Shown here one piece after another: positions 1 through 64,000 of a stretch of 64,000 nucleotides of DNA; positions within the stretch are counted from its first letter, which is position 1; every line of letters begins with the position of its first letter. Where the stretch lies: NCBI GenBank assembly GCA_016214565.1, contig JACROE010000002.1:792007-856006 (forward strand), in the 5' to 3' direction. The DNA is from Candidatus Kerfeldbacteria bacterium. Its GTDB lineage: Bacteria; Patescibacteriota; Patescibacteriia; UBA10025; JAHIVO01. The notes beneath the pieces are model-generated. The model did no database searches, was not told where the DNA came from, and saw only the letters and a program-made list of their open reading frames with translations. The position numbers and the translations under genes are program-made.

Positions 1-631
1 TCATGAGGGCGTGGATGTCCGTCCCGTTCGAGTGCATAATACGAAAATTGACAGCTTGGATCGGTTTAAGCTCGGTAAGCGGTTCATATTTTTCATGGGC
101 ACGCTGGAACCGCGTAAGAATGTATCGGCATTATTGCGCGCCTATAAGAAATTTCTCGAATCAGATGCGCGGTATCCGAAGGTGTCTTTTGCTCAGTATC
201 AACTAGTTTTAGCTGGCGCAAAAGGTTTTAAGCATGAGGAAATTTTTGACTTGATCAGACAGCTTAAATTACAGCGCCAGGTCAAATATTTGGGGTATGT
301 GACGCACAATCAAAAAATTGCCTTAATGAAGCGCGCCGCGTGTTTTGCCTTTCCCTCGAGTTATGAAGGATTCGGGTTGCCTGTATTAGAGGCGATGGCT
401 CTCGGAACCCCCGTCATCACCAGTAATGTGTCGTCATTGCCTGAAATCGCCGGCAAGGCCGCGCTGCTGGTAAATCCGGAAAATGATCAAGAAATTGCCC
501 GGGCACTGCAGAAATTACTCTCTGACCCTTCGCTCCAAAAGCGTTTAGGCTTGGTAGGAGAGAAACAGGCGGCGCGTTTTTCCTGGGATGAGGTCGCACG
601 AAAAACGTTAGTGGTGTATAAGAAGGTTTAG
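1..631 (+). CDS. Glycosyltransferase family 4 (GT-B), probably 5'-truncated by the window edge
   Basis: [33 protein letters not shown] and FSW motifs of the GT4 C-terminal domain. Confidence 0.9.
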
Positions 632-639
632 ACAAACTC

Positions 640-1248
640 GTGCTTATCTTACTGGTCGTGATTGCTGTTCCATTACTATTGATTGCCACCGGAATTATCC
701 CACATCGGTTCCGTTGGCATGTATTGGGTATGGTTTGCATTGCGGCGGTGGTGATAACCATCGCTCGTGAGCAAACCTGGTTCGACATCGGCATTCGGTC
801 AGATACACTTGTGCCCGCCGCGATCGGGTATGGAATTTTCGTTATCGTTGGATATGCCGCCATTCGGTGGTATAGCTCTCGCTTAGGTTTGTCTAAAGCT
901 GAAAACTGGAAATCGGATAGCCACTTTCGTTATTTATTTATTCCCATCAGCCTTGCCCAACAATTTGTTTTTATGTCGTTTACCCTGACTCGACTTAAGG
1001 AAGTCTTGGGTATTGGATGGCTGGCAATTATTATGAGCGTGATTATTTTTACCCTGGCGCATGCTGGCTATGGGAATTGGCGGGTTCAGTTGCTGCTCGC
1101 ATTAGTGGGCGGCGCAGGGTTTAGTGTATTATATTATTTTTTCCCAAACTTGATCATCGCGTCGTTGGCTCATATGGCGCTTAATCTGATAGCCGTATAT
1201 TATGGATTTTTTACCACAACGGCTTCTCGAGCTGCCATCAACCAGTGA
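640..1248 (+). CDS. CPBP (CAAX protease/Abi-like) intramembrane protein
   Basis: Multi-TM with FTLAH and ASLAHMALN motifs; the EExxxR motif reads QQFVFM, so it is degenerate. Confidence 0.6.
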   Translation: MLILLVVIAVPLLLIATGIIPHRFRWHVLGMVCIAAVVITIAREQTWFDIGIRSDTLVPAAIGYGIFVIVGYAAIRWYSSRLGLSKAENWKSDSHFRYLFIPISLAQQFVFMSFTLTRLKEVLGIGWLAIIMSVIIFTLAHAGYGNWRVQLLLALVGGAGFSVLYYFFPNLIIASLAHMALNLIAVYYGFFTTTASRAAINQ

Positions 1249-1284
1249 CAAAAAACAACCTTTTTTGTATACTGTACCAGTCAT

Positions 1285-1743
1285 ATGAAGGTAGTACTTG
1301 TCTACGATTCAGTGTTCGGAAATACTAGCAAAATAGCGCATGCGATATACGGCGCGCTAGGGAAAACCGCCAAAATCATTAAGGCCTGGGAGTTTCAGCC
1401 TGCCATGATTCAATCGGCTGATTTGGTCGTGATGGGGTCGCCAATCAATGTCTGGCGGCCAACCAAAAATATGCTTGAAGTTTTTGTTAAGCTCAAAGGC
1501 GTTGATTTGTCCGGCATCGCGGTAGCGACCTTTGATTCTCGATATGATAAATGGTGGGCGGGGACTGCCTGTACTCGAATCGCTCACGAATTGCAAAGTC
1601 ATGGCGCTGAATTAATTGCCAAGCCTGAACATTTCATCGTACTGGGGCACGAAGGCCCTTTGCGTAATGGTGAAGAGGAACGAGCGAAGGCTTGGGGCGC
1701 GAGTCTGATCCAAAAAGTTTCCACGCGCACACCTCGTGCGTAA
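1285..1743 (+). CDS. Flavodoxin-domain protein
   Basis: VYDSVFGNT FMN phosphate loop, GSP, ATFDSR, GPLRNGEEERAKAW. Confidence 0.85.
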   Translation: MKVVLVYDSVFGNTSKIAHAIYGALGKTAKIIKAWEFQPAMIQSADLVVMGSPINVWRPTKNMLEVFVKLKGVDLSGIAVATFDSRYDKWWAGTACTRIAHELQSHGAELIAKPEHFIVLGHEGPLRNGEEERAKAWGASLIQKVSTRTPRA

Positions 1744-1811
1744 CAGTTTCATGGAAGAGTCGGGGATGCCTTGCCAAGAGGCGTTTTTTAGGTTAGAGTA
1801 GGAGTTACCGT

Positions 1812-4715
1812 ATGACACCGGACGAGAAGAAAAACCAACGAATGGCATTCCCAGAAATTGAAGAACGAATCCTGAAATTTTGGGAAAAGGAAAAAATATT
1901 TGAACAGAGTCTTGCCCAAACGAAAGCGGGTAAGCCGTTTGTTTTCTTTGAGGGGCCACCGACGGCCAATGGCCGCCCGGGCATTCATCATGTCTTGGCC
2001 CGCGCCTACAAAGACGTGGTGCTCCGGTACAAAACCATGCAGGGATTTTTTGTGGAGCGGAAGGCTGGTTGGGATACCCATGGCTTACCGGTTGAATTGC
2101 AAGTAGAAAAGCAATTGGGCATTTCGGGCAAACCCGATATTGAAAAATTTGGCATCGCGGAATTTAATCAGAAATGCAAAGAATCAGTGTGGCAGTATAA
2201 AGAAGAATGGGAGCGCCTGACCAAGCGCATGGGTTTTTGGCTGGATCTCGAGCATCCCTATGTCACCTACGAACCGGCGTATGTAGAGAGCCTCTGGTGG
2301 GTGATCAAGCAGATTTGGGATAAGGACTTATTATATCGCGGCCACAAAGTCGTGCCGCATTGTCCGCGTTGTGGCACGGCACTTTCCTCGCATGAAGTAG
2401 CCCAGGGGTACAAAGACGTCACTGACACGTCAGTATTTGTAAAGTTTAAAGTCGTTGATCAGGACGATACTTATATCGTTTCTTGGACCACGACACCCTG
2501 GACGTTGCCGGGCAATGTGGCGCTGGCCGTAGGGAAGGATATTGATTACGTCAAAGTAAAAATAGACGGAAGCTTTTATTATTGTGCGGCAGGGGTGGTT
2601 GACCGTTTAGGCAGCACTTATAAAGTAGTTGAAGAATTAAAGGGTGCCGCGTTGGTTGGGTTGCACTATGAACCGTTATTTGCCATCAACGAATTACAAT
2701 CACCAACGTCGTATCAGGTGTATGCGGCCGATTTTGTAAATACGGAAGAGGGCACCGGCGTGGTTCATACCGCAGTAATGTATGGCGAGGATGACTATCG
2801 CTTAGGCGAATCCATTGGATTGCCAAAATTCCACACCGTGGATGAGCAGGGTAAATTTACCACAGCGGTGCCCGAATTCGCCGGGAAGTTTGTAAAGTCG
2901 GCAACGACGGAGCGGGCGATTATTGCATCTTTGTCTGAGCGCGAGTTATTACTCCGTGAAGAACCCTATAAACATTCTTACCCATTCTGCTGGCGTTGTG
3001 ATACGCCATTATTATATTATGCAAAAGATTCGTGGTTTATCGCCATGACGAAATTGAAAGAGCAATTGATCGCGAATAATAAAACGATTAACTGGGTACC
3101 GTCTCATTTACAGCAAGGAAGATTTGGTGAATGGTTGAACGAGGTGAAAGACTGGGCGTTTTCTCGCGAACGGTATTGGGGAACGCCATTGCCGATTTGG
3201 CGCTCCGCGGACGATCAATATCTGTGTATCGGCTCATTTGCAGAATTGAAACAGTACGCGCAAAAGCAAGAATTAGTTGGCGAGGCATTCGATCCGCACC
3301 GGCCGTTTGTAGATGATATTGTATTAGTGAAAGATGGTAGGGAATATCACCGGGTGCCGGAAGTGATTGATGTGTGGTTTGATTCGGGCGCCATGCCGTT
3401 TGCCCAGTGGCATTATCCGTTTGAGAATGCGGAGCGGATTGATACCGGTGTTAGTTTCCCGGCTGACTATATTTCCGAAGCAGTTGACCAAACCCGCGGC
3501 TGGTTCTACACCTTGCTGGCCGTTTCCACGTTGATCGGTAAATCAGCGCCGTATCAAAACGTCGTTTGTCTCGGGCATATTTTGGATGACAAGGGGCAGA
3601 AGATGTCGAAGTCAAAAGGCAACGTCGTGGACCCATTTGTTATGATGGACACCTACGGCGTGGATGCAGTGCGGTGGTTTCTCTTTACGGTGAATCAGCC
3701 GGGCGAGGCAAAATTATTCGTTGAACAGCAGGTACATGAGGTGGTGAAGAAAAATTGGATGATTCTATCCAATGTCGTTTCTTTTTGGAAACTGTATGCC
3801 GGTGAAGTGCGGAGCGAACCAGAGCGCCCCCAGGTCTCGCATGTGCTGGACCAGTGGGCATTAGCACGACTGGATAGCGTGGTCGCATTTGTCACCCAGA
3901 AATTTGATGTCTATGCGATTACTGAAGCCACCCGCGCCATCACCGACTATATCCAAGACCTGTCGACTTGGTATGTGCGTCGCTCTCGTGGTCGGATGAA
4001 ACAGGCGTCGGTGGATAAAGATCAGGCGCTGCAGACGTTGCAATATTCTTTAGTTACCTTGAGTAAGGTATTGGCACCCGCCGCGCCATTCTTTGCCGAA
4101 TGGATGTATCAGGAGACGACAGGGGCGAAGCAAAAAAGCGTGCATCTGGCCACTTGGCCGGCCGCTCACGCAGTTGATGCAGAACTTTTGAAAAAGATGC
4201 AGCAGGTGCGGGCAGTGGTTGAATTGGGCCACAGTTTACGCAAAACAAAAGAAATAAAAGTTCGGCAGCCATTGTCTCAATTAGTCATTCCCGAGCTGGC
4301 TTTGGATGCAGATTTATTGACCATTATCCAGGAAGAGCTGAATGTGGTCAGCGTTGTTCCCGCCAAAAAAATGCCAACCGGCGTTGAATTTGTGGCGAGC
4401 AGCGAGGGATCGATGCAGGTGGCGCTTGATATTACTATTACTGATGAATTGAAACAACAGGGTATCGTCCGCGAAATTGTGCGGCACCTCAATGCTCTGC
4501 GCAAAGATGCCGGCCTGACCATTACTGACCACATCACGGTCTATTATGAAATCGGCAGTGAAGAGCTAGAGGGGATTGTCAAGCATTTTAGAGATGTCAT
4601 TTGCCGGGAAGTGGTGGCGGATCATTGCTTGAAAGACATTCCAGAAAATGTTGATCTGAAGAAAGTACTTGACCTCGGGGGCACTAAATTACTTTTTGGC
4701 ATCAAAAAACTTTAA
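1812..4715 (+). CDS. ileS: Isoleucine--tRNA ligase, type 2 (IleRS2)
   Basis: EGPPTANGRPGIHH, GWDTHGLPVE, WTTTPWTLP, DQTRGWF, KMSKS. Confidence 0.97.
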   Translation: MTPDEKKNQRMAFPEIEERILKFWEKEKIFEQSLAQTKAGKPFVFFEGPPTANGRPGIHHVLARAYKDVVLRYKTMQGFFVERKAGWDTHGLPVELQVEKQLGISGKPDIEKFGIAEFNQKCKESVWQYKEEWERLTKRMGFWLDLEHPYVTYEPAYVESLWWVIKQIWDKDLLYRGHKVVPHCPRCGTALSSHEVAQGYKDVTDTSVFVKFKVVDQDDTYIVSWTTTPWTLPGNVALAVGKDIDYVKVKIDGSFYYCAAGVVDRLGSTYKVVEELKGAALVGLHYEPLFAINELQSPTSYQVYAADFVNTEEGTGVVHTAVMYGEDDYRLGESIGLPKFHTVDEQGKFTTAVPEFAGKFVKSATTERAIIASLSERELLLREEPYKHSYPFCWRCDTPLLYYAKDSWFIAMTKLKEQLIANNKTINWVPSHLQQGRFGEWLNEVKDWAFSRERYWGTPLPIWRSADDQYLCIGSFAELKQYAQKQELVGEAFDPHRPFVDDIVLVKDGREYHRVPEVIDVWFDSGAMPFAQWHYPFENAERIDTGVSFPADYISEAVDQTRGWFYTLLAVSTLIGKSAPYQNVVCLGHILDDKGQKMSKSKGNVVDPFVMMDTYGVDAVRWFLFTVNQPGEAKLFVEQQVHEVVKKNWMILSNVVSFWKLYAGEVRSEPERPQVSHVLDQWALARLDSVVAFVTQKFDVYAITEATRAITDYIQDLSTWYVRRSRGRMKQASVDKDQALQTLQYSLVTLSKVLAPAAPFFAEWMYQETTGAKQKSVHLATWPAAHAVDAELLKKMQQVRAVVELGHSLRKTKEIKVRQPLSQLVIPELALDADLLTIIQEELNVVSVVPAKKMPTGVEFVASSEGSMQVALDITITDELKQQGIVREIVRHLNALRKDAGLTITDHITVYYEIGSEELEGIVKHFRDVICREVVADHCLKDIPENVDLKKVLDLGGTKLLFGIKKL

Positions 4716-4723
4716 CGCTGGCT

Positions 4724-5473
4724 ATGGGTATGTACCAGCTGACCGGCATCATCCTCCGGCATCAGGATGTTCGCGAGGTTGATCGTTTGGTGACCATTTA
4801 TTCTCAGGAACAGGGAATGGCGACGCTCCGGGCACGGGGTGTGCGAAAAATTTCGAGTAAATTAGCGGGCAGTTTGGAGCCGTTACAGGCAGCGGTACTC
4901 ACCGCAGTTACTGGTGCTACATTTGACACGATCACTGGAGCAGAAATTCAATCTACCTTTCCTAGCATTCACTTAGACCCGCGCCGGAAAGCGGTAGCTT
5001 GGTTTTGTGCTGCGCTGGTGGCGACGGTCAGCCATGAACGGCAGCGCGATACTCGGGTTTATCAATTGCTTGAGCAAACATTTGTAGCGCTCGAAACACA
5101 TGATGGCCCAGCCCTCTATCAATTATTGCGTTGGCATTTTTCATGGCGCTTATTGGTGTTGTTGGGGCACGCCCCAGAATTACGCAATTGCATGGTGTGT
5201 CATCAGGCGATGTCGGCAGATGATACAATGTTTTCTGTCAAACGTGGGGGACTCGTTCATCTGCGGTGCCGCGGCGTTGACGCGTCGGCACGCCCAATTA
5301 CCACGACAACAATTAAGCTTATTCGTGAATTGTGTAATGAGGATATGAAACGCGTTCGACGGCTGCGTTATCCGGCTTCGATTGCTCGGGAATCGGACAC
5401 GCTCATTGACACTTTTCTTAGTTATATTTTTGAGCGAGACATATCCTTTGGCGCATTTGGGACTTTGGTCTAA
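4724..5473 (+). CDS. recO: DNA repair protein RecO
   Basis: GIILR..EVDRLVTIYS, ARGVRKISSKLAGSLEP, CxxC zinc-finger region. Confidence 0.9.
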   Translation: MGMYQLTGIILRHQDVREVDRLVTIYSQEQGMATLRARGVRKISSKLAGSLEPLQAAVLTAVTGATFDTITGAEIQSTFPSIHLDPRRKAVAWFCAALVATVSHERQRDTRVYQLLEQTFVALETHDGPALYQLLRWHFSWRLLVLLGHAPELRNCMVCHQAMSADDTMFSVKRGGLVHLRCRGVDASARPITTTTIKLIRELCNEDMKRVRRLRYPASIARESDTLIDTFLSYIFERDISFGAFGTLV

Positions 5474-5494
5474 TGTTTGGTATACTATGAGTGT

Positions 5495-7588
5495 ATGGCA
5501 CGGAAACAAAAATCACCAACTACTGGCGTACCGACCGAAATAACGACTGATGATCAGGAGGCGTTTTCTAAGGATGAACTAGCGTCACTGGAGTCGGTTC
5601 GGCCCGCATCCAATTCGATATCGCAATCACGAGTGATTAAGGTTGAAGAAGAAGCGGAGCCGGCCACGCCTAAGTCAAGCCGAAAAAAAATATCCGAAGC
5701 AGCACAGCAGTTTTCCGATTTATATCGGCGCGGCATAGGGGGTACACCGTCGACGCATTTTGACCGAACAGTACCAGGCCGCCGTAAAAAAATCATTATC
5801 GCCGTTATCTGCGGTTTGTTGGTAATCTGCGGTGCAGTCGCCGCCGGGTTCTATTTTTTTGTGAATCGAGAGGCTCAATTTGCCAATGAATCAATCTCTG
5901 TTCGATTTGAAGATGAACCGGTGATTACTTCCGGCTCTTCGTCGACGCTCATCATTATCGTGGAGAATAATGAATCAGTTGCCGTGCAGGATGTTGAATT
6001 AACCCTACAGCTGCCCGACTCATTTACTTTTGAGTCCTCAATTCCCCAAGCGGAAAACGAAGCGCATAATGCTTGGCAGCTTGGCACCATTGAACCGGGA
6101 AAGCAGAAACGTTTGAGCCTAACGGGAATGTTTTTGGGTGAAACTGGCAGTGCCATTACTTTTCCAACAATTCTTAGCTATACGCCATCGAATTTTAGCT
6201 CAGTTTTCCAAACCCAGACGACGCTCCAGACGACCATCAGCGGTTCGGTGCTTGAACTTGATCTGGAGAGCCCACCAAAAAGCATTGCGGGTCGCGATGA
6301 TCTGTATACATTAACACTGACTAATACCGCTGATCATCCTATTGCCCAGGTGGAAATCTCGGTCACCGCCCCCAATGACATGACGGTGAGCAATGTGAGT
6401 CCCGACCCACGGACTGAGGGTAAGCTGATCTGGGCAATCGCAGAAATCAAGGCGGGTGAAGAAATGCAATTCTCCTGGTCAGGTCGCATGGATGCAGCGC
6501 AGGGCACCAGTGGTGAAATACTGGCACAAGCTGGATATACCGATAGCGCAGGTGTATATGTGCCACAGGCGGAAATTACCGCGTTGGTATTTGTGATTAA
6601 TCCGCAATTATTAGTAACCGTGCAGCAGAATGATAGCATCAATGGTGAGCCGCGCGGGTTTGGTGAGCCAGTGGCGTATACGATCATGCTCGAGAATGGG
6701 AGTGATAGTATTATTGAAAATGTGATTGTCGATTTTAAACTTGTGGGAGCGGTCATCAATTGGGATGGCCTCATTGATCCGTTTGCTGGCCATCTCACTG
6801 ACGGGACATTGACGTGGGACTCGACCACCGTGCCAGCGCTGAAGTCGCTAGCGCCCAATGATACAGCGGAAATCTCAATGACCGTACCGGTGAGCAATAC
6901 TTTTACCCCATCCTCCGCAGACGATGGTAATTTTACGATTACGGCTACCGCGACCGCGCACTCGTCAGATGTTCGGGATTTGGAGGGTGAAACGCTGTCA
7001 GTGACGAGTGAGCCCTTAGTGACTAAGATAACGAGTGCTGTTACCTTGCGCAGCGAAGGGAGATATTATAATGACGAATATATTCCAGTTGGGTCTGGTC
7101 CATATCCTCCGGAAGTCGGCACGGCAACGACTTATCGAGTGTACTGGTATTTGCAGAATACGACCAATGAAGTTCAGCAGGTGACCGTAAGTGCAACATT
7201 GCCACAGGGAGTCGTTTGGGCGTTCCAGAGTTCAGCCACGGCGGGGAGTGTCAGCTATGATGCCGAAACCCGAGTAGTCACCTGGTCAATCAACCGATTG
7301 CCGAGGCACGTTGGTCAATTTATTCCCGAACTTGAAGCGTCATTTGCCCTGAGCATGACGCCTGCCGTGAGCGATGTCGGCGATGTCTTGGTACTGCTCA
7401 ATGCCACGACGGTCAGCGGCACTGACGCATTTACTGAAAGTGAAATAGCCAAAACAAGCGCGCCGATCACGAGTGCGCTTCCGACTGATCCTGTCGCGGC
7501 AGGTGATGGAGCCGTCATCATGCCCAAGCCGACCAATAGCAACAGCAATACTAATTCGAACAGCAACCTTAATACGAACGCGAGTTAG
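5495..7588 (+). CDS. Single-pass membrane protein with extracellular DUF11/Ig-like repeats and an NSN/NTN tail
   Basis: Charged N-terminus, one TM (IIIAVICGLLVICGAVAAGFYFF), Thr-rich beta repeats (WQLGTIEPG, GPYPPEVG). Start placed at ATG 5495, 8 nt after TATACT. Confidence 0.7.
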   Translation: MARKQKSPTTGVPTEITTDDQEAFSKDELASLESVRPASNSISQSRVIKVEEEAEPATPKSSRKKISEAAQQFSDLYRRGIGGTPSTHFDRTVPGRRKKIIIAVICGLLVICGAVAAGFYFFVNREAQFANESISVRFEDEPVITSGSSSTLIIIVENNESVAVQDVELTLQLPDSFTFESSIPQAENEAHNAWQLGTIEPGKQKRLSLTGMFLGETGSAITFPTILSYTPSNFSSVFQTQTTLQTTISGSVLELDLESPPKSIAGRDDLYTLTLTNTADHPIAQVEISVTAPNDMTVSNVSPDPRTEGKLIWAIAEIKAGEEMQFSWSGRMDAAQGTSGEILAQAGYTDSAGVYVPQAEITALVFVINPQLLVTVQQNDSINGEPRGFGEPVAYTIMLENGSDSIIENVIVDFKLVGAVINWDGLIDPFAGHLTDGTLTWDSTTVPALKSLAPNDTAEISMTVPVSNTFTPSSADDGNFTITATATAHSSDVRDLEGETLSVTSEPLVTKITSAVTLRSEGRYYNDEYIPVGSGPYPPEVGTATTYRVYWYLQNTTNEVQQVTVSATLPQGVVWAFQSSATAGSVSYDAETRVVTWSINRLPRHVGQFIPELEASFALSMTPAVSDVGDVLVLLNATTVSGTDAFTESEIAKTSAPITSALPTDPVAAGDGAVIMPKPTNSNSNTNSNSNLNTNAS

Positions 7589-8201
7589 GCTCGCGGAGTA
7601 TCAGGTGGAGAATGATGCTGAGAGCCGCAAAGAATGCCGCCCCTCCGAGGAGATAGGTGGCGATCATGGTTATTGTTTGACCGGAACTGATCAGTAAAAG
7701 TGCTACGGCGATGCTTTCAAGCGTCATTTTTATTTTTCCGGCGTTATTGGCTCCTAACCTTGGTTTCCGCTGCGTAAATCGTTGTACCAGCGGGCTGATC
7801 ACGATTGCTAAAATCACTAATCCTAATTCCAGACCGACCAGGGTGTAGATGATGGCGTCAGCGACTCTGTCGAGTGCCACAATAAAAAAGACGGTAATAA
7901 TAAGTATCTTATCAGCGGCCGGGTCAAATAATTTTCCTGTGGTTGTTTCGTGTCCACGCTGCCGGGCGACCACGCCGTCCAATACATCAGTCACTAATGC
8001 GACACCAAACACAATCAGCGTGCTGACGATATAGCCTCGGGTGTATAGCCAGTATATCGGGATTACCAATATGATACGGAGTATCGTAATGCCATTCGGT
8101 GTGACCCAGCGGGGGAGGCGCTGTGCCGTTCCGGCGAGAAGCGCATCTTTACGCTGATGGAGTTTGCCGAGCAATGTATGATTTATCGAGTCAGCGCGCA
8201 T
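7569..8201 (-). CDS. CDP-alcohol phosphatidyltransferase (PgsA-like)
   Basis: TPNGITILR and DVLDGVVAR..GKLFDPAADK signature; GKIKM. Confidence 0.9.
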   Translation of the reverse strand: MRADSINHTLLGKLHQRKDALLAGTAQRLPRWVTPNGITILRIILVIPIYWLYTRGYIVSTLIVFGVALVTDVLDGVVARQRGHETTTGKLFDPAADKILIITVFFIVALDRVADAIIYTLVGLELGLVILAIVISPLVQRFTQRKPRLGANNAGKIKMTLESIAVALLLISSGQTITMIATYLLGGAAFFAALSIILHLILREPNSRSY

Positions 8202-8236
8202 AGTGTATACTACTACTGTACCGGTTATTCTACCGG

Positions 8237-9349
8237 GTGTCTATGGTTACACACTATCGAGTTATTACTACCAGCAAAAAATCATCTGCCCGCACTGGGC
8301 AACTTCGCACCGCTCACGGAACGGTGACGACTCCGGCCTTTATGCCCATCGCTACCCGTGGAGCAGTCAAGACATTGTCAGCTGAGGATATGCAGTATGT
8401 CCAGTCTGACATACTTTTGTCGAATACATATCATTTGTGGCAGCGTCCAGGATTGCGTGTTATTAAGAAATTTGGTGGGCTTCATGACTTTATGCAGTGG
8501 CCGGGCCCCATCCTGACAGACTCTGGCGGTTATCAAGTATTTTCATTATCACAACGGCGCACCATCACTGAACGCGGGGTGAAATTTGTTTCGGAAATGG
8601 ATGGTCAGACACTTTTTTTGACTCCTGAAAAAGCCATTGATATTCAACATACTTTGGGTTCAGACATTATCATGGTGCTCGATGAGTGCCCGCCGTATCC
8701 GACGACCGCCAGCTACGCAGAGACGTCTATGGAATTGACTACCCGCTGGGCGGCTCGTGCGATTACCCAGTACAAGAAAAAAAAGATTCGGAACCAATTG
8801 CTTTTTGGCATTGTGCAGGGCGCGACATTCCCTGAATTGCGTCAGCGGCATGCTCAAGAGTTACGCCAGTTGCCGTTTCATGGGTATGCGGTGGGTGGTT
8901 TGGCAGTGGGTGAGCCTGAAGAAACCATGTATTCCATGTTAGACGCGACGGTGCCGTATTTGCCCACGGAAAAGCCGCGCTATTTGATGGGTGCGGGCAA
9001 GCCTGAGCAAATCATAGAGGCAGTGCGGCGGGGGATCGACATGTTTGACTGTGTAATTCCGACGCGCAATGCTCGGCATGGCCTATTGTATGTTTGGCGC
9101 ACGACGTCATTGAAAGGAAAATTTTATGACGTGGTGCATATTAAGCGAGCCCAATACCAAAACGACACAACTCCGATTGACCGTTTGAGTTCTGTGACAA
9201 CTTCAAAAAAATATTCTCGTGCCTATTTACGCCATTTATTTATGATGGGAGATCCACTGGCGTTGCGGCTGGCGTCTTTGCAAAATGTGGGTTTTTATTT
9301 GGAATTGATGCGGCGATTGAGGGTAGGCATTAAAGGTGGTACACTGTAA
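8237..9349 (+). CDS. tgt: tRNA-guanine transglycosylase
   Basis: TPAFMP, NTYHL, TDSGGYQ, GGLAVGE, DMFDCVIPTRNARHG. Confidence 0.96.
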   Translation: MSMVTHYRVITTSKKSSARTGQLRTAHGTVTTPAFMPIATRGAVKTLSAEDMQYVQSDILLSNTYHLWQRPGLRVIKKFGGLHDFMQWPGPILTDSGGYQVFSLSQRRTITERGVKFVSEMDGQTLFLTPEKAIDIQHTLGSDIIMVLDECPPYPTTASYAETSMELTTRWAARAITQYKKKKIRNQLLFGIVQGATFPELRQRHAQELRQLPFHGYAVGGLAVGEPEETMYSMLDATVPYLPTEKPRYLMGAGKPEQIIEAVRRGIDMFDCVIPTRNARHGLLYVWRTTSLKGKFYDVVHIKRAQYQNDTTPIDRLSSVTTSKKYSRAYLRHLFMMGDPLALRLASLQNVGFYLELMRRLRVGIKGGTL

Positions 9350-9353
9350 GCGT

Positions 9354-9737
9354 ATGCATGATTTCTTCAAGCCGACAAAAGCAAAAATAATATTAGCGTT
9401 ATTGATTCCGCTCTATATCGGATATGTAGTGGAAGTTACTAGCGTAACCGTGTCTGGGGCAACCTTTGATTTGACACGCGAATCCTGGCATATCACCGCT
9501 TTGCCTTACGCGGCGCTCATTTTTGGCGCTCTCGGCGTGATCGTCGGCCGGGAAAATTATTTTAGTGAATTGCAGAATTACTCGTTCATGCAGGGGGTTT
9601 GGTATTTCATACTTGAGGCTGTGTTACCGCTGTTGATTACGTATTTGTTGAGTTGCGGCATTATGTATGTCTATCGCCGATTTTTTCCAAGCAAAAAACC
9701 CGTTCCAATTCCAAATCAAAAAGACCTCGAACTGTAA
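9354..9737 (+). CDS. Hypothetical membrane protein (3 TM)
   Basis: Hydrophobic ORF starting FFKPTKAKI; TGGTACACT 8 nt before the ATG. Confidence 0.6.
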   Translation: MHDFFKPTKAKIILALLIPLYIGYVVEVTSVTVSGATFDLTRESWHITALPYAALIFGALGVIVGRENYFSELQNYSFMQGVWYFILEAVLPLLITYLLSCGIMYVYRRFFPSKKPVPIPNQKDLEL

Positions 9738-9832
9738 TTTATTATCAACGAAAGTATCTACAACGCGCGAGCGTTGTTTTATTGTCAGCTTTCTGGTACA
9801 ATACTCCTACTAAAAAAGTAAATGAAACAAAG

Positions 9833-10309
9833 ATGATTTCAATTCGAAAAGCGAACTGTGATGACGGGCAAACCGTATCTCAATTACTGCATTCTCGGTA
9901 TTCCTTCTCGACCGAAGATGAAGCCGCAGCAGTTTTTACTCATGAATGTGAGTATCAGCATTATCGCATTGCTGAGGTGGATGGCAAGCCGGTAGGCTTA
10001 ATCAGCTGGCGGCCGCAGGGAACTGAACGGCATGGGGTGGTGGAATTAACTCGGATCGCTGTTGCCCCTGACGTTGAAGACCGCGCTTTTGTCAAAGAAT
10101 TATTATTTGATCAAATGATTGCCGAAGCAGATTATTATTATAAACAGCACGGAAAACATCTGCGCAAAGTTTTTTCAATGATTCATGCGGACAATAAAGA
10201 TGTCAAGGAATTTTTCCAGAATAAAGGTATGCACCAGGAAGCAATTTTGCGCAATCACTTCCATCGCGGCACTGACGAATTGGTGTATTCGATATTTCTA
10301 GCCGCTTAA
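9833..10309 (+). CDS. GNAT-fold N-acetyltransferase
   Basis: ISIRKA..D, IAEVDGKPVG, ELTRIAV, N...FFQNKG..EAIL..HF pattern. Confidence 0.7.
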   Translation: MISIRKANCDDGQTVSQLLHSRYSFSTEDEAAAVFTHECEYQHYRIAEVDGKPVGLISWRPQGTERHGVVELTRIAVAPDVEDRAFVKELLFDQMIAEADYYYKQHGKHLRKVFSMIHADNKDVKEFFQNKGMHQEAILRNHFHRGTDELVYSIFLAA

Positions 10310-10320
10310 TATTTTTTTAC

Positions 10321-10797
10321 ATGCGAACACGCTTAGCGCTCTTCATCGCTACGGGATTCGGCAGTGGGTATCTGCCTATTGGGCCAGGGAGTTGGGGTTC
10401 GTTCATGATGGCAGTCGCCGCCTGGTGGTTACTGGGACTTCCCTGGTGGCTGTACGGCACTATCATGGTGGGTATTTTTATTATCGGTCTATGGGCAAGT
10501 CAGATCGCCGATCCGTTATTACCCCACGTGAAAGGCGGGACGCATGATAGTACACATATAGTGATCGATGAATGGGTGGGTATGCTTATTACGTTTATCC
10601 CCTTATTTTGGTATGACGTAACGTTATTGCACCTTACCATGGGCTTTTTGATTTTCCGCATTTTTGACACGTTGAAATTCGGATTGGCTCGGTGGGCCGA
10701 TCGATGGGGAAGCTCGTGGGGGGTCATGGTTGATGACGTTTTTGCGGGCATGCATGCTGCGCTTGTTTTTTGGGCAGCCTTGTTAATTATGTATTAA
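10321..10797 (+). CDS. pgpA: Phosphatidylglycerophosphatase A
   Basis: GFGSG..PGSWGS, IVIDEWVGM, FRIFD..K, GVMVDDVFAG. Confidence 0.92.
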   Translation: MRTRLALFIATGFGSGYLPIGPGSWGSFMMAVAAWWLLGLPWWLYGTIMVGIFIIGLWASQIADPLLPHVKGGTHDSTHIVIDEWVGMLITFIPLFWYDVTLLHLTMGFLIFRIFDTLKFGLARWADRWGSSWGVMVDDVFAGMHAALVFWAALLIMY

Positions 10798-10904
10798 GCG
10801 ATTGGGACGTTTTTGATCAGGCGGCGCCAGGGTAATTTGTTTTTTGTTACTTTACAAATACCTAAAAAAATGGTACTCTGAGTATAGAAAAATAAAAATT
10901 CACT

Positions 10905-11300
10905 ATGTCCCAAAACATCATTTTCGCCACGCTGAAGTACATAGCGATTGAGATCCTGTGGGACATTCTCTATTTTCCGATCTGGTGGTATTCAAAAGGA
11001 TTGGTACGGGCGATTACCCGAGCGACTGAAAGCGCCACATTTCACCTGCAACGACGGGTGGCTTTGGGTATCTGGCTGCGCAGCATGTTTAAACCGATGT
11101 ATGGCGACGCAACAAAAGAGGGGCGCATCATCAGCATCGTATTTCGTATTATCATTTTAGGTTGGAAGATTATTATCGCCGGGTTATGGATTATCCTGCT
11201 TTTTTTAGGCGTGGCACTTTGGGTAGCCTTGCCGATCATAATTGGCTATTACATTTTCTTTCAGGTAACCGATATTACTTTTTTCAGATTTGATCTATAG
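10905..11300 (+). CDS. Conserved-looking membrane protein coupled to the Clp ATPase
   Basis: YFPIWWY and MFKPMYG..GRIIS..FR motifs; ends 2 nt before the Clp gene. Confidence 0.7.
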   Translation: MSQNIIFATLKYIAIEILWDILYFPIWWYSKGLVRAITRATESATFHLQRRVALGIWLRSMFKPMYGDATKEGRIISIVFRIIILGWKIIIAGLWIILLFLGVALWVALPIIIGYYIFFQVTDITFFRFDL

Positions 11301-11302
11301 CT

Positions 11303-14038
11303 ATGCCGAAATCTCGAGGACAAAGTTTCGTCATACTTGAAGGGGAGCCGAATACCCCCGCCTTTATTGATACCTATCCGGTTTTTGCCTGGCTCGAGGG
11401 ACACGCGTTGTATTGGAAAAAGAAATTAGATACTCTGCATATTTTTGAAGAAGCGCTCGAGCGCTCGGTCAAAGGGCTGATCAACGGCTTTTTACTCCTT
11501 TTTGGATTATTGGGTTTGGGCGCACTCGGTGTGACGATTTATGCGGTGCTGCAGGAGGGGGGGCAGATCGGGGATGTCTTTTTACGGAAAAATGGGTTAA
11601 TGGGCATCTTTGCGATAAGCTTGTTATCTGACTTGTACGCTTATTATCGGATGTCACGCGAATCATTGCTTGATCGCTCGGTCATGGGGCGTTCATTTGA
11701 CCCTATTTTGACCGATGAAAATCCCGTAGTTATTCTTGAGCGTTTGCAGGCCGATCGCGCGACAGACTGGATTGACGTCTCGCAATGTTTGACGCCAAAT
11801 AGCCAGCGCCACGTGGAAGACGCTTGGCAATTAGCACGCAAATTGCGTCACGCGTATGTCGTGCCGCTGCATCTGACTGCGTCACTTCTGAATCATACGG
11901 ATACCAAAGTTGTGTTAGGCCGACTCGGCGTAGATGGCAAAGCTCTGGTAGAGCGCATTTCTCGCGGTTTGGGTAGAATACCGGTGGGCGATGGACGCGT
12001 CGCTATTGGCAGTACATTTCTCCAGGTTGTGTTACGTTCGTATGCTGAGGCATACTATGATCGCCGATCGCGTATTGATGTGGCACAATTACTGACTGCG
12101 CTGATTCAGATGGATGCTCAGACGCAGGAGATTTTTTATGATTTGGAAATAGAACAGCAAGATATAATTAATGCCGTAGAGTGGATCAATATTCAGCATC
12201 GTCTAGCTGAGCGTTGGAGTTCTCAGCGCATGAAAGCTGCCTATAAATCAAAGGGCGTGATGAATAAATCTATGACCGCTCAGGCCACGCCGCTCCTCGA
12301 TCGCTTTTCGTCTGATTTAACTCAGCTGGCTCGGCGCGGCGTCTTGCCTCCAACGATTGGCCGGGATCGTGAGCTGGATGAAGTGCTACGCATTATCGAA
12401 GGGGGCAAGAATGTTATCCTAGCGGGCAATCCCGGTGTAGGGAAGACAAGCATTGTTGAGGGTATTGCTGAAATGATGGCGACTGAAGAGGTTCCGGAAG
12501 TGTTGCAGGACCGGCGATTTGTGAGCTTATCAGTCGCTTCATTAGTTGGAGCGGCTGGCCGTCAGGGCGAGCTCGAAGCATTATTTCTCCAAATCATAAA
12601 TGAAGTGGTACGCTCCGGTAATATTGTTATGTTTATTGATAACATCCAGAACATGGTGGGCGTATCTACTCAAGGTGCAGAGAATATGGATATTGCGGCC
12701 ATGCTGGCTAATGCATTATCTAAGCGATTATTTTTCTGCATTGCCACCACCACGACCCAGGATTACCGTCGCTACATCGAGGGATCCAGCTCATTGACTT
12801 CTGTATTCCAGAAAGTCCAAGTACTTGAGCCGGATACGAATGGTGCGATTCAAATTTTGCAGGGCAAAGCATCTGGCATTGAAGCAAAGAATGAAATATT
12901 TTTCTCCTATCAATCAATCCGCAAAACAGTCGAATTTTCTGAGCGATATATTCACGATCGGTATTTACCGGAAAAAGCAATTGCATTGCTTGAGGAGATT
13001 GGTGTATATGTGCGCAAGAAGCGTGGCAAAAATTCCATTGTGACTACCGAAGATGTCGCAGAAATAGTTTCGAATAAAACAAATGTACCGGTAACCAAAC
13101 TGACTCAACAAGAGACGGAAAAATTATTAAACATGGAACAATTAATCCACGAGCGCATGGTTGACCAAGAGGAAGCGGTGTCGGCGGTGGCTACTGCCCT
13201 GCGTCGGGCTCGCGCTGAATTGCGCGATTTGAATCGGCCGATCGTCAATCTCTTGTTCCTGGGGCCGACTGGTGTGGGTAAAACCGAACTGGCCAAAACA
13301 GTAGCTGATATTTATTTCGGAGCCGAGGAAAATATGATCCGCTTGGATATGTCCGAATACCAAGAGCAAGCCTCAATTAATCGGTTAATTGGAGCGCCCC
13401 CAGGATACAGCGGCGGTGGCCAAGGCGGATTCCTCACTGAAGCAGTGCGCGCCCAGCCATTCTCACTGGTACTCCTGGATGAAATCGAAAAAGCCCATCC
13501 GGATATTCTCAATGTATTCCTCCAAGTGATGGACGATGGTCGATTGACTGACACCCTTGGTCGTACGATTGATTTCACGAACACCATCATCATTGCTACA
13601 TCGAATGCCGGTTCGCAGTTAATTCAAGATCGTATTCGGGAGAAGGCGACGCTGGAGGGTATCCGCGATGAGTTGATTAACCAAGCGCTCAAGCCGTACT
13701 TCCGGCCAGAGTTCCTTAACCGTTTTGACAACATCGTCGTCTTCAAGCCGTTGGCCATGGAGGATATTATTCAAATCGTCGATCTGATGTTGAAACAGGT
13801 GGCCAAGCGATTAGCGCTCAAGGGAATTCGACTGGAGGCAAGCGCCGCAGCCAAAGAAGAATTAGCCCGCGAAGGATTTGATCCGGTGTTTGGTGCCCGT
13901 CCTTTACGCCGTGCCATTCAAGACAAAGTGGATAATGCGTTAGCCACCTATTTATTGCAAGGCCGCTTGAGCCGTCGCGACGTGGCCGTGCTTGAGGTGG
14001 GCGGTCGTATTTCAGTGAGACAAGCAGAAGCGTTATAA
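11303..14038 (+). CDS. ClpA/B/C-family AAA+ ATPase with N-terminal TM helices
   Basis: Two TMs, Clp-N repeats, GNPGVGKT, GPTGVGKT, RLDMSEY, LLDEIEKAH, FRPEFLNR, GARPLRR. Confidence 0.9.
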   Translation: MPKSRGQSFVILEGEPNTPAFIDTYPVFAWLEGHALYWKKKLDTLHIFEEALERSVKGLINGFLLLFGLLGLGALGVTIYAVLQEGGQIGDVFLRKNGLMGIFAISLLSDLYAYYRMSRESLLDRSVMGRSFDPILTDENPVVILERLQADRATDWIDVSQCLTPNSQRHVEDAWQLARKLRHAYVVPLHLTASLLNHTDTKVVLGRLGVDGKALVERISRGLGRIPVGDGRVAIGSTFLQVVLRSYAEAYYDRRSRIDVAQLLTALIQMDAQTQEIFYDLEIEQQDIINAVEWINIQHRLAERWSSQRMKAAYKSKGVMNKSMTAQATPLLDRFSSDLTQLARRGVLPPTIGRDRELDEVLRIIEGGKNVILAGNPGVGKTSIVEGIAEMMATEEVPEVLQDRRFVSLSVASLVGAAGRQGELEALFLQIINEVVRSGNIVMFIDNIQNMVGVSTQGAENMDIAAMLANALSKRLFFCIATTTTQDYRRYIEGSSSLTSVFQKVQVLEPDTNGAIQILQGKASGIEAKNEIFFSYQSIRKTVEFSERYIHDRYLPEKAIALLEEIGVYVRKKRGKNSIVTTEDVAEIVSNKTNVPVTKLTQQETEKLLNMEQLIHERMVDQEEAVSAVATALRRARAELRDLNRPIVNLLFLGPTGVGKTELAKTVADIYFGAEENMIRLDMSEYQEQASINRLIGAPPGYSGGGQGGFLTEAVRAQPFSLVLLDEIEKAHPDILNVFLQVMDDGRLTDTLGRTIDFTNTIIIATSNAGSQLIQDRIREKATLEGIRDELINQALKPYFRPEFLNRFDNIVVFKPLAMEDIIQIVDLMLKQVAKRLALKGIRLEASAAAKEELAREGFDPVFGARPLRRAIQDKVDNALATYLLQGRLSRRDVAVLEVGGRISVRQAEAL

Positions 14039-14053
14039 AATAATTATATACCC

Positions 14054-14530
14054 ATGACTACGTACAGCCATCCGGGCGTATTGCCTGATGAAAAAATAAA
14101 ACAGAAGCGTGCCCGCTTGCAGACGAATAAGGGCACTATTGTATTCGAATTGTTTGCGGATGATGCGCCCGCGACCGTGAGCAACTTCGTCTATCTGACG
14201 GAGGCGGACTACTACAATGGCGTGACGTTTCATCGGGTGGTGCCGGGTTTTGTCATCCAGGGCGGCGATCCGACGGGTACTGGCGCCGGTGGTCCGGGAT
14301 ATCGATTTCCCGATGAGCCGGTGCGGCGGGAATATGATGAAGGCATTGTGGCCATGGCCAATGCAGGACCGGATACCAATGGCTCGCAATTTTTTATTAT
14401 GTTAGCTGATAATAATAGCTTGCCAAAAGCGTATACCATCTTTGGCAAGGTGATTGAGGGCATGGATGTCGTCAAACGCATTGTTGCTGGGGACGTGATG
14501 GAACACGTGCGGATAGAATCTGGGGAATAA
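14054..14530 (+). CDS. Cyclophilin-type peptidyl-prolyl isomerase
   Basis: FHRVVPGFVIQGGDP, AMANAGPDTNGSQFFI. Confidence 0.95.
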   Translation: MTTYSHPGVLPDEKIKQKRARLQTNKGTIVFELFADDAPATVSNFVYLTEADYYNGVTFHRVVPGFVIQGGDPTGTGAGGPGYRFPDEPVRREYDEGIVAMANAGPDTNGSQFFIMLADNNSLPKAYTIFGKVIEGMDVVKRIVAGDVMEHVRIESGE

Positions 14531-14579
14531 AAAAAATCGCCTCAATCGGCGGTTGTCGTTAGACCAGAGCTCGCGATGC

Positions 14580-14957
14580 TTATGAAGCTACTTCTTGGGT
14601 TTGGTTGATGACAAATGATACCAGTGCCCAGGATAGCAAAATGACCACCAGCCCGATTACCGCGGCGCGGAGGATTTCTTTTGCTTTGCGGACTTTTTCT
14701 TCATTGCCGGCAGACGTCATCCACATCACCCCGCCAATCAGCACCATAATAACCGCGACCAACCCTAATACCCCGAGTGCCCATTGGATGACATTAACCG
14801 TGATTGTTTGCGGGTCTTCGTCAGGCAACTTGGTTGCTTGCTTGATTTTCCCTTCGGGATCAAATTGCACGCCATAAAAGGTCTGCGCCCAGGCGGTTTT
14901 GACCGTGGTCGCCAGTAGCGTGAGAGTGCCGAGGGAAATGAGAGCAATGCGTTTCAT
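14580..14957 (-). CDS. TrbC/VirB2-like pilin typical of CPR
   Basis: Signal peptide, then two TMs linked by WMTSAGNEEKVRKAK..AVIGL; TTGACA-N18-TATACT 6 nt before the ATG. Confidence 0.8.
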   Translation of the reverse strand: MKRIALISLGTLTLLATTVKTAWAQTFYGVQFDPEGKIKQATKLPDEDPQTITVNVIQWALGVLGLVAVIMVLIGGVMWMTSAGNEEKVRKAKEILRAAVIGLVVILLSWALVSFVINQTQEVAS

Positions 14958-15044
14958 AGGCATAGTATAGCTTGGTTTTTAAGGTATTGTCAACGAATAT
15001 CACATTGCCAAAAAGGTTCAGAAACGTTATACTTGAGAACAATT

Positions 15045-16394
15045 ATGGCGGAATTATCACCCATGGAAAAAGTCATCTCCCTTGCCAAGCGGCGGGGTTT
15101 TATATTTCAATCCGGCGAAATCTACGGCGGCCTACAAGGGTTTTGGGATTTTGGCCCCCTGGGTGTTGAGTTGAAAAATAACATCAAGAAGTCCTGGTGG
15201 AAGCGATTTGTCCAGGGACGAGCAAATGTGGTTGGGCAGGATGCGGCCATTGTGACCAATCCGACGGTGTGGCAGAAGAGCGGCCACGTGGGCGGCTTTG
15301 CTGACACGTTAGTTGAGTGCAAAAAATGCCATCACCGGTTCAAGGCTGATGATTTAGCTGATACCAAGAAATGCCCTGATTGCGGCGGAACACTGACCGA
15401 GGCAAAGCAATTCAATACTATGTTCAAAACATTTGTCGGCCCAACTGAGGATTCCGCTAGTGTGGCATATTTGCGTCCGGAAACCGCGCAGAATATTTTT
15501 GTAAATTTTGAATTGGTGCGACAGTCGATGCGATTGAAAGTGCCCTTTGGCATTGGGCAGATCGGCAAAGCCTTCCGCAATGAAATCACCCCGGGCAATT
15601 TTATTTTCCGCTCGCGTGAATTTGAACAAATGGAGCTGGAGTATTTCATTAATCCAAAAGACGACGAAAAAGAATTTAAGGCATGGGTTGAGGCTAGCAT
15701 GCAGTGGTTCCTCGATTTGGGTATTAAGAAAGATAATTTACGTTTCTTCGAACAACCCAAGTCGGAACTTGCGCATTATTCAAAAGCCACCACGGACATC
15801 GAATACAATTTTCCTTTCTCCTCCAAAGGCGGATCCGCCTCTGGAGGAGACAAAGGCTGGTCAGAGCTGATGGGTATTGCCAACCGAACTGACTTTGACC
15901 TGAAGGCGCACGGTTTATCTTATCGCGATGAAGTGTCTAATGAAACATTTGTACCGTATGTGATAGAGCCGTCGGCTGGCGTGGATCGTGCGGCGTTAGC
16001 ATTTCTTATTGATGCCTATACGGAAATCAGCGGCGGACGCAGTACCACCACCGAGAGCAACAAAGAACAAGAAGTGGTGTTGCGGCTGCATAAAGAATTA
16101 GCGCCAATCAAAGTCGCCGTACTTCCATTGTCCAAAAAAGATGAAGTATCGGGTCCAGCCAAAGAAATTGCACAGACATTGCGCCAGCATTGGACCATCC
16201 AATATGATGACATTGCCTCTATCGGCCGACGCTATCGTCGTCAAGACGAAATCGGTACGCCCTACTGCGTCACCTATGATTTTGATAGCAATACTGATAA
16301 ACAAGTGACTGTCCGTGATCGGGATACGATGACCCAGGAACGAATACCCGTCGGGGATTTAGTAGAGTATTTGGGGAAAAAGCTTAGTAGCTAG
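15045..16394 (+). CDS. glyQS: Glycine--tRNA ligase, alpha2 type
   Basis: KRRGF, YLRPETAQ, IGKAFRNEITP, EPSAGVDR, IGRRYRRQDEIGTP. Confidence 0.96.
   Translation: MAELSPMEKVISLAKRRGFIFQSGEIYGGLQGFWDFGPLGVELKNNIKKSWWKRFVQGRANVVGQDAAIVTNPTVWQKSGHVGGFADTLVECKKCHHRFKADDLADTKKCPDCGGTLTEAKQFNTMFKTFVGPTEDSASVAYLRPETAQNIFVNFELVRQSMRLKVPFGIGQIGKAFRNEITPGNFIFRSREFEQMELEYFINPKDDEKEFKAWVEASMQWFLDLGIKKDNLRFFEQPKSELAHYSKATTDIEYNFPFSSKGGSASGGDKGWSELMGIANRTDFDLKAHGLSYRDEVSNETFVPYVIEPSAGVDRAALAFLIDAYTEISGGRSTTTESNKEQEVVLRLHKELAPIKVAVLPLSKKDEVSGPAKEIAQTLRQHWTIQYDDIASIGRRYRRQDEIGTPYCVTYDFDSNTDKQVTVRDRDTMTQERIPVGDLVEYLGKKLSS
15817..15850. repeat. 34-bp palindrome inserted in frame in glyQS
   Basis: TCTCCTCCAAAGGCGGATCCGCCTCTGGAGGAGA is self-complementary with one mismatched pair; it lies in the segment encoding SSKGGSASGGD. 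Confidence 0.85.
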
Positions 16395-16404
16395 CGAATA
16401 TGTA

Positions 16405-16462
16405 GTCATTAGTGCCCGCAGGGCGGGAGATTCTTCACCGGCTTTGCCGGTTTCAGAATGAC
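16405..16462. repeat. REP-like nested palindromic element
   Basis: GTCATT..AATGAC termini enclose the hairpins CCCGCAGGGCGGG and ACCGGCTTTGCCGGT, plus GAGATTCTTC. Confidence 0.6.
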
Positions 16463-16473
16463 AACGGCCATAT

Positions 16474-16917
16474 ATGAAATACACCATCACTCGACTATCT
16501 CAAAAGCACCTGACTCAAGAATTTTTTGAGGCACTGATGAATTTATCAAAATCAGTACAGGTGAGCATTCCGCGCGCCAGGCAGACATTTAAGAAAATTC
16601 AGCGTAATAAAAATCAAGTTCATTTGGTGGCCGTAGATCAGCGCGGCATGGTGCTTGGCTTGACCACGCTTATTCTGGAGCAAAAGTTTGTGCATAATTT
16701 CCGGATGATGGGGCATATCGAAGACGTGGTTGTACGTCCGGCTTATGAACGGCGGGGTATTGGTCGGGCACTGATTCGTCAGGCGATTGCTGAAGCGAAA
16801 AAGGCTGGCTGCTACCGATTGCGCCTGTTCTGCGCTGACCACAATCTACCATTTTACCGCAAGGCAGGCTTTCGGCCGCATGAAAATGCCATGCAACTTG
16901 ATTTAATTAAAAAATAA
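16474..16917 (+). CDS. GNAT acetyltransferase, glucosamine-6-P N-acetyltransferase (GNA1)-like
   Basis: LILEQKFVH, GHIEDVVV, RRGIG, GCYRLRLFC..NLPFYRKAGF. Confidence 0.75.
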   Translation: MKYTITRLSQKHLTQEFFEALMNLSKSVQVSIPRARQTFKKIQRNKNQVHLVAVDQRGMVLGLTTLILEQKFVHNFRMMGHIEDVVVRPAYERRGIGRALIRQAIAEAKKAGCYRLRLFCADHNLPFYRKAGFRPHENAMQLDLIKK

Positions 16918-16931
16918 AGCTTACCATCTCC

Positions 16932-18197
16932 ATGTTCACCACCCATACCCTGAAAAATGGCATGCGCGTTATCGTCGCTCCGCTACGGGATACTAAAGCC
17001 GTGACGCTTCTAGTCTTAGTCAAAGTCGGCTCTCGATTTGAGGCGCGGAATATCAATGGTATTTCGCATTTTGTGGAGCACTTGATGTTCAAGGGCACCA
17101 CCAAGCGGCCGACGGCACTGAAGATTACTCGTGAATTGGACGGCATTGGTGCGGAGTACAATGCTTTCACCTCAAAAGACGTGACGGGGTATTATATCAA
17201 AGCTCATATTGATAAATTACCATTGCTTCTCGACATGCTGTCAGACATGCTGCAACATTCGATTTTTGATCCCAAGGAAATTGAGCGGGAGCGCGGCGTC
17301 ATCATTGAGGAAATCAATATGTACGAGGATAATCCCTTGATGATGATGGAAGATGTGTTTGAACAAACGGTGTGGGGTGATCATCCGCTAGGCTGGAATA
17401 TCGCCGGTCCGAAATCAGTTATTCAGAAAGTAACTCGCCAGCAATTATTGGATTACTACAACACCTATTACCGACCGACCAACATGTTGGTGGCTGTATC
17501 TGGAAACGTCAGCGAAACGGTGGTGGATGATATTAGTCGGCACTTTGCGCGCGGCACTTCCCAGAAAAAATCCTATTCTTTCCGCGCTGTTCCACCGGTA
17601 CAGCGGGAGCCGCATGTCATGGTGAAGAAAAAAGATACCGAGCAGATTCAACTGGGCCTTGGGTTCCCCGCGTATCCGCATGGGCATAAGGATTTATACC
17701 CACTCTACTTATTGAATGTGATTATGGGTGGTAATATGAGCTCTCGACTGTTCATGTCGATTCGTGAGAAAAAAGGATTGTGTTATTTTATCCGCACCAG
17801 CGTGAATCCGTATGAGGACACGGGTATTTTTATGGTACAGGCTGGCTTGGATAAGTCTCGGATTGATGAAGCGGTCACCGCCATTCTGGAAGAGCTGAAT
17901 AAGGTGAAGGTAGCCGGGATTACTTCCGCAGAATTGAAGAAAGCGCGCGAATTTATTAAGGGTAAATTGATCCTTGATCTGGAAGCGTCTGATGAAGTTG
18001 CCTCGTGGCTGGCTCGACAAATGCTTTTTGAGAAAAAAGTTAAAACGCCAGCCGAAATGATTGAACGATTGGAGAAGGTAACCATCGCCGACATTAAACG
18101 AGTGGCACGCGATGTGATTCGGCGCGACCGCATTAATCTCGCCCTGATTGGGCCATTGGATTCAGCTGAGCGATTTTCCCGATTATTAAAGGTATAG
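16932..18197 (+). CDS. M16 family zinc peptidase
   Basis: GISHFVEHLMFKGT (HxxEH), YNAFT, ERGVIIEE, GGNMSSRLF..IREKKGLCY. Confidence 0.93.
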   Translation: MFTTHTLKNGMRVIVAPLRDTKAVTLLVLVKVGSRFEARNINGISHFVEHLMFKGTTKRPTALKITRELDGIGAEYNAFTSKDVTGYYIKAHIDKLPLLLDMLSDMLQHSIFDPKEIERERGVIIEEINMYEDNPLMMMEDVFEQTVWGDHPLGWNIAGPKSVIQKVTRQQLLDYYNTYYRPTNMLVAVSGNVSETVVDDISRHFARGTSQKKSYSFRAVPPVQREPHVMVKKKDTEQIQLGLGFPAYPHGHKDLYPLYLLNVIMGGNMSSRLFMSIREKKGLCYFIRTSVNPYEDTGIFMVQAGLDKSRIDEAVTAILEELNKVKVAGITSAELKKAREFIKGKLILDLEASDEVASWLARQMLFEKKVKTPAEMIERLEKVTIADIKRVARDVIRRDRINLALIGPLDSAERFSRLLKV

Positions 18198-18227
18198 TAT
18201 ACTGATTATTGGAGGATTTGCCGCAGT

Positions 18228-19289
18228 ATGAGTGAGCATCACGATAAGCAATTCACGATTAATATTTCGACCGGATCTATTGTTCGATTTCTGGTTATTT
18301 TAGCCGTATTGGGCATCGTGTATTTGCTGCGCGAGGTGATTTTGATTTTGATTGTGGCAATTATTATAGCCAGTGCGCTCAATCCCTGGGTGGCCAGTTT
18401 GCAGCGTCGGGGCATCCCGCGCATTGTGGCAACCCTGTGCATTTACATTTTATTTTTTGGTTCATTTATCGTGGTGTTGATGCTGATGATACCGCCGATT
18501 GCTGGACAGATTTCCGATATTGCCCATAATTTTCCGCAGTACTATAATCGGGTCGTCAATGATTTTCAGCAATTTCAGGATTTTTCATTGCAGCAGAAAG
18601 TATTGGATAATTTAGATTCAGTTTTCAAATCGCTGGAAACGAATATCGGAAAATCCAGCGGTGGTATCTTCAGTCTGCTCGGAGGAGTCTTCGGTGGTTT
18701 CTTTGCTTTCATTGGCGTGGTTGTCATTACTTTTTACATGTTGCTGGAGGACAACGCTCTCAAAACGTTTATCCGTTCAGTCACCCCAGTCAAATACCAG
18801 CCGTATGTTTTTCAGCTGGTGAATCGATCACAGGATAATTTGCGCATGTGGCTTAGAGGTCAATTAATTTTAAGTTTGATTATTGGCGTACTAACATATA
18901 TTGGATTAACTTTATTGGGCGTTGAATACGCGTTGGTATTAGCTCTCTGGGCGGCGCTGACTGAGTTTATTCCGTATCTGGGACCGACACTGGGCGCAAT
19001 TCCCGCGGTGTTTATTGGGTTGACCACGGGCAATTTTATTCAGGGTGTGGCGGTGGTTGGGCTGTACGTCGTTATTCAGCAATTAGAAAATCATCTGATC
19101 GTTCCGAAAGTCATGCAAAAGGCAGTCGGCCTCAATCCATTGGTGGTCATCGTATTGATGTTAGTTGGCGCAAAATTAGCGGGCATTCTCGGATTATTAC
19201 TGGCCGTGCCGTTTGGCTTGATAGTCAAGTCGTTCGTGGATGATTTTACGGCAACGAAAGAGGAGAAAGAGGCGGTACTCGAGAATTAA
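18228..19289 (+). CDS. AI-2E family transporter
   Basis: Multi-TM; WLRGQL, EFIPYLGP, QQLENHLIVPKVM, GLNP, GLLLAVP. Confidence 0.9.
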   Translation: MSEHHDKQFTINISTGSIVRFLVILAVLGIVYLLREVILILIVAIIIASALNPWVASLQRRGIPRIVATLCIYILFFGSFIVVLMLMIPPIAGQISDIAHNFPQYYNRVVNDFQQFQDFSLQQKVLDNLDSVFKSLETNIGKSSGGIFSLLGGVFGGFFAFIGVVVITFYMLLEDNALKTFIRSVTPVKYQPYVFQLVNRSQDNLRMWLRGQLILSLIIGVLTYIGLTLLGVEYALVLALWAALTEFIPYLGPTLGAIPAVFIGLTTGNFIQGVAVVGLYVVIQQLENHLIVPKVMQKAVGLNPLVVIVLMLVGAKLAGILGLLLAVPFGLIVKSFVDDFTATKEEKEAVLEN

Positions 19290-19322
19290 AAAAATGGAGC
19301 GACCGGGGAGGCCCGATCGCTC
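19288..19322 (-). terminator. Intrinsic terminator of the bS21-like unit
   Basis: GAGCGA..TCGCTC hairpin followed by T7 on the minus strand. Confidence 0.7.
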
Positions 19323-19344
19323 AGTGAAGTGGTAATGTTGAGAA

Positions 19345-19671
19345 TTACCGAGGTTTGAAATGAAGGTGGCTAGAAGTGCCTTCACGTTTTCTTTTGTTTG
19401 CCCGTTTATGGCGGGTCAACAATTTGTTTTTCCGAACCGATGGCGGTTCATAGCGCCCATAGGTGCGTCGTGTGTCCGCGGTAACGCGGGTTTTTTCCAG
19501 CAGGTGCCGGAGTCGACGGATGGCGCTTTCGATTGATTCGCCTTCACGGACACGCACGCCGCCATTTCCTGTTTTCCGGGATTTGATTGGCGGTGGTGGC
19601 TGACTCCACAGATACCCTCTTCCTCCCGTAGTCGGGCGGTCATACAAACCATAGGTTATGGGGTTGTACAT
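19345..19671 (-). CDS. Divergent ribosomal protein bS21-like protein with N-terminal extension
   Basis: VRVREGESIESAIRR...YEPPSVRK matches the bS21 core; GGAGG SD; TTGACT-N17-TATGCT promoter at 19773-19745. Confidence 0.7.
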   Translation of the reverse strand: MYNPITYGLYDRPTTGGRGYLWSQPPPPIKSRKTGNGGVRVREGESIESAIRRLRHLLEKTRVTADTRRTYGRYEPPSVRKNKLLTRHKRANKRKREGTSSHLHFKPR

Positions 19672-19774
19672 TGTTCCTCCTCAGTCGTTGTATTGGAGAC
19701 TATACTTGATTGACGAAAGTACGAGTAGCATTGTATGTTGGATGAGCATAGCAATGGCATATTAATTAGTCAAT

Positions 19775-20464
19775 ATGGAATCTAGACAAGGCACTCTTTT
19801 TATTATTGCTACTCCCATTGGAAATCTCGAAGACATAACATTTCGAGCTATTCGTGTGTTGAAAGAGTCTGATCTGATACTCTGTGAGGATACGCGGCAC
19901 ACTGCCCAGCTGCTCAATCATTTCGAGATCAAGCGGCCGCTTTTGAGCTACCACCAACATTCGACGGTGCAGAAAGTTGACGAAATTATTCAGTATCTCC
20001 GGGAAGGGAAGTCGTTAGCGCTAGTTTCAGATGCGGGTACGCCGGGGATTTCTGATCCGGGTGGCGTCTTGATTCACCAGGTGGTACAGGCGTTAGGCGA
20101 ATCGGTGCGTATTGTGCCGATTCCTGGTGCGTCGGCTTTGGCAACCATGATATCAGTCGCCGGTGTGCCAATGGATAAATTTGTCTTCTTTGGTTTCTTG
20201 CCACACAAAAAAGGACGCCAGACTCTTTTTCAGGAGATTGCGGAATCAGAACGCACCGTTATTTTTTATGAATCCACCCATCGCATCATAAAGGCGCTTG
20301 AATCATTAGTATCAGTATTAGCGCCTGATCGACAGATCGTGGTTGGTCGAGAGTTGACCAAGCAATTTGAAACCATCTATCGCGGGTCAGCAGCCGAGGT
20401 TCTGACTGCACTGCAAGCTGATGTCGTCAAAGGGGAATTTGTGGTGGTGGTGAGTGGGAAGTAA
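19775..20464 (+). CDS. rsmI: 16S rRNA C1402 2'-O-methyltransferase
   Basis: ATPIGNLEDIT, CEDTR, VSDAGTPGISDPG, RELTK, KGEFV. Confidence 0.96.
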   Translation: MESRQGTLFIIATPIGNLEDITFRAIRVLKESDLILCEDTRHTAQLLNHFEIKRPLLSYHQHSTVQKVDEIIQYLREGKSLALVSDAGTPGISDPGGVLIHQVVQALGESVRIVPIPGASALATMISVAGVPMDKFVFFGFLPHKKGRQTLFQEIAESERTVIFYESTHRIIKALESLVSVLAPDRQIVVGRELTKQFETIYRGSAAEVLTALQADVVKGEFVVVVSGK

Positions 20465-20471
20465 TATATTT

Positions 20472-20618
20472 AGTGATAAAAAATTTGACACAGTGTTTTG
20501 TTCTGACCTGATGCGGGCGATTGATTCCGCGCATTTGGTATTTGGCAAGCAATAAGAGATCATTCAGGACAAACGATTGTGCGAAGTAAATTACGGAGAT
20601 TGGAATGAATGGCGATAA
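20472..20618 (+). pseudogene. Histidine phosphatase (phosphoglycerate-mutase family) fragment
   Basis: Frame reads SDKKFDTVFCSDLMRAIDSAHLVFGKQ*EIIQDKRLCEVNYGDWN; in-frame TAA at 20553; no N-terminal RHG motif. Confidence 0.65.
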
Positions 20619-20710
20619 GATTCATTTTTTGGTAGTGATTACCACATTTTAAATGAAAAGCCGCAAGAATGTTTCATCTTACGGCTTATTTGTGCATTGC
20701 TTGCAACTGG

Positions 20711-21487
20711 CTAATCTTCGGTGTACCCTTTGCCGTTGCACGAAGGGCAGTCTCCACTACCGCCACACTTGTAGCAGTCGTCATCTGGCATGAATGCAGG
20801 ATGCCCATCGCCTTGGCATTCAGCGCATTTGCCGTCGCCGATGTCACCATGATGCAGATCATTGATTTCATCGTTGCAATCATCGCATTTAGCGATGCCA
20901 AGCGTTCTTCGCCATTTGTCATCGTCATCTACATCCTCCCTATCGCCGCTTGAGTCAGAAGAATGCAAACTCGATGAGCTAGAGCTTGGGGCTGAATAAT
21001 CACCTGAACTTGATGACCAATCAGATGAGCGTGATGATGGAGGCCTCGGTTTACTGATCGGCACAGCTTTAGGAGCAACGACGGCTGCTGCCGCCGCATG
21101 TTGTACTGCAGCTATTCGTACAGCTTCTTTCTGTTGCATCTCCCACTCTTTCCTTTTCCGCTCGTTTTCTGCCATTTTTTCACAAAACATAATAATGCCA
21201 ATAATGAATATAATAATCATTATCGCGAGCGCAATAGCTGCTAGTATTGAAGTAACAATTATAGCCCAAAGTATTTTAATACAGACGACAAATCCTATAT
21301 ACATTTCCCCCCAAAATGTATGAGCAGGCTGCGCTCTGTATTTTTTTGGGCACAGATCAGTGTCGGAAGAAAAGCCGAATACGCAACGTGCGTTTTCTGG
21401 ACCCCATCGTTCAACGGCAATAATAAAAACAGTAAAGCAAGCACCAAGCCAGATGAATCCGGATAGTATCCACATATACCAAGTCAT
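20711..21487 (-). CDS. Membrane protein with Ser-rich linker and C-terminal DnaJ-type CxxCxGxG zinc finger
   Basis: TM segments, charged coil, CAECQGDG, CYKCGGSG, CPSCNGKG; own TTGACA-N17-TATGGT promoter and AAGGAG SD. Confidence 0.7.
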   Translation of the reverse strand: MTWYMWILSGFIWLGACFTVFIIAVERWGPENARCVFGFSSDTDLCPKKYRAQPAHTFWGEMYIGFVVCIKILWAIIVTSILAAIALAIMIIIFIIGIIMFCEKMAENERKRKEWEMQQKEAVRIAAVQHAAAAAVVAPKAVPISKPRPPSSRSSDWSSSSGDYSAPSSSSSSLHSSDSSGDREDVDDDDKWRRTLGIAKCDDCNDEINDLHHGDIGDGKCAECQGDGHPAFMPDDDCYKCGGSGDCPSCNGKGYTED

Positions 21488-21665
21488 GATATAGCTCCTT
21501 GTATTGTAAAGAACGTTTATGTATTCAAATCACCATACTTTTATTGAATCAATTTGTCAATGGGTTATGCGGGAAATTTTTTTAAGTCAGGTGGAGGAGT
21601 GAATCTTCACGATTTTTGGTATACTATATAGTGGGTTATATAGTTTGATTATTAACGTAACCACC

Positions 21666-23018
21666 ATGGATGCTCAACAAAAAAAATCATTTTTCAAGCG
21701 GTTTTGGTGGATTGGCTTCCTAGGCATTGCCGCAATTGCAGTCGTTGTAATCGTAATGAATGGAAGTAAGTTTTCGAGTAATTCAGAGGCTATAAATAAA
21801 AAAGAAATTACGGAAAAACAAACAACGAAATCCAACAACACGTTGCAGTCAACTATCAACAAACCGTGCCCAGCTAACCTTTCGGGAATTTTGACGTATC
21901 CATTCATGGAATCAAAATACATTGCCGCTCTAACTCCATTGGGCAACATCAATCCCCCCGGACACACCTCGCCGGTCGATCATGTGTATTTTGCCACAAC
22001 GTATGAGGGTCGGATTCCGCTCTATGCTCCGGCCGATGCGGTGATAACGAGTATCCTCATTGATTCAGTTCAGGACGATCAAGGCACGTATACACCGACT
22101 GGCTATGTCATCTCATACACCGTGTGTGATGGTGTTGTGCTCGATTTTGCGGCTTATACTGACGTCATTCAGCCGATTAAAGATGCAATCGCGAATCTGT
22201 CCCCAAGCTGTACCTACGGGATCGAAAAAAGCGAACATGAGAAGGCAGGTGGTCAGTGTGGCTACCAGCTTTCGTATCCAGTGACTGCTGGTCAGGAAAT
22301 CGGCTGGGTTCAGGCAATTAAACGCTCGGAAGGTGAATTAAATTTGCCTTTTGAAATCTGGGCGGCTAATTACAATGAGCCTGCGCCAAGTCAGACAAAC
22401 TGGGAATACTACAATGATGATCGATACGCCCATATTATCTGTTTATTTGATTTATATACTGGCGATTTGAAAAAACAATATGAACAGAAGTTTGGCAGGT
22501 GGGAAACCGGGGACTATAAAGATCCTTTCACTGGCACGATTACGCCGAATCCTTCCGGCGGCATGTTTATCCCTCGCACTGTCGAACCGCTTTGCGGCCA
22601 GGTTGATCAGGATGTAACTGATACGATACAGGGCATGTGGTTTAGCCAAAAACCTGATAATAATGATAAAAGCGGCAACATAGCCGGAACCGGTCAAGGA
22701 TTGGCGATTGTCCACGACAATCTCAATCCGACACTTGGTGTCGTTTCAATTGGGGGAGAATTGACTGGCGCGCTTGACGGTAGCTTTCTTTTTGTTCCGG
22801 AGCACGAAGGAACCGTAAATCGTGAGCCGAGTGAAGTGACGGCCGATGGTAAAGTATATTGCTATGACACGCGATCCAAATCGTGGGGGGATCAGTCTAC
22901 GGCGGGTCAAAAAATTCTAGTACAACTCATTGATAGCCATCATCTCATCGCAGAAAATAAATCCGGTTCCTGCCTGGCGGAAGAAATTATCTCGACGCCC
23001 TATCAATTTGAACGGTAA
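21666..23018 (+). CDS. Membrane-anchored extracellular hypothetical protein
   Basis: N-terminal TM; PLGNINPPGHTSPVDHVYF; several Cys. Confidence 0.7.
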   Translation: MDAQQKKSFFKRFWWIGFLGIAAIAVVVIVMNGSKFSSNSEAINKKEITEKQTTKSNNTLQSTINKPCPANLSGILTYPFMESKYIAALTPLGNINPPGHTSPVDHVYFATTYEGRIPLYAPADAVITSILIDSVQDDQGTYTPTGYVISYTVCDGVVLDFAAYTDVIQPIKDAIANLSPSCTYGIEKSEHEKAGGQCGYQLSYPVTAGQEIGWVQAIKRSEGELNLPFEIWAANYNEPAPSQTNWEYYNDDRYAHIICLFDLYTGDLKKQYEQKFGRWETGDYKDPFTGTITPNPSGGMFIPRTVEPLCGQVDQDVTDTIQGMWFSQKPDNNDKSGNIAGTGQGLAIVHDNLNPTLGVVSIGGELTGALDGSFLFVPEHEGTVNREPSEVTADGKVYCYDTRSKSWGDQSTAGQKILVQLIDSHHLIAENKSGSCLAEEIISTPYQFER

Positions 23019-23128
23019 AATCTAATCGGAAATTCTAAAATATTTTTATTGACAGCTAACGGTAAGTTCCAGTATGCTGTCATAATCAAACGGCACATTT
23101 CAGTAAACATTTTTTCACGGAGGGACGC

Positions 23129-23464
23129 ATGAATAAGTCTCGGAAGGCGCTTTTGTTTGGGGCGGCGGGCTTAGTGCTCGGTTCCTATGGGGGATTCAAT
23201 TTTCATGTCATTGGCTTCGGGCCATTGCTTTTGTTTGGCGCAGTGTTCGTGCTTGGCTCTATCAAAGCGAGTGGGACGAATGGAATCGCCGATGCGGTGA
23301 TTTTTCTGGTAGCCATGGCGGTCGCGATCTATGTGCACCGCGAAGACTCACCGAAGATATTCCGCATCATTCTGATGATCATTGAAGGGGCTATCTACAG
23401 CACGATTTTGGCACAGATTTTTTTGAAGCGGCGCATTGGCTTCGAACATGTACGTATGGATTGA
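23129..23464 (+). CDS. Hypothetical 4-TM protein (stand-alone unit)
   Basis: TTGACA at 23049, GGAGG SD, terminator at about 23484-23526. Confidence 0.6.
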   Translation: MNKSRKALLFGAAGLVLGSYGGFNFHVIGFGPLLLFGAVFVLGSIKASGTNGIADAVIFLVAMAVAIYVHREDSPKIFRIILMIIEGAIYSTILAQIFLKRRIGFEHVRMD

Positions 23465-23583
23465 CGCTTCTGCGGCATCGTGTTACCAGTCATTCTCGTT
23501 TGAAGAGTGGCTGGTATTTTATTTTTGAAGATTGAATCGGATTAATTAATAAAAAAGAGCCTCATAGTGTAATTACGAGACTC

Positions 23584-24423
23584 TTATGCCACCAGCTCGA
23601 GCTGGTGGAGTATACGTCGTAACAGGTGATCGGCGCCAGTTTCGCGCATGACCATATGGCCAAACTGATGCATGATCATGGTGCTGTCTGGAGCGTATTT
23701 ACGAACTAAGGAGTGCTGGATCCGCAAGGGGACCACTTGATCATTTTTGCCTGCGACGATCAGGATTTGGCGCGAATGAATGTGCGGAACTCGCACTGTG
23801 TTCAAGATAATGGATTGAAGCACTCGTCCAATACGAGGCGGATCGACCTGCCGTAGGCTCTGGAGACCGTCAAGTTGGTCAAACAAATCATCCTGCCATC
23901 GCTGACGGATTGTCGGCGGAAGCTTACCTCTGACCCACGTGAGCGCCTCACGGTAAAGCTGACATTCATCAAGGTTGCGGTTTACCCCTCGCGTGAAGAG
24001 ATGTTTGAATATTTGGGGCGTGTATCGTGGCAGATGAGCCGTCCAATACCAGCCAATATTACGAATGCCAAATGGGGCAACGCTGGCGATAAGCACCACG
24101 GCGGGGATAGCGCGTTTTGACGCCACGACCTGGGCAATCAAACCACCGAGCGAATGTCCGCATAGAACCGGCACTACTCCGTATTCAGATTGAATACGAT
24201 CTAAAGCGTCATGGACGATTGCCACGTAGTCATTGATTGACAGGCTCGTCTTTCCGGTTGGGAAGTTGATGGACCACGATTGGTATCCATGGTCGGCGCA
24301 CTGCCGTGCCCATTCACCCCAAATCGTTGCATCATTCCACAGACCATGAATGAAGAATATGGATTTGTCGGATACGCTCCACTTGGCCGGAGCGTAGTGT
24401 AGCGTATAATTGGTTTTCACCAC
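23584..24423 (-). CDS. Alpha/beta hydrolase
   Basis: FIHGLW, GHSLGG nucleophile elbow, GKNDQVVP, GHM; GTG start after GGAGGG. Confidence 0.85.
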   Translation of the reverse strand: MVKTNYTLHYAPAKWSVSDKSIFFIHGLWNDATIWGEWARQCADHGYQSWSINFPTGKTSLSINDYVAIVHDALDRIQSEYGVVPVLCGHSLGGLIAQVVASKRAIPAVVLIASVAPFGIRNIGWYWTAHLPRYTPQIFKHLFTRGVNRNLDECQLYREALTWVRGKLPPTIRQRWQDDLFDQLDGLQSLRQVDPPRIGRVLQSIILNTVRVPHIHSRQILIVAGKNDQVVPLRIQHSLVRKYAPDSTMIMHQFGHMVMRETGADHLLRRILHQLELVA

Positions 24424-24599
24424 AGTACCCTCCATTATTTAAGATTTAAGGAACAAAACTATTTCACCCCACTATACTGTGTGTCATGATAATTGTAAAG
24501 TCTCGCTGGGCATCCGGGGAGTCGCGTGGGTTGACCAATATTTTACTTTACACAAATTATTGATATACTGAAGCTATAATTCATTAATCAAATAGTCCT

Positions 24600-25241
24600 A
24601 TGTCAGAAAAAGCAGTGCACATCGGCCAAGCCATTGGTTTTGGCTGGGCGTCGATTAAGAAAGATTTTTGGTATTTAATTGCGTTGTCGGTTATTGTCGC
24701 GGTTGTTAACGGATTTCCAAGCATGATTGACAATGATAATAATACACTTGGATTGCTGGGGCTGCTTTTGAGCGCTTGGATTACCAGTGGCATGCTCCGT
24801 ATTGTCATTGACTATGTTCGGGGCACTAAGCGTGAATTGACGGATGTGTTTACCCAGACAAAATATTTCTTGCGGGTGTTCCTTGGTATGATTTTCTTGG
24901 GGATTATTTTCGTTGTTGGCTTAGTTCTCTTTATTATTCCGGGCATTTACCTCGCTTTGAAATATTCATTTACCATGTATTTCATCGTGGATAAGGACAT
25001 GAGCATCACTGACGCGATGAAAGCGAGCGCGCACATGACAAGCGGAATCAAAGGGTCGTTATTTGGTTTAGCGATGGCGTCTTTCGGCGTTTTCATACTT
25101 GGCGCTATCGCCTTTGGTATCGGCATCTTTGTAGCTATACCGATCGTCTGGCTGGCATACGGGTATGTGTACAATAGTTTGTTGGCTTCAGTACCAGCGG
25201 CTCAGACGGTGGTCGCTTCAGCAACACCGGCGAAAAAGTAA
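24600..25241 (+). CDS. DUF975-like integral membrane protein
   Basis: GLVLFIIPGIY..YFIVDK..DAMKAS..G.K motif; multi-TM. Confidence 0.7.
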   Translation: MSEKAVHIGQAIGFGWASIKKDFWYLIALSVIVAVVNGFPSMIDNDNNTLGLLGLLLSAWITSGMLRIVIDYVRGTKRELTDVFTQTKYFLRVFLGMIFLGIIFVVGLVLFIIPGIYLALKYSFTMYFIVDKDMSITDAMKASAHMTSGIKGSLFGLAMASFGVFILGAIAFGIGIFVAIPIVWLAYGYVYNSLLASVPAAQTVVASATPAKK

Positions 25242-25386
25242 CCAGAATTTTTCAGATAGCCGCTGATACACGCATGTGTGTCAGCGGTTTTGGTTGTTCG
25301 TTGACAAAAAGAAGAAAACGCTATACGATAGGGCATCAAGAAATAGCTCTGTTAAATAATAATCTCTCGATAGCATGGAGGATAGT

Positions 25387-25551
25387 ATGAACATGTTTCA
25401 GTATCTTTGGGCGGATTTCATATCCCAGTGGCCGCGTGTCGACAAAATGGCTCTTAGCCTGGTCGTACTCCTGTTTCTCGGGATTGTCATCTTTCTTGCA
25501 TTCTTAGCAAAAAAGATTGACTCTTTGTTTGGTCGAGCAGTACTTGCCTGA
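25387..25551 (+). CDS. 54-aa single-TM microprotein (not in the ORF track)
   Basis: MNMFQYLWADFISQWPRVDKMALSLVVLLFLGIVIFLAFLAKKIDSLFGRAVLA; TTGACA(25301)-N17-TACGAT, GGAGG SD, terminator at about 25581-25619. Confidence 0.7.
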   Translation: MNMFQYLWADFISQWPRVDKMALSLVVLLFLGIVIFLAFLAKKIDSLFGRAVLA

Positions 25552-25641
25552 CGCCTCACCGTATCCTCGTCAGATGAGTCAAAACCGCAACGTCACTTAA
25601 GTGGTACTGCGGTTTTTTTATATACGGCTACAATACTTCAC

Positions 25642-25674
25642 ATACCTCAATCCGAAGATTTTTGGTATACTATA
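25642..25674 (+). repeat. 33-bp direct repeat, copy 1 (extended -10 promoter)
   Basis: ATACCTCAATCCGAAGATTTTTGGTATACTATA, 32/33 identical to 26642-26674. Confidence 0.9.
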
Positions 25675-25704
25675 TGACTCGAACATTTTTTGCAAATGTT
25701 AGAA

Positions 25705-26595
25705 ATGATTAGCCTTGTTATACCAACATATAATCGTCTTACTCGTTTACGTGACTGTCTACACTCAGTGACAAAGTTAGCACACACAGAGTATGAGATA
25801 TTGGTGGTCAATGACGGGTCGACTGATGGTACGAGAGCATACCTTGATAGTCTGACTGATCCACGCATCACGGTTATCCATCATGAAAAAAATCGTGGGC
25901 AATCTCAAGCGCGTACGAGCGGATTTTGCCAGGCTCGAGGAACTATCGTAGCGTTTACGGATGATGATTGCATTGTAGATAGCCACTGGCTCAATGAGCT
26001 TGAGTCAGCCGTGCGATTTGGATCATATGATTTTGTGTTTGGGGCAACGTTTTATGTCAACCAGCAGTATCAGGGCTATTTCCCCGAACGGTTAACCAGT
26101 AATGGCGGCGGCCGTTGGCCAGGTGGAGCAAATATTGCGTTTACTAAAAAGCTTTTGGATCGCATCGGATCTTTTGAAAGCACTTTTGATGAATATCATA
26201 ACGAGGACACCGAATTGGCAATCCGCGCGGTAGCCTCAGGTGCACGGTACGGGCGGGTGCCGCAAGCGCTTGTTTACCATCAGCCCGAAACTTGGACCAT
26301 CAGAAGCCTGCTGGCTTCATCAAAAAATCTGGCTGTTTGGCCAGTCTTAAAGAAAATGTATCCTATACACTATCTTGCTTTTGGCGGTCCGGCCCGATGG
26401 CGTGTCGTTGTCGAGCCGTCTGATTATATTAAAATTGCGTTACTGCCTTTACTCATTCCATTACTACTGGTGAGATATTGGTATCATGGTAAGCGAGGAC
26501 TGCTTATTTTTTTTACTAAATGGCCAGTCTGGATTCTGATGCGGCGGTGGCAGGTGATTAGACAGGCCATCAGACAGAGGGTCTTCATGGTTTAG
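25705..26595 (+). CDS. Glycosyltransferase family 2
   Basis: SLVIPTYNR, VVNDGSTDGT, AFTDDDC, EDTELAIR. Confidence 0.92.
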   Translation: MISLVIPTYNRLTRLRDCLHSVTKLAHTEYEILVVNDGSTDGTRAYLDSLTDPRITVIHHEKNRGQSQARTSGFCQARGTIVAFTDDDCIVDSHWLNELESAVRFGSYDFVFGATFYVNQQYQGYFPERLTSNGGGRWPGGANIAFTKKLLDRIGSFESTFDEYHNEDTELAIRAVASGARYGRVPQALVYHQPETWTIRSLLASSKNLAVWPVLKKMYPIHYLAFGGPARWRVVVEPSDYIKIALLPLLIPLLLVRYWYHGKRGLLIFFTKWPVWILMRRWQVIRQAIRQRVFMV

Positions 26596-26641
26596 TCTGA
26601 TGAGTGGGTACTAGCTTGGATTAGAAATATTCGGTTAATTG

Positions 26642-26674
26642 ATACCTCAATCCGAAAATTTTTGGTATACTATA
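26642..26674 (+). repeat. 33-bp direct repeat, copy 2 (metG promoter)
   Basis: ATACCTCAATCCGAAAATTTTTGGTATACTATA; TATACT lies 9 nt before the metG ATG. Confidence 0.9.
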
Positions 26675-26680
26675 CATATT

Positions 26681-28111
26681 ATGGCACAGCGATTTTATGT
26701 AACAACACCTATTTATTACGTCAATGATAAGCCGCATATTGGGCATGCCTACACCACGATTGCGGCCGATGTTTTGGCGCGGTATTACCGGCTGCAGGGA
26801 GCTGAGGTGTTTTTTTTGACTGGTACTGATGAGCATGGCGACAAAGTAGCAGAAAGCGCGGAAAAGGCCGGTCAGTCAGTGCGGGCGTTTGTTGATCAGA
26901 ATGCCGGTGAATTTTCAAAAACGTTTGCTAATCTTGAGATTAGCCATGATATATTCATGCGGACGACGCTGAAGGAACACGAGGCTTCGGTGAAAATCTT
27001 CATGGAAAAATTGCATGCCAACGATGCCCTCTATCAGGGGACGTACGAGGGACTGTACTGCCGCGGGTGTGAGGACTTTTATACTGAGAAAGATTTGATC
27101 GACGGCCTGTGCCCGATTCACAAGAAAAAACCCGAAGTGGTAAAAGAGAAGAACTGGTTTTTCAAATTAACCCAATACCTTCCTGAAGTACAGCGCTTAA
27201 TTCAGGACGGGGTATTAGCCATCGAGCCAGACTCGCGCCGTAGCGAAGTATTGGGGTTATTCAAGCAAGGCTTGAAGGATTTTTCCGTGACCCGTGAGCG
27301 GGTCAAATGGGGGATTGATTTTCCAATTGATCCAAAGCAAAAAATTTACGTCTGGGTCGAAGCTTTGCAGAATTACATTTCCGCTATCGGTTATGGTATT
27401 AATCAGGATGAATTTGTGAAATGGTGGCCGGCAGATGTCCACTTGATGGCAAAGGATATCGTGAAGTTTCACGCCATTTATTGGCCAGCCATGTTGCTGG
27501 CAGCCGGGGAGGAATTGCCGAAGAAAATATTTGCGCACGGCTTCTTTAGCCTTAATGGGCAAAAAATGTCCAAGTCATTGGGCAACGTCATTGATCCTAA
27601 TGACTTGGTGACTCAATTTGGCGCAGATGCAACGCGGTATTTGTTGCTGTCGCAATTTCCTTTTGGTCAAGACGGTGACATCAAACAAGAATTATTTATT
27701 GAAAAATATAATGCTGACCTCGCCAACAACCTGGGCAATCTCGTGAGTCGGGTGTTAAATATGATTGAGCAGTATTGCGATGGTCGGATACCCCAGGATG
27801 TCATTTCACCAATATTCCTTGACGAAGTCGGTCTGCATATTGAACGGCTTGAATTTGACTTGGCATTGAAAAAAATGTGGTCCGCAATTGATGATGCTAA
27901 TCATATGATAGACGACCAAAAACCCTGGGTGCTGGCAAAAGATCCCGCCCAGCGCGAAGCACTGGAGTTGCTCTTGTCCCAGCTGGCACGATTTTTACTG
28001 GATCTGGTGAAGGTATTAGAGCCCTTCATGCCCAATGCCGCCGCGCAGATCGTGGGCGCATTTTCCGCGGAAAAAATCGTAAAAGGAGAACCATTATTTA
28101 AACGAAAATAG
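26681..28111 (+). CDS. metG: Methionine--tRNA ligase (short form, no C-terminal tRNA-binding domain)
   Basis: TTPIYYVN..HIGH, GTDEHG, KDIVKFH, KMSKSLGN. Confidence 0.96.
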   Translation: MAQRFYVTTPIYYVNDKPHIGHAYTTIAADVLARYYRLQGAEVFFLTGTDEHGDKVAESAEKAGQSVRAFVDQNAGEFSKTFANLEISHDIFMRTTLKEHEASVKIFMEKLHANDALYQGTYEGLYCRGCEDFYTEKDLIDGLCPIHKKKPEVVKEKNWFFKLTQYLPEVQRLIQDGVLAIEPDSRRSEVLGLFKQGLKDFSVTRERVKWGIDFPIDPKQKIYVWVEALQNYISAIGYGINQDEFVKWWPADVHLMAKDIVKFHAIYWPAMLLAAGEELPKKIFAHGFFSLNGQKMSKSLGNVIDPNDLVTQFGADATRYLLLSQFPFGQDGDIKQELFIEKYNADLANNLGNLVSRVLNMIEQYCDGRIPQDVISPIFLDEVGLHIERLEFDLALKKMWSAIDDANHMIDDQKPWVLAKDPAQREALELLLSQLARFLLDLVKVLEPFMPNAAAQIVGAFSAEKIVKGEPLFKRK

Positions 28112-28114
28112 TGT

Positions 28115-28621
28115 ATGGGCACACTTGATCTTATTATTCTTATCTTATTTCTCGGCTTTATTGGCTCTGGTTTTTGGTTTGGTTTTATTCACACGCTCGG
28201 AACAATTATCGGGGTAGTAGTAGGGGTGATTGCGGCGGGTCAATTATATGATGGTGTTTCATCTTTTTTTCAAATGTTTTTGTTGAAGCCGAATATTGCA
28301 GATCTGGTCGCCTTTGCCGTCATCTTTATTGCCACAAGCCAGCTGGTGGGTTGGGTAGCGAAAATGTTTGATAGCGGATTTAAGCTGGTGCGGCTATTTC
28401 CCTTCGTCAGTTCAGCTAACCGATTGGCCGGCGCCATGCTCGGATTTATCGAGGGAGCACTGGTCATTGGCGTTGTCTTATTTGTGGCGAGTAATTTTGA
28501 ACTATCGCCAAGCATTAACCAGGCAATCAGCGATTCCGTATTGGCCGGGCTGTTTATGACTATTGCCAGTATTTTGACTCCGCTGATTCCCGCCTCACTG
28601 AAGATTGAGGTCATTTCCTAG
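28115..28621 (+). CDS. CvpA family membrane protein
   Basis: DLIIL..GFWFGFI, NRLAGAMLGFIEG. Confidence 0.85.
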   Translation: MGTLDLIILILFLGFIGSGFWFGFIHTLGTIIGVVVGVIAAGQLYDGVSSFFQMFLLKPNIADLVAFAVIFIATSQLVGWVAKMFDSGFKLVRLFPFVSSANRLAGAMLGFIEGALVIGVVLFVASNFELSPSINQAISDSVLAGLFMTIASILTPLIPASLKIEVIS

Positions 28622-28622
28622 C

Positions 28623-29465
28623 ATGTTGATAGATACCCATTGCCATTTGAATTTTGCTGCTTACCGTGATGACTTGGATGCGGTGATTCAGCGTACACGC
28701 GATGAACATGTGCGGGTAATTAATGTTGGTTCGCAGTATTCTACCAGCCAGCGCGCGGTCAAATTGGCAAAAGAGCATCCCGGACAAATGTTTGCGGCAG
28801 TCGGTCTGCATCCGATTCACCTTTTTGATATGGATGTGGATGAAGGTGAGGATTCATTTCATACCCGGCGAGAAGAATTTAAAACAGAGGACTATGCTGA
28901 GTTAGCCCAAGCTCCCGGCGTGGTGGCGATTGGGGAAATGGGAATTGATTATTATCATAAACCGACCGGCATTTCTGATGATGAATTTATTCAAAAGCAA
29001 AAATGGACTTTCATCAAAGCTATTCAACTCGCGCAGAAAATCAATAAACCAATTATTATTCATACGCGCGGCGCTAAGGCTGACCCTGCACGTGCATATG
29101 TAGATATGCTAGAGCTGATCACAGAAGCAAATTTTTCAAACGCCGTGGTGCATTGCTTTACGGAGGATTGGGTAATAGCAAAAAAGATATTAGATGCCGG
29201 TTTGATGATTTCTTTTACGGGTATTATTACTTTTCCGAAGACGCACAAGCTGGAGGAGGTGGTAAAGAAAACTCCATTGGATAGCATGATGGTAGAAACA
29301 GACTCGCCCTATTTGGCTCCACAGTTAGTGCGGGGGAAACGAAACGAACCGCGCTATGTGCGGTATGTGGTTGATCGGATTGCTCAGATCAAAGGGTTGT
29401 CGTACGAGGAGGTTGAGGTGCAGACGACGAAAAATGCCGAGACTTTTTTCAAACTTCCCGGCTAG
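28623..29465 (+). CDS. tatD: TatD family hydrolase
   Basis: IDTHCHL, GLHP, GEMGIDY, IIHTR, VHCF, ETDSPYL, RGKRNEP. Confidence 0.95.
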   Translation: MLIDTHCHLNFAAYRDDLDAVIQRTRDEHVRVINVGSQYSTSQRAVKLAKEHPGQMFAAVGLHPIHLFDMDVDEGEDSFHTRREEFKTEDYAELAQAPGVVAIGEMGIDYYHKPTGISDDEFIQKQKWTFIKAIQLAQKINKPIIIHTRGAKADPARAYVDMLELITEANFSNAVVHCFTEDWVIAKKILDAGLMISFTGIITFPKTHKLEEVVKKTPLDSMMVETDSPYLAPQLVRGKRNEPRYVRYVVDRIAQIKGLSYEEVEVQTTKNAETFFKLPG

Positions 29466-29483
29466 AGTAAAATATATTTAGAT

Positions 29484-29649
29484 AAAGAGAAAGGTCGGAT
29501 ATGCATATGCATTCCGACCGTATATTTGTAGTGATGAAAGGGCGAATGAATTGGTGCTAAGGAGCGAAGGAAAGTGATAAAGGAAGGGGGTTTGTGTTGA
29601 TTTTGGTGTTGGGGGGTTGGGGGAGAAAGGAAGGGGGTTGGGGGAAAGT
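29484..29649 (-). ncRNA. Candidate C/U-rich small RNA 1 (about 165 nt)
   Basis: TTGTCA(29684-29679)-N17-TATAAT(29661-29656); nearly G-free body with no AUG; terminal hairpin GGTCGGA..TCCGACC followed by TTTCTCTTT. Confidence 0.6.
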
Positions 29650-29693
29650 ATCTCTATTATAAACCCCTTATTTTTTAATGACAAGGACATACT

Positions 29694-29702
29694 TGTGGAT
29701 AA
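29694..29702 (-). promoter_or_regulatory. Single consensus DnaA box
   Basis: TTATCCACA on the minus strand, about 10 bp upstream of the sRNA -35. Confidence 0.45.
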
Positions 29703-29772
29703 CTATTATTAATAAAAGGCCGTCTAAGCCGCTGTTTTGCGCTTGCAGGGCGCCAATGCTACAATAGGCTAT

Positions 29773-30846
29773 ATGCCATCTGATATTCTTGTTGCCATTA
29801 TTGGAGTGCTCATCCTGATTGGGGTGGTGGTTTTGATAGTGAATGCACGGAAGCAATTGGGAACCGGCGACGTATCGCCGGAGTTTTTTGAGAAGATGGT
29901 ACGATTAGAAGAGCGGATTACCCAGCTTAATGAAAAAAGCGGAGAAATGTCTCGCATGATGGACACGAAGCTTGGTGAATCAACCCGTGCCATCCAAGCG
30001 CAATTTGGGGAATCAGCGAAAATAGTGCAACACGTGACCGAGAAATTAACTCGTTTGGATGAAACCAACCGGCAGGTGCTCAATTTTTCTGATCAGCTCA
30101 AACGCCTCCAAGACACCCTGACGAATCCAAAACAGCGCGGGATCTTGGGTGAGTATTATTTGGAGGAAACGCTTAAAAATGTTTTACCGCCAAACTCGTA
30201 TCAAATGCAATACAAGTTTAAGGACGGCGAAATCGTCGATGCGGTGGTTTTTGTCAAAGACAAGATAATTCCAGTTGACTCGAAATTTTCACTAGAAAAT
30301 TACCAGCGCGTCTTGGACGCACCGGATGATGCTTCGCGTGAGCACTATGAAAAGCAGTTTAAGATTGACTTGAAAAATCGTATCGATGAAACTGCCAAAT
30401 ATGTTCGTCCGAGCGAAAAGACGATGGAATTCGCTTTCATGTTTATTCCCTCTGAAGCGATTTATTATGATCTGTTAGTTAATAAAGTTGGTGTCGTAAA
30501 AGTGGCCACACGGGATTTGATAGAATACGCGTTCAAAGAAAAGCATGTCGTGATTGTTTCGCCCACCAGTTTCTTAGCTTATTTGCAGACAGTCTTGCAA
30601 GGTTTACGGGCAATGCAGATTGAGGAATCAGCGGAAGAGATTCGGAAGAATGTGGAGGTATTATCGAAACACATCATGGCGTATGACAGCTATTTGCAAA
30701 AGCTCGGTCAGCATTTAGGCACTACCGTGAATACATATAACACTGCCTATAAAGAATTCAAAAAAATTGATAAGGACGTGGTAAAGATCGCCCAAAAGGG
30801 CGGAGAGGTCATACCGATAGAACTGCCACGCCCGCAGGACGAGTAA
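29773..30846 (+). CDS. rmuC: DNA recombination protein RmuC
   Basis: N-terminal TM and coil, NPKQRGILGE, PVDSKF, FAFMFIPSE, VSPTS. Confidence 0.93.
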   Translation: MPSDILVAIIGVLILIGVVVLIVNARKQLGTGDVSPEFFEKMVRLEERITQLNEKSGEMSRMMDTKLGESTRAIQAQFGESAKIVQHVTEKLTRLDETNRQVLNFSDQLKRLQDTLTNPKQRGILGEYYLEETLKNVLPPNSYQMQYKFKDGEIVDAVVFVKDKIIPVDSKFSLENYQRVLDAPDDASREHYEKQFKIDLKNRIDETAKYVRPSEKTMEFAFMFIPSEAIYYDLLVNKVGVVKVATRDLIEYAFKEKHVVIVSPTSFLAYLQTVLQGLRAMQIEESAEEIRKNVEVLSKHIMAYDSYLQKLGQHLGTTVNTYNTAYKEFKKIDKDVVKIAQKGGEVIPIELPRPQDE

Positions 30847-30853
30847 TATCCAT

Positions 30854-31249
30854 ATGGAAGAAACATCAATGCAAGCACAGCCAAATTCCCGTCAGATATT
30901 TTTTTGGCGGGTGGTGATTGGCGTGATGGGTACGTTGGGCGTGGGCGTCATTGTATTTATCATTTGGATGATTGTTACTTATTTCCAGGCGAATGCCTGG
31001 GCGCGGGTGCCGGCCTGCGGTGAACTGCGCAGTACTGCCGCTACACAGCAACTGCTGCAGCAATCCGCTGGACAGATTGACGGTATTAACGAGCGCGGAG
31101 GCAGCGATGTCGCTGTAAGTCCTCGCAGCGATTGCCCGGGCAAAGCCGTTATTCAAATGTATTATGGTACCCATAGCCAGGGCAGCGCTATTCGCGAGTT
31201 CCTCGGTGATACGTTTAATGGAGTGCCGTATCAAATGATGAATATATAA
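30854..31249 (+). CDS. Single-TM protein upstream of the ABC exporter
   Basis: TM followed by a Cys pair (PACGEL..CPGKA) and FNGVPY. Confidence 0.65.
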   Translation: MEETSMQAQPNSRQIFFWRVVIGVMGTLGVGVIVFIIWMIVTYFQANAWARVPACGELRSTAATQQLLQQSAGQIDGINERGGSDVAVSPRSDCPGKAVIQMYYGTHSQGSAIREFLGDTFNGVPYQMMNI

Positions 31250-31255
31250 GTCATC

Positions 31256-32062
31256 ATGTTATCCGTTCAAGGGTTAACAAAAAAATTTAACGATTTTACC
31301 GCCGTCAATGATATCTCTTTCGAGGCGCACGCCGGTGAGATTTTTGGCTTGCTTGGACCCAATGGCGCGGGTAAAACAACCACCATCCGCGTCATAGCGA
31401 CTGTGTTGCAACCAACTAGCGGTACGGCCACGGTGGCTGGTTTTGATATTGTGCAGCAGCCGGAAGAGGTTCGGCGGAACATTGGGTTACTGACCGCTGA
31501 CATCGGCCTGTATGACCGCTTCACGGCACGGGAGAATCTCCGCTATTTTGGCCGGTTGTACGGCATGGGCGGGGAGTCACTTGAGAATCGCATCAATGAT
31601 TTAGTTCGAATTTTGCACATGGAGCGATTTGCCGATCGCCGGGCGGGAAAATTTTCTACGGGCATGAAGCAGAAAGTGGCTATTGGCCGTTCGATTATCC
31701 ACGACCCAAAAGTTATCATGTTTGACGAACCAACTGCAGGACTGGATGTGCTCGCGGCACAAACGGTTATTGCTTTCATGCAGCAAGCGCGGGCAATGAA
31801 GAAATTAGTTGTACTGTCGACTCACGATATGTTTGACGCGGAGAAATTGTGCGATCGAGTTGCCATAATTCACCGTTCAGCACTGGTAGCGGAGGGTTCA
31901 GTTAAAGAACTTTTGGCACAGACAAAGCAATCAAATCTTGAAGCGGCTTTCACGAGTATCGTGGGCACCGAAGCAATGTTTGAGGCGCAAGCGGCAGCTG
32001 AAGAGAAACAGTTAGCCATGATGAACAGTAAAAAGAAAGGTTTGTTTGGTCGATGGAAATAA
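31256..32062 (+). CDS. ABC transporter ATP-binding protein (NatA-like)
   Basis: [25 protein letters not shown]. Confidence 0.92.
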
Positions 32063-32063
32063 T

Positions 32064-33251
32064 ATGAAAGAAATTTTAACGGTTTGTACAAAAGAATTAT
32101 TGGATAATATTCGCGACCGGCGGACGCTGATGACGGCTATCCTCATGCCCATTATCCTCATGCCAATTATCCTTATTGGTTCATTTAAATTGCAGGAATA
32201 TCAAATCAAGCAAGCTGAAGAAAAAGTCGCCATCGTTGCGTTAAGTGATCAAGCGGTTTCTCCAGTGTTAACCGAGTATCTCAAATCGCAGGATAAGATA
32301 GAACTTGCCCCGACAACTGACTATGCAGCAGATATTGAGGCAGGTACTCTGGCCCTATATATTGAAGTACCCGAATCATTTCAGTCATCGCTTGATGCTG
32401 AGGTGCCAACCTCATTGATCATTCATTATAAGAGTTCAAAGACTGACTCAACCACAGCATTAACGAAAGTGATGGCGGTTTTGGAATCATTTAACCAAAT
32501 TGAGGCGACACAACGTCTAACGGCAAAAGGTCTTGATCCGCAATTGATGACCAGCGTTATTCCCCAAGCTCAAGATATCGCCTCAGCAGAAGAGCGTGGC
32601 GGTTTCTTTGTCGGATTTCTGTTACCCATGTTTATTGTTATCTTTGCCATTGTCGGTGGCATGTATGTGGCGATCGACGTGTCAGCTGGGGAAAAAGAGC
32701 GAAAAACATTAGAAGCATTACTGTTGGTGCCTATATCGCGGTTCAAAATTGTGATGGGCAAATATCTTGCAGTTACAGTTATGGCAGTAGTTACCATCAT
32801 GTTGTCGATTGCCTCGTTGTATACTTCATTTAGATTCTATACGCCGAGTCTGGGGGCAGAGGGGGATATCGTAATTAATCTGACCCCAGGTGCCATTGGG
32901 GTGATGCTTGGGATTGGTGCGATTTTGGCTGTGATGTTTTCTGGATTGTTACTTTCAGTGGCTATTTTTGCAAAAAGCTATAAAGAGGCACAAAATTATA
33001 TTTCGCCATTTTATTTATTAGCGGTGCTACCGGTTGGGATTGCTAATTCTTTGCCTAGTTTTCAGCCAAGTTTGATTATGTTTGTGATTCCTGGTATGAA
33101 TGCCGTATTTGTCATGAAAGAAGTGTTATTAGGAATATATGATTGGCCGCATATTGTCGTTACGCTTGTTTCTTTATTGGTTTTTGCGGGAGCAGGGATC
33201 ATCGTGGCAAGTAAGATTTATTCTAGGGAAGGCATCCTGTTTCGGGATTAA
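32064..33251 (+). CDS. ABC-2 permease (NatB-like)
   Basis: KELLDNIRDRRT, AGEKERKTLEALL, GKYLA, AKSYKEAQ. Confidence 0.88.
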   Translation: MKEILTVCTKELLDNIRDRRTLMTAILMPIILMPIILIGSFKLQEYQIKQAEEKVAIVALSDQAVSPVLTEYLKSQDKIELAPTTDYAADIEAGTLALYIEVPESFQSSLDAEVPTSLIIHYKSSKTDSTTALTKVMAVLESFNQIEATQRLTAKGLDPQLMTSVIPQAQDIASAEERGGFFVGFLLPMFIVIFAIVGGMYVAIDVSAGEKERKTLEALLLVPISRFKIVMGKYLAVTVMAVVTIMLSIASLYTSFRFYTPSLGAEGDIVINLTPGAIGVMLGIGAILAVMFSGLLLSVAIFAKSYKEAQNYISPFYLLAVLPVGIANSLPSFQPSLIMFVIPGMNAVFVMKEVLLGIYDWPHIVVTLVSLLVFAGAGIIVASKIYSREGILFRD

Positions 33252-33355
33252 AAAGTTGTAAAATTCGCTTTACTTTCGTCTTGACGAGACGGGCTGGTTT
33301 CGCTATGGTGGCGCTAGGAAAACAAGCGACAATTCAAACAAACAGAGGCCATTCC

Positions 33356-33775
33356 ATGCAAATTTCCAACGTCCAGCGTACCATTGCCCGTGCGGTGATC
33401 GGGTACTTTTTCCGAGAGGAAAATTCCGGGTATATCGGTGAAACGAAAGTATATAACTTTTTTCGGTCAGGAATTCCATCGACAAAAACACCGGTTCCGG
33501 TAGTGAGATTGCCCAGCGATCGGCTGATTGATTTGCCTATTGGTTTTGCTGATCCAGTCAGTCTGTGTTGGTATCTCGAGGAGGCGTTAGGCATCCCCCG
33601 CATTCCCCGCGAGCGTCGCCGGCGGATCCCTACCGTTGAGGACATCCAGGATCTTCCGGTACTCGCCAATCGACATGCTGATTTCGATATGACGATCGAA
33701 TCGTTTGCCCGTGGCTTAGCTACCTGGCTCAAGCGTCGTCATCCTGACGTATTACAGCGATTGCACGTCGCGTAA
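33356..33775 (+). CDS. Hypothetical protein with a degenerate acyl-carrier-protein-like segment
   Basis: DLPIGFADPVSLCWYLEEALGIPRIP....IPTVED aligns by eye to ACP helices II-IV; TTGACG-N17-TATGGT promoter; terminator at about 33801-33838. Confidence 0.5.
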   Translation: MQISNVQRTIARAVIGYFFREENSGYIGETKVYNFFRSGIPSTKTPVPVVRLPSDRLIDLPIGFADPVSLCWYLEEALGIPRIPRERRRRIPTVEDIQDLPVLANRHADFDMTIESFARGLATWLKRRHPDVLQRLHVA

Positions 33776-33857
33776 CCTGGCTTTTCGCCAGACAAAATGC
33801 ACCCCACGTTGTTCATATGATCAGCGTGGGGTTTCTTATAATTGGTTGTATCGGTTG

Positions 33858-34124
33858 TTAACCGATCTGAAGTTCGGCAAAGAGCGTGCCGGCCATTTCG
33901 TGAAAATCCACGATCCGTCCCTGGTGGGAGGTGGGGGGCTGGTTGAAGCGTTCACGAGCGATGTCCACGGTGCGGTTTGTGTGGCTTTCGATGATCTGCC
34001 GTTGATCGGGAGTGATGGCAATTTTGATGGTGCCATTTGGGAGTGCGCGATTGATGAGAACATTCGCGCTCGGGACAGTTAGGCTATGATTTTTGCCTGG
34101 AAACTTGGAAACGACAAGGTGCAT
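33858..34124 (-). CDS. 88-aa orphan protein (stand-alone unit)
   Basis: GGAGG-N6-ATG; TTGACA(34194-34189)-N16-TAGAGT. Confidence 0.6.
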   Translation of the reverse strand: MHLVVSKFPGKNHSLTVPSANVLINRALPNGTIKIAITPDQRQIIESHTNRTVDIARERFNQPPTSHQGRIVDFHEMAGTLFAELQIG

Positions 34125-34203
34125 GAGAAACCTCCAGTGGTGGGGCTAAGGTTGAGTGTTAGCTACACTCTATCAGTCATTTGGCGTATGTCAATATCAT
34201 TAT

Positions 34204-34236
34204 AAAAAACCCGCCAAACTCTTTGTTTGACGGGTT
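34204..34236 (-). terminator. Terminator of the SAM-riboswitch-controlled unit
   Basis: AACCCGTCAAAC..GTTTGGCGGGTT followed by a T-tract. Confidence 0.75.
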
Positions 34237-34258
34237 GATGATAGTTAGCTCTACAGTC

Positions 34259-34474
34259 TTACACGTGGAAAACCACTACGGCGACATTTGGGTTATCGGT
34301 ACACGGAGAGATGCAGCCAACTTGGTTGTCGTGTGAATTTTTCTCGAAAATCCACAAGATGGTTTGATTCAACGGTTGGGGAAAGGGCGGCTTCCGGATG
34401 GTATATCCGGCCTGTCGGAGCTGCCGGGTGGCGCGGCGGCTTGCTCGGCGATATGCGCTATTGTGTGGTGCCAT
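34259..34474 (-). CDS. 71-aa basic orphan protein downstream of the SAM-I riboswitch
   Basis: GGAGG-N9-ATG; Arg-rich N-terminus; the only SD-led ORF between the riboswitch terminator and the next terminator. Confidence 0.65.
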   Translation of the reverse strand: MAPHNSAYRRASRRATRQLRQAGYTIRKPPFPQPLNQTILWIFEKNSHDNQVGCISPCTDNPNVAVVVFHV

Positions 34475-34524
34475 GGGTTTTGTCCTCCAAGAACGATGTT
34501 TGTATGATTTTTATTTAATTACAC

Positions 34525-34549
34525 AAAAAAATCTCCGATGTACGGAGAT
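34525..34549 (-). terminator. Riboswitch expression-platform terminator
   Basis: ATCTCCG-TACAT-CGGAGAT followed by a T-tract; its 5' arm can pair instead with GGAAGATA from the aptamer 3' strand. Confidence 0.8.
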
Positions 34550-34560
34550 AGTAATGATTG

Positions 34561-34731
34561 AATATTATCTTCCCCGTGAACGGGCAGGAATGAGCACCTT
34601 TCGATTCCTCAAAAAAAGAGGAGGCCCGTTCGGCTTCATCCGGCATTGCCGGATTCCGCTCAGGGCACTTCGTGGTTGCTGGAACGGCATTGGGCCTGAT
34701 CCCTTTGCATCCGTTCACTCTTGATAATGTT
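34561..34731 (-). ncRNA. SAM-I (S-box) riboswitch aptamer, variant
   Basis: P1 AUUAUC/GAUAAU; AUCAAGAG; P2 GAACG/CGUUC with GGG-AUCAGG-CCC; P3 AGCAACC/GGUGCU; pseudoknot CAGG/CCUG; P4 CCCG-UUCA-CGGG; J4/1 GAAGAU. Confidence 0.88.
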
Positions 34732-34752
34732 AATTGTTAATGTGTGAATATC

Positions 34753-34782
34753 AGGCTATCACAAATTAAAAATAATTGTCAA
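34753..34782 (-). promoter_or_regulatory. Sigma70 promoter of the riboswitch transcript
   Basis: TTGACA-N18-TAGCCT with extended TG, followed by boxA-like CACATTAACAA. Confidence 0.65.
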
Positions 34783-34978
34783 AATGATTTTTATAAATTG
34801 TACTAAGGTTAGCGAAAATCACATGATCCACCCATTTTTTAAAAGTCTGGGTCTTGATTTATTCGCCGACTTGTACTAGTATGAAGTCCATCTTAAGGTT
34901 AAAAACTGTTAGTATTTCTCTAACCTTAGCGATTAATTGTACTTTTGACCTATCGAATTTATCCGCCAGAAATTTTCT

Positions 34979-35257
34979 ATGGAGAAACCTATTGAAAAAG
35001 CATGGTGGCAGCCAGCACTTGCGGTATTTGGTGAAGTTACCGGCTGGATCGTCGCACCGATTTTATTGGCGCTTTTTGGCGGTCGGTGGCTCGATGAGCG
35101 ATTCCAGACTGACCCCTGGTTTTATCTGGGATTGACGGCACTGGCCGTTACGATTACCGTCGTCGGTTTAGTCAAAATTGGAGGAAAATATATTCGACAA
35201 GTCGAAAACATGAAAACAACTAAGAAGCCAGATGAGCGAAACAACCGAACAACTTGA
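34979..35257 (+). CDS. AtpZ/AtpI-family ATP synthase accessory protein
   Basis: GWIVAPI..GGRWLDERFQTDPW; first gene of the atp operon. Confidence 0.8.
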   Translation: MEKPIEKAWWQPALAVFGEVTGWIVAPILLALFGGRWLDERFQTDPWFYLGLTALAVTITVVGLVKIGGKYIRQVENMKTTKKPDERNNRTT

Positions 35258-36134
35258 AGTGACCGTCCAAAACACCGATACGACTATCGGCGGGGTGGAG
35301 GCTGCCGTGGCAGAAACTGAAACGACGACCGAGGCTGGCCATGAGCCGACATTATTTGCCGAACCGATTGCGCATCTTGGCGGTTTTACGGTCACTAATT
35401 CATTATTGAATTCATGGTTAGCCGTTGCCATCATTTGTCTCTTAGCATTTTTTGTGAGTCGAAAAGTGAAGCAAATCCCGCGCGGTATTCAGAATGTATT
35501 TGAAATAGTCGTTGATGGCGCTATGAAGCTGGCTGATTCCGTGACGGGCAAGCGGGCTATAACCGAGAAAATATTTCCTTTTGTTTTTACGCTTTTCCTG
35601 TTTGTATTAATCAACAATTGGCTGGGGTTAATCCCGGGCATTGGTTCCATCGGTTTTCTAGAAATGGAAGAAGGGCATGAAATATTTGTTCCGCTGTTTC
35701 GTGGTGGTACCGCCGATTTGAATACGACGTTAGCACTCGCCATATTCACCGTGATTGGTTCGAACGTGTTTGGCATTTTGATTGTCGGCGGATGGAAATA
35801 TTTTAATAAATTCGTCAATGTACAAGCGTTGGTTGCAATTCCCGGGAAAGTGATCAAGGAGCCCACGTCAATTATTGTGAATCCTATTAAGTTTTTTGTC
35901 GGCATTATTGAAATTATTGGAGAGGTGGCAAAGATTGCCTCACTGTCATTCCGGTTATTTGGTAATATATTTGCAGGTGAAGTATTATTGGCCTCGATGG
36001 CGGTGATATTTGCGTTTGTGTTGCCCATCCCATTTATGTTTTTGGAAATCATTGTTGGTTTGATTCAAGCCCTGATATTCAGTATGCTGACGTTGGTGTA
36101 TTTCTCAGTAGCTGCCTCTAGTGAAGAGCACTAG
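35232..36134 (+). CDS. atpB: ATP synthase Fo subunit a
   Basis: PRGIQN, NNWLGLIPG, TADLN, SLSFRLFGNIFAGE, QALIF. Confidence 0.96.
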   Translation: MSETTEQLEVTVQNTDTTIGGVEAAVAETETTTEAGHEPTLFAEPIAHLGGFTVTNSLLNSWLAVAIICLLAFFVSRKVKQIPRGIQNVFEIVVDGAMKLADSVTGKRAITEKIFPFVFTLFLFVLINNWLGLIPGIGSIGFLEMEEGHEIFVPLFRGGTADLNTTLALAIFTVIGSNVFGILIVGGWKYFNKFVNVQALVAIPGKVIKEPTSIIVNPIKFFVGIIEIIGEVAKIASLSFRLFGNIFAGEVLLASMAVIFAFVLPIPFMFLEIIVGLIQALIFSMLTLVYFSVAASSEEH

Positions 36135-36208
36135 TTCATTTCATTAATTAATCAAGTACAGTCAGGTCACCGACGTAAAACTCAAAATATACCGTCGAGT
36201 AGGCATGA

Positions 36209-36454
<246 letters not shown>

Positions 36455-36534
36455 TCAATTAACCATCAGTTGTCCAATTGCCCTACGGGTGCTGGACAAC
36501 TGCGGTTAGCAGATTAATCACTACAACATTATTT

Positions 36535-37044
36535 ATGGAAGAATTGGTACAAACATTTCACATTGATTGGAAATTACTCATTGCCCAGCTGATCAATTTT
36601 GGTATTGTTTTGGCAGTGTTATATTTCTTCGCCCTGAAACCATTATTGAAAATAATGAACAAGCGCTCGTCAGATATTGAACAGAGCCTGACCGATGCCA
36701 AACGCATCGAAGAACAATTGAAATCTGCTGAAGTAGAAAAAGAAAAGATTGTTACGGAAGCAAAAAAAGAAGCGCAGATTATTGCGGCACAAGCAGTCGC
36801 CGAAGCAGAAAAAATCCGCGAAGCAAAAGTGCATCAGACTCGCGAGGAAATGGAACGGATGACCGAGCGCGCTAAGCAGGAGATTGCCTCTGAGAAAGAT
36901 CAGATGCTTAAAGAAGCCAAACAAGAACTAGCTGATTTGGTCGTCACCGCCAGTGCTAAAGTTATTGGAAAAGAATTAGACGCGAAAACTCATCATACCT
37001 TAATTCAGAATACGATTACTCACGCTTCTGATAAACATGTCTAA
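36535..37044 (+). CDS. atpF: ATP synthase Fo subunit b
   Basis: IDWKLLIAQLINF..KPL..R followed by a coiled coil. Confidence 0.93.
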   Translation: MEELVQTFHIDWKLLIAQLINFGIVLAVLYFFALKPLLKIMNKRSSDIEQSLTDAKRIEEQLKSAEVEKEKIVTEAKKEAQIIAAQAVAEAEKIREAKVHQTREEMERMTERAKQEIASEKDQMLKEAKQELADLVVTASAKVIGKELDAKTHHTLIQNTITHASDKHV

Positions 37045-37438
37045 GATTACTCCCCGACAATACGCCGTAAGTTTATACGAGTCTGTGGTAGGTAAGACTC
37101 ATGCTCAGATTGAACCATTGCTGCACTCATTTTTGGCTTTACTGCAGGAACACCGGGCGTTGTCACAGGCGGATAAAATTTTGACCGCCTTTCGTACGTA
37201 TGCCTATCAGCAAGAAGACATCGTGGCCGTGACGGCTACGACCGCGCATGAGATTGATCACGCTACGACCGCATCGATTATTAAAAGCTTAGAAAGCGCA
37301 TTGGACAAGAAAGTGGTATTGCAGCCAGCGGTTGATCCAGAGCAGATTGGCGGATTGAAAGTGCGATTTGGCGATGTGGTGGTTGACGGCAGTATTCGTA
37401 CAAAATTAGCGGCATTGAAAGATCATTTGCAAAAATAA
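37037..37438 (+). CDS. atpH: ATP synthase F1 subunit delta (short form)
   Basis: RQYAVSLY, VDPEQIGG..GDVVVDGSIRTKL. Confidence 0.9.
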   Translation: MSKITPRQYAVSLYESVVGKTHAQIEPLLHSFLALLQEHRALSQADKILTAFRTYAYQQEDIVAVTATTAHEIDHATTASIIKSLESALDKKVVLQPAVDPEQIGGLKVRFGDVVVDGSIRTKLAALKDHLQK

Positions 37439-37466
37439 AAAGGAGCCGATCATTATGACCGACTCC
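37431..37466 (-). terminator. Minus-strand-specific terminator within the atp operon
   Basis: GGAGTCGGTCAT-A-ATGATCGGCTCC followed by TTTTATTTTT; no T-tract on the + strand. Confidence 0.75.
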
Positions 37467-37492
37467 AGTGAGAGAGGGGACGGCGTAGGCAT

Positions 37493-37603
37493 CTACGCGA
37501 TAATCATGAACCACATCTTGCACAGTGGATTCAGGCATTCAAGCCAACCAGTTCCCTGACAGGGGGCCTGACAATGCGGGCAGTTGCACTCATGTGCTTC
37601 CAT
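37493..37603 (-). CDS. 36-aa Cys-rich (Zn-ribbon-like) microprotein antisense to the atp operon (not in the ORF track)
   Basis: MEAHECNCPHCQAPCQGTGWLECLNPLCKMWFMIIA; GGAGG-N7-ATG; TTGACA(37687-37682)-N18-TAGGGT; own terminator. Confidence 0.7.
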   Translation of the reverse strand: MEAHECNCPHCQAPCQGTGWLECLNPLCKMWFMIIA

Positions 37604-37680
37604 GTATAACCTCCAATCTAAACGTTAAGAACTATTTTAATCAATATTTTACCTAATACCCTAGCACAGTTAATAAAAAT

Positions 37681-39201
37681 ATGTCAAACACAGACTACAT
37701 CATCGAAGAATTGAAAAAGCGGATTGCTGATTTCAAAGCTGACACCAAAACCGAAAAGGTTGGGACAGTCGAAGAGATCGGAGACGGCATTGTCCGTTTA
37801 TCTGGTTTGTCTGACGTACAAGCGTCGGAAATGATTGAATTACCCGGTGATAAATATGGCGTGGCGTTAAACCTCGAAACTGATACCGTCGGCGCTATTA
37901 TCCTCGGTGATCAAGAAGGTATCAAAGAGGGTGACACTGCCAAGAGTACTGGCCGTATTCTGGAAGTGCCGGTCGGTGATGCTATGGTAGGTCGGGTGGT
38001 GAACCCATTAGGGCAGGCGATTGATGGTAAAGGTGATATTAAAACTGATACGTATTATCCAGTGGAAAAAATTGCTCCACGTGTTATTACCCGAAAATCA
38101 GTTGATACACCACTCCAAACTGGCGTCAAAGCAATTGATTCTATGATTCCGATTGGTCGTGGCCAACGTGAATTGATCATCGGCGACCGTCAAGTGGGTA
38201 AGACCGCCATCGGAATTGATACGATTGTCAATCAAAAAGGCACGGGGGTTATCTGTATCTACGTGGCGATTGGCCAAAAAGAATCAAAGATTGCAAAGAT
38301 TGTGGCTGAACTTGAGCAGGCGGGTGCCATGGATCACACAATTATCGTGGTAGCCGGCGCATCTGATCCAGCCTCATTGGCCTATATCGCGCCCTACGCC
38401 GGATGCGCTATGGGTGAATATTTCATGGACCAAGGCAAAGACGCTTTGATTATTTATGATGATTTGTCCAAACACGCTTGGGCGTATCGCGAAATTTCAT
38501 TGTTGCTCCGACGGCCACCAGGTCGTGAAGCCTATCCTGGTGACGTGTTCTATCTTCACTCACGGTTATTGGAACGCGCGGCGCGCTTAAACGAGAAATA
38601 CGGTGGTGGCAGCTTAACCGCGTTACCGATTATTGAAACGCAAGCAGGTGATATCTCAGCCTATATTCCGACTAACGTGATTTCCATTACTGATGGCCAG
38701 ATTTACCTTGAGCCCGATTTGTTCTACCAGGGTATCCGTCCAGCCCTAAACGTCGGTTTGTCAGTGTCACGTGTCGGTTCGGCCGCACAGATCAAAGCCA
38801 TGAAGAAAGTTGCAGGTAAATTACGTTTGGACCTGGCGCAATATCGAGAACTGGCCGCCTTCGCCCAATTTGGTTCGGATCTGGATGAGGCAACCCGCAA
38901 GCAATTAGAGCGCGGTAAACGATTGACGGAGATTCTCAAACAGAATCAATACCAACCAATGCCGGTAGAGCACCAAGTCGCTATCATTTACACCGCCGTC
39001 AATGGTTACCTGGATGACGTAGCGCCGGAAAAAATTCGTGAATTTGAAGAAGCGTTCCACCAGTATCTCAATGCCTCGCACGCTGATCTCATGAAACGGA
39101 TTGTCACGGAAAAGGAAATGAAAGAAGATTTGGAGAAGCAATTGATTGGCGCGATTGAGGATTTCAAAAAGACGACCGCGTTTGTCACGCCAGCTGCATA
39201 A
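37681..39201 (+). CDS. atpA: ATP synthase F1 subunit alpha
   Basis: [36 protein letters not shown]. Confidence 0.98.
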
Positions 39202-39219
39202 TTAGTTACAAACGATACC

Positions 39220-40107
39220 ATGCCTTCAGGCACAAAAGAAATTCAACGACGCATCCGTTCCGTCACCAACACTAAAAAAATTACCAAGGCGATGGAACTT
39301 GTTTCGGCTGCAAAAATGCGCCGCGCGGTGCAAGCCGTGCTTGCGACGCGCCAGTATGCCCGGACGGCATGGAATATCGTGCAGGATTTAGCGGCCAAGA
39401 CCGATCCCGAACAGCACCAGCTCCTGCAAACCCGTGAGAAAATCCAGCGAATTGGAATGATTATGATCACGTCAAATCGAGGTCTGTGTGGTGGATTTAA
39501 TCGGGAATTAGTCGAAACCGCTGGTAATTACGCATCCGCTCAAGGAGTGCCTGTCGACGTCATTTTGATGGGCAAAAAGGGGAGCACGATTCAGCGTCAG
39601 GGACATACCATCGTGGCTGATTTTGATAAGTTGGACGTTGCCGAAAGCGTCCGGGATGTACAAGCCATGGCGCGAATGGTCATCACTGATTATCTAGATG
39701 GGAAATATGACAAGATTGCCATTGCCTATACTGATTACCAGTCAGCTATCAAGCAAACGCCGCATATCCGACAGTTGCTGCCAATAATTAAAGAGGACGC
39801 CGAATTAGGGCAGACAGAGGGTGCGGCCGAGATAGCTACGAAACAGGACTTTGAATATATGTTTGAACCGTCACCGGCCGCTGTCCTGCAGGCGATGTTA
39901 TATCGGTTAACCGAATTGCAGGTCTATCAAGCATTGCTCGAGTCAAATGCATCTGAGCATTCAGCTCGTATGTTCTCGATGCGCAATGCATCTGATGCCG
40001 CTACTGATATGATCAAAGATTTGACACTTACATTTAATCAAGCCCGCCAGCAAAGCATTACCAGTGAATTGGCTGAAATCAGTGCCAGTCGAGCGGCAAT
40101 CACTTAA
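39220..40107 (+). CDS. atpG: ATP synthase F1 subunit gamma
   Basis: KITKAMELVSAAK, RGLCGGFN, SEHSARM, ARQQSITSE. Confidence 0.97.
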   Translation: MPSGTKEIQRRIRSVTNTKKITKAMELVSAAKMRRAVQAVLATRQYARTAWNIVQDLAAKTDPEQHQLLQTREKIQRIGMIMITSNRGLCGGFNRELVETAGNYASAQGVPVDVILMGKKGSTIQRQGHTIVADFDKLDVAESVRDVQAMARMVITDYLDGKYDKIAIAYTDYQSAIKQTPHIRQLLPIIKEDAELGQTEGAAEIATKQDFEYMFEPSPAAVLQAMLYRLTELQVYQALLESNASEHSARMFSMRNASDAATDMIKDLTLTFNQARQQSITSELAEISASRAAIT

Positions 40108-40140
40108 TTTAATTTGATATTATTAATTTTGTTACCGTAA

Positions 40141-41541
<1,401 letters not shown>

Positions 41542-41564
41542 ACACGCGTAAATAGTCAATCACT

Positions 41565-42008
41565 ATGGCAGATACATTACAATTTGAAATCATTACTCCG
41601 GACGGCACGGTTTTTTCTGAAGCAGTAGATGAAGTGGTGATTCCGACGCCGGATGGTGAAATTGGCATTCTACCGCACCATGTGCCGTTAGTGTCGCTGC
41701 TTCAGGCGGGCGAGGTGAGGATTAGAATTGGTGATGAGATTACCTTTTTAGCGGTTTCAAGCGGCCTACTCCAAGTGCATCCTGATAAGGTGGTAGCATT
41801 AGCAGATACAGCAGAGCGCGCAGAGCAGATTGACGAACAGCGTGCTGAGGAAGCGCGCACACGAGCTGCGGAGCTCATGGCGGACAAACGGGTTGACTCG
41901 GAAGAATTTGCCGCGCTGTCAGCCAAGATAGAAAAAGAATTAGCGCGACTACGAGTAGCAAAGCGCCGCACGACACGACGCGTCGACACCATCCGTCCAC
42001 AGTTATAA
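41565..42008 (+). CDS. atpC: ATP synthase F1 subunit epsilon
   Basis: EIITPD, GEIGILPHHVPL, LADTAE. Confidence 0.95.
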   Translation: MADTLQFEIITPDGTVFSEAVDEVVIPTPDGEIGILPHHVPLVSLLQAGEVRIRIGDEITFLAVSSGLLQVHPDKVVALADTAERAEQIDEQRAEEARTRAAELMADKRVDSEEFAALSAKIEKELARLRVAKRRTTRRVDTIRPQL

Positions 42009-42120
42009 ATTAGACACCAAGCTGTCAATTTCAAATCATGACACGGTTGACTCCGGGTACTCAAAGTCGCTACACTACGTGTATCCGCTATTTTATAGTT
42101 AGCATGGAGGATTATATATA

Positions 42121-43158
42121 ATGGTTGTCGAAATTCACATCAAGCCATCGCAGTGGTTGCCCGTGCTGGCCGTTCTTGGGTTACTGGTTGGAGGTTGGTA
42201 TGCTATTACTTATGACGTACAGCACTCCTCGATTGTGACGCCGACTGAATCATTGGTAAATCCGGACACGCTTGCCAAGAGGAATGCCTTGCCAGCTTCG
42301 GTTTCTATTCCCGCTTTGATGCAGCGTGAGTATACTGGCACTGATTTTATTTTGGGACCGACGCTGGAAAAAGGAGTGGGGTACAATCGATATTTCATGT
42401 CATATAATAGCGATGGTCTGACCATTACGGGTAGTATTGCTGTGCCGACCAGCGAAGGTTCGTTTCCTCTTGTTGTATTGAATCATGCGTTGGTTGATCG
42501 AGAGGCGTATAGAACCGGCGATGTATTAATAGCTGAGCAACGATATTTAGCACAACATGGGTATGTAGCACTTGTGCCTGACTATCGCAATCACGCTGGT
42601 TCAGATGACGACCCAAATGTTGATCGAGACCTTCGTTTTGGCTATGTCATTGACGTGATTAATGCTTTGCAAGCTGTCGAGCGAGCACAATTAGAATTTG
42701 TGGATACTGAACGAGTGGGTATGATCGGATATTCCATGGGCGCGGTGGTGGCGCTCGGCGTGGCAGTAGCACAGCCGGATTTGCTTGACGCTATTGTGCT
42801 CTATTCTCCAATCAGTGCTGATATGTGGGTTAATTACCAGCGCTGGATGGCGGATTTGCCGATCGCAAATGAAATTATTAAGCTATACGGAACCATTGAG
42901 TCGAATGAGAATTTTTGGGAAGAAGCGTCACCGGCTCATTACCTTGATAAGATTCTAGCGCCAATATTAATTCATCATGGTACCGCAGATACGTATGTGC
43001 CAATTTCGTTTTCAGAGGAATTAGTTATTGCTTTGAAAGCGGCGAATTCAATTCCTGTTGTATTTAATAAATATTTAGACCAAGGTCACGAATTTAATTC
43101 TGCTCATGATGAGGCGCTTGATCGCACGGTTAAATTTTTAGATGAGTATTTGAAGTAA
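42121..43158 (+). CDS. Membrane-anchored alpha/beta hydrolase (S9-like)
   Basis: PDYRNH, GYSMG, HGTADTYVP, GHEF. Confidence 0.85.
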   Translation: MVVEIHIKPSQWLPVLAVLGLLVGGWYAITYDVQHSSIVTPTESLVNPDTLAKRNALPASVSIPALMQREYTGTDFILGPTLEKGVGYNRYFMSYNSDGLTITGSIAVPTSEGSFPLVVLNHALVDREAYRTGDVLIAEQRYLAQHGYVALVPDYRNHAGSDDDPNVDRDLRFGYVIDVINALQAVERAQLEFVDTERVGMIGYSMGAVVALGVAVAQPDLLDAIVLYSPISADMWVNYQRWMADLPIANEIIKLYGTIESNENFWEEASPAHYLDKILAPILIHHGTADTYVPISFSEELVIALKAANSIPVVFNKYLDQGHEFNSAHDEALDRTVKFLDEYLK

Positions 43159-43351
43159 ATAGATCTGACCACGACAAGAGGAAGACTGATATGTGTTCCG
43201 TTTTTTATATTTGACAGTGGGAGCTGTTAGATTCCTTGCCCCCACCCCTCTTGACAGCCAGTCGCAATAGTGAGAAGGTTACTTACTTTACCGCCCCCTT
43301 TTCAAAACAGCTCGTTTCAGAGCACAACTCGCCTAAAAGGAGGTGATGACG

Positions 43352-43813
43352 GTGGCAACACAGCATCATGCCAAACGTTCGAGATGGTCTCGGCTAGTAC
43401 ATACAACGTACAAATCTCGAGGCTGGTGGGTCGACTTTCCCACGCTTGCGCTGCTTGGGCTTTTTCACTGGCATTTTTACTCGAATGGCTTCCATGCCGT
43501 TCCTGATGAAGCGCCTGAATTCTGCTGGACCGTCCTGGTCATGTATCTCATGATCAAGGAAAAGGTTCGGTGGGAACATATGGAAATGCTCTCGCGACGC
43601 GGCAGTGTACTCGTCGGCTTCTGGATGTTCTCGGCGCTTGAATTTTTTGTGGTCATGGCATGGGATGGACATCATTTTCAAATGCCACCGCAAATGATTG
43701 CGACGACATTGATCGTACTCGGCGGTTTCGTCGGAGTGCTGCCCGTGAAGTATTACTTCACCAAGCGGTTCCCGAATGCCTCGGGTGCGTTCCAAGTCAG
43801 CCGAAACGACTAG
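43352..43813 (+). CDS. Hypothetical multi-TM protein (stand-alone unit)
   Basis: AAGGAGGTG SD, hydrophobic segments, terminator at about 43825-43864. Confidence 0.65.
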   Translation: MATQHHAKRSRWSRLVHTTYKSRGWWVDFPTLALLGLFHWHFYSNGFHAVPDEAPEFCWTVLVMYLMIKEKVRWEHMEMLSRRGSVLVGFWMFSALEFFVVMAWDGHHFQMPPQMIATTLIVLGGFVGVLPVKYYFTKRFPNASGAFQVSRND

Positions 43814-43987
43814 ATTCACGCATGCTCTCTGGAATCCCGACGGATCCCAGAGAGCAATTTTATTGTATGATATCATGCCTTGACATGACCGCCGACGTCC
43901 GCTACAGTGAGCGGTACTTTTTGCTCCTTATCATTTGCATAAATGTAACGTGGGTATATTTCGTAAACCTTACTTTTTGGAGGATGT

Positions 43988-44230
43988 ATGACGGGTATTA
44001 TAGTTGCAGGTACAGAGTTTTTGATTGACTATGTGTTGCCGGGTGGTCGGTCGAGTGACGGGGTAAATCGAACGATTGCCACAGTTACCGAAGTGAATCC
44101 TGATGATTCAATCAGTGTCCGATCGGACGGTTTTCCGCAGCTCTGCAGATTGCGGAGTACCGGAGCGGGTTGGAGCGCTGTTTTTTCTGACCGGAATGAA
44201 ATACCGGTTGTTGCCTGCAAGTTGATCTAG
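43988..44230 (+). CDS. 80-aa orphan beta-rich protein (stand-alone unit)
   Basis: TTGACA(43880)-N17-TACAGT; GGAGG; terminator CTCCTGG..CCAGGAG plus T-tract. Confidence 0.6.
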   Translation: MTGIIVAGTEFLIDYVLPGGRSSDGVNRTIATVTEVNPDDSISVRSDGFPQLCRLRSTGAGWSAVFSDRNEIPVVACKLI

Positions 44231-44398
44231 CCGCTTGCCGCGGCTCATTTGTCTTCGCTCCTGGTGTGCATATGTGCATGCCAGGAGTATTTTTTATTTT
44301 CTTGACAGCTATTGATCAATAGTATACTAATACTCGTATGTCATTATTTTCTATTTAGAGTACTGAAGCATTGTATCTTTTGAAAGAGAGGTTAATAC

Positions 44399-44656
44399 AT
44401 GGCAGGAGGTTCGTTCTTTGAGTGCCCGGTGTGCAATCAGTCGGTTCATGTTGGATCAAACGGTTTGTTTGATGAGCATGATAACAAAAGTGGTAAGCCA
44501 TGTCCCGGAGCAGGTCTCCGAGCACGAGGCGGGCCATCTAGTTTTCAGTCGCCGGGATTTCCGCGCAGCAATTTTCATTCAGGCCAGTACACTGGACCGC
44601 AACCGCGTCATCGTGGAAGAATTGGGTCAAAAGCCAGACGATTTAGAAATTGGTAA
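44399..44656 (+). CDS. C2HC zinc-ribbon small protein with a basic tail
   Basis: CPVC-x14-H-x7-CPGA; GAGG SD; terminator at about 44678-44710. Confidence 0.65.
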   Translation: MAGGSFFECPVCNQSVHVGSNGLFDEHDNKSGKPCPGAGLRARGGPSSFQSPGFPRSNFHSGQYTGPQPRHRGRIGSKARRFRNW

Positions 44657-44771
44657 TAACCGATTTTGTGAATCTGTAGGCCGTTTCGTATGTGAAGCGG
44701 CCTCTTTTTTACAAAAAAAGAACCCCGTGGTCTATCACTCCACAGGGTCACCATAGCAATTCCCAACCATA

Positions 44772-44933
44772 TCACCGTTTACGACGCGGTGCCAGGACTA
44801 ACGGTAGTCCGACACCAATGAGCATGAGTGCGAGCGCGACTACTGGCATAAACCAGACGATTATGATTGCAACTGCAATCGAGACCCATCTGATGAGTAC
44901 CAGCCAGAGCGGCCGCCCACGTACTGTGGTCAT
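44772..44933 (-). CDS. 53-aa two-TM microprotein (not in the ORF track)
   Basis: MTTVRGRPLWLVLIRWVSIAVAIIIVWFMPVVALALMLIGVGLPLVLAPRRKR; AAGGAGGTG SD; terminator at about 44713-44748. Confidence 0.65.
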   Translation of the reverse strand: MTTVRGRPLWLVLIRWVSIAVAIIIVWFMPVVALALMLIGVGLPLVLAPRRKR

Positions 44934-45062
44934 GTCCATCACCTCCTTTTTGGGTATTTGGCATGTCCATAGGTAAGTGTAGTCCTTTTAGTATACATGA
45001 TGCAAGGCATAGGATATGCATCAATTTTTTGATATACTGAGATCATCATTGAGAGAGTTTAA

Positions 45063-45848
45063 ATGTATATGGACAAAACTCGTCCCCCGCACTGGACTCC
45101 GCCAGCTGGGCATAAGTCAGAAATTGAGGGAACTTCGGCAATGGCGCAGAATGCTCAATCAGCGACCGAAAAACCAAAAAAGCACCATGGTTGGCTTATT
45201 TTCTTTGTCGTAGTGTTTTTACTCATTATTGGTATAGCTACTGCTGTGGCGGCTACGGGCGTCTATGCTGTTCCCGTCCTCACCGGGGTGTTTAAATCGG
45301 ATCAGCCGATTGATCTCGGCATTAGCAACGATCCAGCATATCTCGAAACGTTGTATGCGAAAGTACCGATGACTATTTCAAGTACGCGAACCAATTCGTT
45401 AGTGAATATGTTTGAGGGGCAGATAGATGTGCACATGCGCGGTACGTCCGAGGAGATTACGGCTTGGCTAACCCGGTTTGAAGGGGATAATCCTGCATTT
45501 AGTAACGTACAAGTAAATATGATTGAGGGCGGCATGGAAGTATCGGGCATAGTTAACGAATACATCCACGCGCCTGCCTATATCAAGGCTGGCGTAACAA
45601 TGTCCACAAATAAATCAATTGATCTTACTGTTGCGGCTGCAAAAATAGGTCGTGTATCAGTACCTCAGCATTATCTCGACGATGTTGAAAAATATTTTGA
45701 AGACCACATTAATGCGCAGATGGCTCGCACCGAAGGCTTTTCCATGGAAAAACTCGAATATCATTCTGGTTATAGTGATTTCGTTGGCACCTTGCCCGCA
45801 CGTGCATTTTCGCATGATCGCGGATGGAGTGCATTATTAATTGATTAA
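45063..45848 (+). CDS. Single-TM protein with an extracellular beta-rich domain
   Basis: TM at about aa 43-70; SEEITAWL and KIGRVSVP pattern of tubular lipid-binding-like folds (weak). Confidence 0.6.
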   Translation: MYMDKTRPPHWTPPAGHKSEIEGTSAMAQNAQSATEKPKKHHGWLIFFVVVFLLIIGIATAVAATGVYAVPVLTGVFKSDQPIDLGISNDPAYLETLYAKVPMTISSTRTNSLVNMFEGQIDVHMRGTSEEITAWLTRFEGDNPAFSNVQVNMIEGGMEVSGIVNEYIHAPAYIKAGVTMSTNKSIDLTVAAAKIGRVSVPQHYLDDVEKYFEDHINAQMARTEGFSMEKLEYHSGYSDFVGTLPARAFSHDRGWSALLID

Positions 45849-45857
45849 TTATTTATT

Positions 45858-46655
45858 ATGGATCAAATTCAACAATCAGCTGATCAATTGCAATTAAAGT
45901 TAAAGCGATTACGTCGGTTTAACATCATTATGGCTTTTTTGCACGCGGCTCAGGGCGCGGCTATGTTGCTATTGAGCTCTTCATTTTCACTTTCAGTAAC
46001 TAGCGCATTTGTACGGATGGACTTCGAATCCGGCAAGTTGCAGCCATATTTACAAACAGTTTTTGAACTTCCTATCGGGTTTTTGGTTGCGTGCTTCTTA
46101 TTTTTGTCTGCAATAGCACATGCGCTTATTTCATTTGTACCAGCTATTAGCGCCTGGTATAACCGCAATTTGCTCAAAGGGGCGAATTACGCACGATGGG
46201 TAGAGTACGCTTTTAGCTCATCGGTGATGATGGTGGTGATTGCCATGTTGGTTGGGATGTATGACGGTATCAGCTTGTTATTCATTTTCTTTCTCAATGC
46301 TATGATGATCCTGTTCGGTTGGATGATGGAGCTGCACAATCAAACCACCCCAAAAACAAATTGGACAGCATATATTTTTGGTTGTATCGCCGGTATTGTT
46401 CCGTGGGTTGGCGTTGGTATCTATTTGTTTGCGGCGGGTGAAGGGGATGCGAAAGCACCCACATTTGTCTATTGGATCTACTTTTCGATTTTTCTATTTT
46501 TCAATAGTTTTGCCGTTAATCAAGTATTACAGTATAAAAAAGTGGGGAAGTGGCAGGATTACCTGTATGGAGAGCGGGCGTATATTATCCTTAGCTTAGT
46601 TGCAAAATCATTATTGGCATGGCAGGTGTGGGCAGGGACACTGCGACCAGTGTAG
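45858..46655 (+). CDS. Heliorhodopsin
   Basis: LRRFN..FLHAAQG, AIAH, NYARWVEYAFSSS, ERAYIILSLVAK (retinal-binding Lys). Confidence 0.95.
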   Translation: MDQIQQSADQLQLKLKRLRRFNIIMAFLHAAQGAAMLLLSSSFSLSVTSAFVRMDFESGKLQPYLQTVFELPIGFLVACFLFLSAIAHALISFVPAISAWYNRNLLKGANYARWVEYAFSSSVMMVVIAMLVGMYDGISLLFIFFLNAMMILFGWMMELHNQTTPKTNWTAYIFGCIAGIVPWVGVGIYLFAAGEGDAKAPTFVYWIYFSIFLFFNSFAVNQVLQYKKVGKWQDYLYGERAYIILSLVAKSLLAWQVWAGTLRPV

Positions 46656-46658
46656 TCT

Positions 46659-47357
46659 ATGACAAAATATAATCATCAGTCAGTTCAAGCCACCGGCGCC
46701 TCCCTGCGCGAAATCGTATTTGGCATGGAGGATGGCATGGTTTCCACCCTGGGAGCGGTGACTGGCATCGCCATCGGCAGCCAGGATCATTTTATGGTGG
46801 TGATGGCCGGTATGGTTATTATAGCGGTTGAGTCTATTTCCATGGGTGTTGGTTCATATCTATCAAATCGTTCACAACAAGATCTTCATCATCGGGTACT
46901 GCACGAGGAACGTGAGGAAATTAAGGATTACCCCCATGAGGAGCAACACGAATTAAATCGGATGTTTATTCGAGATGGATGGCCGCCACACTTAGCCGAG
47001 CACATGACTGAAGTGGCAGCTAAGGATCGCCATCTTATGCTTCAGGAAATGGCGTATCGTGAATTAAACATTGCCGGCACTTCACATGGCACTCCAATTC
47101 GAAATGGTATATATATGTTTATTGCTTATGTGGTTGGCGGAATGGTTCCTTTGCTTGCATATTTATTAATGAGTGTTTCTCAGGCAATGCCCATTTCGAT
47201 TGTTGTCACCCTACTGGGATTATTCGGGCTGGGAGCGGCCACTACTCGATTGACGAAGGGGGGATGGTTTAGATCAGGACTACGCATCATGATTCTTGGC
47301 GGCTTGGCAATGGTGATTGGATTAGTCGTAGGTAATTTTGCAAAAGACCTTAAATAA
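46659..47357 (+). CDS. VIT1/CCC1 family Fe/Mn transporter
   Basis: IVFGMEDGMVST, SMGVGSYLS, E-rich cytosolic domain, GGMVPLL. Confidence 0.92.
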   Translation: MTKYNHQSVQATGASLREIVFGMEDGMVSTLGAVTGIAIGSQDHFMVVMAGMVIIAVESISMGVGSYLSNRSQQDLHHRVLHEEREEIKDYPHEEQHELNRMFIRDGWPPHLAEHMTEVAAKDRHLMLQEMAYRELNIAGTSHGTPIRNGIYMFIAYVVGGMVPLLAYLLMSVSQAMPISIVVTLLGLFGLGAATTRLTKGGWFRSGLRIMILGGLAMVIGLVVGNFAKDLK

Positions 47358-47422
47358 TAAAATCGACACGCAACGAAGGATAGCTGCGTGTCGGGAGGAT
47401 GGGCGTGATGTGTATTGTATCA

Positions 47423-47707
47423 TCACGCTGGTTTTGTTTTGCTGTGCGATACGGTTTCGAAGAGACCGAGATCGAAAATGCCGATGACCTCACCATCCAC
47501 GACATAGGAGTCGGGACTGGTGCTGCCGGAAAAGAACGAATCGCCCGGGTGGCCATACATTAATTGCATGGTGTTTTCATCAAAGCGGATTTTTGCCGCT
47601 GCCAGCACATCGGCGTACGTGGCACGAAGTTCTACTTCGGTGAGTTCAACCACGATGGCTGGTTGAGCAGTTTTACCCTGCGCAATTCGGAGTATCGTGC
47701 ATTTCAT
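47423..47707 (-). CDS. 94-aa orphan protein (stand-alone unit)
   Basis: TTGACG-N17-TACTAT; AGGAG SD; terminator CGACACGC..GCGTGTCG. Confidence 0.55.
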   Translation of the reverse strand: MKCTILRIAQGKTAQPAIVVELTEVELRATYADVLAAAKIRFDENTMQLMYGHPGDSFFSGSTSPDSYVVDGEVIGIFDLGLFETVSHSKTKPA

Positions 47708-47867
47708 ATGCCTACTCCTGACTAGAGGTTAACGAAGGATAGTGGTTATATAACGATCTATATTACATTATGGCTCGGTGATAGTACTGCTCATGGCATC
47801 ACGCGTCAAGTTATTTTGCGGTGTCTGAGTTGCCAGCGAGCGGCGGGCTGGGGTAGGATAGCAGTAT

Positions 47868-48275
47868 ATGGATAATGATCAATTTGAAAAATATATTCAT
47901 GAGGCAATTGCCCGGGTACCTGCGGCAGTGCGTGAGCGCATAGAAAACGTGGCGTTTGTCATTGAAAATGAACCGCGTGCGGCACGAGCGACGGAGCGTT
48001 CAATCAAGGCTCGAGGCACGTTATTAGGGCTGTATCAGGGAGTCCCATTGCCGAAACGCAGTGCATACTATTCTGGTGTGCTACCGGATAAGATTACTAT
48101 TTTTAAGCAGGCGATTGAACATGTGGCAGGACCAGATGTTGAGCATATTCGTCAAACTGTCCATGAAGTGGTGCATCATGAAATAGCCCATTATCTAGGC
48201 ATGGATGAACGAGCTGTGCGAGCCTGGGAACAGAAACGGAAAATAAAAAATACCCGGCGCACAAATCTCTCATGA
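47868..48275 (+). CDS. Zincin-like minimal metallopeptidase (Zincin_1)
   Basis: LLGLYQGVP, PDKITIF, HEVVHHEIAHYLG. Confidence 0.9.
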   Translation: MDNDQFEKYIHEAIARVPAAVRERIENVAFVIENEPRAARATERSIKARGTLLGLYQGVPLPKRSAYYSGVLPDKITIFKQAIEHVAGPDVEHIRQTVHEVVHHEIAHYLGMDERAVRAWEQKRKIKNTRRTNLS

Positions 48276-48314
48276 GATATGATACGCCGGGGCTTTCTGT
48301 GGAGACCAGAAATG

Positions 48315-48587
48315 TTACGGTGCGGATGAAGCTGACAGGCGGGCGAGGTCGTCCAAACAGGCGACTTGATTGCCCACAAATTTGAGGATACTCACACTTC
48401 CCTTCACGGTGACGGTGGTATACCGGCATGACCGGCCAAGTATTTTCTTGACGGCATTGTCAGCGGTATACACATAGGTGTAAATGGGAGGTACGAGAGA
48501 GGCTTGCATGACAGCGATCTCATCTTTGAGAGCGGAATCAATCGCGCCTGGTTCATCCTGTGCGACGACGATAGTTGGGGATGGCAT
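48315..48587 (-). CDS. 90-aa orphan protein (stand-alone unit)
   Basis: TTGACA(48677-48672)-N17-TACTAT; GAGGAG SD. Confidence 0.55.
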   Translation of the reverse strand: MPSPTIVVAQDEPGAIDSALKDEIAVMQASLVPPIYTYVYTADNAVKKILGRSCRYTTVTVKGSVSILKFVGNQVACLDDLARLSASSAP

Positions 48588-48888
48588 GATGCCTTCTCCT
48601 CAGTTAAAATGTTGTGAAAATAAGTTTGTGCTATTTGTAGAACTATCGATAGTATCAAATCATTGTTTGTTTGTCAAGATTGGCGATGATGGTATGTACT
48701 ATACTTGATAATACTATCTAACGCGATGTGAATGTGTACATTACTGTTAACAGCTGTTGGTTAGAAATGAGTATTTAGAAAAGCGGGCAATAAATACCGC
48801 GTGAGATGCATTGATAGTAAAATAAAAAAATACCGCCCAATTTCTCTCGAAAGAAAAACGGGGCGGTCGTGTGGCAGTGGCGCGGATA

Positions 48889-49254
48889 CTAAATCCGTAC
48901 GATTTGCCAATACTGGCGGATGCCGATCTTACCAGGCAGTTGCAGTTCATTCTGCAGGGTGAGCCAGAATACCCAGTGCATGAGCAACATCTTATTTCGC
49001 TCGAGCACTACGGCCGGATTATCCAGCATGTCGCCAGAGAGTGGTTCGCGCGTGTAGTCGCGGTTCTGATCAGTGGCGATCAGGGCTCGTTTCACGCGGG
49101 AAACCTGGAGGGTGTAGGCGGCATACAGTTGTCGAAACCGCCGCGGCAGTCGTCCTATGACGGATTCAGTTGGCGCTACCGGCGCTAACATCCGAGCAGT
49201 AATTCCAATATCTGCCCGCTCAATGAGAGATTGAATCCAATCAGGTTGCTGCAC
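48889..49254 (-). CDS. 121-aa hypothetical protein (stand-alone unit)
   Basis: TTGACA-N17-TACAAT; GGGAGG SD; GTG start; terminator ACCGCCC..GGGCGGT plus T-tract. Confidence 0.65.
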   Translation of the reverse strand: MQQPDWIQSLIERADIGITARMLAPVAPTESVIGRLPRRFRQLYAAYTLQVSRVKRALIATDQNRDYTREPLSGDMLDNPAVVLERNKMLLMHWVFWLTLQNELQLPGKIGIRQYWQIVRI

Positions 49255-49423
49255 GCAAACCTCCCTAGTTGAAGTGGAACAATACTATACTATCGGAATG
49301 AGAGTATAGCCGGACATTGTAGCCGAAAGTGGCAACTTTGTCAAGTATGGACGATTGAGTGTTGTAAAAAAAGCCATCGTTGACGACGGCTTTTGGCGAG
49401 AATGCAGAGAGTGAGCAATGTTG

Positions 49424-49648
49424 CTAATCAGAGAAATTCCTCCTCTTAGGTTTTTCTGGTCGAACCGGCCAGACGTCATAGGGATCAGTAACGACAGACC
49501 GTGGTCCAGAATTTGTTTCTTTCCTGAAAACTTCTGTCGGCACCGTAGTGGTGACTCCCATGTCATCACTGCTGGTGACTGGCGGGGTCGTGGGACGAGA
49601 TTTCCCTAATGTCCCCAGGGATCGGATCATGTGTAGGAGTGTTTTCAC
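49424..49648 (-). CDS. 74-aa Thr/Pro-rich orphan protein (stand-alone unit)
   Basis: TTGACA-N17-TACAAT; ATTCTTTCAAAA; GGAGG-N7-GTG; terminator AAGCCGTCG..CGATGGCTT. Confidence 0.55.
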   Translation of the reverse strand: MKTLLHMIRSLGTLGKSRPTTPPVTSSDDMGVTTTVPTEVFRKETNSGPRSVVTDPYDVWPVRPEKPKRRNFSD

Positions 49649-49863
49649 GCGGCCCTCCATGGTCGGTGAGTGGTTTTATTTTTGAAAGAATATGGAGTGA
49701 TTGTAGGCGCCTGAACGGTGAATGTCAATAATTATTTTCAGTAAACTCTTGACAACGTAGGATATTATTGGTATAGTGGTCGGTAAACATTTCAATGCTC
49801 AAAACGAGCAGCGAAAACTAAAAAAGAAAAAACGTTAATTACATACAACTTGGAGGACAAGTC

Positions 49864-50433
49864 ATGTGCGATCAAGCTTTCCCGCATTTCTATAGAGTAG
49901 GCGGGTGTGCTCGTGCGTTACATCTGCGGCGGCTTCAGTATGTGAGGCGGCAATTTGACGAAACGGTCGCGGATCCGCGCCAACTAGCGTCCCAGGACTA
50001 TGCCTGGGTGGAGCGTCACTCCCGGTTTGCTGAAAATCTCAGGGAAAAATGGGTGGCCGCTGTTTCGTCGCAGTTTTTTCAGACGGGCATTCATTTGCGA
50101 AATCTCTGGAATGACCAGTTTTATTTCCGCATTCCGCGACGAGTGCCTTTCCCTAAGGTTCAGATTCTGGGAGCGAAAGCATTTTTAAACGAGTGCCCGC
50201 TGTGTTGCACGACATCAGTTGAGTTGCTCAGGTTAACTAGTGGTGATGCTACGCTATCACATTCGCGGGTTCGTTGGCTCTTTATGGGGTCGGTTGATCC
50301 GTCGCGGTGCACGCATCATGTGCCGGTTGATGATGTTTCATGGAAGATAATCAACAACGCACTGTATCTGTTTTGTTCAGATACAGTGAAGGAGGTTCAT
50401 GAGGAAGTCATTTGTTCTCAGGTGTGCGGGTAA
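49864..50433 (+). CDS. 189-aa orphan protein, Cys/His-rich
   Basis: TTGACA(49749)-N17-TATAGT; GGAGG-N7-ATG. Confidence 0.6.
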   Translation: MCDQAFPHFYRVGGCARALHLRRLQYVRRQFDETVADPRQLASQDYAWVERHSRFAENLREKWVAAVSSQFFQTGIHLRNLWNDQFYFRIPRRVPFPKVQILGAKAFLNECPLCCTTSVELLRLTSGDATLSHSRVRWLFMGSVDPSRCTHHVPVDDVSWKIINNALYLFCSDTVKEVHEEVICSQVCG

Positions 50434-50611
50434 TGCATGGCGCGCCACTGTCCGTTTTCTCCGCAGACGAGAGAAATTTACCTATCAGGGGGTTGGAGTC
50501 TGTCTCAAACGAGGACGTCATAACCTCGATGAAATGAAGACTGGAGATCAATTCTGTCGGGTCTGCCATCAGGTAAATCCAAGTCAACTATCAGGGGATT
50601 CACGCAAGTGA
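50399..50611 (+). CDS. Possible 70-aa overlapping basic protein with C..H..CxxC
   Basis: AAGGAGG 3 nt before the ATG; ends in terminator GGGATTCAC..GTGAATCCC. Confidence 0.4.
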   Translation: MRKSFVLRCAGNAWRATVRFLRRREKFTYQGVGVCLKRGRHNLDEMKTGDQFCRVCHQVNPSQLSGDSRK

Positions 50612-50654
50612 ATCCCTTCTTTTTTTATTTAAATAATTACGTTATACTAGCAGT

Positions 50655-51251
50655 ATGCAATTCACCCTCCGACTTCATCGCGCTTTCATGACCGCTGCCC
50701 GGTTGCATGGAGGCCAACGACGCAAAACGGACGACATACCATACGTGACCCATTCTTATGCTGCAGCCTTTATCGTATCTCAGCATACGCAGGATGAGGA
50801 TATTATTATTGCAACCATTCTTCACGATGTGATTGAGGACGTGGCTGGTTATTCTACTCAAGAGATGACTCGAGATTTTGGGGAGCGGGTGACCTCATTA
50901 GTACTTCAAGTGAGCGACCCGGAAAAAGTTCCAGATATGACTTCAGCAGATGAGCGTGCTACATGGGAAACTCGCAAAACTAATTTTATTGAACATTTGC
51001 GGAAAGCCAGTTCTGATGCCCTGATGATTGTGGCTGCAGACAAGCTGCATAATATGGTGTCTACGGTAGAGGCATATGGGCGTCATGGCAAAAGTATTTT
51101 CAAGAAATTTAATTCGCCGATTGTTCGGCGGCAGTGGTTTCATGGCGAGGTCGTCGCATTAGTGAAGCAGAAGCTTCATAACGCTTTGGCGGATGAGCTA
51201 GAGCAAGTGTATCGAGAGGCAAATCGAGCGCTTGACGTCAGCAATAGTTGA
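50655..51251 (+). CDS. HD-domain protein, Mesh1/small alarmone hydrolase-like
   Basis: H.GQRRK..PYVTH, ILHDVIED, FGERV..LV, ADKLHN. Confidence 0.85.
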   Translation: MQFTLRLHRAFMTAARLHGGQRRKTDDIPYVTHSYAAAFIVSQHTQDEDIIIATILHDVIEDVAGYSTQEMTRDFGERVTSLVLQVSDPEKVPDMTSADERATWETRKTNFIEHLRKASSDALMIVAADKLHNMVSTVEAYGRHGKSIFKKFNSPIVRRQWFHGEVVALVKQKLHNALADELEQVYREANRALDVSNS

Positions 51252-51300
51252 TAGTAGGATTTTAAAAAATAGTACCATCCCCACAACCACGGAGGTCATA

Positions 51301-51519
51301 ATGCAGAATGCTTCAGGAACGAGGCAAGTTGTTATTCAGTGTCGGCTGTGCCCGAAAACGTTTATCGCCGATGATAAGATGGCGATCCCCCCGAGCCACA
51401 CAAATGGCAAAGGAAACTTTTGCTTCGGATCATATGATCCGGGGGAATTCAAGTGCTATGCTGATGAGTATCCGAAACCCGGCGTGGCTCGTCCAGAAAA
51501 CATTGAAGTTCACGTCTGA
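51301..51519 (+). CDS. C2HC zinc-ribbon small protein
   Basis: CRLC-x15-H-x7-CFGS; TTGACG(51232)-N17-TAGGAT; GGAGG SD; terminator AAACCGC..GCGGTTT. Confidence 0.65.
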   Translation: MQNASGTRQVVIQCRLCPKTFIADDKMAIPPSHTNGKGNFCFGSYDPGEFKCYADEYPKPGVARPENIEVHV

Positions 51520-51676
51520 GTCACATTTTCTGTCATCAGTATTGCAAACCGCTTGTTGTTAATTCAACCGGCGGTTTATTATTTGCATTAGCCACGGTAC
51601 TGCGGTAAGGTAATGTAATTAATAAAATCAAAACAGAAATCGCCTTTTAAAACCCTTATTTTTGGAGGAATTAGTC

Positions 51677-52279
51677 ATGAACATGCGTAAAATTACCCGC
51701 GCCCTTATATCCGTTTCGGATAAGGCAAACTTGACCGGTTTGGTCGCCAGTTTGCACAGCCATGGTGTGGAAATTATTTCCACCGGCGGCACATTCAAAG
51801 CGATTCAGCAGGTTGGTATCCCCGTCATTCCGGTGAGCGACTTCACTGGCTCTCCTGAAGTGATGGATGGTCGCGTTAAGACCATTCATCCGAAAATCGC
51901 CGGCGGCATCCTCTTCCGAAGAGAAGAGACGAATGACTGGTATGCACTAGGTCAGCTGGGTGGTAAGCCCATTGACCTGGTCGTGGTCAATCTGTATCCC
52001 TTCCGGGAGAAAGTTGCGGCTGGTGCCTCGCACGCGGAAATTGTTGAGAATATCGACATTGGTGGGCCGTCACTACTCCGTGCCGCGGCGAAAAACTACG
52101 ATGACGTAGCCGTCATTACCGAGCCGGGCGATTATATTCGCTTGATGACGCAACTCGATGCCAATGACGGACAGACTGAACTGGCATTTCGGGAGGAATG
52201 CGCGGGGAAGGCATACACACTGACAGCTGCGTATGATAAAGAAATTGCGAAATACTTCGCGAGCTGTCAGGCGCGATAA
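51677..52279 (+). CDS. IMP cyclohydrolase (PurH N-terminal MGS-like domain only)
   Basis: RALISVSDK, ISTGGT, DGRVKTIHP, VVVNLYPF, IDIGGPSLLRAAAKN; stops before the AICAR transformylase domain. Confidence 0.9.
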   Translation: MNMRKITRALISVSDKANLTGLVASLHSHGVEIISTGGTFKAIQQVGIPVIPVSDFTGSPEVMDGRVKTIHPKIAGGILFRREETNDWYALGQLGGKPIDLVVVNLYPFREKVAAGASHAEIVENIDIGGPSLLRAAAKNYDDVAVITEPGDYIRLMTQLDANDGQTELAFREECAGKAYTLTAAYDKEIAKYFASCQAR

Positions 52280-52442
52280 GCCTATTCTTGAGCACGAGCT
52301 GCGTGCCAGACCGCTGGATGTTTATTCATTCGGCGGTTTTATTATTTGCCAAGTTTTATGACTAGGTATAAGATACTCAAATTACAGAAATATACATAGT
52401 TTCCTTACCATAAACGCCTCTCATGATGAGGGGAGAAAGAGA

Positions 52443-53591
52443 GTGAATCTCATGGATTCGCAGAATGTGCAATTTGCCGATCAATTGGTGAATTATTGTA
52501 CTGAAGTCAAACCGGGCGAACTCGTGATCATTCAGGCAAATGATGGTACTCCATACGACCTGATTGATGCAGTGATTGACTCGGTCAATCGTGCGGGCGG
52601 CAGTGTCGCTGCGGTCTGGTTGAATTCTGATCGCGTTACGCGAAAGGTATTCAGCCAGCTGACGCCGCATGCTGAGCGCATCTGTCATGCTGGACCGCTG
52701 GTCCAGGCCATGGCGACGCAGGTGTGCATCGTCTTTCGGGGTTTCGATAACATCTACGAATGGGTCGACGTGCCGAGAGACAAAATGCGTCTCGCCTCAA
52801 GCGGTATGGGGAAGCATCTCCAGGATCAGCGCATTCAGCACACCCGTTGGATCCTCACTCGAATGTGGACGCCGGGTATGGCACAGCTGGCAGGCATGAG
52901 CCAGTCGGCATTTCATGACTATTACATGAAGACAGTGCTGCTGGACTACGGTCGGATGTCGCGGGCCATGGATCCGCTGTTTGATCTGGTCAATCAGACC
53001 GAAGATGTGCGGATCAAGGGTCCGGGCAAAACCAACCTCCGATTCAGTATCGCAGGGATTGGTGCCGTCAAATGCGACGGCAAGCGGAATATTCCCGATG
53101 GGGAAGTCTACACGGCGCCGGTACGTGAATCAATGAATGGCGTGATTCAGTATAATACCGTCACGGTGACCAAGGAGGGTCAGCGGTTCGAAAATGTCTG
53201 CTTCGAAGTGAAACGGGGTAAGATCATCAAGGCCACCTGTGGTTCTGGTGACGAGCGTCGACTGAATGATTTCCTCGACACTGACGAGGGTGCGCGCTAT
53301 TTCGGCGAATTTGCCTTTGGGGTCAATCCCCACATCCTGATGCCGATCGGTGAGACCCTCTTCGACGAGAAGATCGCTGGTTCGTTCCACCTCACCCCTG
53401 GCCAGTCCTATACTGGCACGCCGGCTGAAAACGGGAACAACAGCGCTATCCATTGGGATATCGTCTGTATCCAGCGTCCTGAATTCGGCGGTGGAGAAAT
53501 CTGGTTCGATGGAAAGCTCATTCGAAAGAACGGTCTCTTCGTTCCGAAGCGGCTGCTCGGACTGAATCCTGATCAGCTGATAGCTGCTTAA
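52443..53591 (+). CDS. M29 aminopeptidase (AmpS/PepS family)
   Basis: NIPDGEVYTAP, DEGARYFGEFAFGVN, LFDEKIAGSFHL, SAIHWD. Confidence 0.92.
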   Translation: MNLMDSQNVQFADQLVNYCTEVKPGELVIIQANDGTPYDLIDAVIDSVNRAGGSVAAVWLNSDRVTRKVFSQLTPHAERICHAGPLVQAMATQVCIVFRGFDNIYEWVDVPRDKMRLASSGMGKHLQDQRIQHTRWILTRMWTPGMAQLAGMSQSAFHDYYMKTVLLDYGRMSRAMDPLFDLVNQTEDVRIKGPGKTNLRFSIAGIGAVKCDGKRNIPDGEVYTAPVRESMNGVIQYNTVTVTKEGQRFENVCFEVKRGKIIKATCGSGDERRLNDFLDTDEGARYFGEFAFGVNPHILMPIGETLFDEKIAGSFHLTPGQSYTGTPAENGNNSAIHWDIVCIQRPEFGGGEIWFDGKLIRKNGLFVPKRLLGLNPDQLIAA

Positions 53592-53617
53592 TCTCTATCC
53601 TCTCGTTTTTTCCCGCG

Positions 53618-53645
53618 CCCGCTGTTCGACTATTGGACAGCGGGT
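53618..53645 (+). repeat. 28-bp direct repeat, copy 1 (aminopeptidase terminator)
   Basis: CCCGCTGTTCGACTATTGGACAGCGGGT followed by ATTTTTTT; identical to 56734-56761. Confidence 0.92.
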
Positions 53646-53825
53646 ATTTTTTTGTAAGTTGAAAGGTAATTTGACGATTTTTCATGGGTACGCTAGGGTG
53701 AAAATAGATAGAAAAAAAGAACATTAACAACCTTCATAATACCCGAAGGGGGTGATTTTTTGTCCAGTTTGATACGTCGTTACGTGAATTCTGAACTTAA
53801 ACCAAGCATGAAAAAGGAGTAAATC

Positions 53826-56576
53826 ATGCGAAACCTGATTAGTAAACCACTGTGTTGGCTTTTGTGCTGCCTGCTGCTCGTCCAGCCGATGATCAGCTGC
53901 AACAAGAAGCCGACGGAACCTGAACCAAAGCCGGAGCCAAAGGTGACTTTTGTCGCCGACTATAATCTGCCGTTGTTTGCAAAAAAGTTATCTTCGATCC
54001 AATTGCAAGATCTGGGGACTGATCCGACAGTACAGCAGGTTCAGCAAGCCCAGAGCCTTTCAAAATCTTTCGAATTTAACGATATCGGTATGCACTTGAA
54101 TGGACCCGAGTGGAGTAAACCGTGTCCACAGGATGGATGTTTTGATCCACCATGTGAACCTTCACTAGCAGGTCGGTCATTGTATCACTACAACTGTATC
54201 ATCTACATCAAAGTTTTGGATCGATGGGATGGCAATACACCAATTTTCAAAAATAAAAATATTGCCAACATCCATCTTTACCAGAATCCAGACCGACCGA
54301 ACTGCTGGGGCGCTGTTGAGTACACAACTGGTTATTGTATTTCATCAGAAAAACTCTGTGGCAAGCCGCCACACGAGGTCTTTATTGCGACGTTGCAAGC
54401 CGTTCTCGAACGCTTGGCTAATATTGGAGCTATTACTCTTCAGCAAATCGATGATGCACGCAAAGGGCTAGGTCTGACTCCTGAATTAGCTGCCGTTATT
54501 TTAATCGTAGGGTTAGTTTCAGCGGGTTATATCGCCGTTGCTGGATCTTTGCTTTCCGCTGCTGGTGCTATTCTGGTAGAACTCGGTATTTCAACTGAAG
54601 CTGCTGGTGGATTTGCTGCTGTATTTTTGGTCGGTATTAATATCAATAATCCACCAGAAACGCATGATCCGCTGGCCAGTATTAATGAAGCACCGACAAT
54701 TTGTCAGGTTAATACTTCGCAAAAATTTGTATTTTCCGGACAATATTGTGAAGAGATCGCAATCTCCTACGACGGCGGTTATACAGTCGAGTACTTCTTT
54801 CCCCAAGACCTACCGAAGACCACATGGCACACTTTCAACTCGGCCGGCACCTACGAAATTCGTAACACTGCCTATGGTAATGGCAAATGGTCTCCGACAG
54901 TGAAGCGGTATGTTACCGTTACTGATCCGGTGACTAATCTGCCTCCGGTCTCCAATCCCTCATGCCCCGGTACGGCCATCGTCAACCAACCGGTTTCAGT
55001 CACAAACAACGCGACTGATGCGGATGGCACGGTAACCGAATACCGATGGCGCGGCGAGTTCGGCAACTTCACCACTACTACGAAGCAGACCAACGTCACG
55101 TTCACGTCGACAGGAACAAAGGTGGTCTACATGTCGGCGAAGGATGATGACGGCGCGTGGGGACAGGAACCGTTCTGTACTATTGATGTTTCTTCAGTCG
55201 TAATTAATCAACCTCCTGTCGCTTGCTTTTCGGCAAGTCCAGCCTCAGGCACGACTGAAACGACATTCAATTTGGACGCCGATTGTTCCACTGACGACAA
55301 GACCCCGCTGGCAAACCTCCAGGTTCGCTGGCAGATTGATGGCAGCTGGACAGGATTTACCACCACCAAGACGATAAGTAAGAAATGGTCCACTTATGGG
55401 ACCAAGACAGTTATCGTCGAGGTGAAGGACGGCGATGGTTTGACCGACCAGGAAACGAAAACAATCCAGGTCGACAATCCCGGCCCGACTACCGGTACGA
55501 TCGAGGTAAGTCCGAATCCCTCCACGGCAAGCTGGGACATCACACCTGGCGGATACACGGGAAGCGGCTATCAGTCGATTCCTAATGTCGCGCCTGGCGA
55601 GTATCATATTACCTGGCATTCACTATCTGGTTATGAGACTCCAGCAGGAGAGTATAAGACGTTGCAGGCAGGTAAAACCATCACTTTCAGCGTTAATTAT
55701 ACTCCGAGCAGCACGCCAATTGACTTCACTCCAACCAGTATTCCAGATGCGACCCTCCTGCAGTATTATGAAGTAACATTCGTAAGCACTGGCGGGACGC
55801 CCGGGTATGGCGTCGCTTTTTCCTTGAGCGGTAGCTTGCCTGGATTGTCATTCAGGAACAATGCTGACGGTACTGCGACACTCTATGGCACGCCTAACGT
55901 CTTGGGTTCATATCCGATCACCATCACCGTGGTGGACAAGGGTAACCTGCAGAACAAAAAGTGGTGCGACTATACTCTCGTCGTGAAATCGGCGGTCGGC
56001 AAGCTTGTTGTCGACCCAGCTGTCTTGAATATGGGCAGCGACCTCAGTTTGGCATACTCGACCGCATCCAATGCCAACAACAATGGTCCGATTACATTTT
56101 CCTTGTCGTCCAACCAAACCTGGTTGACCACATTTCCTTCTTCTGTCGGTACCACCACTCAGGAGATCAAAGTCATGGTCAGCCGGTCGGGCTTGTCTGA
56201 TGGGCAGTATAACGGGCGGATTACACTTTCGTCCTCGGGCGGGACGGCGTACATAGATGTCGAGATGACAGTGGCAACTGGCTGCGTTATGTCTCCGGAT
56301 ATGATTTCGCCGATCAACGGTCAGAATTTGGATCTGACCGATCCCGTATTTTCCTGGAGTAAAGTCTGTCAGGAAGCGGGCAAGTTCTATGCTGTTATCG
56401 TTAAGACCGAAAGTTACTACGGTGATGTCGTGTTTTTTGAGGATTTCGACTACCGGGATACCTACGTTAGATATACTGGTAGCAGCCTCCAGACGTACCG
56501 GACATACTATTGGTTCTTAACCGATGCCTATGGCACGCCGGTGACTGGCATTGAATCTTTCTATGTCATTCCTTAG
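53826..56576 (+). CDS. Large lipoprotein with a Cys-rich N-domain, hydrophobic hairpin and PKD/Ig/BACON-like repeats
   Basis: Lipobox-like MISC-NKKPTEP; NLPPV/NQPPVA..DADG/DGDG PKD-like repeats; LPGLSF..GTP Ig-like; SNQTWL BACON-like. Confidence 0.75.
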   Translation: MRNLISKPLCWLLCCLLLVQPMISCNKKPTEPEPKPEPKVTFVADYNLPLFAKKLSSIQLQDLGTDPTVQQVQQAQSLSKSFEFNDIGMHLNGPEWSKPCPQDGCFDPPCEPSLAGRSLYHYNCIIYIKVLDRWDGNTPIFKNKNIANIHLYQNPDRPNCWGAVEYTTGYCISSEKLCGKPPHEVFIATLQAVLERLANIGAITLQQIDDARKGLGLTPELAAVILIVGLVSAGYIAVAGSLLSAAGAILVELGISTEAAGGFAAVFLVGININNPPETHDPLASINEAPTICQVNTSQKFVFSGQYCEEIAISYDGGYTVEYFFPQDLPKTTWHTFNSAGTYEIRNTAYGNGKWSPTVKRYVTVTDPVTNLPPVSNPSCPGTAIVNQPVSVTNNATDADGTVTEYRWRGEFGNFTTTTKQTNVTFTSTGTKVVYMSAKDDDGAWGQEPFCTIDVSSVVINQPPVACFSASPASGTTETTFNLDADCSTDDKTPLANLQVRWQIDGSWTGFTTTKTISKKWSTYGTKTVIVEVKDGDGLTDQETKTIQVDNPGPTTGTIEVSPNPSTASWDITPGGYTGSGYQSIPNVAPGEYHITWHSLSGYETPAGEYKTLQAGKTITFSVNYTPSSTPIDFTPTSIPDATLLQYYEVTFVSTGGTPGYGVAFSLSGSLPGLSFRNNADGTATLYGTPNVLGSYPITITVVDKGNLQNKKWCDYTLVVKSAVGKLVVDPAVLNMGSDLSLAYSTASNANNNGPITFSLSSNQTWLTTFPSSVGTTTQEIKVMVSRSGLSDGQYNGRITLSSSGGTAYIDVEMTVATGCVMSPDMISPINGQNLDLTDPVFSWSKVCQEAGKFYAVIVKTESYYGDVVFFEDFDYRDTYVRYTGSSLQTYRTYYWFLTDAYGTPVTGIESFYVIP

Positions 56577-56733
56577 TTCGCAAAGCACCTTTTAACCTTT
56601 TTGGCAGAAGACACCAGTCTTCTGCCATTTTTATTTCAATTAAAGTTAAGGGATACAACAAGCTCAGGGTTTCGATTGGCTGAAAATAACTATTGCTTCA
56701 TTCTTTTTTTTGAGTATTGCTATTGAGCATTCA

Positions 56734-56761
56734 CCCGCTGTTCGACTATTGGACAGCGGGT
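56734..56761 (+). repeat. 28-bp direct repeat, copy 2
   Basis: CCCGCTGTTCGACTATTGGACAGCGGGT followed by TCTTTT. Confidence 0.92.
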
Positions 56762-56829
56762 TCTTTTAAAAAAAATCCCCGTCGCGCTGTATACACAACG
56801 GACGGGGAGAAAGAGCCTGTGATGAATGG

Positions 56830-57675
56830 TTAATAGAGAGTGATCCGGAGCATGAGCGTGGCAATCATGAGATTGACCATACCGAGGTCAATGACTCGAT
56901 AGCGATTTGAGACATAGGAGCCGGGGAGCAATCGCTTGGCGAGATTAATCATGAAATACATGCCAATCAAGAAGAAGATGAAAACCGGTGCCGCAGAAAA
57001 CAGTTCCGTGTAGCGTAGCTGCAAGAGACCGCCGATGAAGCAAAGGATTGATAGGAAGAGTAGCGCGCCCGCAATTCTCTGGGTTGTTTTCATGCCAAGC
57101 GACATGACCATCGTAAATCGCTTTCCTCGATTCGCCGCCAGATCATCATTATCCTTGAGAACCTCTCGAGCTAAGTACGCACAAAAGATACCAGCCATAA
57201 GAAATGGAACAATCGGATGCATCCGATGGCCCGAGTACCAGCCCATGACGACGGGACTGACGCAAACCGACGCAATTGCCAGATTCTTAAACGGCCAATA
57301 CTGATCTAAGAAATTGGCATAGAACATGATCATTGCAAAATTGAATAGTGCAATCCAGGTACAGATTGCCGGGAGAAATACACCCGCAATGGCAATTGAA
57401 AGCAGAAATGCAATTGCGCCCGATAGAATTAATACTAGGGGTTGATTGACAATCACGAGGTCGTACCATTTTTTTGCATAAATATCATGCCGACGACCAT
57501 AGTGGAAAAGGCTAGCGCCCAGACAGCTGAAAAACATGCTGACTCCCGCGGCAACTTTTGGCTCATTAGACCAGAGTGGCCCATTTGAGAGAAGGGCGAT
57601 CAGCCAGGTGCTGAGACCTGCTATGATGCACTGCTCAATGCGTGTCACTTTATAGAGAAATTTCAAGGAACCCAT
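56830..57675 (-). CDS. UbiA-superfamily (DGGGP synthase-like) prenyltransferase homolog with a degenerate first Asp-rich motif
   Basis: Multi-TM; KNLAIA; LAREVLKDNDD...R.T; start at GGAGG-N4-ATG (57675). Confidence 0.7.
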   Translation of the reverse strand: MGSLKFLYKVTRIEQCIIAGLSTWLIALLSNGPLWSNEPKVAAGVSMFFSCLGASLFHYGRRHDIYAKKWYDLVIVNQPLVLILSGAIAFLLSIAIAGVFLPAICTWIALFNFAMIMFYANFLDQYWPFKNLAIASVCVSPVVMGWYSGHRMHPIVPFLMAGIFCAYLAREVLKDNDDLAANRGKRFTMVMSLGMKTTQRIAGALLFLSILCFIGGLLQLRYTELFSAAPVFIFFLIGMYFMINLAKRLLPGSYVSNRYRVIDLGMVNLMIATLMLRITLY

Positions 57676-57888
57676 GTTACCTCCGAAAATATATTGATGT
57701 TTGTGTATTGATGTTTCCAGCCATCTTGCCATAACCATAGCTGATTAGTCAAATGAGTACCGGCGCCTGACTCTGTGTCATAGTGGCGCTTTTTAAGGTT
57801 TTCATGGTAGGGTAAACGTTGATAGAGCATTTCGAGAGCCGTCAGTTGCAGGCAGGTAGTCGTGTGTGTTCTTGCCCTTTATTTATTA

Positions 57889-59145
57889 ATGAATACTATG
57901 ACATCAGAATCAGACAATACGTTTTATGGCCTCGGACTTGCACCAAAACTGCTCGAATTACTAGATTCCCATAAGTTCACCACGCCGACGCCGATCCAGG
58001 TGAAAACAATCCCATTGGCTATCGAGGGCAAGGACTTGATCGGTATCGCTCAGACCGGGACGGGCAAGACACTGGCATTTGGATTGCCGCTCATGCAAAA
58101 TATCGCCCGACGCAAGACGCGCGGATTAGTGGTGGTGCCGACTCGTGAATTAGCCTCACAGGTAGATGAAGTGCTGATGCAATTTGGCAAAGGCGTTGGT
58201 CTGCGTACGGCAGTCGTGGTGGGCGGCGCTTCAATGTACGCACAAACGCGAGCGCTTCAATCAACCCCGCACATTATTATCGCTACACCTGGTCGGCTGA
58301 TCGATCATTTATCATCCCGTCCGACATTGCTTCAGGATATTGGTATTGTAGTGCTGGATGAAGCAGATCGAATGTTAGACATGGGCTTTGCTCCGCAGAT
58401 TGAGAAAATTTTAGTCAAAGTTCCGAAAGATCGACAGACGCTTCTTTTTTCTGCGACCATGCCGCCGACCATCGTAACCATTGCGAATCGGCATATGCAT
58501 TTGCCTCTGCGCGTGGAGATCGCTCGTCCGGGTACCACCGTTAAAGAAATTGATCAGGAAGTTATTTTTCTCTCCGCTTATGACAAGCGAGCCATGCTCG
58601 GAAAATTATTAGAACGGTATACCGGTTCAATTTTAGTTTTTTCTCGAACAAAATGGGGCGCTAAAAAATTGACGACGGTTATTCGGGACATGGGGCATAC
58701 CGCTGCTGAGATTCATTCAAACCGCAGTTTGGCCCAGCGCAAAGGCGCGATTGATGGATTCAAAAAAGGAATTTTCCGCGTTTTAGTCGCTACTGACATT
58801 GCCGCGCGCGGCATTGATGTGAGCAATATTGAATTGGTCGTTAATTTCGATTTACCGAGTACGCCGGATGACTATGTTCATCGAATCGGCCGTACCGCGC
58901 GCGCTGGTAAAAAAGGGAAGGCCATTTCATTCGCCACGCCTGATGAACGACGGGATATCCAGGACATCGAAAGATTGATTCGTACCCAGTTGGTTGTGGC
59001 TGAAGGATCAGCAATGCCGCCAACTTCACATGCACGGACGCACGAATCAGCAGCATCAGGGCGACCTTCGCATCGGTTCCGCCCCGCCCGACCAGCTCGA
59101 AAACACGGTGGTCATAATAGTTTCAGACGGCGTCGCTACAGCTAG
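57889..59145 (+). CDS. DEAD-box RNA helicase (RhlE-like)
   Basis: PTPIQ, AQTGTGKT, PTRELA, TPGR, LDEAD, SAT, ARGID, HRIGRTAR. Confidence 0.96.
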   Translation: MNTMTSESDNTFYGLGLAPKLLELLDSHKFTTPTPIQVKTIPLAIEGKDLIGIAQTGTGKTLAFGLPLMQNIARRKTRGLVVVPTRELASQVDEVLMQFGKGVGLRTAVVVGGASMYAQTRALQSTPHIIIATPGRLIDHLSSRPTLLQDIGIVVLDEADRMLDMGFAPQIEKILVKVPKDRQTLLFSATMPPTIVTIANRHMHLPLRVEIARPGTTVKEIDQEVIFLSAYDKRAMLGKLLERYTGSILVFSRTKWGAKKLTTVIRDMGHTAAEIHSNRSLAQRKGAIDGFKKGIFRVLVATDIAARGIDVSNIELVVNFDLPSTPDDYVHRIGRTARAGKKGKAISFATPDERRDIQDIERLIRTQLVVAEGSAMPPTSHARTHESAASGRPSHRFRPARPARKHGGHNSFRRRRYS

Positions 59146-59180
59146 TATCGTAGTTTACGCGCATTACTCTATAGCAGGCT

Positions 59181-59516
59181 ATGCTTCATCAGATGTCACT
59201 CCGACCAAAACCGTTTGAATTGATTCAGACTGGGCGGAAAACAGTTGAACTGCGATTGTGGGATGAGAAACGCCAACGAATTCAAGCTGGCGATGAGATT
59301 GTATTTACCCACATTGAAACCGGCGAAACATTGCGTGTCGTGGTTGAGGGACTGACCCACGCAAAAACGTTTGATGAATTGTTGCAGATTATTCCCATTG
59401 AACAATCAGGACGCAGCAAACCACAGGAGGTTTTGACCGCACTTAACACGATTTATTCTGCAGAAAAGCTAAGGGATTATACAGTTGTCGGCATTCATAT
59501 TCGTCTGCTGGCCTAG
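59181..59516 (+). CDS. ASCH/PUA-like domain protein
   Basis: FELIQTGRKTVELRLWDEKR..IQAGD.I.F. Confidence 0.88.
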   Translation: MLHQMSLRPKPFELIQTGRKTVELRLWDEKRQRIQAGDEIVFTHIETGETLRVVVEGLTHAKTFDELLQIIPIEQSGRSKPQEVLTALNTIYSAEKLRDYTVVGIHIRLLA

Positions 59517-59595
59517 CTGCTGCAGTGGTTTCCAATTGCGTTACGCAGATTAAAAAAATATTGTATACTATAAGGACTAACTTATTATACAAAAT

Positions 59596-60162
59596 ATGCG
59601 AAAAAAAATTATTCTTGGCCTTGGCATTGTTCTACTTGCGGTCATCGTTTCGGGCTGCACGAAAACCACAACAAATACCAATAGTGCGTCAACCACCAAT
59701 ACTACCAATTCAACAAACACAACGACCAATACGGGGGCGGCCGATCCTGAAGGAACCATCGTGGTTGATGCCGGTACTGGGACATTGTCTGGTGTTGAAC
59801 CAAGCACGATAGATTTTATTCAAGAAATCTCAACTGGTACCGTCGCTTATCTTGGCTCCAAGGGGGCAACGGCGAACTATACGGTCACTGCCGAACAGGC
59901 GGGAACCTATAAGCTGATGGTGAAGCTTTCTGATGATGGCACCTGGGACAACGGATTTCGTGACGCGGACATTATGGTTAATGGTAATGCAGTTCTTAAG
60001 TACCTTCACACGTCACAAGACACTCGTGGGTGGAAGTGGTTTACTATTGGTAATGCGTCGTTGAAAGTTGGTGACAACACGGTGTCATTTACTAAATCAA
60101 ATGACATGCCCGCAGCATATGCCATGGATGAATTTAAATTCGTTCCCGTTATATTAATTTAG
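59596..60162 (+). CDS. Lipoprotein with a Thr/Asn linker and CBM6/CBM35-like jelly-roll domain
   Basis: VSGC lipobox; YTVTAEQAGTYKL; LKVGDNTVSF. Confidence 0.65.
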   Translation: MRKKIILGLGIVLLAVIVSGCTKTTTNTNSASTTNTTNSTNTTTNTGAADPEGTIVVDAGTGTLSGVEPSTIDFIQEISTGTVAYLGSKGATANYTVTAEQAGTYKLMVKLSDDGTWDNGFRDADIMVNGNAVLKYLHTSQDTRGWKWFTIGNASLKVGDNTVSFTKSNDMPAAYAMDEFKFVPVILI

Positions 60163-60180
60163 CGTTTTTCAATAGATACG

Positions 60181-60936
60181 ATGAGCAATCCAGATCAACC
60201 ACAACCCTCTCCCGAAGAACTCGGGCAAGATGCACAACAAAAAAATGTAGAAAACCCCGCCGAGGCTCAGTCTCAGAGTGCGGAGAAACCAAGCGCCACA
60301 TCGCAAGAGATTTACGACGGATATCTGCGTCAACGGGAAGAAGCGCTTGGCTCTGATAATCGGTATTTCGCTAAACAACATTTTGGCTATGAGGTGACTG
60401 ATGAAGAAGAATTGATGATGTACTATATTGCCAATGGCGGAGCAACTGGTTTTCGTGAGCGGAAAGAAGCGCGGGAGCGAGAACACAAGCAAGAAGCGCC
60501 TGAACAGGTAGTCGCACCCAAAACAGTCTACCATGGTTCCGTGACATCCGGGATCGAGGAATTGGAACCACGGCGGCGGTCGATACCCGGCGGGGCTGAT
60601 CCGGAGACGCACCCGGCGCTCATTTATGGTTCAGATAATCCCGCTTTCGCTGCTGCACATTCGTTTCTTTGGGGCACGGATGAGGGATTTGATCTTTCGG
60701 TGGAAAACGGTGCCGTTCTTTTCAGGGTACCCGAGGATCTACGTGACAGGTTATTGGTACCCGTCCACCTCTACACGTTAGACGGAAAGAATTTCAAGCT
60801 CACGCCTGGGGAGGGCACTGGGCATACGTTTCACACGGACCAGCCTGTTAAGCCGAGTTTGGCTGAATCGTTCGCATCAGTAACGGAAGCGATTGAGCAC
60901 TTCGGTGGCAGGGTGGAGTTCTACACTCCGGAGTAG
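60181..60936 (+). CDS. Hypothetical protein with a C-terminal ADP-ribosyltransferase-like domain
   Basis: VYHGS..GIEELEPR and LIYGS..AFAAAH resemble the H-Y-E/Arr-like ART core. Confidence 0.5.
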   Translation: MSNPDQPQPSPEELGQDAQQKNVENPAEAQSQSAEKPSATSQEIYDGYLRQREEALGSDNRYFAKQHFGYEVTDEEELMMYYIANGGATGFRERKEAREREHKQEAPEQVVAPKTVYHGSVTSGIEELEPRRRSIPGGADPETHPALIYGSDNPAFAAAHSFLWGTDEGFDLSVENGAVLFRVPEDLRDRLLVPVHLYTLDGKNFKLTPGEGTGHTFHTDQPVKPSLAESFASVTEAIEHFGGRVEFYTPE

Positions 60937-60963
60937 CAATAGTAAGCAGAATAGTTGAGCATA

Positions 60964-61149
60964 AAGTAAAAAGAGTACCGAAGCACTCTTTTGAGATATG
61001 TCATTGCCGCGATCACCACTTGGCAATGGAATTGCGCGAGGCATAGACTGAAATTCAGTCGAGCCCGCCGGTGGTGAACAATAATTTCCGAGCCCGAAAA
61101 TTAGGGGGTGCAAAAGTAAATTTGGGATAGGGAGAAGGGGCGAGGATTA
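60964..61149 (-). ncRNA. Candidate C/U-rich structured small RNA 2 (about 185 nt)
   Basis: TTGACA(61183-61178)-N17-TATGCT; C/U-rich 5' part, three hairpins, terminator AAAAGAGUGC-UUCG-GUACUCUUUU. Confidence 0.6.
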
Positions 61150-61248
61150 ATACGAGCATAGCGAATTGCGGTGCCCGTGTCAATAAGTAAAAAAACCGGC
61201 TCCTTGCGTTGCACAGGAGCCGGGTTACATGGTCAGTTGCTGGTTCAA

Positions 61249-63303
61249 TTATTTTTGCACTTGCACACTGCCTACCCCTGAAGGCAGCGTGAGAATGCGG
61301 TTTTGTTTTCCCGAAAGCGAGACCCAATACAGGCCTTGCTCGGCACGGACTGCGACTGCGGAAAAGTCGGGCGACCAGTCGATCCAGTATATTCCCACAT
61401 CTTGCATGAGAATAGTCTGGGTGTTCCAGTCGTTCGGTTCTCCGAGCGTAAGCTGGTGGCCACTAAACCAGGTTAGATAGTGAGTACGGTCGTCCGTAAA
61501 AAATAACGGTCCGAACCCTTTCTCTGAGAGCTGGTGGAGCGGCGCGAAGGTGCTGTCGGTCAGTTCTGACAGATTGATACTGAAGAGGCCGGCTGGGTTC
61601 CCCATTTTTTTAAATACTGCCAGACTGTCATCCAGCCAGACGGTACTCAGATTTTCGTCGTATTCCGTGGAAAATCTGCCGCTGATGTCACGGGCATTTG
61701 AGCCGTCCGCATTCATCAGATAGAGCCAGCCGTAGTAGCCCCATTCATGGTGGACAAAACTGATGGTTTGCCCATCAGGCAGGTAGACTGGGCAATTATC
61801 ATAGGTAGCAGATTTGCTCCGGTAGAGATGGATGACTTCACCCGTCCCTGGATTGAGCCGGAAGATTCCAGCCCAATATCGGCCAAAGAGAACGTATTGG
61901 CCGTCGGGAGACCAGCTGAAGTCGCTTGAGCGTTGGCCGACGTAATCAGGATACGACCCGATGACATTCCCTTGGGCATCCAGAACCATCAGAGCATTTC
62001 GCCCGGCGTAGACGAGCGCAGATCCGTCTGGCGCCCAGGAAAGCCCTTGGCCGCCCGGCGAATAATCTTCCCGCCATCGGAGGGGGTTGAGGCCGTCCAA
62101 GCCGATCGTGAAGATGGTATCCCCGACGGTATAGATGAGGCGATGATCAGGACAGAGATCCGCCGTGGCATGGTAGCTGTAGCTATTGCCAAAGGTGACC
62201 GCGAATGACTGAACATAGGGGAATCGCCCCGGATGTTGCACGATAAGTTCGTATTGACCGTCGCTCACTGAGTCTACATAGATTGGCGTGGTGCCGAGTG
62301 GCAGACCGTTGAGCGTTACAGTTCCAGCGCCATATGGCGAAGTAACCGTCAGCGTGGCGGGCGTAGGATTGAGATTGGTACCGATGCCAATGGTTGTATT
62401 GGCTATGATGGTGACCATCGTTTCCCACGATCGGTAACGGTCTCGTATGATACGAATTGTATGCTCACCGGTAGGGATGCCAGAGAGCCTGGCAGGCGTG
62501 GTTGATCCGGTCAGTACACCGTCTATCAAGATAGCTGCGCCTTCAGGAATGGACCATACATCCAGCATACCGGTTTGGTGCACGAGGGTGGCCGCCACCA
62601 TGACCGTATCAAAGGCGATCACGGTTTGATTTGACGTCCAATCTTCATAATCGGGAAGCGATAGCCGAATATGGTGAGTGGTCGCCAACAGGCCGGAGAT
62701 GACACTCGGCGTCGTCAGGTAGGTGTCCTGGTTGTCCACGAAGATTGGCGCTCCGGGCGGTTCGGATGTAATCATCAGCGAGCCTTCAAGCTTGCGCATG
62801 ATTGCATGTATTTTCAGCGTATCACCCGTGGTGTGATGGATGGCGGTATCCCAGTCGGCGTAGTCAGGATGGGTGAGTTTGATGGTCACCGTGCCGGTGT
62901 CGATCCAGGTGATGAAGGGTGTCGGCTGAAGCAGGTAATTCCGGAAATTGACCGTGGCTCCGGTCGGGTCAGACGTAATCACCATCGGATGTATCATGGC
63001 TTGTATCAGTGTCACGCGGAGCGTGTCAATTGCTCCGGGAGCAATCGACACGGAATCTTGCCAGTGGTAGTAGTTCCACTGGCTGATGCGGATGGAGTAC
63101 TTCTGGTTCGCCACGAGGTTGATCGTGAGCGGCGTGCGCTGTCCGAGCAATTGATCGTTGCTGTAGACATTGGCAACGGCCGGATCAGTGATAACCACGA
63201 GCGTGCCGATAGTCGGCTTTGGCGGTTCGGTCGGCTTGTCTTTACAAGCCAAGCACAGCAGTATGGCTACCGCCAGGCTGAGTAGAGAAAAACGGGTATA
63301 CAT
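61249..63303 (-). CDS. Lipoprotein with several PEGA repeats and a TolB-like (PD40) beta-propeller
   Basis: LAC-KDKPTEP lipobox; repeated ITSxPxGA..TP; WAPDG/WSPDG repeats; AAGGAGG SD; TTGACG-N17-TAAGAT. Confidence 0.85.
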   Translation of the reverse strand: MYTRFSLLSLAVAILLCLACKDKPTEPPKPTIGTLVVITDPAVANVYSNDQLLGQRTPLTINLVANQKYSIRISQWNYYHWQDSVSIAPGAIDTLRVTLIQAMIHPMVITSDPTGATVNFRNYLLQPTPFITWIDTGTVTIKLTHPDYADWDTAIHHTTGDTLKIHAIMRKLEGSLMITSEPPGAPIFVDNQDTYLTTPSVISGLLATTHHIRLSLPDYEDWTSNQTVIAFDTVMVAATLVHQTGMLDVWSIPEGAAILIDGVLTGSTTPARLSGIPTGEHTIRIIRDRYRSWETMVTIIANTTIGIGTNLNPTPATLTVTSPYGAGTVTLNGLPLGTTPIYVDSVSDGQYELIVQHPGRFPYVQSFAVTFGNSYSYHATADLCPDHRLIYTVGDTIFTIGLDGLNPLRWREDYSPGGQGLSWAPDGSALVYAGRNALMVLDAQGNVIGSYPDYVGQRSSDFSWSPDGQYVLFGRYWAGIFRLNPGTGEVIHLYRSKSATYDNCPVYLPDGQTISFVHHEWGYYGWLYLMNADGSNARDISGRFSTEYDENLSTVWLDDSLAVFKKMGNPAGLFSINLSELTDSTFAPLHQLSEKGFGPLFFTDDRTHYLTWFSGHQLTLGEPNDWNTQTILMQDVGIYWIDWSPDFSAVAVRAEQGLYWVSLSGKQNRILTLPSGVGSVQVQK

Positions 63304-63460
63304 GAGTTCCTCCTTGGAAGGGTATCTAGGTCAGTGTTATTTTGCTATTAATGTTGCTTTTTTCAGGCGTTTGTTTCGAAACCAATCTTAGTCCTGTGTG
63401 CAGGAATCGTCAAGCAATACCCGGATTGATTTTTTATGTATAATCAGCCACACTCAGGAT

Positions 63461-64000
63461 ATGAATAATATGGCGCCTCAGCTCGAAGACTATCAGCATA
63501 TTAAGGAGAAGATTGTTGATTATTTATCTCGGCAAGGATTCTCCGAAAAGAAGCTGCTGCAAAAGGTGACTGACCTGAAGCGCCATTACCCGCGCACCCA
63601 GCGGTATTTTTTCTATACTCCGGAGCATGTCCAGCGGGTGATTGATGAATTGAAAGAAGCTGGTCTGATTGACGATCGTCGGTATGCCGAAGAAGTGTTA
63701 CGGCAGTTGCGTGACCGGAAAGACGGTGTTCATCGCATTAAACAAAAGATGTATCGCCGATTAATTCCCAAGCAGATCATTGAAGATGTGCTCCGTGGGT
63801 GGCAGACTGAAGGTCTACCCCAGGATTACACCGCTATCATTCGTGAGACAAAAAGAAAGCTTGAACGCTTGCGGGAAAAACATCCATCAAAAAAGGAAGC
63901 GTATAAGATTAAGTCAAAATTATTCGCTTTCCTTGGCCAGAAGGGGTATACGGTAGAAGAAATAAAAGACATAATCATCCAAGCTGAAAAATTAATAACT
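63461..64000 (+). CDS. recX: Regulatory protein RecX (3'-truncated by the window edge, not in the ORF track)
   Basis: YLSRQGFSEKKL, VIDELKEAGLIDDRRYA, G.HRIKQKM, FLGQKGY. Confidence 0.8.
   Translation, partial: MNNMAPQLEDYQHIKEKIVDYLSRQGFSEKKLLQKVTDLKRHYPRTQRYFFYTPEHVQRVIDELKEAGLIDDRRYAEEVLRQLRDRKDGVHRIKQKMYRRLIPKQIIEDVLRGWQTEGLPQDYTAIIRETKRKLERLREKHPSKKEAYKIKSKLFAFLGQKGYTVEEIKDIIIQAEKLIT

Follow-up and report, generated by a model that had tools for sequence, protein, structure and literature searches.

Agrobacterium T-DNA consists of genes that reside in a bacterial genome with signals suiting another cell, and its products reroute host metabolism, while phage morons, auxiliary metabolic genes, and host-takeover genes are single genes with their own promoter and terminator. 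Patescibacteria have no lipid synthesis and incomplete nucleotide pathways. In passages on Bacteroidota, anti-Shine-Dalgarno (anti-SD) sequestration by bS21 and rpsU autoregulation are described for SD-poor genomes with an intact anti-SD and an extended SD on rpsU, which is nearly the sole SD gene; in Flavobacterium, bS21 governs SD reading (PMC9976891). bS21 is also encoded by phages, according to an excerpt of PMC9723584. In the sections on E. coli suhB, a boxA between promoter and SD, close to the latter, represses translation inside the transcribing cell, with 0 to 7 such sites per gammaproteobacterial genome (10.1101/091223). The type IV secretion system of Patescibacteria has VirB4 and mostly lacks a relaxase (found in 103/3035 genomes), and the main passages of PMC12102498 name no substrate.

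Like T-DNA, the units analyzed here bear signals that fit a different cell, occur alongside a type IV secretion system, and would redirect host metabolism through their products, but they are 76 to 89 dispersed units rather than a single bordered block and are proposed to be passed to a bacterial host, with an RNA route favored. As in morons, they have their own promoter and terminator and cargo such as pur/pyr enzymes, sigma, bS21, and CsrA; unlike recent genes of a phage genome, they are inherited, have ameliorated GC3, and lie among backbone genes of a cellular chromosome, even within the atp operon. VirB4 (PF19044 type) was found in 8/8 genomes, and unit mRNA is proposed here as the substrate. 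In contrast to suhB, boxA-like sites number dozens in cells without detected Rho, and in contrast to Bacteroidota there are many SD genes, which persist even without an anti-SD.

The window is a 64,000-nucleotide stretch (contig JACROE010000002.1, positions 792,007 to 856,006) of the tiny genome (G000) of a Candidatus Kerfeldbacteria bacterium. All 17 of the -35 boxes (TTGACN) listed in a first-pass annotation are present, with those on the minus strand starting 5 nt above where it had placed them. Its mostly 17-bp spacers were borne out (TAnnnT 16 to 18 nt from all 17 boxes; 17 nt in 12/17), and 16 of the 17 promoters lead straight into an SD-led open reading frame (ORF), the SD being reduced to GAGG at 33281; the other (34782) reads into a SAM riboswitch (Table 1). 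A strict promoter-SD-ORF scan of G000, performed with purpose-written scripts, yielded 76 units versus 14, 7, 4, 6, and 3 in five control patterns, and the range over G000 and two relatives was 76 to 89 per genome; a further genome (G001, 199 kb covered) served for unit scanning and motif training only. The window is the densest stretch of G000, with 16/76 units inside the 800- to 850-kb bin, and the units are dispersed over 50 to 1000 kb of contig C1 with no clustering between borders. Terminators accompanied 45/76 units versus 46/265 conserved run ends. Units showed no strand bias (41/76 on the leading strand versus 489/643 conserved genes), and 4/76 were antisense, flanked by conserved genes of one shared strand. 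The genome thus contains a second class of resident stand-alone genes, having a TTGAC promoter, a boxA-like leader, a GGAGG start signal, and a terminator.

Table 1. Features of the window (positions within the window; SD, Shine-Dalgarno; G002, a relative).
Feature	Position (strand)	Signals	Remarks
Unit, second bS21 (108 aa, 19345-19671)	19345..19773 (-)	-35 19768-19773; boxA-like 19713-19724; SD 19677-19681	Syntenic unit in G002; native rpsU elsewhere in genome
Unit, 258-aa membrane protein, CxxCxGxG repeats (20711-21487)	20657..21560 (-)	Promoter; boxA-like 21505-21516; SD; terminator 20657-20687	Missing at matching G002 site
Unit, 111-aa hydrophobic orphan (23129-23464)	23049..23517 (+)	Terminator 23484-23517	
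Alpha/beta hydrolase (23584-24423)	23554..24456 (-)	SD; boxA; terminator	Strict -35 not found
Unit, 54-aa microprotein (25387-25551)	25301..25551 (+)		
Backbone grammar example, metG	26657..26683 (+)	Extended -10 9 nt upstream of ATG; SD absent	Family D4
Unit, 139-aa orphan (33356-33775)	33281..33775 (+)	Weak SD (GAGG)	Syntenic unit in G002, 47%
Unit, 88-aa orphan (33858-34124)	33858..34194 (-)		
SD-led 71-aa orphan (34259-34474)	34207..34488 (-)	Own terminator 34207-34236	Past riboswitch terminator
SAM-I riboswitch	34562..34730 (-)	Behind promoter at 34782; includes CCTCC	Rfam RF00162, 48.7 bits
Backbone, ATP synthase operon	34979..42008 (+)	atpE alone with SD	
Unit antisense within atp operon, 36-aa Cys-rich peptide (37493-37603)	37441..37687 (-)	-35 overlaps atpA start	Same location in G002
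Strict-scan unit, S9-family peptidase (42121-43158)	42047..43158 (+)		G002 ortholog did not score as unit
153-aa membrane orphan (43352-43813)	43308..43857 (+)	boxA-like; SD; terminator	83% in G002
Unit, 80-aa orphan (43988-44230)	43880..44230 (+)		Syntenic unit in G002
SD-led 85-aa Cys/His peptide (44399-44656)	44388..44656 (+)		No match in G002
Unit, 53-aa membrane peptide (44772-44933)	44720..45005 (-)	TTGCAT -35; terminator	72% in G002
Unit, 94-aa orphan (47423-47707)	47363..47809 (-)	Terminator	
Unit, 90-aa orphan (48315-48587)	48315..48677 (-)		
Unit, 121-aa orphan (48889-49254)	48889..49344 (-)		Syntenic unit in G002
Unit, 74-aa orphan (49424-49648)	49424..49728 (-)		
Unit, 189-aa orphan (49864-50433)	49749..50433 (+)		
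Unit, 72-aa CxxC peptide (51301-51519)	51232..51519 (+)		
Unit, N-terminal half of PurH (51677-52279)	51583..52340 (+)	TTGCAT -35; terminator	Syntenic in G002
Unit, M29 aminopeptidase (52452-53591)	52346..53651 (+)	TTGCCA -35; weak SD; hairpin 53618-53651	
Unit, 916-aa PKD-domain predicted lipoprotein (53826-56576)	53671..56628 (+)	Terminator	No usable feature match in ESM Atlas
SD-led UbiA-family prenyltransferase (56830-57675)	56830..57684 (-)		Syntenic in G002; unit in G010
Unit, 684-aa PEGA-repeat predicted lipoprotein (61249-63303)	61195..63413 (-)	Terminator	

Two expression grammars were recovered genome-wide. Strong SDs preceded 23 to 30% of orphan heads versus 3 to 6% of conserved operon heads in G000 and the relatives G002 and G010, so the contrast between core and orphan genes holds in all three genomes; within 19288-63413, strong SDs occurred at 3/19 family-conserved genes, one of them the half-PurH unit. 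The statement that almost all orphans carry their own signals is right for the window and too broad for the genome, where strong SDs were found at 18/80 called orphan heads; the gene caller used was SD-blind and missed many short units. The -35 box alone was enriched at orphan heads in G002 and G010 but not in G000 (22/80 versus 52/271 conserved heads, P = 0.12), and the discriminating signals are the SD and the SD-promoter pairing. Likewise, "leaderless" suits a minority of the backbone (a -10 box 5 to 8 nt ahead of ATG in 29 counts per 256 conserved heads versus a background of ∼12); most backbone genes are SD-less, yet leadered or coupled.

Counterparts of the 76 G000 units were present in G002 for 40 and in G010 for 15, with 34 in neither, and unit orthologs kept the SD in 27/35 cases and the promoter in 31/35. 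The GC3 of orthologs tracks the resident genome (pyrB 0.67, 0.73, and 0.29), although unit GC3 is 0.08 to 0.12 higher than that of conserved genes, and the units evolve fast. Synteny with G002 was seen for about 12 units of the window, while others are exchanged at hot spots, so that synteny and vertical conservation, which would speak against a mobile layer, extend to many units and not to all. These patterns indicate that the units of the three genomes are resident and not recently imported.

Between promoter and SD, the units carry a boxA-like motif that the first-pass annotation had overlooked. In held-out tests on three genomes, it was found in 31/68, 38/78, and 41/81 units versus 6 to 8 after shuffling, and the exact boxA core GYTCWTT in 6/68, 12/78, and 15/81 versus <1 expected, while conserved -35 promoters had the boxA-like motif at background level (14/108). 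The learned consensus, TAGTTCTTTAAA, loosely fits GYTCTTTAANA. NusB is encoded; Rho was found in 3/36 genomes, with none found in G000 and 32/35 others, and the Rho-dependent outcome of a boxA/Nus regulon accordingly has no counterpart detected in G000.

SD-led units also occurred in genomes whose 16S rRNA lacks the anti-SD. Screening gave 74 candidates; among 66 inspected ends, most keep CCUCC 3' of the variant, and 12 genomes clearly do not, a count that leaves out G328, G262, family f29, and other wobble-type ends. The apparent loss in G395 was rejected, its rRNA end resembling a contaminant. In these 12 sampled genomes, the unit pattern had 57 matches (duplicates included; none in 2/12 genomes) versus 4 in reversed controls; when GGAG was replaced by GAGC, five of the genomes gave 6 matches versus 36. 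Closer analysis of anti-SD-less genomes covered 77 kb of G171 and 30 small loci. Among 26 inspected matches, 3 were spurious and one further was a DEAD-box helicase. In G171, G306, and G273, the contig carrying the anti-SD-less 16S also has units. boxA occurred in 7/26 leaders versus 3.1 shuffled (maximum 8), and a strict boxA-SD pattern was enriched in G171 (17 versus 0), though not clearly in the other 11.

Regarding cargo, the annotated look-alikes of bS21, UbiA, and half PurH were confirmed in the window, and DnaJ-type repeats are visible in the 258-aa protein, but no acyl carrier protein (ACP) matched among the window ORFs tested (Pfam and NCBIfam); an ACP-like unit, judged by eye, lies elsewhere in G000 (C1:504666). 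Other lipid-pathway cargo comprises FabH, AccB (G002), and FabD (G010), with FabF/B absent in 3/3 genomes. Genes of the pur pathway are present without PurM/L in G000 and G002, and PyrB without CarA in G000, G002, and G010. One unit common to these three genomes is predicted to form an 8-strand barrel matching OmpA/OmpX/OmpW in a modest model (pLDDT 63, 4 sequences, TM 0.4 to 0.5 by target), its top Atlas cluster being Zixiibacteriota at 0.98, and a unit in G306 encodes FadL/OmpP1 (E 1.4e-36); BamA/Omp85 was detected in 0/9 genomes versus 7/14 controls. A second sigma is 71 to 73% identical to primary sigmas, and its five named matches are all from Zixibacteria; it sat on a long branch in a quick-method tree, in which the G002 copy and two other rows, with very long branches, were left uninterpreted. 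Both this sigma and the second bS21 are themselves in unit grammar.

SD units without a reader, barrels without BamA, isolated pathway steps, and the Zixibacteria-like sigma together point to a host, predicted for this family to be a Zixibacteria-like diderm. Since the units persist without a 16S anti-SD and include outer membrane proteins without assembly machinery, their synthesis likely takes place in the host; translation by host ribosomes, by whichever delivery route, seems to us about an even proposition, and delivery as mRNA is our tentative choice of route. RNA is favored over DNA because boxA repression requires an elongating polymerase, as the suhB sections report (10.1101/091223). 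Short discrete transcripts would be made by the parasite's own RNA polymerase; boxA would recruit the Nus complex onto it and exclude parasite ribosomes, as at suhB; and the RNA would pass to the attached host through the relaxase-poor secretion system. There, away from the polymerase, boxA would not be repressive and the SD would be read, and the resulting proteins (enzymes of nucleotide and lipid metabolism, sigma, bS21, anti-sigma, receiver, and membrane and outer membrane proteins) may raise host output of compounds that the parasite cannot make. Extended to the phylum, Patescibacteria could, on this still doubtful proposal, be cellular mRNA injectors whose boxA-tagged, SD-led transcripts are withheld from their own ribosomes so that the host builds the effectors. 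To our knowledge, bulk mRNA injection between bacteria has no precedent.

If true, such a cell would reprogram another bacterium in a phage-like manner by handing over messages, and scattered metabolic genes in these genomes would have been wrongly taken for the parasite's own metabolism. The unit grammar would then be a sequence-only list of each lineage's candidate effectors and would predict hosts, which bears on the means by which Patescibacteria exploit hosts and on the cargo of their essential secretion system. In the openly accessible main texts searched, no description was found of a gene class marked by boxA and numbering about 80 in each genome, with nothing relevant to the units in the passages of PMC10783764, PMC13059738, and PMC6851277; the class would be undescribed there even if the units served the parasite itself.

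Several features argue against host translation and leave room for such an internal regulon, in which the parasite would translate the units at one life stage, once Nus repression ends or ribosomes whose anti-SD has been freed appear, and use or export the proteins as such. The G000 ribosome keeps its anti-SD, and pilins, VirB2-like pilins, and rpsU have extended SDs (about 10 native genes beside the 76 to 89 ordinary-SD units), so SDs are readable there; the extended SD of rpsU, seen in both G000 and G010, matches the arrangement in Bacteroidota autoregulation. NusB is kept, a second sigma and a second bS21 exist, and one unit is under SAM riboswitch control. Also against host translation, pyrD occurs in G000, G002, and G010 (SD-led where checked), PurL in G010, and CarA in G008; the unit -10 has G at position 4, unlike conserved genes and unlike a Zixibacteria-like genome; and Lgt and LspA are present, which makes lipoprotein processing nondiagnostic as a host test. 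However, a regulon of this kind leaves unexplained the SD units of anti-SD-less genomes and the signal-peptide barrels without BamA, and its candidate regulators are units themselves; we regard it as rather unlikely. A T-DNA-like route, with host polymerase reading transferred parasite DNA and boxA protecting against host Rho, shares the host-pointing evidence, accords with boxA in Rho-less genomes and with the antisense units, and gains from candidate host-group genomes that use TTGAC-17-TAnnnT plus GGAG. It appears improbable nonetheless, given the scattered units, the relaxase missing from most Patescibacteria (passages of PMC12102498), the repression that boxA beside the SD exerts where transcribed (sections of 10.1101/091223), and T at -10 position 5 in 10/19 G431 promoters (hand count) versus 6/76 units.

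Moron-like imports from SD-using donors, with signals that are now relics or merely convenient, would fit the units found in neither relative, the hot-spot swapping, the raised GC3, and the host-like sigma. This reading, already weakened for this family, is quite unlikely: ortholog GC3 is resident-like while the signals are kept, the best named M29 aminopeptidase homologs are Patescibacteria (Firmicutes reach just 51%), no donor is known to bear boxA on roughly half of its mRNA leaders, and broken-pathway and barrel cargo is kept across genera. Least probable, and very unlikely, are the mobile, integrase-free cassettes of the first-pass annotation, switched as a block at translation initiation by the bS21 paralog and two anti-SD-like small RNAs. 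The paralog is genuine and retained in G002 and G010, and bS21 governs SD reading in Flavobacterium (PMC9976891, in part), but the paralog is itself a unit. The CCTCC-containing RNA upstream of the 71-aa orphan, probably one of the two supposed small RNAs, was rejected as such, being the SAM-I riboswitch, which is absent from the G002 alignment, and the other ORF-less promoter (61183, minus strand) has no CCTCC in 190 nt. Units in genomes whose ribosomes have no anti-SD to unmask also speak against block switching; synteny, ameliorated GC3, and the lack of any shared recombination site or border repeat, as judged from the 20 largest of 43 repeat families, speak against a cassette layer. As a separate observation, a single terminator sequence was found twice among the unit-border repeats.

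The source Candidatus Kerfeldbacteria genome (G000; 1.13 Mb, with one 16S rRNA gene and an intact anti-SD at its end) was analyzed whole together with two relatives, G002 (same genus, median identity of 68%, window region syntenic) and G010 (same family, median identity of 54%, GC content of 33%), and genes were called with an SD-blind codon model that missed many short ORFs. ARAGORN retrieved 47 tRNAs and no tmRNA from the whole of G000. All 17 promoters listed in the first-pass annotation were present, each with TAnnnT at 16 to 18 nt, and 16 of them led to an SD-led ORF, the other leading to a SAM riboswitch. Strong SDs occurred at 13/271, 18/292, and 9/276 operon heads conserved in all three genomes (G000, G002, and G010, respectively), versus 18/80, 22/73, and 43/177 orphan heads (p = 9e-6, 2e-7, and 1e-11), so the proposed excess of SDs in orphan over core genes held in each genome. 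At operon heads, the SD co-occurred with the TTGAC promoter (odds, 7 to 12) and avoided extended -10 promoters; the -35 box by itself was not enriched in G000 orphan heads (p = 0.12). The backbone of conserved, mostly SD-less genes had been described as partly leaderless, and true leaderless starts do exist there, but only in a minority of genes. A motif-first scan for units (stand-alone genes with a TTGAC promoter and a GGAGG-type SD, often also with a boxA-like leader and a terminator) yielded 76, 86, and 89 in G000, G002, and G010, including a few false ones (e.g., a start internal to atpB), compared with 3 to 14, 2 to 15, and 0 to 36 for five control patterns.

Unit leaders were mostly 30 to 80 nt long, and a de novo search revealed the motif G[TC][TA]C[TA]TT in 137/239 of them versus 23 when shuffled, most commonly 10 to 20 nt downstream of the -10 hexamer and at background level (14/108) in conserved -35 promoters. 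Held-out tests in the three genomes recovered it in 31/68, 38/78, and 41/81 leaders (shuffle maximum, 10 to 13). This motif resembles the boxA consensus GYTCTTTAANA as given in 10.1101/091223. NusB is encoded. Of the 36 genomes selected for a Rho search, 3 gave a match, G000 not being one of these; the unit-rich Patescibacteria genomes G056, G242, and G364 encode Rho. Terminators followed 45/76 units versus 46/265 conserved run ends, unit -10 boxes were more degenerate (3.9 versus 4.6 matches to TATAAT), and unit proteins diverged faster (identity of 51% versus 69%; 29 versus 767 pairs). With origins placed crudely from GC skew, units showed no leading-strand bias.

The unit class is real, resident in the three genomes compared, and widespread across the phylum sample. 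Counterparts of the 76 G000 units were present in G002 for 40 and in G010 for 15, with 34 in neither. Orthologs kept the SD in 27/35 and the promoter in 31/35 cases in G002, and in 5/12 and 9/12 cases in G010; their GC3 tracked the resident genome, remaining 0.08 to 0.12 higher than that of conserved genes. Presence or absence of units at clean junctions among relatives had been suggested as a check; in the window, synteny holds for the bS21 paralog, half PurH, M29, UbiA, and a peptide encoded inside the atp operon, while others were exchanged at hot spots. None of the 20 largest of 43 repeat families was common to unit borders. Considering this absence, the synteny, and the finding that the CCTCC-bearing RNA, probably one of those taken for anti-SD sRNAs, is a SAM-I riboswitch (with an inserted hairpin, preceding and putatively controlling a 71-aa SD-led orphan ORF), the earlier model of mobile, integrase-free cassettes switched as a block by the bS21 paralog and anti-SD sRNAs is highly improbable.

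Matches to a strict unit pattern were detected in 354/401 Patescibacteria genomes, including 30/30 genomes of the same class as G000 (4 to 37 matches versus 0 to 2 for reversed controls). Some families were near zero: any match occurred in 6/15 genomes of family f29, and family f43 had almost none; both may use a different host-matched signal or be without the unit class. Part of Parcubacteria is described as having lost the anti-SD (PMC9297842). The 16S end was found in 244 genomes, with a canonical tail in 170, and among 66 of the remaining 74 viewed, CCUCC was clearly missing in 12, which are kin (unit matches/controls: G171, 15/2; G390, 9/0; G306, 8/0; G250, 5/0; G183, 5/0; G273, 4/0; G370, 4/1; G054, 3/0; G185, 2/0; G339, 2/0; G199, 0/0; G400, 0/1). 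In five of these genomes, the GGAG pattern gave 36 matches versus 6 for GAGC. Inspection of 26 distinct matches exposed 3 spurious ones and 1 DEAD-box helicase; most of the rest were orphans with terminators. Across 77 kb of G171, a sample that takes in the contig bearing the anti-SD-less 16S, an SD was flagged in 5/44 conserved genes, and several orphans carried promoter, boxA, and SD; the boxA-SD link was clear in G171 (17 versus 0) but not in the other 11.

Pfam was run on 74/86 G002 and 83/89 G010 units, most of which matched no family. Identified cargo comprised nucleotide synthesis (purA, B, C, D, and H, PRPP synthetase, pyrB-pyrI, pyrF), other metabolism (GlnA, RpiB, FabH, FabD, AccB, PlsC, squalene synthase family), and regulatory or ribosomal proteins (anti-sigma kinase and STAS, a receiver, PP2C, sigma, CsrA, bS21). 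FabF/B was not found in 3/3 genomes, PurM/L in G000 or G002, or CarA in 5/6 genomes; against broken pathways, pyrD occurs in G000, G002, and G010, PurL in G010, and CarA in G008. A second group-1 sigma had 71 to 73% identity to primary sigmas, and 5/5 named matches were Zixibacteria. A quick tree placed the copies of G000, G010, and one other Patescibacteria genome beside Zixibacteria on long branches, the copy of that third genome having the full unit grammar. One unit common to G000, G002, and G010 encodes a protein that starts with a signal-peptide-like segment and is predicted to end in a barrel of 8 strands (pLDDT of 63, 4 sequences), whose best Foldseek matches were outer-membrane barrels (E values of 3e-5 to 1e-3) and whose top Atlas cluster was commonest in Zixiibacteriota (0.98); a G306 unit is FadL/OmpP1. 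Outer-membrane barrels require Sec and BAM. BamA was found in 0/9 Patescibacteria searched, versus 7/14 controls and both candidate host-group genomes.

Coordinates of individual features in G000 (contig C1) and in the window
Feature	Position
Native rpsU (L063)	G000:C1:743161-743451
Extended start signal GAAAGGGGGTGA, sites including	G000:C1:216033, 475465, 166020, 626649, 194257
Barrel unit	G000:C1:127845
Zixibacteria-type sigma fused to an unrelated N-terminal part of ~230 aa, encoded second in its unit (L065)	G000:C1:540601-542151
Adjacent small units	G000:C1:341778 and 342438
SAM-I riboswitch	window 34562-34730 (-)
Possible small RNA	window 61055-61183 (-)
Extended -10 promoter pair, 33 nt each	window 25642-25674 and 26642-26674
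Identical 34-nt terminator hairpins	window 53618-53651 and 56734-56767
Heliorhodopsin	window 45858-46655 (+)

Translation of the units by host ribosomes is our best, albeit tentative, reading, ahead of an internal regulon and then of imports. Unit RNA would be made in the parasite and, after a putative mRNA transfer, read in the host. That the parasite itself translates the units is possible but somewhat unlikely. Extended SDs, estimated at about -18 to -21 kcal/mol with our own duplex measure, precede rpsU and the genes of the major pilin and the VirB2-like pilins in G000, whose ribosome can probably read an SD. Lgt and LspA are also encoded. An internal regulon is thus conceivable for G000 alone, but it fails to explain SD units in anti-SD-less genomes and the barrels. 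Moron-like acquisition of the genes is less probable still. Among known systems, the units can be likened to T-DNA, to morons, and to auxiliary metabolic genes. VirB4 was present in 8/8 genomes tested. Reading in the host from putatively transferred DNA appears unlikely, and RNA is favored over DNA by the dispersal of units, the rarity of relaxases in Patescibacteria (103/3035 genomes; PMC12102498), and the dependence of boxA repression on a full Nus complex on elongating polymerase (10.1101/091223). The -10 evidence on the two routes is mixed: T at position 5 occurred in 6/76 units, 4/42 conserved genes, and 10/19 cases in the Zixibacteria-like G431 (hand count), while G at position 4, in 33/76 units, fits neither conserved genes nor G431. 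No description of the unit class or of host translation was found in the literature searched, which had subscription journals outside its scope.

The GAAAGGGGGTGA signal is common to ~10 native genes and conserved across the three genomes. Besides the major pilin and two VirB2-like pilins, these genes encode small membrane proteins, a lysine-rich peptide of 34 aa, and, in G010, HU. Native rpsU has its extended SD in G010 as well, and Bacteroidota rpsU is likewise described with one (PMC9976891); by analogy, bS21 autoregulation is possible in Patescibacteria. Judged by eye, the two adjacent small units, kept in G002, resemble barrels of the EF-Tu domain II type; they had no Pfam match. The possible small RNA has a TTGACA promoter, no SD-led ORF within 190 nt, and no Rfam match at the gathering score. 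The near-identical extended -10 promoters, spaced exactly 1000 nt apart, flank a glycosyltransferase gene absent from G002 and are likely an insertion scar. The terminator hairpins lie on either side of a 916-aa lipoprotein unit missing in G002. The heliorhodopsin (Pfam E value of 1.5e-97) adjoins a VIT1-family gene, and both are kept in G002.

Follow-up and report, generated by a model that had tools for sequence, protein, structure and literature searches.

An antisense zinc-ribbon microprotein gene kept inside the atp cluster of a Patescibacteria family, with predicted overlapping transcription

In Staphylococcus aureus, menE-menC-MW1733-ytkD-MW1731 has been described as a noncontiguous operon, which is regulated reciprocally through collisions and RNase III (Saenz-Lahoya et al., 2019, as presented in PMC7154746). 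A related arrangement is the excludon, in which, as outlined in PMC7154746 and PMC12288877, the expression of neighbours is made mutually exclusive by overlapping transcripts that arise from the long UTRs of neighbouring genes. With respect to small proteins, the one-domain zinc-finger mini-protein Brz of Halobacterium is encoded beside bop, which it regulates (PMC2253796), and so shows that a small zinc-finger protein can be encoded next to the energy gene that it controls. Literature searches on an antisense or small-protein gene in the atpH-atpA interval, and on Kerfeldbacteria in connection with zinc ribbons and ATP synthase, gave nothing relevant among the matches listed.

Here we analyse a window of 64,000 nucleotides from a Candidatus Kerfeldbacteria bacterium (assembly GCA_016214565.1, contig JACROE010000002.1, positions 792,007 to 856,006 of the forward strand; all coordinates below are those of the window), whose genome is 1.13 Mb in size. 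The atp genes, all assigned by Pfam, run in the order atpZ-like, atpB, atpE, atpF, atpH, atpA, atpG, atpD and atpC, with a small open reading frame (sORF) on the minus strand between atpH and atpA. Like the S. aureus operon as described in PMC7154746, the locus has an opposite-direction gene between genes of one operon, which is the gene arrangement of a noncontiguous operon; its antisense mRNA would likewise serve as a coding message and also base-pair with an untranslated segment inside the polycistronic transcript, and an RNase III gene (PF14622, 135.6 bits) is present in the source genome. It differs from that case, as far as that source portrays it, in its insert (a 36-aa microprotein gene), its host (a CPR bacterium) and its operon (atp), in that the -35 element and the terminator T-tract are built from the flanking start and stop codons, and in that the antisense transcript and co-transcription across the insert are here deduced from sequence. 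With the excludon of the same accounts it would share mutually exclusive expression of neighbours through overlapping transcripts, whereas the overlapped unit here lies wholly within an operon spacer.

The gap between atpH (37037..37438, plus strand; delta/OSCP subunit in a short 133-aa form; PF00213, E 3.4e-26) and atpA (37681..39201, plus strand; alpha subunit; PF00006/PF00306/PF02874) spans 242 bp (37439-37680) and has a GC content of 26%. A preliminary description had placed a complete minus-strand transcription unit in this gap, and every element was found where it had been located. The -35 hexamer TTGACA (37687..37682) is the reverse complement of atpA codons 1-3 (ATGTCAA), as a check of the sequence bears out. 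Judging from its upstream sequences, atpA has neither a Shine-Dalgarno (SD) motif nor an obvious promoter, and the region of its start codon also serves as the antisense -35. Candidate promoter P1 (37658..37687, minus strand) combines this hexamer with an 18-nt spacer and a TGc-TAGGGT -10 at 37663..37658; the -10 is where it had been placed but matches TATAAT at only 3 of 6 positions, and for that reason it went unlisted by the promoter scan. The scan instead reported P2 (37646..37673, minus strand; TTAACT, 16 nt, TAAAAT; 9 of 12 matches, 4 of 6 in the -35). Across the seven related genomes that carry an ORF in this gap, all have TTGACA on the atpA start followed by a -10-like hexamer at the same promoter position, and all have a TAAAAT/AAAAAT hexamer 28-34 nt from TTGACA. 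The TGn extension upstream of the P1 hexamer is present in 6/7; in genus g1 that hexamer is a 3/6 match to TATAAT, and in genomes G009, G005 and G012 the P1 site reads TTGACA, 16-17 nt, TGt-TAATAT or TATCTT. On these sequence patterns the assignment of the antisense unit to P1 or P2 is ambiguous. With either promoter, the predicted 5' end of the RNA lies some 30-42 nt before the atpA ATG, and the RNA would pair with the spacer and not with the atpA start codon, a correction to the proposed pairing with the atpA leader.

Downstream of the promoter region, the SD motif GGAGG (37614..37610, minus strand) lies 6 nt before the ATG at 37603; the motif precedes only 40 of the 895 long ORFs of the source genome. 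An SD-like motif stands upstream of the antisense ORF in all seven ORF-bearing genomes, as GGAGG in five, GAGGAG in G002 and AAAGGAG in G011, where it precedes an out-of-frame ATG. The sequence GTTCTTAAC, to which the preliminary description had also pointed, is present between the -10 and GGAGG and turns out to be a near-palindrome with arms of 3 bp that is not kept in the congeners. The unit ends at an intrinsic terminator (37431..37466, minus strand; detected by scan and by folding), composed of an 11-bp hairpin with 6 GC pairs (37466..37442) and the T-tract TTTTTATTTTT (37441..37431), which overlaps the atpH stop codon and is templated by the last Lys codons and the TAA stop of atpH. On the plus strand the copy of the hairpin is followed by AGTGAGAG, without T's, and the terminator scan found no terminator-like site on that strand of the gap. 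A hairpin and T-tract adjoin the atpH stop in 7/7 ORF-bearing genomes and in neither of two relatives with a long gap that lacks the ORF. Since the T-tract lies on the minus strand only in all seven, the structure makes it fair to expect, as had been proposed, that the terminator is one-way and spares atp read-through. The frame of the unit, with its -35 on the atpA start codon and its terminator T-tract on the atpH stop, is conserved.

The ORF enclosed by these elements (37603..37493, minus strand, stop codon included) encodes a 36-aa peptide with 6 Cys, MEAHECNCPHCQAPCQGTGWLECLNPLCKMWFMIIA, as originally described, which we refer to as a type-A Cys4 zinc-ribbon microprotein. G002 (42 aa) and G001 (32 aa), which are congeners of the source genome (G000), carry type-A ORFs in this gap that are oriented alike, as do G009 (78 aa) and G005 (61 aa). 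The five sequences share the pattern CPxC-x9-11-GWxxC-x4-C, in which C8, C11, G19, W20, C23 and C28 are invariant and the two Cys pairs, or knuckles (CPxC...C-x4-C), stand at zinc-ribbon spacing in 5/5. The g1 profile matches G009 inside its gap (E 2.5e-4), and the G009 and G005 peptides match each other over 55 residues (BLASTP E 7e-4). Over a 25-codon core, pN is 0.24-0.34 versus a pS of 0.62-0.91, as expected under purifying selection; the protein motif is kept while synonymous sites are near saturation. Among the 32,273 sORF candidates of the whole source genome (25-80 aa, start to stop), only 3 have both GGAGG (at -15..-5) and a Cys4 pattern, versus 0.31 expected if the two features were independent. 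The preliminary description had named two findings that would count against the unit, an absence of antisense transcript and a lack of conservation of ORF and SD. Both ORF and SD are kept in the two congeners and, more diverged, in two further genera, so this half of the challenge does not overturn it. By the measure of sequence conservation, the antisense ORF is a real gene, conserved as a protein.

We then looked at the relationships of the peptide more widely. An exhaustive profile search of 1.84 billion representative proteins gave no convincing relative of type A: of three matches at E <= 0.001, two are repetitive Cys-rich proteins and the third, 63 aa long and with a comparable pair of knuckles (CPHC...YECPNPKC), is too weak to be called kin. 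Word-index protein searches with the 42-aa G002 and 78-aa G009 homologues found nothing. A scan of a genome-contig collection recovered four loci, namely the two congeners and two partial matches in Virgibacillus and Acidobacteriaceae records (E 3e-4 and 4e-4), and a metagenome-contig scan recovered one contig whose sORF is identical to that of G002; with 0 differences over positions 82-697, this contig is uninformative on selection. The source peptide had a best Pfam E of 0.27 (DUF7374) and no match in NCBIfam, and none of the curated cut-offs of the Pfam and NCBIfam zinc-ribbon families (e.g., PF09723, NF041915 and PF10122 Com) was reached. A candidate paralogue in the source genome (C3:16335) was not credible.

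The AF2 model of the peptide (pLDDT 83) has paired beta strands in a beta-hairpin, zinc-ribbon-like shape. Foldseek found no match in the PDB at E <= 0.001, its top rows being IBR/RING2 zinc domains with E of about 1 and TM of 0.6-0.75, and the ESM Atlas yielded nothing more specific than generic small zinc ribbons, which scored 0.89-0.91 and had about 100 of 256 features in common with the peptide. We predict that the peptide binds nucleic acid or protein in the manner of a generic zinc ribbon. Like Brz and the HVO_2901 family (NF041915), as their available descriptions have them, it falls among the stand-alone proteins of some 30-80 aa that have two Cys knuckles and CPxC as the first of them; unlike them, it belongs to a bacterial lineage and carries its own second-knuckle signature, GWxxC-x4-C. 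It is not a member of the HVO_2901 family, for which the best score, obtained with the G005 homologue alone, was 20.2 bits against a cut-off of 80. Two other roles were considered and rejected: a Cys-rich attenuator leader peptide, because no gene lies downstream on the minus strand and because the conserved residues (G, W, C) form a fold signature with no single-codon run, and a RiPP or bacteriocin precursor, there being no adjacent modifying or export genes.

Taken together, we estimate a probability of roughly 50% that this long-retained antisense cassette makes the atp cluster a noncontiguous operon whose transcripts, as predicted from the sequence, dampen each other. The sORF has probably been retained for a long time as a passenger, and its transcript would conflict with that of the operon. 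The promoter-like sites and the terminator bracket 37431-37650 on the minus strand, and both strands would be transcribed across an overlap of about 210 nt. Expression of the microprotein would then be coupled inversely to read-through into atpAGDC, through collisions between RNA polymerases, sitting-duck interference where the antisense promoter lies, and RNase III cleavage of the duplex. Outside the family the gap is 4-38 nt in 14 of 15 outgroup genomes measured, which implies a short ancestral gap, and hence that atpA was co-transcribed with atpH. A plus-strand promoter close to atpA within the AT-rich spacer may exist, and it would resolve the cluster into two plain transcription units.

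A substantial alternative, possible although we do not favour it, is that an autonomous unit lodged once in the atpH-atpA spacer of the ancestor of part of the family and was kept, in this permissive slot, for roles of the mini-protein elsewhere in the cell or for its own sake, the overlap being tolerated noise. It develops the fallback of the preliminary description, a tolerated insertion, which proves a strong rival insofar as the cassette is dispensable, its cargo varies and type B (below) occurs elsewhere, and which is weakened by the purifying selection on the peptide. We surveyed 17 genomes of the source's Patescibacteria family. SD-led Cys-rich antisense ORFs occupy the atpH-atpA gap in 7/17, from five genera; the gap is short (18-53 nt) and the cassette missing in 8/17; and the remaining two, G006 and G003, have ORF-less long gaps of 143 and 148 nt, where the cassette has decayed or been replaced. 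The gap of G006 is filled by a repeat of about 65 nt found in at least three other places of that genome at 76-88% identity, which counts for the passenger reading, as do the short gaps outside the family. The cargo differs by genus, being A, B, or A plus B, with one genome carrying both in tandem. Type B is an FmdB-like zinc ribbon (13.6 bits to Zn_ribbon_8, PF09723, cut-off 34.4) unrelated to type A (hhalign probability 3.6%); no type-B gene was found in G000, and dN/dS of type B is uninformative, both site classes being near saturation. In G017, of a neighbouring family, a homologue of type B (E 7.6e-15) stands on its own as an ordinary gene following uvrA. Set against such a passenger are an SD, promoter and terminator intact over five genera whose atpA proteins differ by about 15-20% (an atpA-only tree leaves a polytomy), the selection on the peptide, and the gap of G000 itself, which is single-copy and without repeat. 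Even so, the physical overlap with atp read-through would remain, and this account differs from the mutual dampening that we prefer only in the importance given to the overlap. The points that count against regulation, namely promoter ambiguity, dispensability, varied cargo and type B away from atp, fit a passenger gene without a selected effect on atp.

A stronger form of the overlapping-transcription reading, which we regard as unlikely, is that the cassette is a selected switch at the Fo/F1 boundary. Firing of the antisense promoter, built on the atpA start codon, would lead to polymerase collisions and to RNase III cuts in a 200-nt duplex, which would sever the atp mRNA in the atpH-atpA spacer and make production of the membrane sector and stalk independent of that of the catalytic head; the zinc-ribbon peptide would reinforce this by binding the atp transcript or the enzyme. 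If true, such a switch would give a minimal-genome bacterium, which has few regulators, a novel means of adjusting its principal energy machine.

IF1, zeta and the C-terminal domain of epsilon are small-protein regulators or regulatory elements of the F-type ATP synthase, and AtpTheta is a further example of a small protein that regulates this enzyme. The microprotein might by analogy be an accessory factor that binds F1 or delta and either inhibits the enzyme or aids its assembly, with the gene kept at the Fo/F1 boundary for that purpose. What speaks for this quite improbable reading is the address, between delta and alpha in five genera; small size is a further trait shared with AtpTheta, IF1 and zeta. 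In the descriptions of these regulators available to us, they are helical and not Cys-rich, and their genes are not antisense within the operon; our peptide resembles none of them in sequence or predicted fold, and Pfam and NCBIfam scans revealed no likeness to a known ATP-synthase regulator. Moreover, the same ATP synthase, with the same short delta, operates without the gene in half of the family and in every outgroup examined, types A and B replace one another, and type B lies away from atp in G017. The peptide is tied to ATP synthase by its address alone, and a direct action on the enzyme finds no support.

It is very improbable that the cassette is the domesticated or decaying remnant of a selfish element, for instance the DNA-binding zinc finger of a free-standing homing endonuclease aimed at the conserved atpH-atpA junction. 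That junction does accept insertions, but no nuclease or homing-endonuclease domain (DUF723/DUF4379, HNH, GIY-YIG) appears among the Pfam hits of the seven peptides, no longer homologue was found among the 1.84 billion representatives, and the ORFs are compact, SD-led and under purifying selection in a gap that in G000 is single-copy. A repeat or MITE in the G000 gap was likewise rejected, the gap being single-copy; the second match, of 19 nt, falls within an unrelated coding region. We can give scarcely any weight to the notion that a structured or regulatory RNA region in the atpA leader gave rise to the ORF by chance, for although the ORF is tiny and evidently skipped by gene callers (hence the empty word-index searches with G002 and G009), its protein motif outlasts synonymous near-saturation, its SD and terminator are conserved, and the gap shows no Rfam match and no unusual RNA structure (fold z-scores of only -1.2 and -1.5).

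The atp operon is among the most conserved gene strings of bacteria, and here a backward protein-coding gene has been kept inside it for several genera. The locus is well suited as a clean natural test of how overlapping transcription regulates genes in organisms with very few classical regulators and, should the overlap be inert, it would still be a well-documented example of an essential operon that tolerates an internal convergent gene. It also adds two families of zinc-ribbon microproteins missed by standard gene calling and by 1.84 billion database representatives, and it supports a picture in which small genes repeatedly settle in the atp-operon spacers of ultra-small bacteria.

Some further features of the gap were noted. 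A plus-strand ORF with AAGGAG (37455-37559) was rejected as it is not kept in G002 or G001. By eye, A-rich matches on both sides of the insert, reminiscent of a target-site duplication, are seen in G000 and G005 and are absent in G012 and G011, and we do not count them as evidence. Finally, the Ser codon TCA occupies codon 2 of atpA in 9/9 long-gap versus 1/8 short-gap genomes of the family. This signal is weak: TCA is used more often for Ser in these atp genes than any other codon (36 of 106), it also occurs in the short-gap outgroup G207, and the genomes compared are kin.

A complete F-type ATP synthase operon lies on the plus strand of the window, and every gene in it was confirmed by Pfam: an atpZ-like gene (34979-35257; PF09527, E 3.9e-10), atpB (35232-36134), atpE (36209-36454), atpF (36535-37044), atpH (37037-37438), atpA (37681-39201), atpG (39220-40107), atpD (40147-41541) and atpC (41565-42008). 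The atpH-atpA spacer measures 242 nt; elsewhere in the operon, neighbouring genes overlap or lie no more than 80 nt apart. On the minus strand of this spacer we find what is, judged from its sequence, an autonomous-looking expression unit (hereafter, the cassette) that encodes a conserved Cys4 microprotein and is oriented tail-to-tail relative to atpH and head-to-head relative to atpA. Two candidate promoters precede the gene. P1 takes its -35 hexamer, TTGACA (37687..37682), from the complementary strand of atpA codons 1-3 and has its -10 (TGc-TAGGGT) 18 nt after it; P2, TTAACT-16 nt-TAAAAT at 37673..37646, scores better. A Shine-Dalgarno (SD) motif GGAGG (37614..37610) is followed after 6 nt by the ATG of a 36-codon ORF (MEAHECNCPHCQAPCQGTGWLECLNPLCKMWFMIIA), and the unit closes with an 11-bp terminator hairpin found by sequence scan (37466..37442) and a T-tract (TTTTTATTTTT, 37441..37431) that runs over the atpH stop codon. 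In the plus-strand reading, AGTGAGAG comes after this hairpin, the T-tract being confined to one strand, and within the gap the terminator scan gave no terminator-like site for the plus strand. Since the elements were found as described, the layout given in the preliminary description is correct with two exceptions: the P1 -10 is present but matches the consensus at only three of six positions, and the proposed 'GTTCTTAAC' element lacks both true palindromic symmetry and conservation.

We put the probability that the antisense ORF is a real, expressed gene at roughly 0.85-0.9. Both congeners of the window's genome (G000), which together make up genus g1, carry an ORF in this gap, likewise antisense to atp (MSDSCHCPLCKTVCTGVGWLECVNLLCRHWFVYLPKPGTLKS in G002 and (GTG)AHCPKCNTLTSGKGWLECPNGLCRHWFIKKP in G001). 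Over a 25-codon core of these ORFs, pN is 0.24-0.34 versus a pS of 0.62-0.91. The peptide evolves fast, the congeners being 47-49% identical to the G000 sORF, and despite this its fold residues are retained; between G000 and G002, atpH is 80% identical and the first 120 residues of the alpha subunit 97.5%. All genomes compared are MAGs, and the G001 locus stops inside atpH. A plus-strand ORF (37455-37559) was considered as the gene of the gap and rejected as unconserved.

The atpH-atpA gap was measured in each of the family's 17 genomes, atpH being present in 17/17. Antisense Cys-rich ORFs occupy all seven of the longest gaps (G000 242, G002 257, G001 222, G009 365, G005 476, G012 329 and G011 321 nt). 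Two further long gaps (G006 143 and G003 148 nt) hold no ORF of at least 20 aa, nor was the hairpin with T-tract found in them, and the other gaps are short (G010 53, G015 30, G008 25, G007 24, G004 22, G016 22, G014 20 and G013 18 nt). All seven ORF-bearing genomes share the same frame: TTGACA on the atpA start, a TAnnnT hexamer 16-18 nt further on (preceded by TGn in six of the seven), a TAAAAT or AAAAAT hexamer 28-34 nt from TTGACA, an SD-like motif before the ORF (GGAGG in five, GAGGAG in G002, AAAGGAG in G011), and a GC-rich hairpin of 9-11 bp with, directly behind it, a T-tract that extends over the atpH stop. In the seven genomes, the 66-nt stretches containing this hairpin fold at -13.7 to -20.9 kcal/mol. 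In G009 and G005 the P1-type site is TTGACA-16 nt-TGt-TAATAT, and the g1 hexamer agrees with TATAAT at only three of six positions; among the short-gap genomes, 7/8 have TGGACA, TAGACA or TTGGCA at the TTGACA site and G010 has TTGACA. P1 and P2 both remain candidates for the antisense promoter, and hence for the transcript start.

The ORFs encode two types of putative zinc-ribbon peptide, and profile comparison gives no relationship between them (probability 3.6%). Type A (CPxC-x9-11-GW[LVY][EK]C-x4-C, with C8, C11, G19, W20, C23 and C28 invariant) is found in G000, G001, G002, G009 and G005. The G009 peptide (78 aa, TTG start) has two predicted N-terminal helices, then ...TCPSCNCSFSAARGWVECPEPTCKSWWLH, and that of G005 is 61 aa long (...IRCHRCGEIVIVLSGWYKCPIDNCQ...). 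Homology within type A is based on a match of the g1 profile to G009 (E 2.5e-4, positioned inside the G009 gap), a BLASTP match of G009 to G005 (E 7e-4, 55 ungapped residues) and a weak direct match of the g1 profile to G005 (E 0.017). Type B is FmdB-like (C-x2(8)-C-[ND]-[YH]-R-[LF]...CP[KR]C) and is found in G012 (60 aa), G005 (52 aa) and G011. G005 carries both in tandem (L039 1086-1448), type A with type B just downstream, each with its own GGAGG and both enclosed by one promoter and one terminator. In G011 the type-B frame (L043 1236-1443) has no standard start, an SD-led ATG lies in a different frame, and the two would join only if the frame moved by one base within a C/G run (C5G3). A pseudogene, a programmed frameshift or an error in the MAG assembly could account for this. 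The simplest history is probably that an ancestor had both antisense genes, as G005 does, and that differential loss followed. The atpA tree groups (G006,(G012,(G005,G009))) with support 92/90 and genus g1 with 99/94, and places the short-gap g3 clade as sister to the rest, the remainder being a polytomy; built on 330 residues of one protein, it leaves the number of gains and losses unsettled.

Outside the family, DNA upstream of atpA was taken from 20 outgroup genomes, and the gap was measurable in 15. In 14 of these it is 4-38 nt, and in G101 it is 177 nt with no ORF; since outgroup gaps are short, the long gap is on this comparison a derived feature of part of the family. Among 401 genomes of the class, a profile of the three g1 type-A peptides matched strongly in the three g1 genomes only, and of the weak-match loci fetched only those of G009 adjoin atpH and atpA. 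Against 1.84 billion representative proteins the type-A profile gave three matches at E <= 0.001, none at 1e-10: two repetitive proteins and one weak 63-aa look-alike. Searches of Pfam, NCBIfam and the ESM Atlas returned only sub-threshold, generic zinc-ribbon likeness. The AF2 model of the G000 peptide (pLDDT 83) predicts a small beta-hairpin zinc-binding shape, for which Foldseek gave no match at E <= 0.001, the best rows being IBR/RING2 zinc domains at E ~1. The type-B profile recovers G011, G012 and one further clear relative, a 58-aa gene (E 7.6e-15; L082 1513-1689, minus strand) in G017, a genome of the same order and another family.

The cassette could be a mere passenger in the atp operon. 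It is missing or decayed in 10/17 family genomes, its cargo varies between genera, and the 143-nt gap of G006 (L038 1903-2045) is taken up instead by a ~65-nt hairpin-forming repeat that occurs at at least three other sites of that genome with 76-88% identity. Type B also exists away from atp: the G017 gene is free-standing, SD-led and convergent with uvrA, on a contig other than that of atp. A recent or mobile insertion in G000 is disfavoured: the gap is single-copy there, and the cassette has persisted whole in genera with alpha subunits ~15-20% different from one another.

Transcription of atp probably reads through the spacer, as ancestrally it must have, so the ~210-nt sORF mRNA would be complementary over its whole length to the stretch of atp mRNA between atpH and atpA. 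Judged from sequence, the layout is that of a noncontiguous operon. According to PMC7154746, both transcripts of such an operon are reciprocally regulated by polymerase collision and RNase III processing, the latter altering how stable the two parts of the polycistron are relative to each other; an RNase III gene is present in the genome. At this locus, sitting-duck interference from strong atp transcription would silence the antisense promoter, and firing of that promoter would reduce read-through into atpAGDC and could uncouple atpBEFH from atpAGDC. P1 and P2 alike would start the antisense RNA 30-42 nt upstream of the atpA ATG and would therefore leave the start codon unmasked. We give even odds that the overlap affects atp expression measurably; an action of the peptide on ATP synthase itself seems improbable.

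The G000 genome (1.13 Mb, 3 contigs, 100% complete) uses SD motifs rarely: GGAGG precedes 40 of 895 crude long ORFs, versus 1.5% of random positions. No SD box precedes atpA in 17/17 family genomes, where the leaders are A/T-rich, and against both facts the strong SDs of the antisense ORFs are conspicuous. A genome-wide screen found a second GGAGG-led Cys-rich sORF outside the window (61 aa; C1:583581-583766, minus strand), with repeated CxxCxGxG-like units (CSNCSGTG, CSHCGGSG, CPTCHGSG). Within the operon, the delta (OSCP) subunit (37037-37438) has only 133 aa and matches positions 54-172 of the 172-position OSCP profile, so that the usual N-terminal domain is missing its first third; alignments to family members and 15 outgroup genomes cover nearly its full length, whether the cassette is present or absent. 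The atpZ-like gene and the atpB start overlap by 26 nt, and AtpB carries a Thr/Glu/Ala-rich N-terminal extension of ~58 residues ahead of its ATP-synt_A domain. Just upstream of the operon, on the opposite (minus) strand, lies a SAM riboswitch (RF00162, 34562-34730; 48.7 bits versus a gathering score of 44.4).

Follow-up and report, generated by a model that had tools for sequence, protein, structure and literature searches.

On the minus strand of the window (the whole 64,000-nucleotide stretch of DNA analyzed here, G000:C1:792007-856006, where G000 is the window's genome, a 1.13-Mb Patescibacteria genome), the 312-bp gap between two convergent genes is filled by an element that, judging from its sequence and its counterpart in a second genome, is very probably a real, uncatalogued structured RNA gene. 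The folded core of this predicted RNA, rather than its C-rich start, is likely to be the working part. For its function, we tentatively favor an accessory non-coding RNA gene that acts in trans as a binding decoy through its invariant folded core. The features of the locus, in window positions, are as follows.

60181..60936, plus strand: downstream convergent gene, 251 aa (neighbour only)
60921..61004, minus strand: 27-codon frame opened by a non-conserved AUG and extending across the terminator; probably not a gene
60964..60992, minus strand: intrinsic terminator, 10-bp stem with UUCG loop (60992-60969) and U tail
60964..61148, minus strand: predicted RNA, ~185 nt, with ends placed from the promoter and terminator
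61004..61026, minus strand: invariant block 3, 23 nt, hairpin P4 enclosing the SD-like strand; identical in the homologue (G341)
61010..61022, minus strand: SD-like strand, complementary to the 16S 3' tail of G000 and G341
61029..61040, minus strand: invariant block 2, CUCGCGCAAUUC, 12 nt; identical in G341
61036..61068, minus strand: stem P2, with a bulged U, a variable outer hairpin and two compensatory pairs, from comparison with G341
61065..61073, minus strand: invariant block 1, CACCGGCGG, 9 nt; identical in G341
61074..61148, minus strand: variable 5' region, C/U-rich in the window copy, from 5' alignment with G341
61155..61183, minus strand: candidate sigma-70-type promoter, TTGACA-N17-TATGCT, from the sequence pattern and a G341 counterpart
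61188..61223, minus strand: terminator-like hairpin and U tract closing the PEGA gene, from sequence
61249..63303, minus strand: upstream gene, 684-aa PEGA/WD40-like protein (neighbour only)

The terminator-like hairpin separates the PEGA gene from the RNA promoter, which begins directly after it. The promoter proposed in the initial annotation reads as described, with TTGACA at 61183-61178, a 17-nt spacer and TATGCT at 61160-61155. TTGACA-N16-18-TANNNT is a genuine promoter pattern of G000, and the one usually seen there: of 125 matches, 104 are located outside the ORF cores (85% of contig C1), versus 8 of 23 matches for the reversed pattern, and the same pattern is found ahead of the rRNA, tmRNA and RNase P loci of this genome. 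The proposed C/U tract, which starts at 61148 (35% C and 35% U over the first 75 nt), and the proposed terminator, a 10-bp stem with a UUCG loop followed by a U tail, were likewise borne out. The window terminator is symmetric and is therefore likely to be shared with the convergent gene, whose 251-aa product has no Pfam or PADLOC match. Positions 61149-60964 fold with z = -4.3 (0 of 200 shuffles as good); the core alone, with the terminator removed, has z = -2.2, and the terminator thus adds to the value for the full unit.

Using BLAST against 400 other genomes of the class, we obtained seven weak matches, of which six, including one in G011, were chance matches, and one was a full homologue in a genome of another family and order (G341). 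The G341 copy has the same promoter-core-terminator layout, with a TTGACA-N17-TACGCT promoter that a strict scan misses because TACGCT matches TATAAT at only 3 of 6 positions. Three blocks of 9, 12 and 23 nt are identical and in the same order in the two copies, giving 44 invariant bases; a rough chance estimate for three ordered blocks is 5e-13. In both genomes, the gene downstream is convergent and the terminator lies 10-13 nt past the core, with no same-strand gene after it. The G341 terminator has a different stem from that of the window and a one-sided U tract, which fixes the strand. Besides the terminator stem, the outer part of P2 and the 5' region are replaced in G341, where the 5' region is A-rich and shorter than the C/U-rich region of the window. 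That the 5' tract, outer hairpin and terminator vary freely was counted, alongside the invariant blocks, in favor of the core as the working part.

Both sides of the pair changed in 3 of 20 modelled pairs, two of them in P2 and the third at the P4 base, where the pair adjoining the UUGCC/GGCAA stem is A-U in the window and G-C in G341. Paired cells made up 90% in the modelled fold versus 35-50% for slid controls, all of which were beaten; covariation at this level was also reached by 52 of 500 shuffles and is not significant against them, because there are only two full sequences. The invariant bases are unchanged even inside stems, as would be expected for recognition or for double-duty pairing. 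In contigs of close relatives, the core is retained and the flanking DNA differs. One X4 contig retains 60968-61046 with a single change in 79 nt, located in the linker, and then diverges downstream; another X4 contig carries the PEGA-gene terminator followed by different DNA; and an X7 contig covers 60982-61108 with six differences (one listed), its loose end reading as a likely indel in the 5' tract. X4 and X7 belong to one study, and X1 and X2, which are possibly source DNA, were left out of the count. Supported by a copy in another order that shares the layout and has covarying stems, the proposal of a stand-alone small RNA gene is upheld as a prediction.

The initial annotation had also described three hairpins. 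All of the named arms are present; however, the predicted ensemble and the homologue indicate that the hairpins are not independent. Hairpin 1 has a pairing probability of ~0.18 in the window and does not occur in G341. Hairpin 3, which corresponds to P4, has a probability of 0.003 in the window ensemble because a rival three-way junction is 4.1 kcal/mol lower, whereas in G341 it is the minimum free energy (MFE) form and includes one compensatory pair. The window MFE structure is the three-way junction (-52.0 kcal/mol, versus -47.9 kcal/mol with P4 forced), and the G341 MFE structure is P4 (-49.5 kcal/mol, versus -43.9 kcal/mol for the three-way junction), so the two folds lie within 4.1 kcal/mol of each other in the window and 5.6 kcal/mol in G341. 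Within block 1, GCGG opens stem P2 and CACCG is able to pair with UGGUG in block 3; for most invariant bases, two alternative pairings are available (CACCG-UGGUG, GCAA-UUGC and UUGCC-GGCAA). On these models, the data fit either a two-state switch or a single pseudoknot with CACCG paired into the P4 loop, a structure beyond the reach of the folding program used.

Neither RNA has a better SD-like site than the SD-like strand in block 3. Its predicted duplex with the 16S tail has an energy of -12.7 kcal/mol, a value that 32 of 2000 shuffled versions of the invariant blocks also reached; since this match was spotted post hoc (p about 0.016), we regard it as a lead. The strand is almost fully paired in the ensemble predicted for the window, and the internal CACCG is predicted to be able to mask it; GGUG may be fixed solely through its pairing with CACC. 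The 16S anti-SD is intact in both G000 and G341, and the 16S tail is identical, unlike many Parcubacteria, in which the anti-SD is not intact (PMC9297842).

The same strand bears on coding potential, where the claim that there is no SD-led ORF did not survive: AAGUGGUGAU (61021-61012) is a strong SD-like match, spaced 7 nt from an AUG at 61004 that opens a 27-codon frame in the window copy. This frame, which runs through the terminator, is probably not a gene, as read from its sequence, and its AUG is ACA in G341. We also rejected a conserved peptide, given that no start codon is common to the two copies and that the spacing of blocks 1 and 2 differs by 2 nt between the genomes, which breaks any longer common frame. 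That the locus makes no functional RNA, and is instead a short peptide gene or an element that is silent or works at the DNA level, is the least probable of the alternatives we considered; an in-frame insertion of 15 nt between blocks 2 and 3 speaks for it, whereas the 2-nt length difference, the compensatory pairs and 44 invariant bases free of third-position changes speak against it.

An orphaned translational switch, in which a riboswitch-like leader has lost its gene and remains as an empty cassette, would account for the two folds and for the order of elements in the window (anti-SD, junction, SD and, after 7 nt, AUG), which is that of a translational leader, and would be in keeping with the fast gene turnover of the region. 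We consider this explanation unlikely, because in both genomes the terminator follows so closely on the core with no same-strand gene after it, the AUG is replaced in G341, and 44 bases invariant across orders would be unexpected for an empty cassette. A working riboswitch or cis-regulatory leader was rejected on the convergent orientation of the downstream gene in G000 and G341.

The initial annotation had read the RNA as anti-SD-like, one of a family with a second element in the window at 29484-29649. The conserved strand is itself SD-like, and the C-rich seed is missing from the homologue, so this reading was not sustained. CCCCUUC does occur in both window elements (at 61140-61134 in the RNA described here), but there is no evidence of kinship in this: the 7-mer is not conserved, and the G341 homologue contains no CCCCUUC, UCCC or CCUC. 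Aligning the two elements gave a score of 25, compared with 23.0 +/- 3.8 for dinucleotide shuffles (145 of 500 as good), and the core covariance model (R1) found no match at the 29484 locus (L338), so that kinship failed in both sequence and structure. The only shared 5' feature between the window copy and G341 is a weak YCUAUC motif at 61131-61126 (10 of 500 shuffles as good), of which the window RNA has one instance and G341 two, both within hairpin loops.

As to the 29484-29649 element itself (minus strand), its first ~29 nt correspond to the C-rich loop of a hairpin with a GC stem (L339, L340 and L342 at 1501-1529), which is present in G001 intergenic DNA and at two places in G003. The element may derive from a repeated element rather than being an anti-SD sRNA. 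In G012, a hairpin comes after an intergenic C-rich stretch (L076 16241-16391), a design like that of the 29484 element.

Target prediction, proposed as a check, did not favor pairing with mRNAs, as no mRNA start region in G000 paired better with the RNA than with shuffled seeds. For the C/U tract, the best duplex was -31.7 kcal/mol versus -33.2 +/- 3.0 kcal/mol for shuffles, based on crude start calls. The scan covered four seeds with 15 shuffles per seed in one genome, and its crude starts and single genome leave mRNA pairing possible. No exact complement longer than 13 nt was found elsewhere in G000. SD use is low in this genome, with 38 of 590 ATG-first ORFs reaching -9.5 kcal/mol versus 14 mid-gene controls; by eye, many G000 genes behind TTGACA promoters have strong GGAGG-type sites.

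Taken with these results, a C-rich anti-SD sRNA of the RsaE/LhrC type, kin of the 29484-29649 element, is highly improbable. Two UCCC motifs and a partly unpaired CCCCUUC in the window copy are consistent with it, as are the intact 16S anti-SD of G000 and the use of SD at some genes; set against these are the absence of the seed from G341, a likeness to the 29484-29649 element no greater than that of shuffles, C/U-tract targets no better than shuffles, and the low SD use. We give more weight, though still doubtfully, to a base-pairing sRNA that represses mRNAs through another conserved seed (YCUAUC, the GCAAUUC linker or the P4 loop). The typical sRNA layout and the recurrence of YCUAUC, with its two G341 copies in hairpin loops, argue for this alternative, but the best start-region duplex for each of the four seeds is no better than shuffles, the genome lacks a long exact complement, and pairing with mRNAs does not require invariance inside stems.

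Comparison with known RNA classes, another proposed check, confirmed that the locus has no Rfam 15 match (best local E = 1.6); the G341 copy reached E = 0.44 at best, in its terminator part only and short of the gathering threshold. Within the window, the Rfam scan found only a SAM riboswitch elsewhere, a SAM-I riboswitch at 34562-34730 (minus strand) that has a promoter and a terminator of its own. The RNA does not match a known housekeeping RNA, as the tmRNA and RNase P RNA lie elsewhere in G000. The tmRNA (G000:C1:788158-788558, minus strand) was found by Rfam and missed by ARAGORN; a promoter-like site is located ~260 nt upstream of its modelled start, so this gene may be longer or unusual. 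For SRP RNA, there was no RF00169 match at the locus, and neither SRP RNA nor Ffh/FtsY turned up in G000. For 6S RNA, the locus showed neither an RF00013 match nor a 6S-type rod, and no 6S was recognized in G000, where a divergent copy elsewhere is possible; we rejected 6S on the fold and on a patchy distribution, the RNA being missing from 21 other genomes of the order. A CsrB/Rsm sponge was rejected on the absence of repeated GGA loops and of CsrA from G000. CsrA is also absent from G001 and G002 and is present in G341 (C138) and in G181 (C19), both of family f67; G181 lacks the RNA. Rho is absent from both G000 and G341, which removes a Rho decoy.

In five loci (L096, L104, L106, L109 and L110), the 3' end and trailer of a phage tRNA-Arg(UCU) agree with the reverse-complemented core at 22 of 23 nt, and the core also resembles the complement of 10 nt of a G000 tRNA-Val end. 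Antisense action on tRNA 3' ends was nevertheless judged a chance resemblance and rejected, as no host tRNA has a matching acceptor strand. Six of 16 G341 sites were checked for tRNA location, and none was at a tRNA.

We searched widely for further members. None was identified in the other 21 genomes of the window's order or the other 12 genomes of G341's order, and the R1 model identified none in sets of 150 and 80 class genomes, the latter set run without a positive control; weak R1 matches in G006, G108 and G164 lack the invariant blocks and were rejected. Searching 400 genomes for the 23-mer with three mismatches returned three other matches, none with the upstream blocks, and a pattern search of the phylum matched 3 of 400 other genomes, none with the remaining blocks. 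A GTDB-wide search for an exact 18-mer gave 77 loci with one true match (G341 DNA), and all 53 matches of a metagenome pattern scan were judged chance on reading. Five IMG/VR pattern scans gave 0, 21, 92, 48 and 99 loci, with no homologue among the matches listed (80 of the 92 were listed with flanks); one candidate that seemed promising at first, L312, sits inside a reading frame. Phage and plasmid blastn returned no match in one collection and a single match with E = 0.8 in the other. With G341 as the BLAST query, nine weak matches in 339 other genomes included no homologue, and the RNA is absent from the syntenic regions of G001, G002, G010 and G012 (six stretches). Because these searches used a two-sequence model and exact words, diverged members may be missed, and many of the genomes are incomplete.

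The RNA is thus rare, in a pattern that fits an accessory element. Gene content around the locus differs in every relative inspected, indicating rapid gene turnover in this region, and its scattered occurrence suggests either that it was acquired horizontally, into variable regions, or that it has been lost repeatedly.

Such scattered occurrence in variable regions would also be in line with a toxin-antitoxin pair, or some other mobile module of two parts, in which the RNA is one half and the partner gene is elsewhere or lost. Type III antitoxins carry a pseudoknot before a terminator, as may this RNA, and a 36-aa hydrophobic ORF is divergent to the G341 copy. We nonetheless consider such a module very unlikely: it has no repeat array, downstream toxin gene or common neighbour, the small ORFs of G341 have no G000 homologue or Pfam match, three flanking proteins have no PADLOC match, and no copy was found in the phage and plasmid collections or among the listed matches of the five IMG/VR scans. 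A type I or III antitoxin proper was rejected, with no adjacent toxin gene, antisense complementarity or repeat array. The ORFs divergent from the G341 RNA (L269 61-411, minus strand) are two, of 36 aa (hydrophobic) and 49 aa, and have their own promoter.

Under the decoy explanation that we tentatively favor, transcription would run from about 61148 to 60964, and the core is predicted to fold as P4 with a CACCG pseudoknot or to toggle between P4 and the three-way junction. Either fold is predicted to mask the invariant SD-like strand, which would be exposed only upon refolding. The partner would be a protein or ribonucleoprotein titrated by the RNA, which is the least certain step, and the C-rich 5' end would not act by pairing with mRNAs. 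The sole partner candidate with sequence support would be the 16S 3' tail of the 30S subunit. The more specific proposal, a horizontally exchanged Patescibacteria RNA that is a masked SD mimic, refolds and captures 30S via the 16S tail, is by itself unlikely; if true, it would be a gene-less, switchable ribosome decoy damping SD-led translation where SD-led genes are the minority.

No description of this RNA motif was found in the literature searched, with subscription papers and supplements outside the search. According to a 2022 preprint (10.1101/2022.03.25.485537), TM7x had no validated small RNAs as of that date. The regulatory RNAs of Patescibacteria are barely known, and this locus provides a defined RNA motif with 44 invariant bases and a testable fold, as well as a warning that C-rich 5' tracts in such genomes need not be anti-SD seeds. 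Binding to 30S, if true, would represent translation control of a kind absent from the literature searched; if there is no such binding, the locus still holds an uncatalogued structured RNA. With two full members, its present weight is moderate.

Translational riboswitches and leader switches sequester an SD, and the RNA described here shares with them an internal anti-SD strand, two folds and a possible pseudoknot over the SD-like strand; it differs in having no downstream regulated gene, a terminator after the SD and no Rfam match. CsrB/RsmY and 6S are protein-titrating RNAs, which it resembles as a gene-less transcript and a proposed mimic or decoy, albeit lacking repeated GGA loops, a 6S-type rod and an RF00013 match. 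With RsaE and other Rsa RNAs of Staphylococcus aureus and LhrC of Listeria monocytogenes, it has in common an intergenic position, a promoter, hairpins and an intrinsic terminator and, in the window copy, UCCC. In those reports (PMC2790875, PMC4132741), the most conserved regions of RsaE and LhrC contain an unpaired UCCC that binds the SD of the target, whereas the homologue of the present RNA is without UCCC and its conserved strand is SD-like. Direct action on the ribosome, which is a proposal for the present RNA, is the point in common with ribosome-associated non-coding RNAs (PMC8632108); the example described there is an 18-nt mRNA-derived fragment, unlike the structured RNA described here, which would be the product of a dedicated gene and for which ribosome binding is a prediction.
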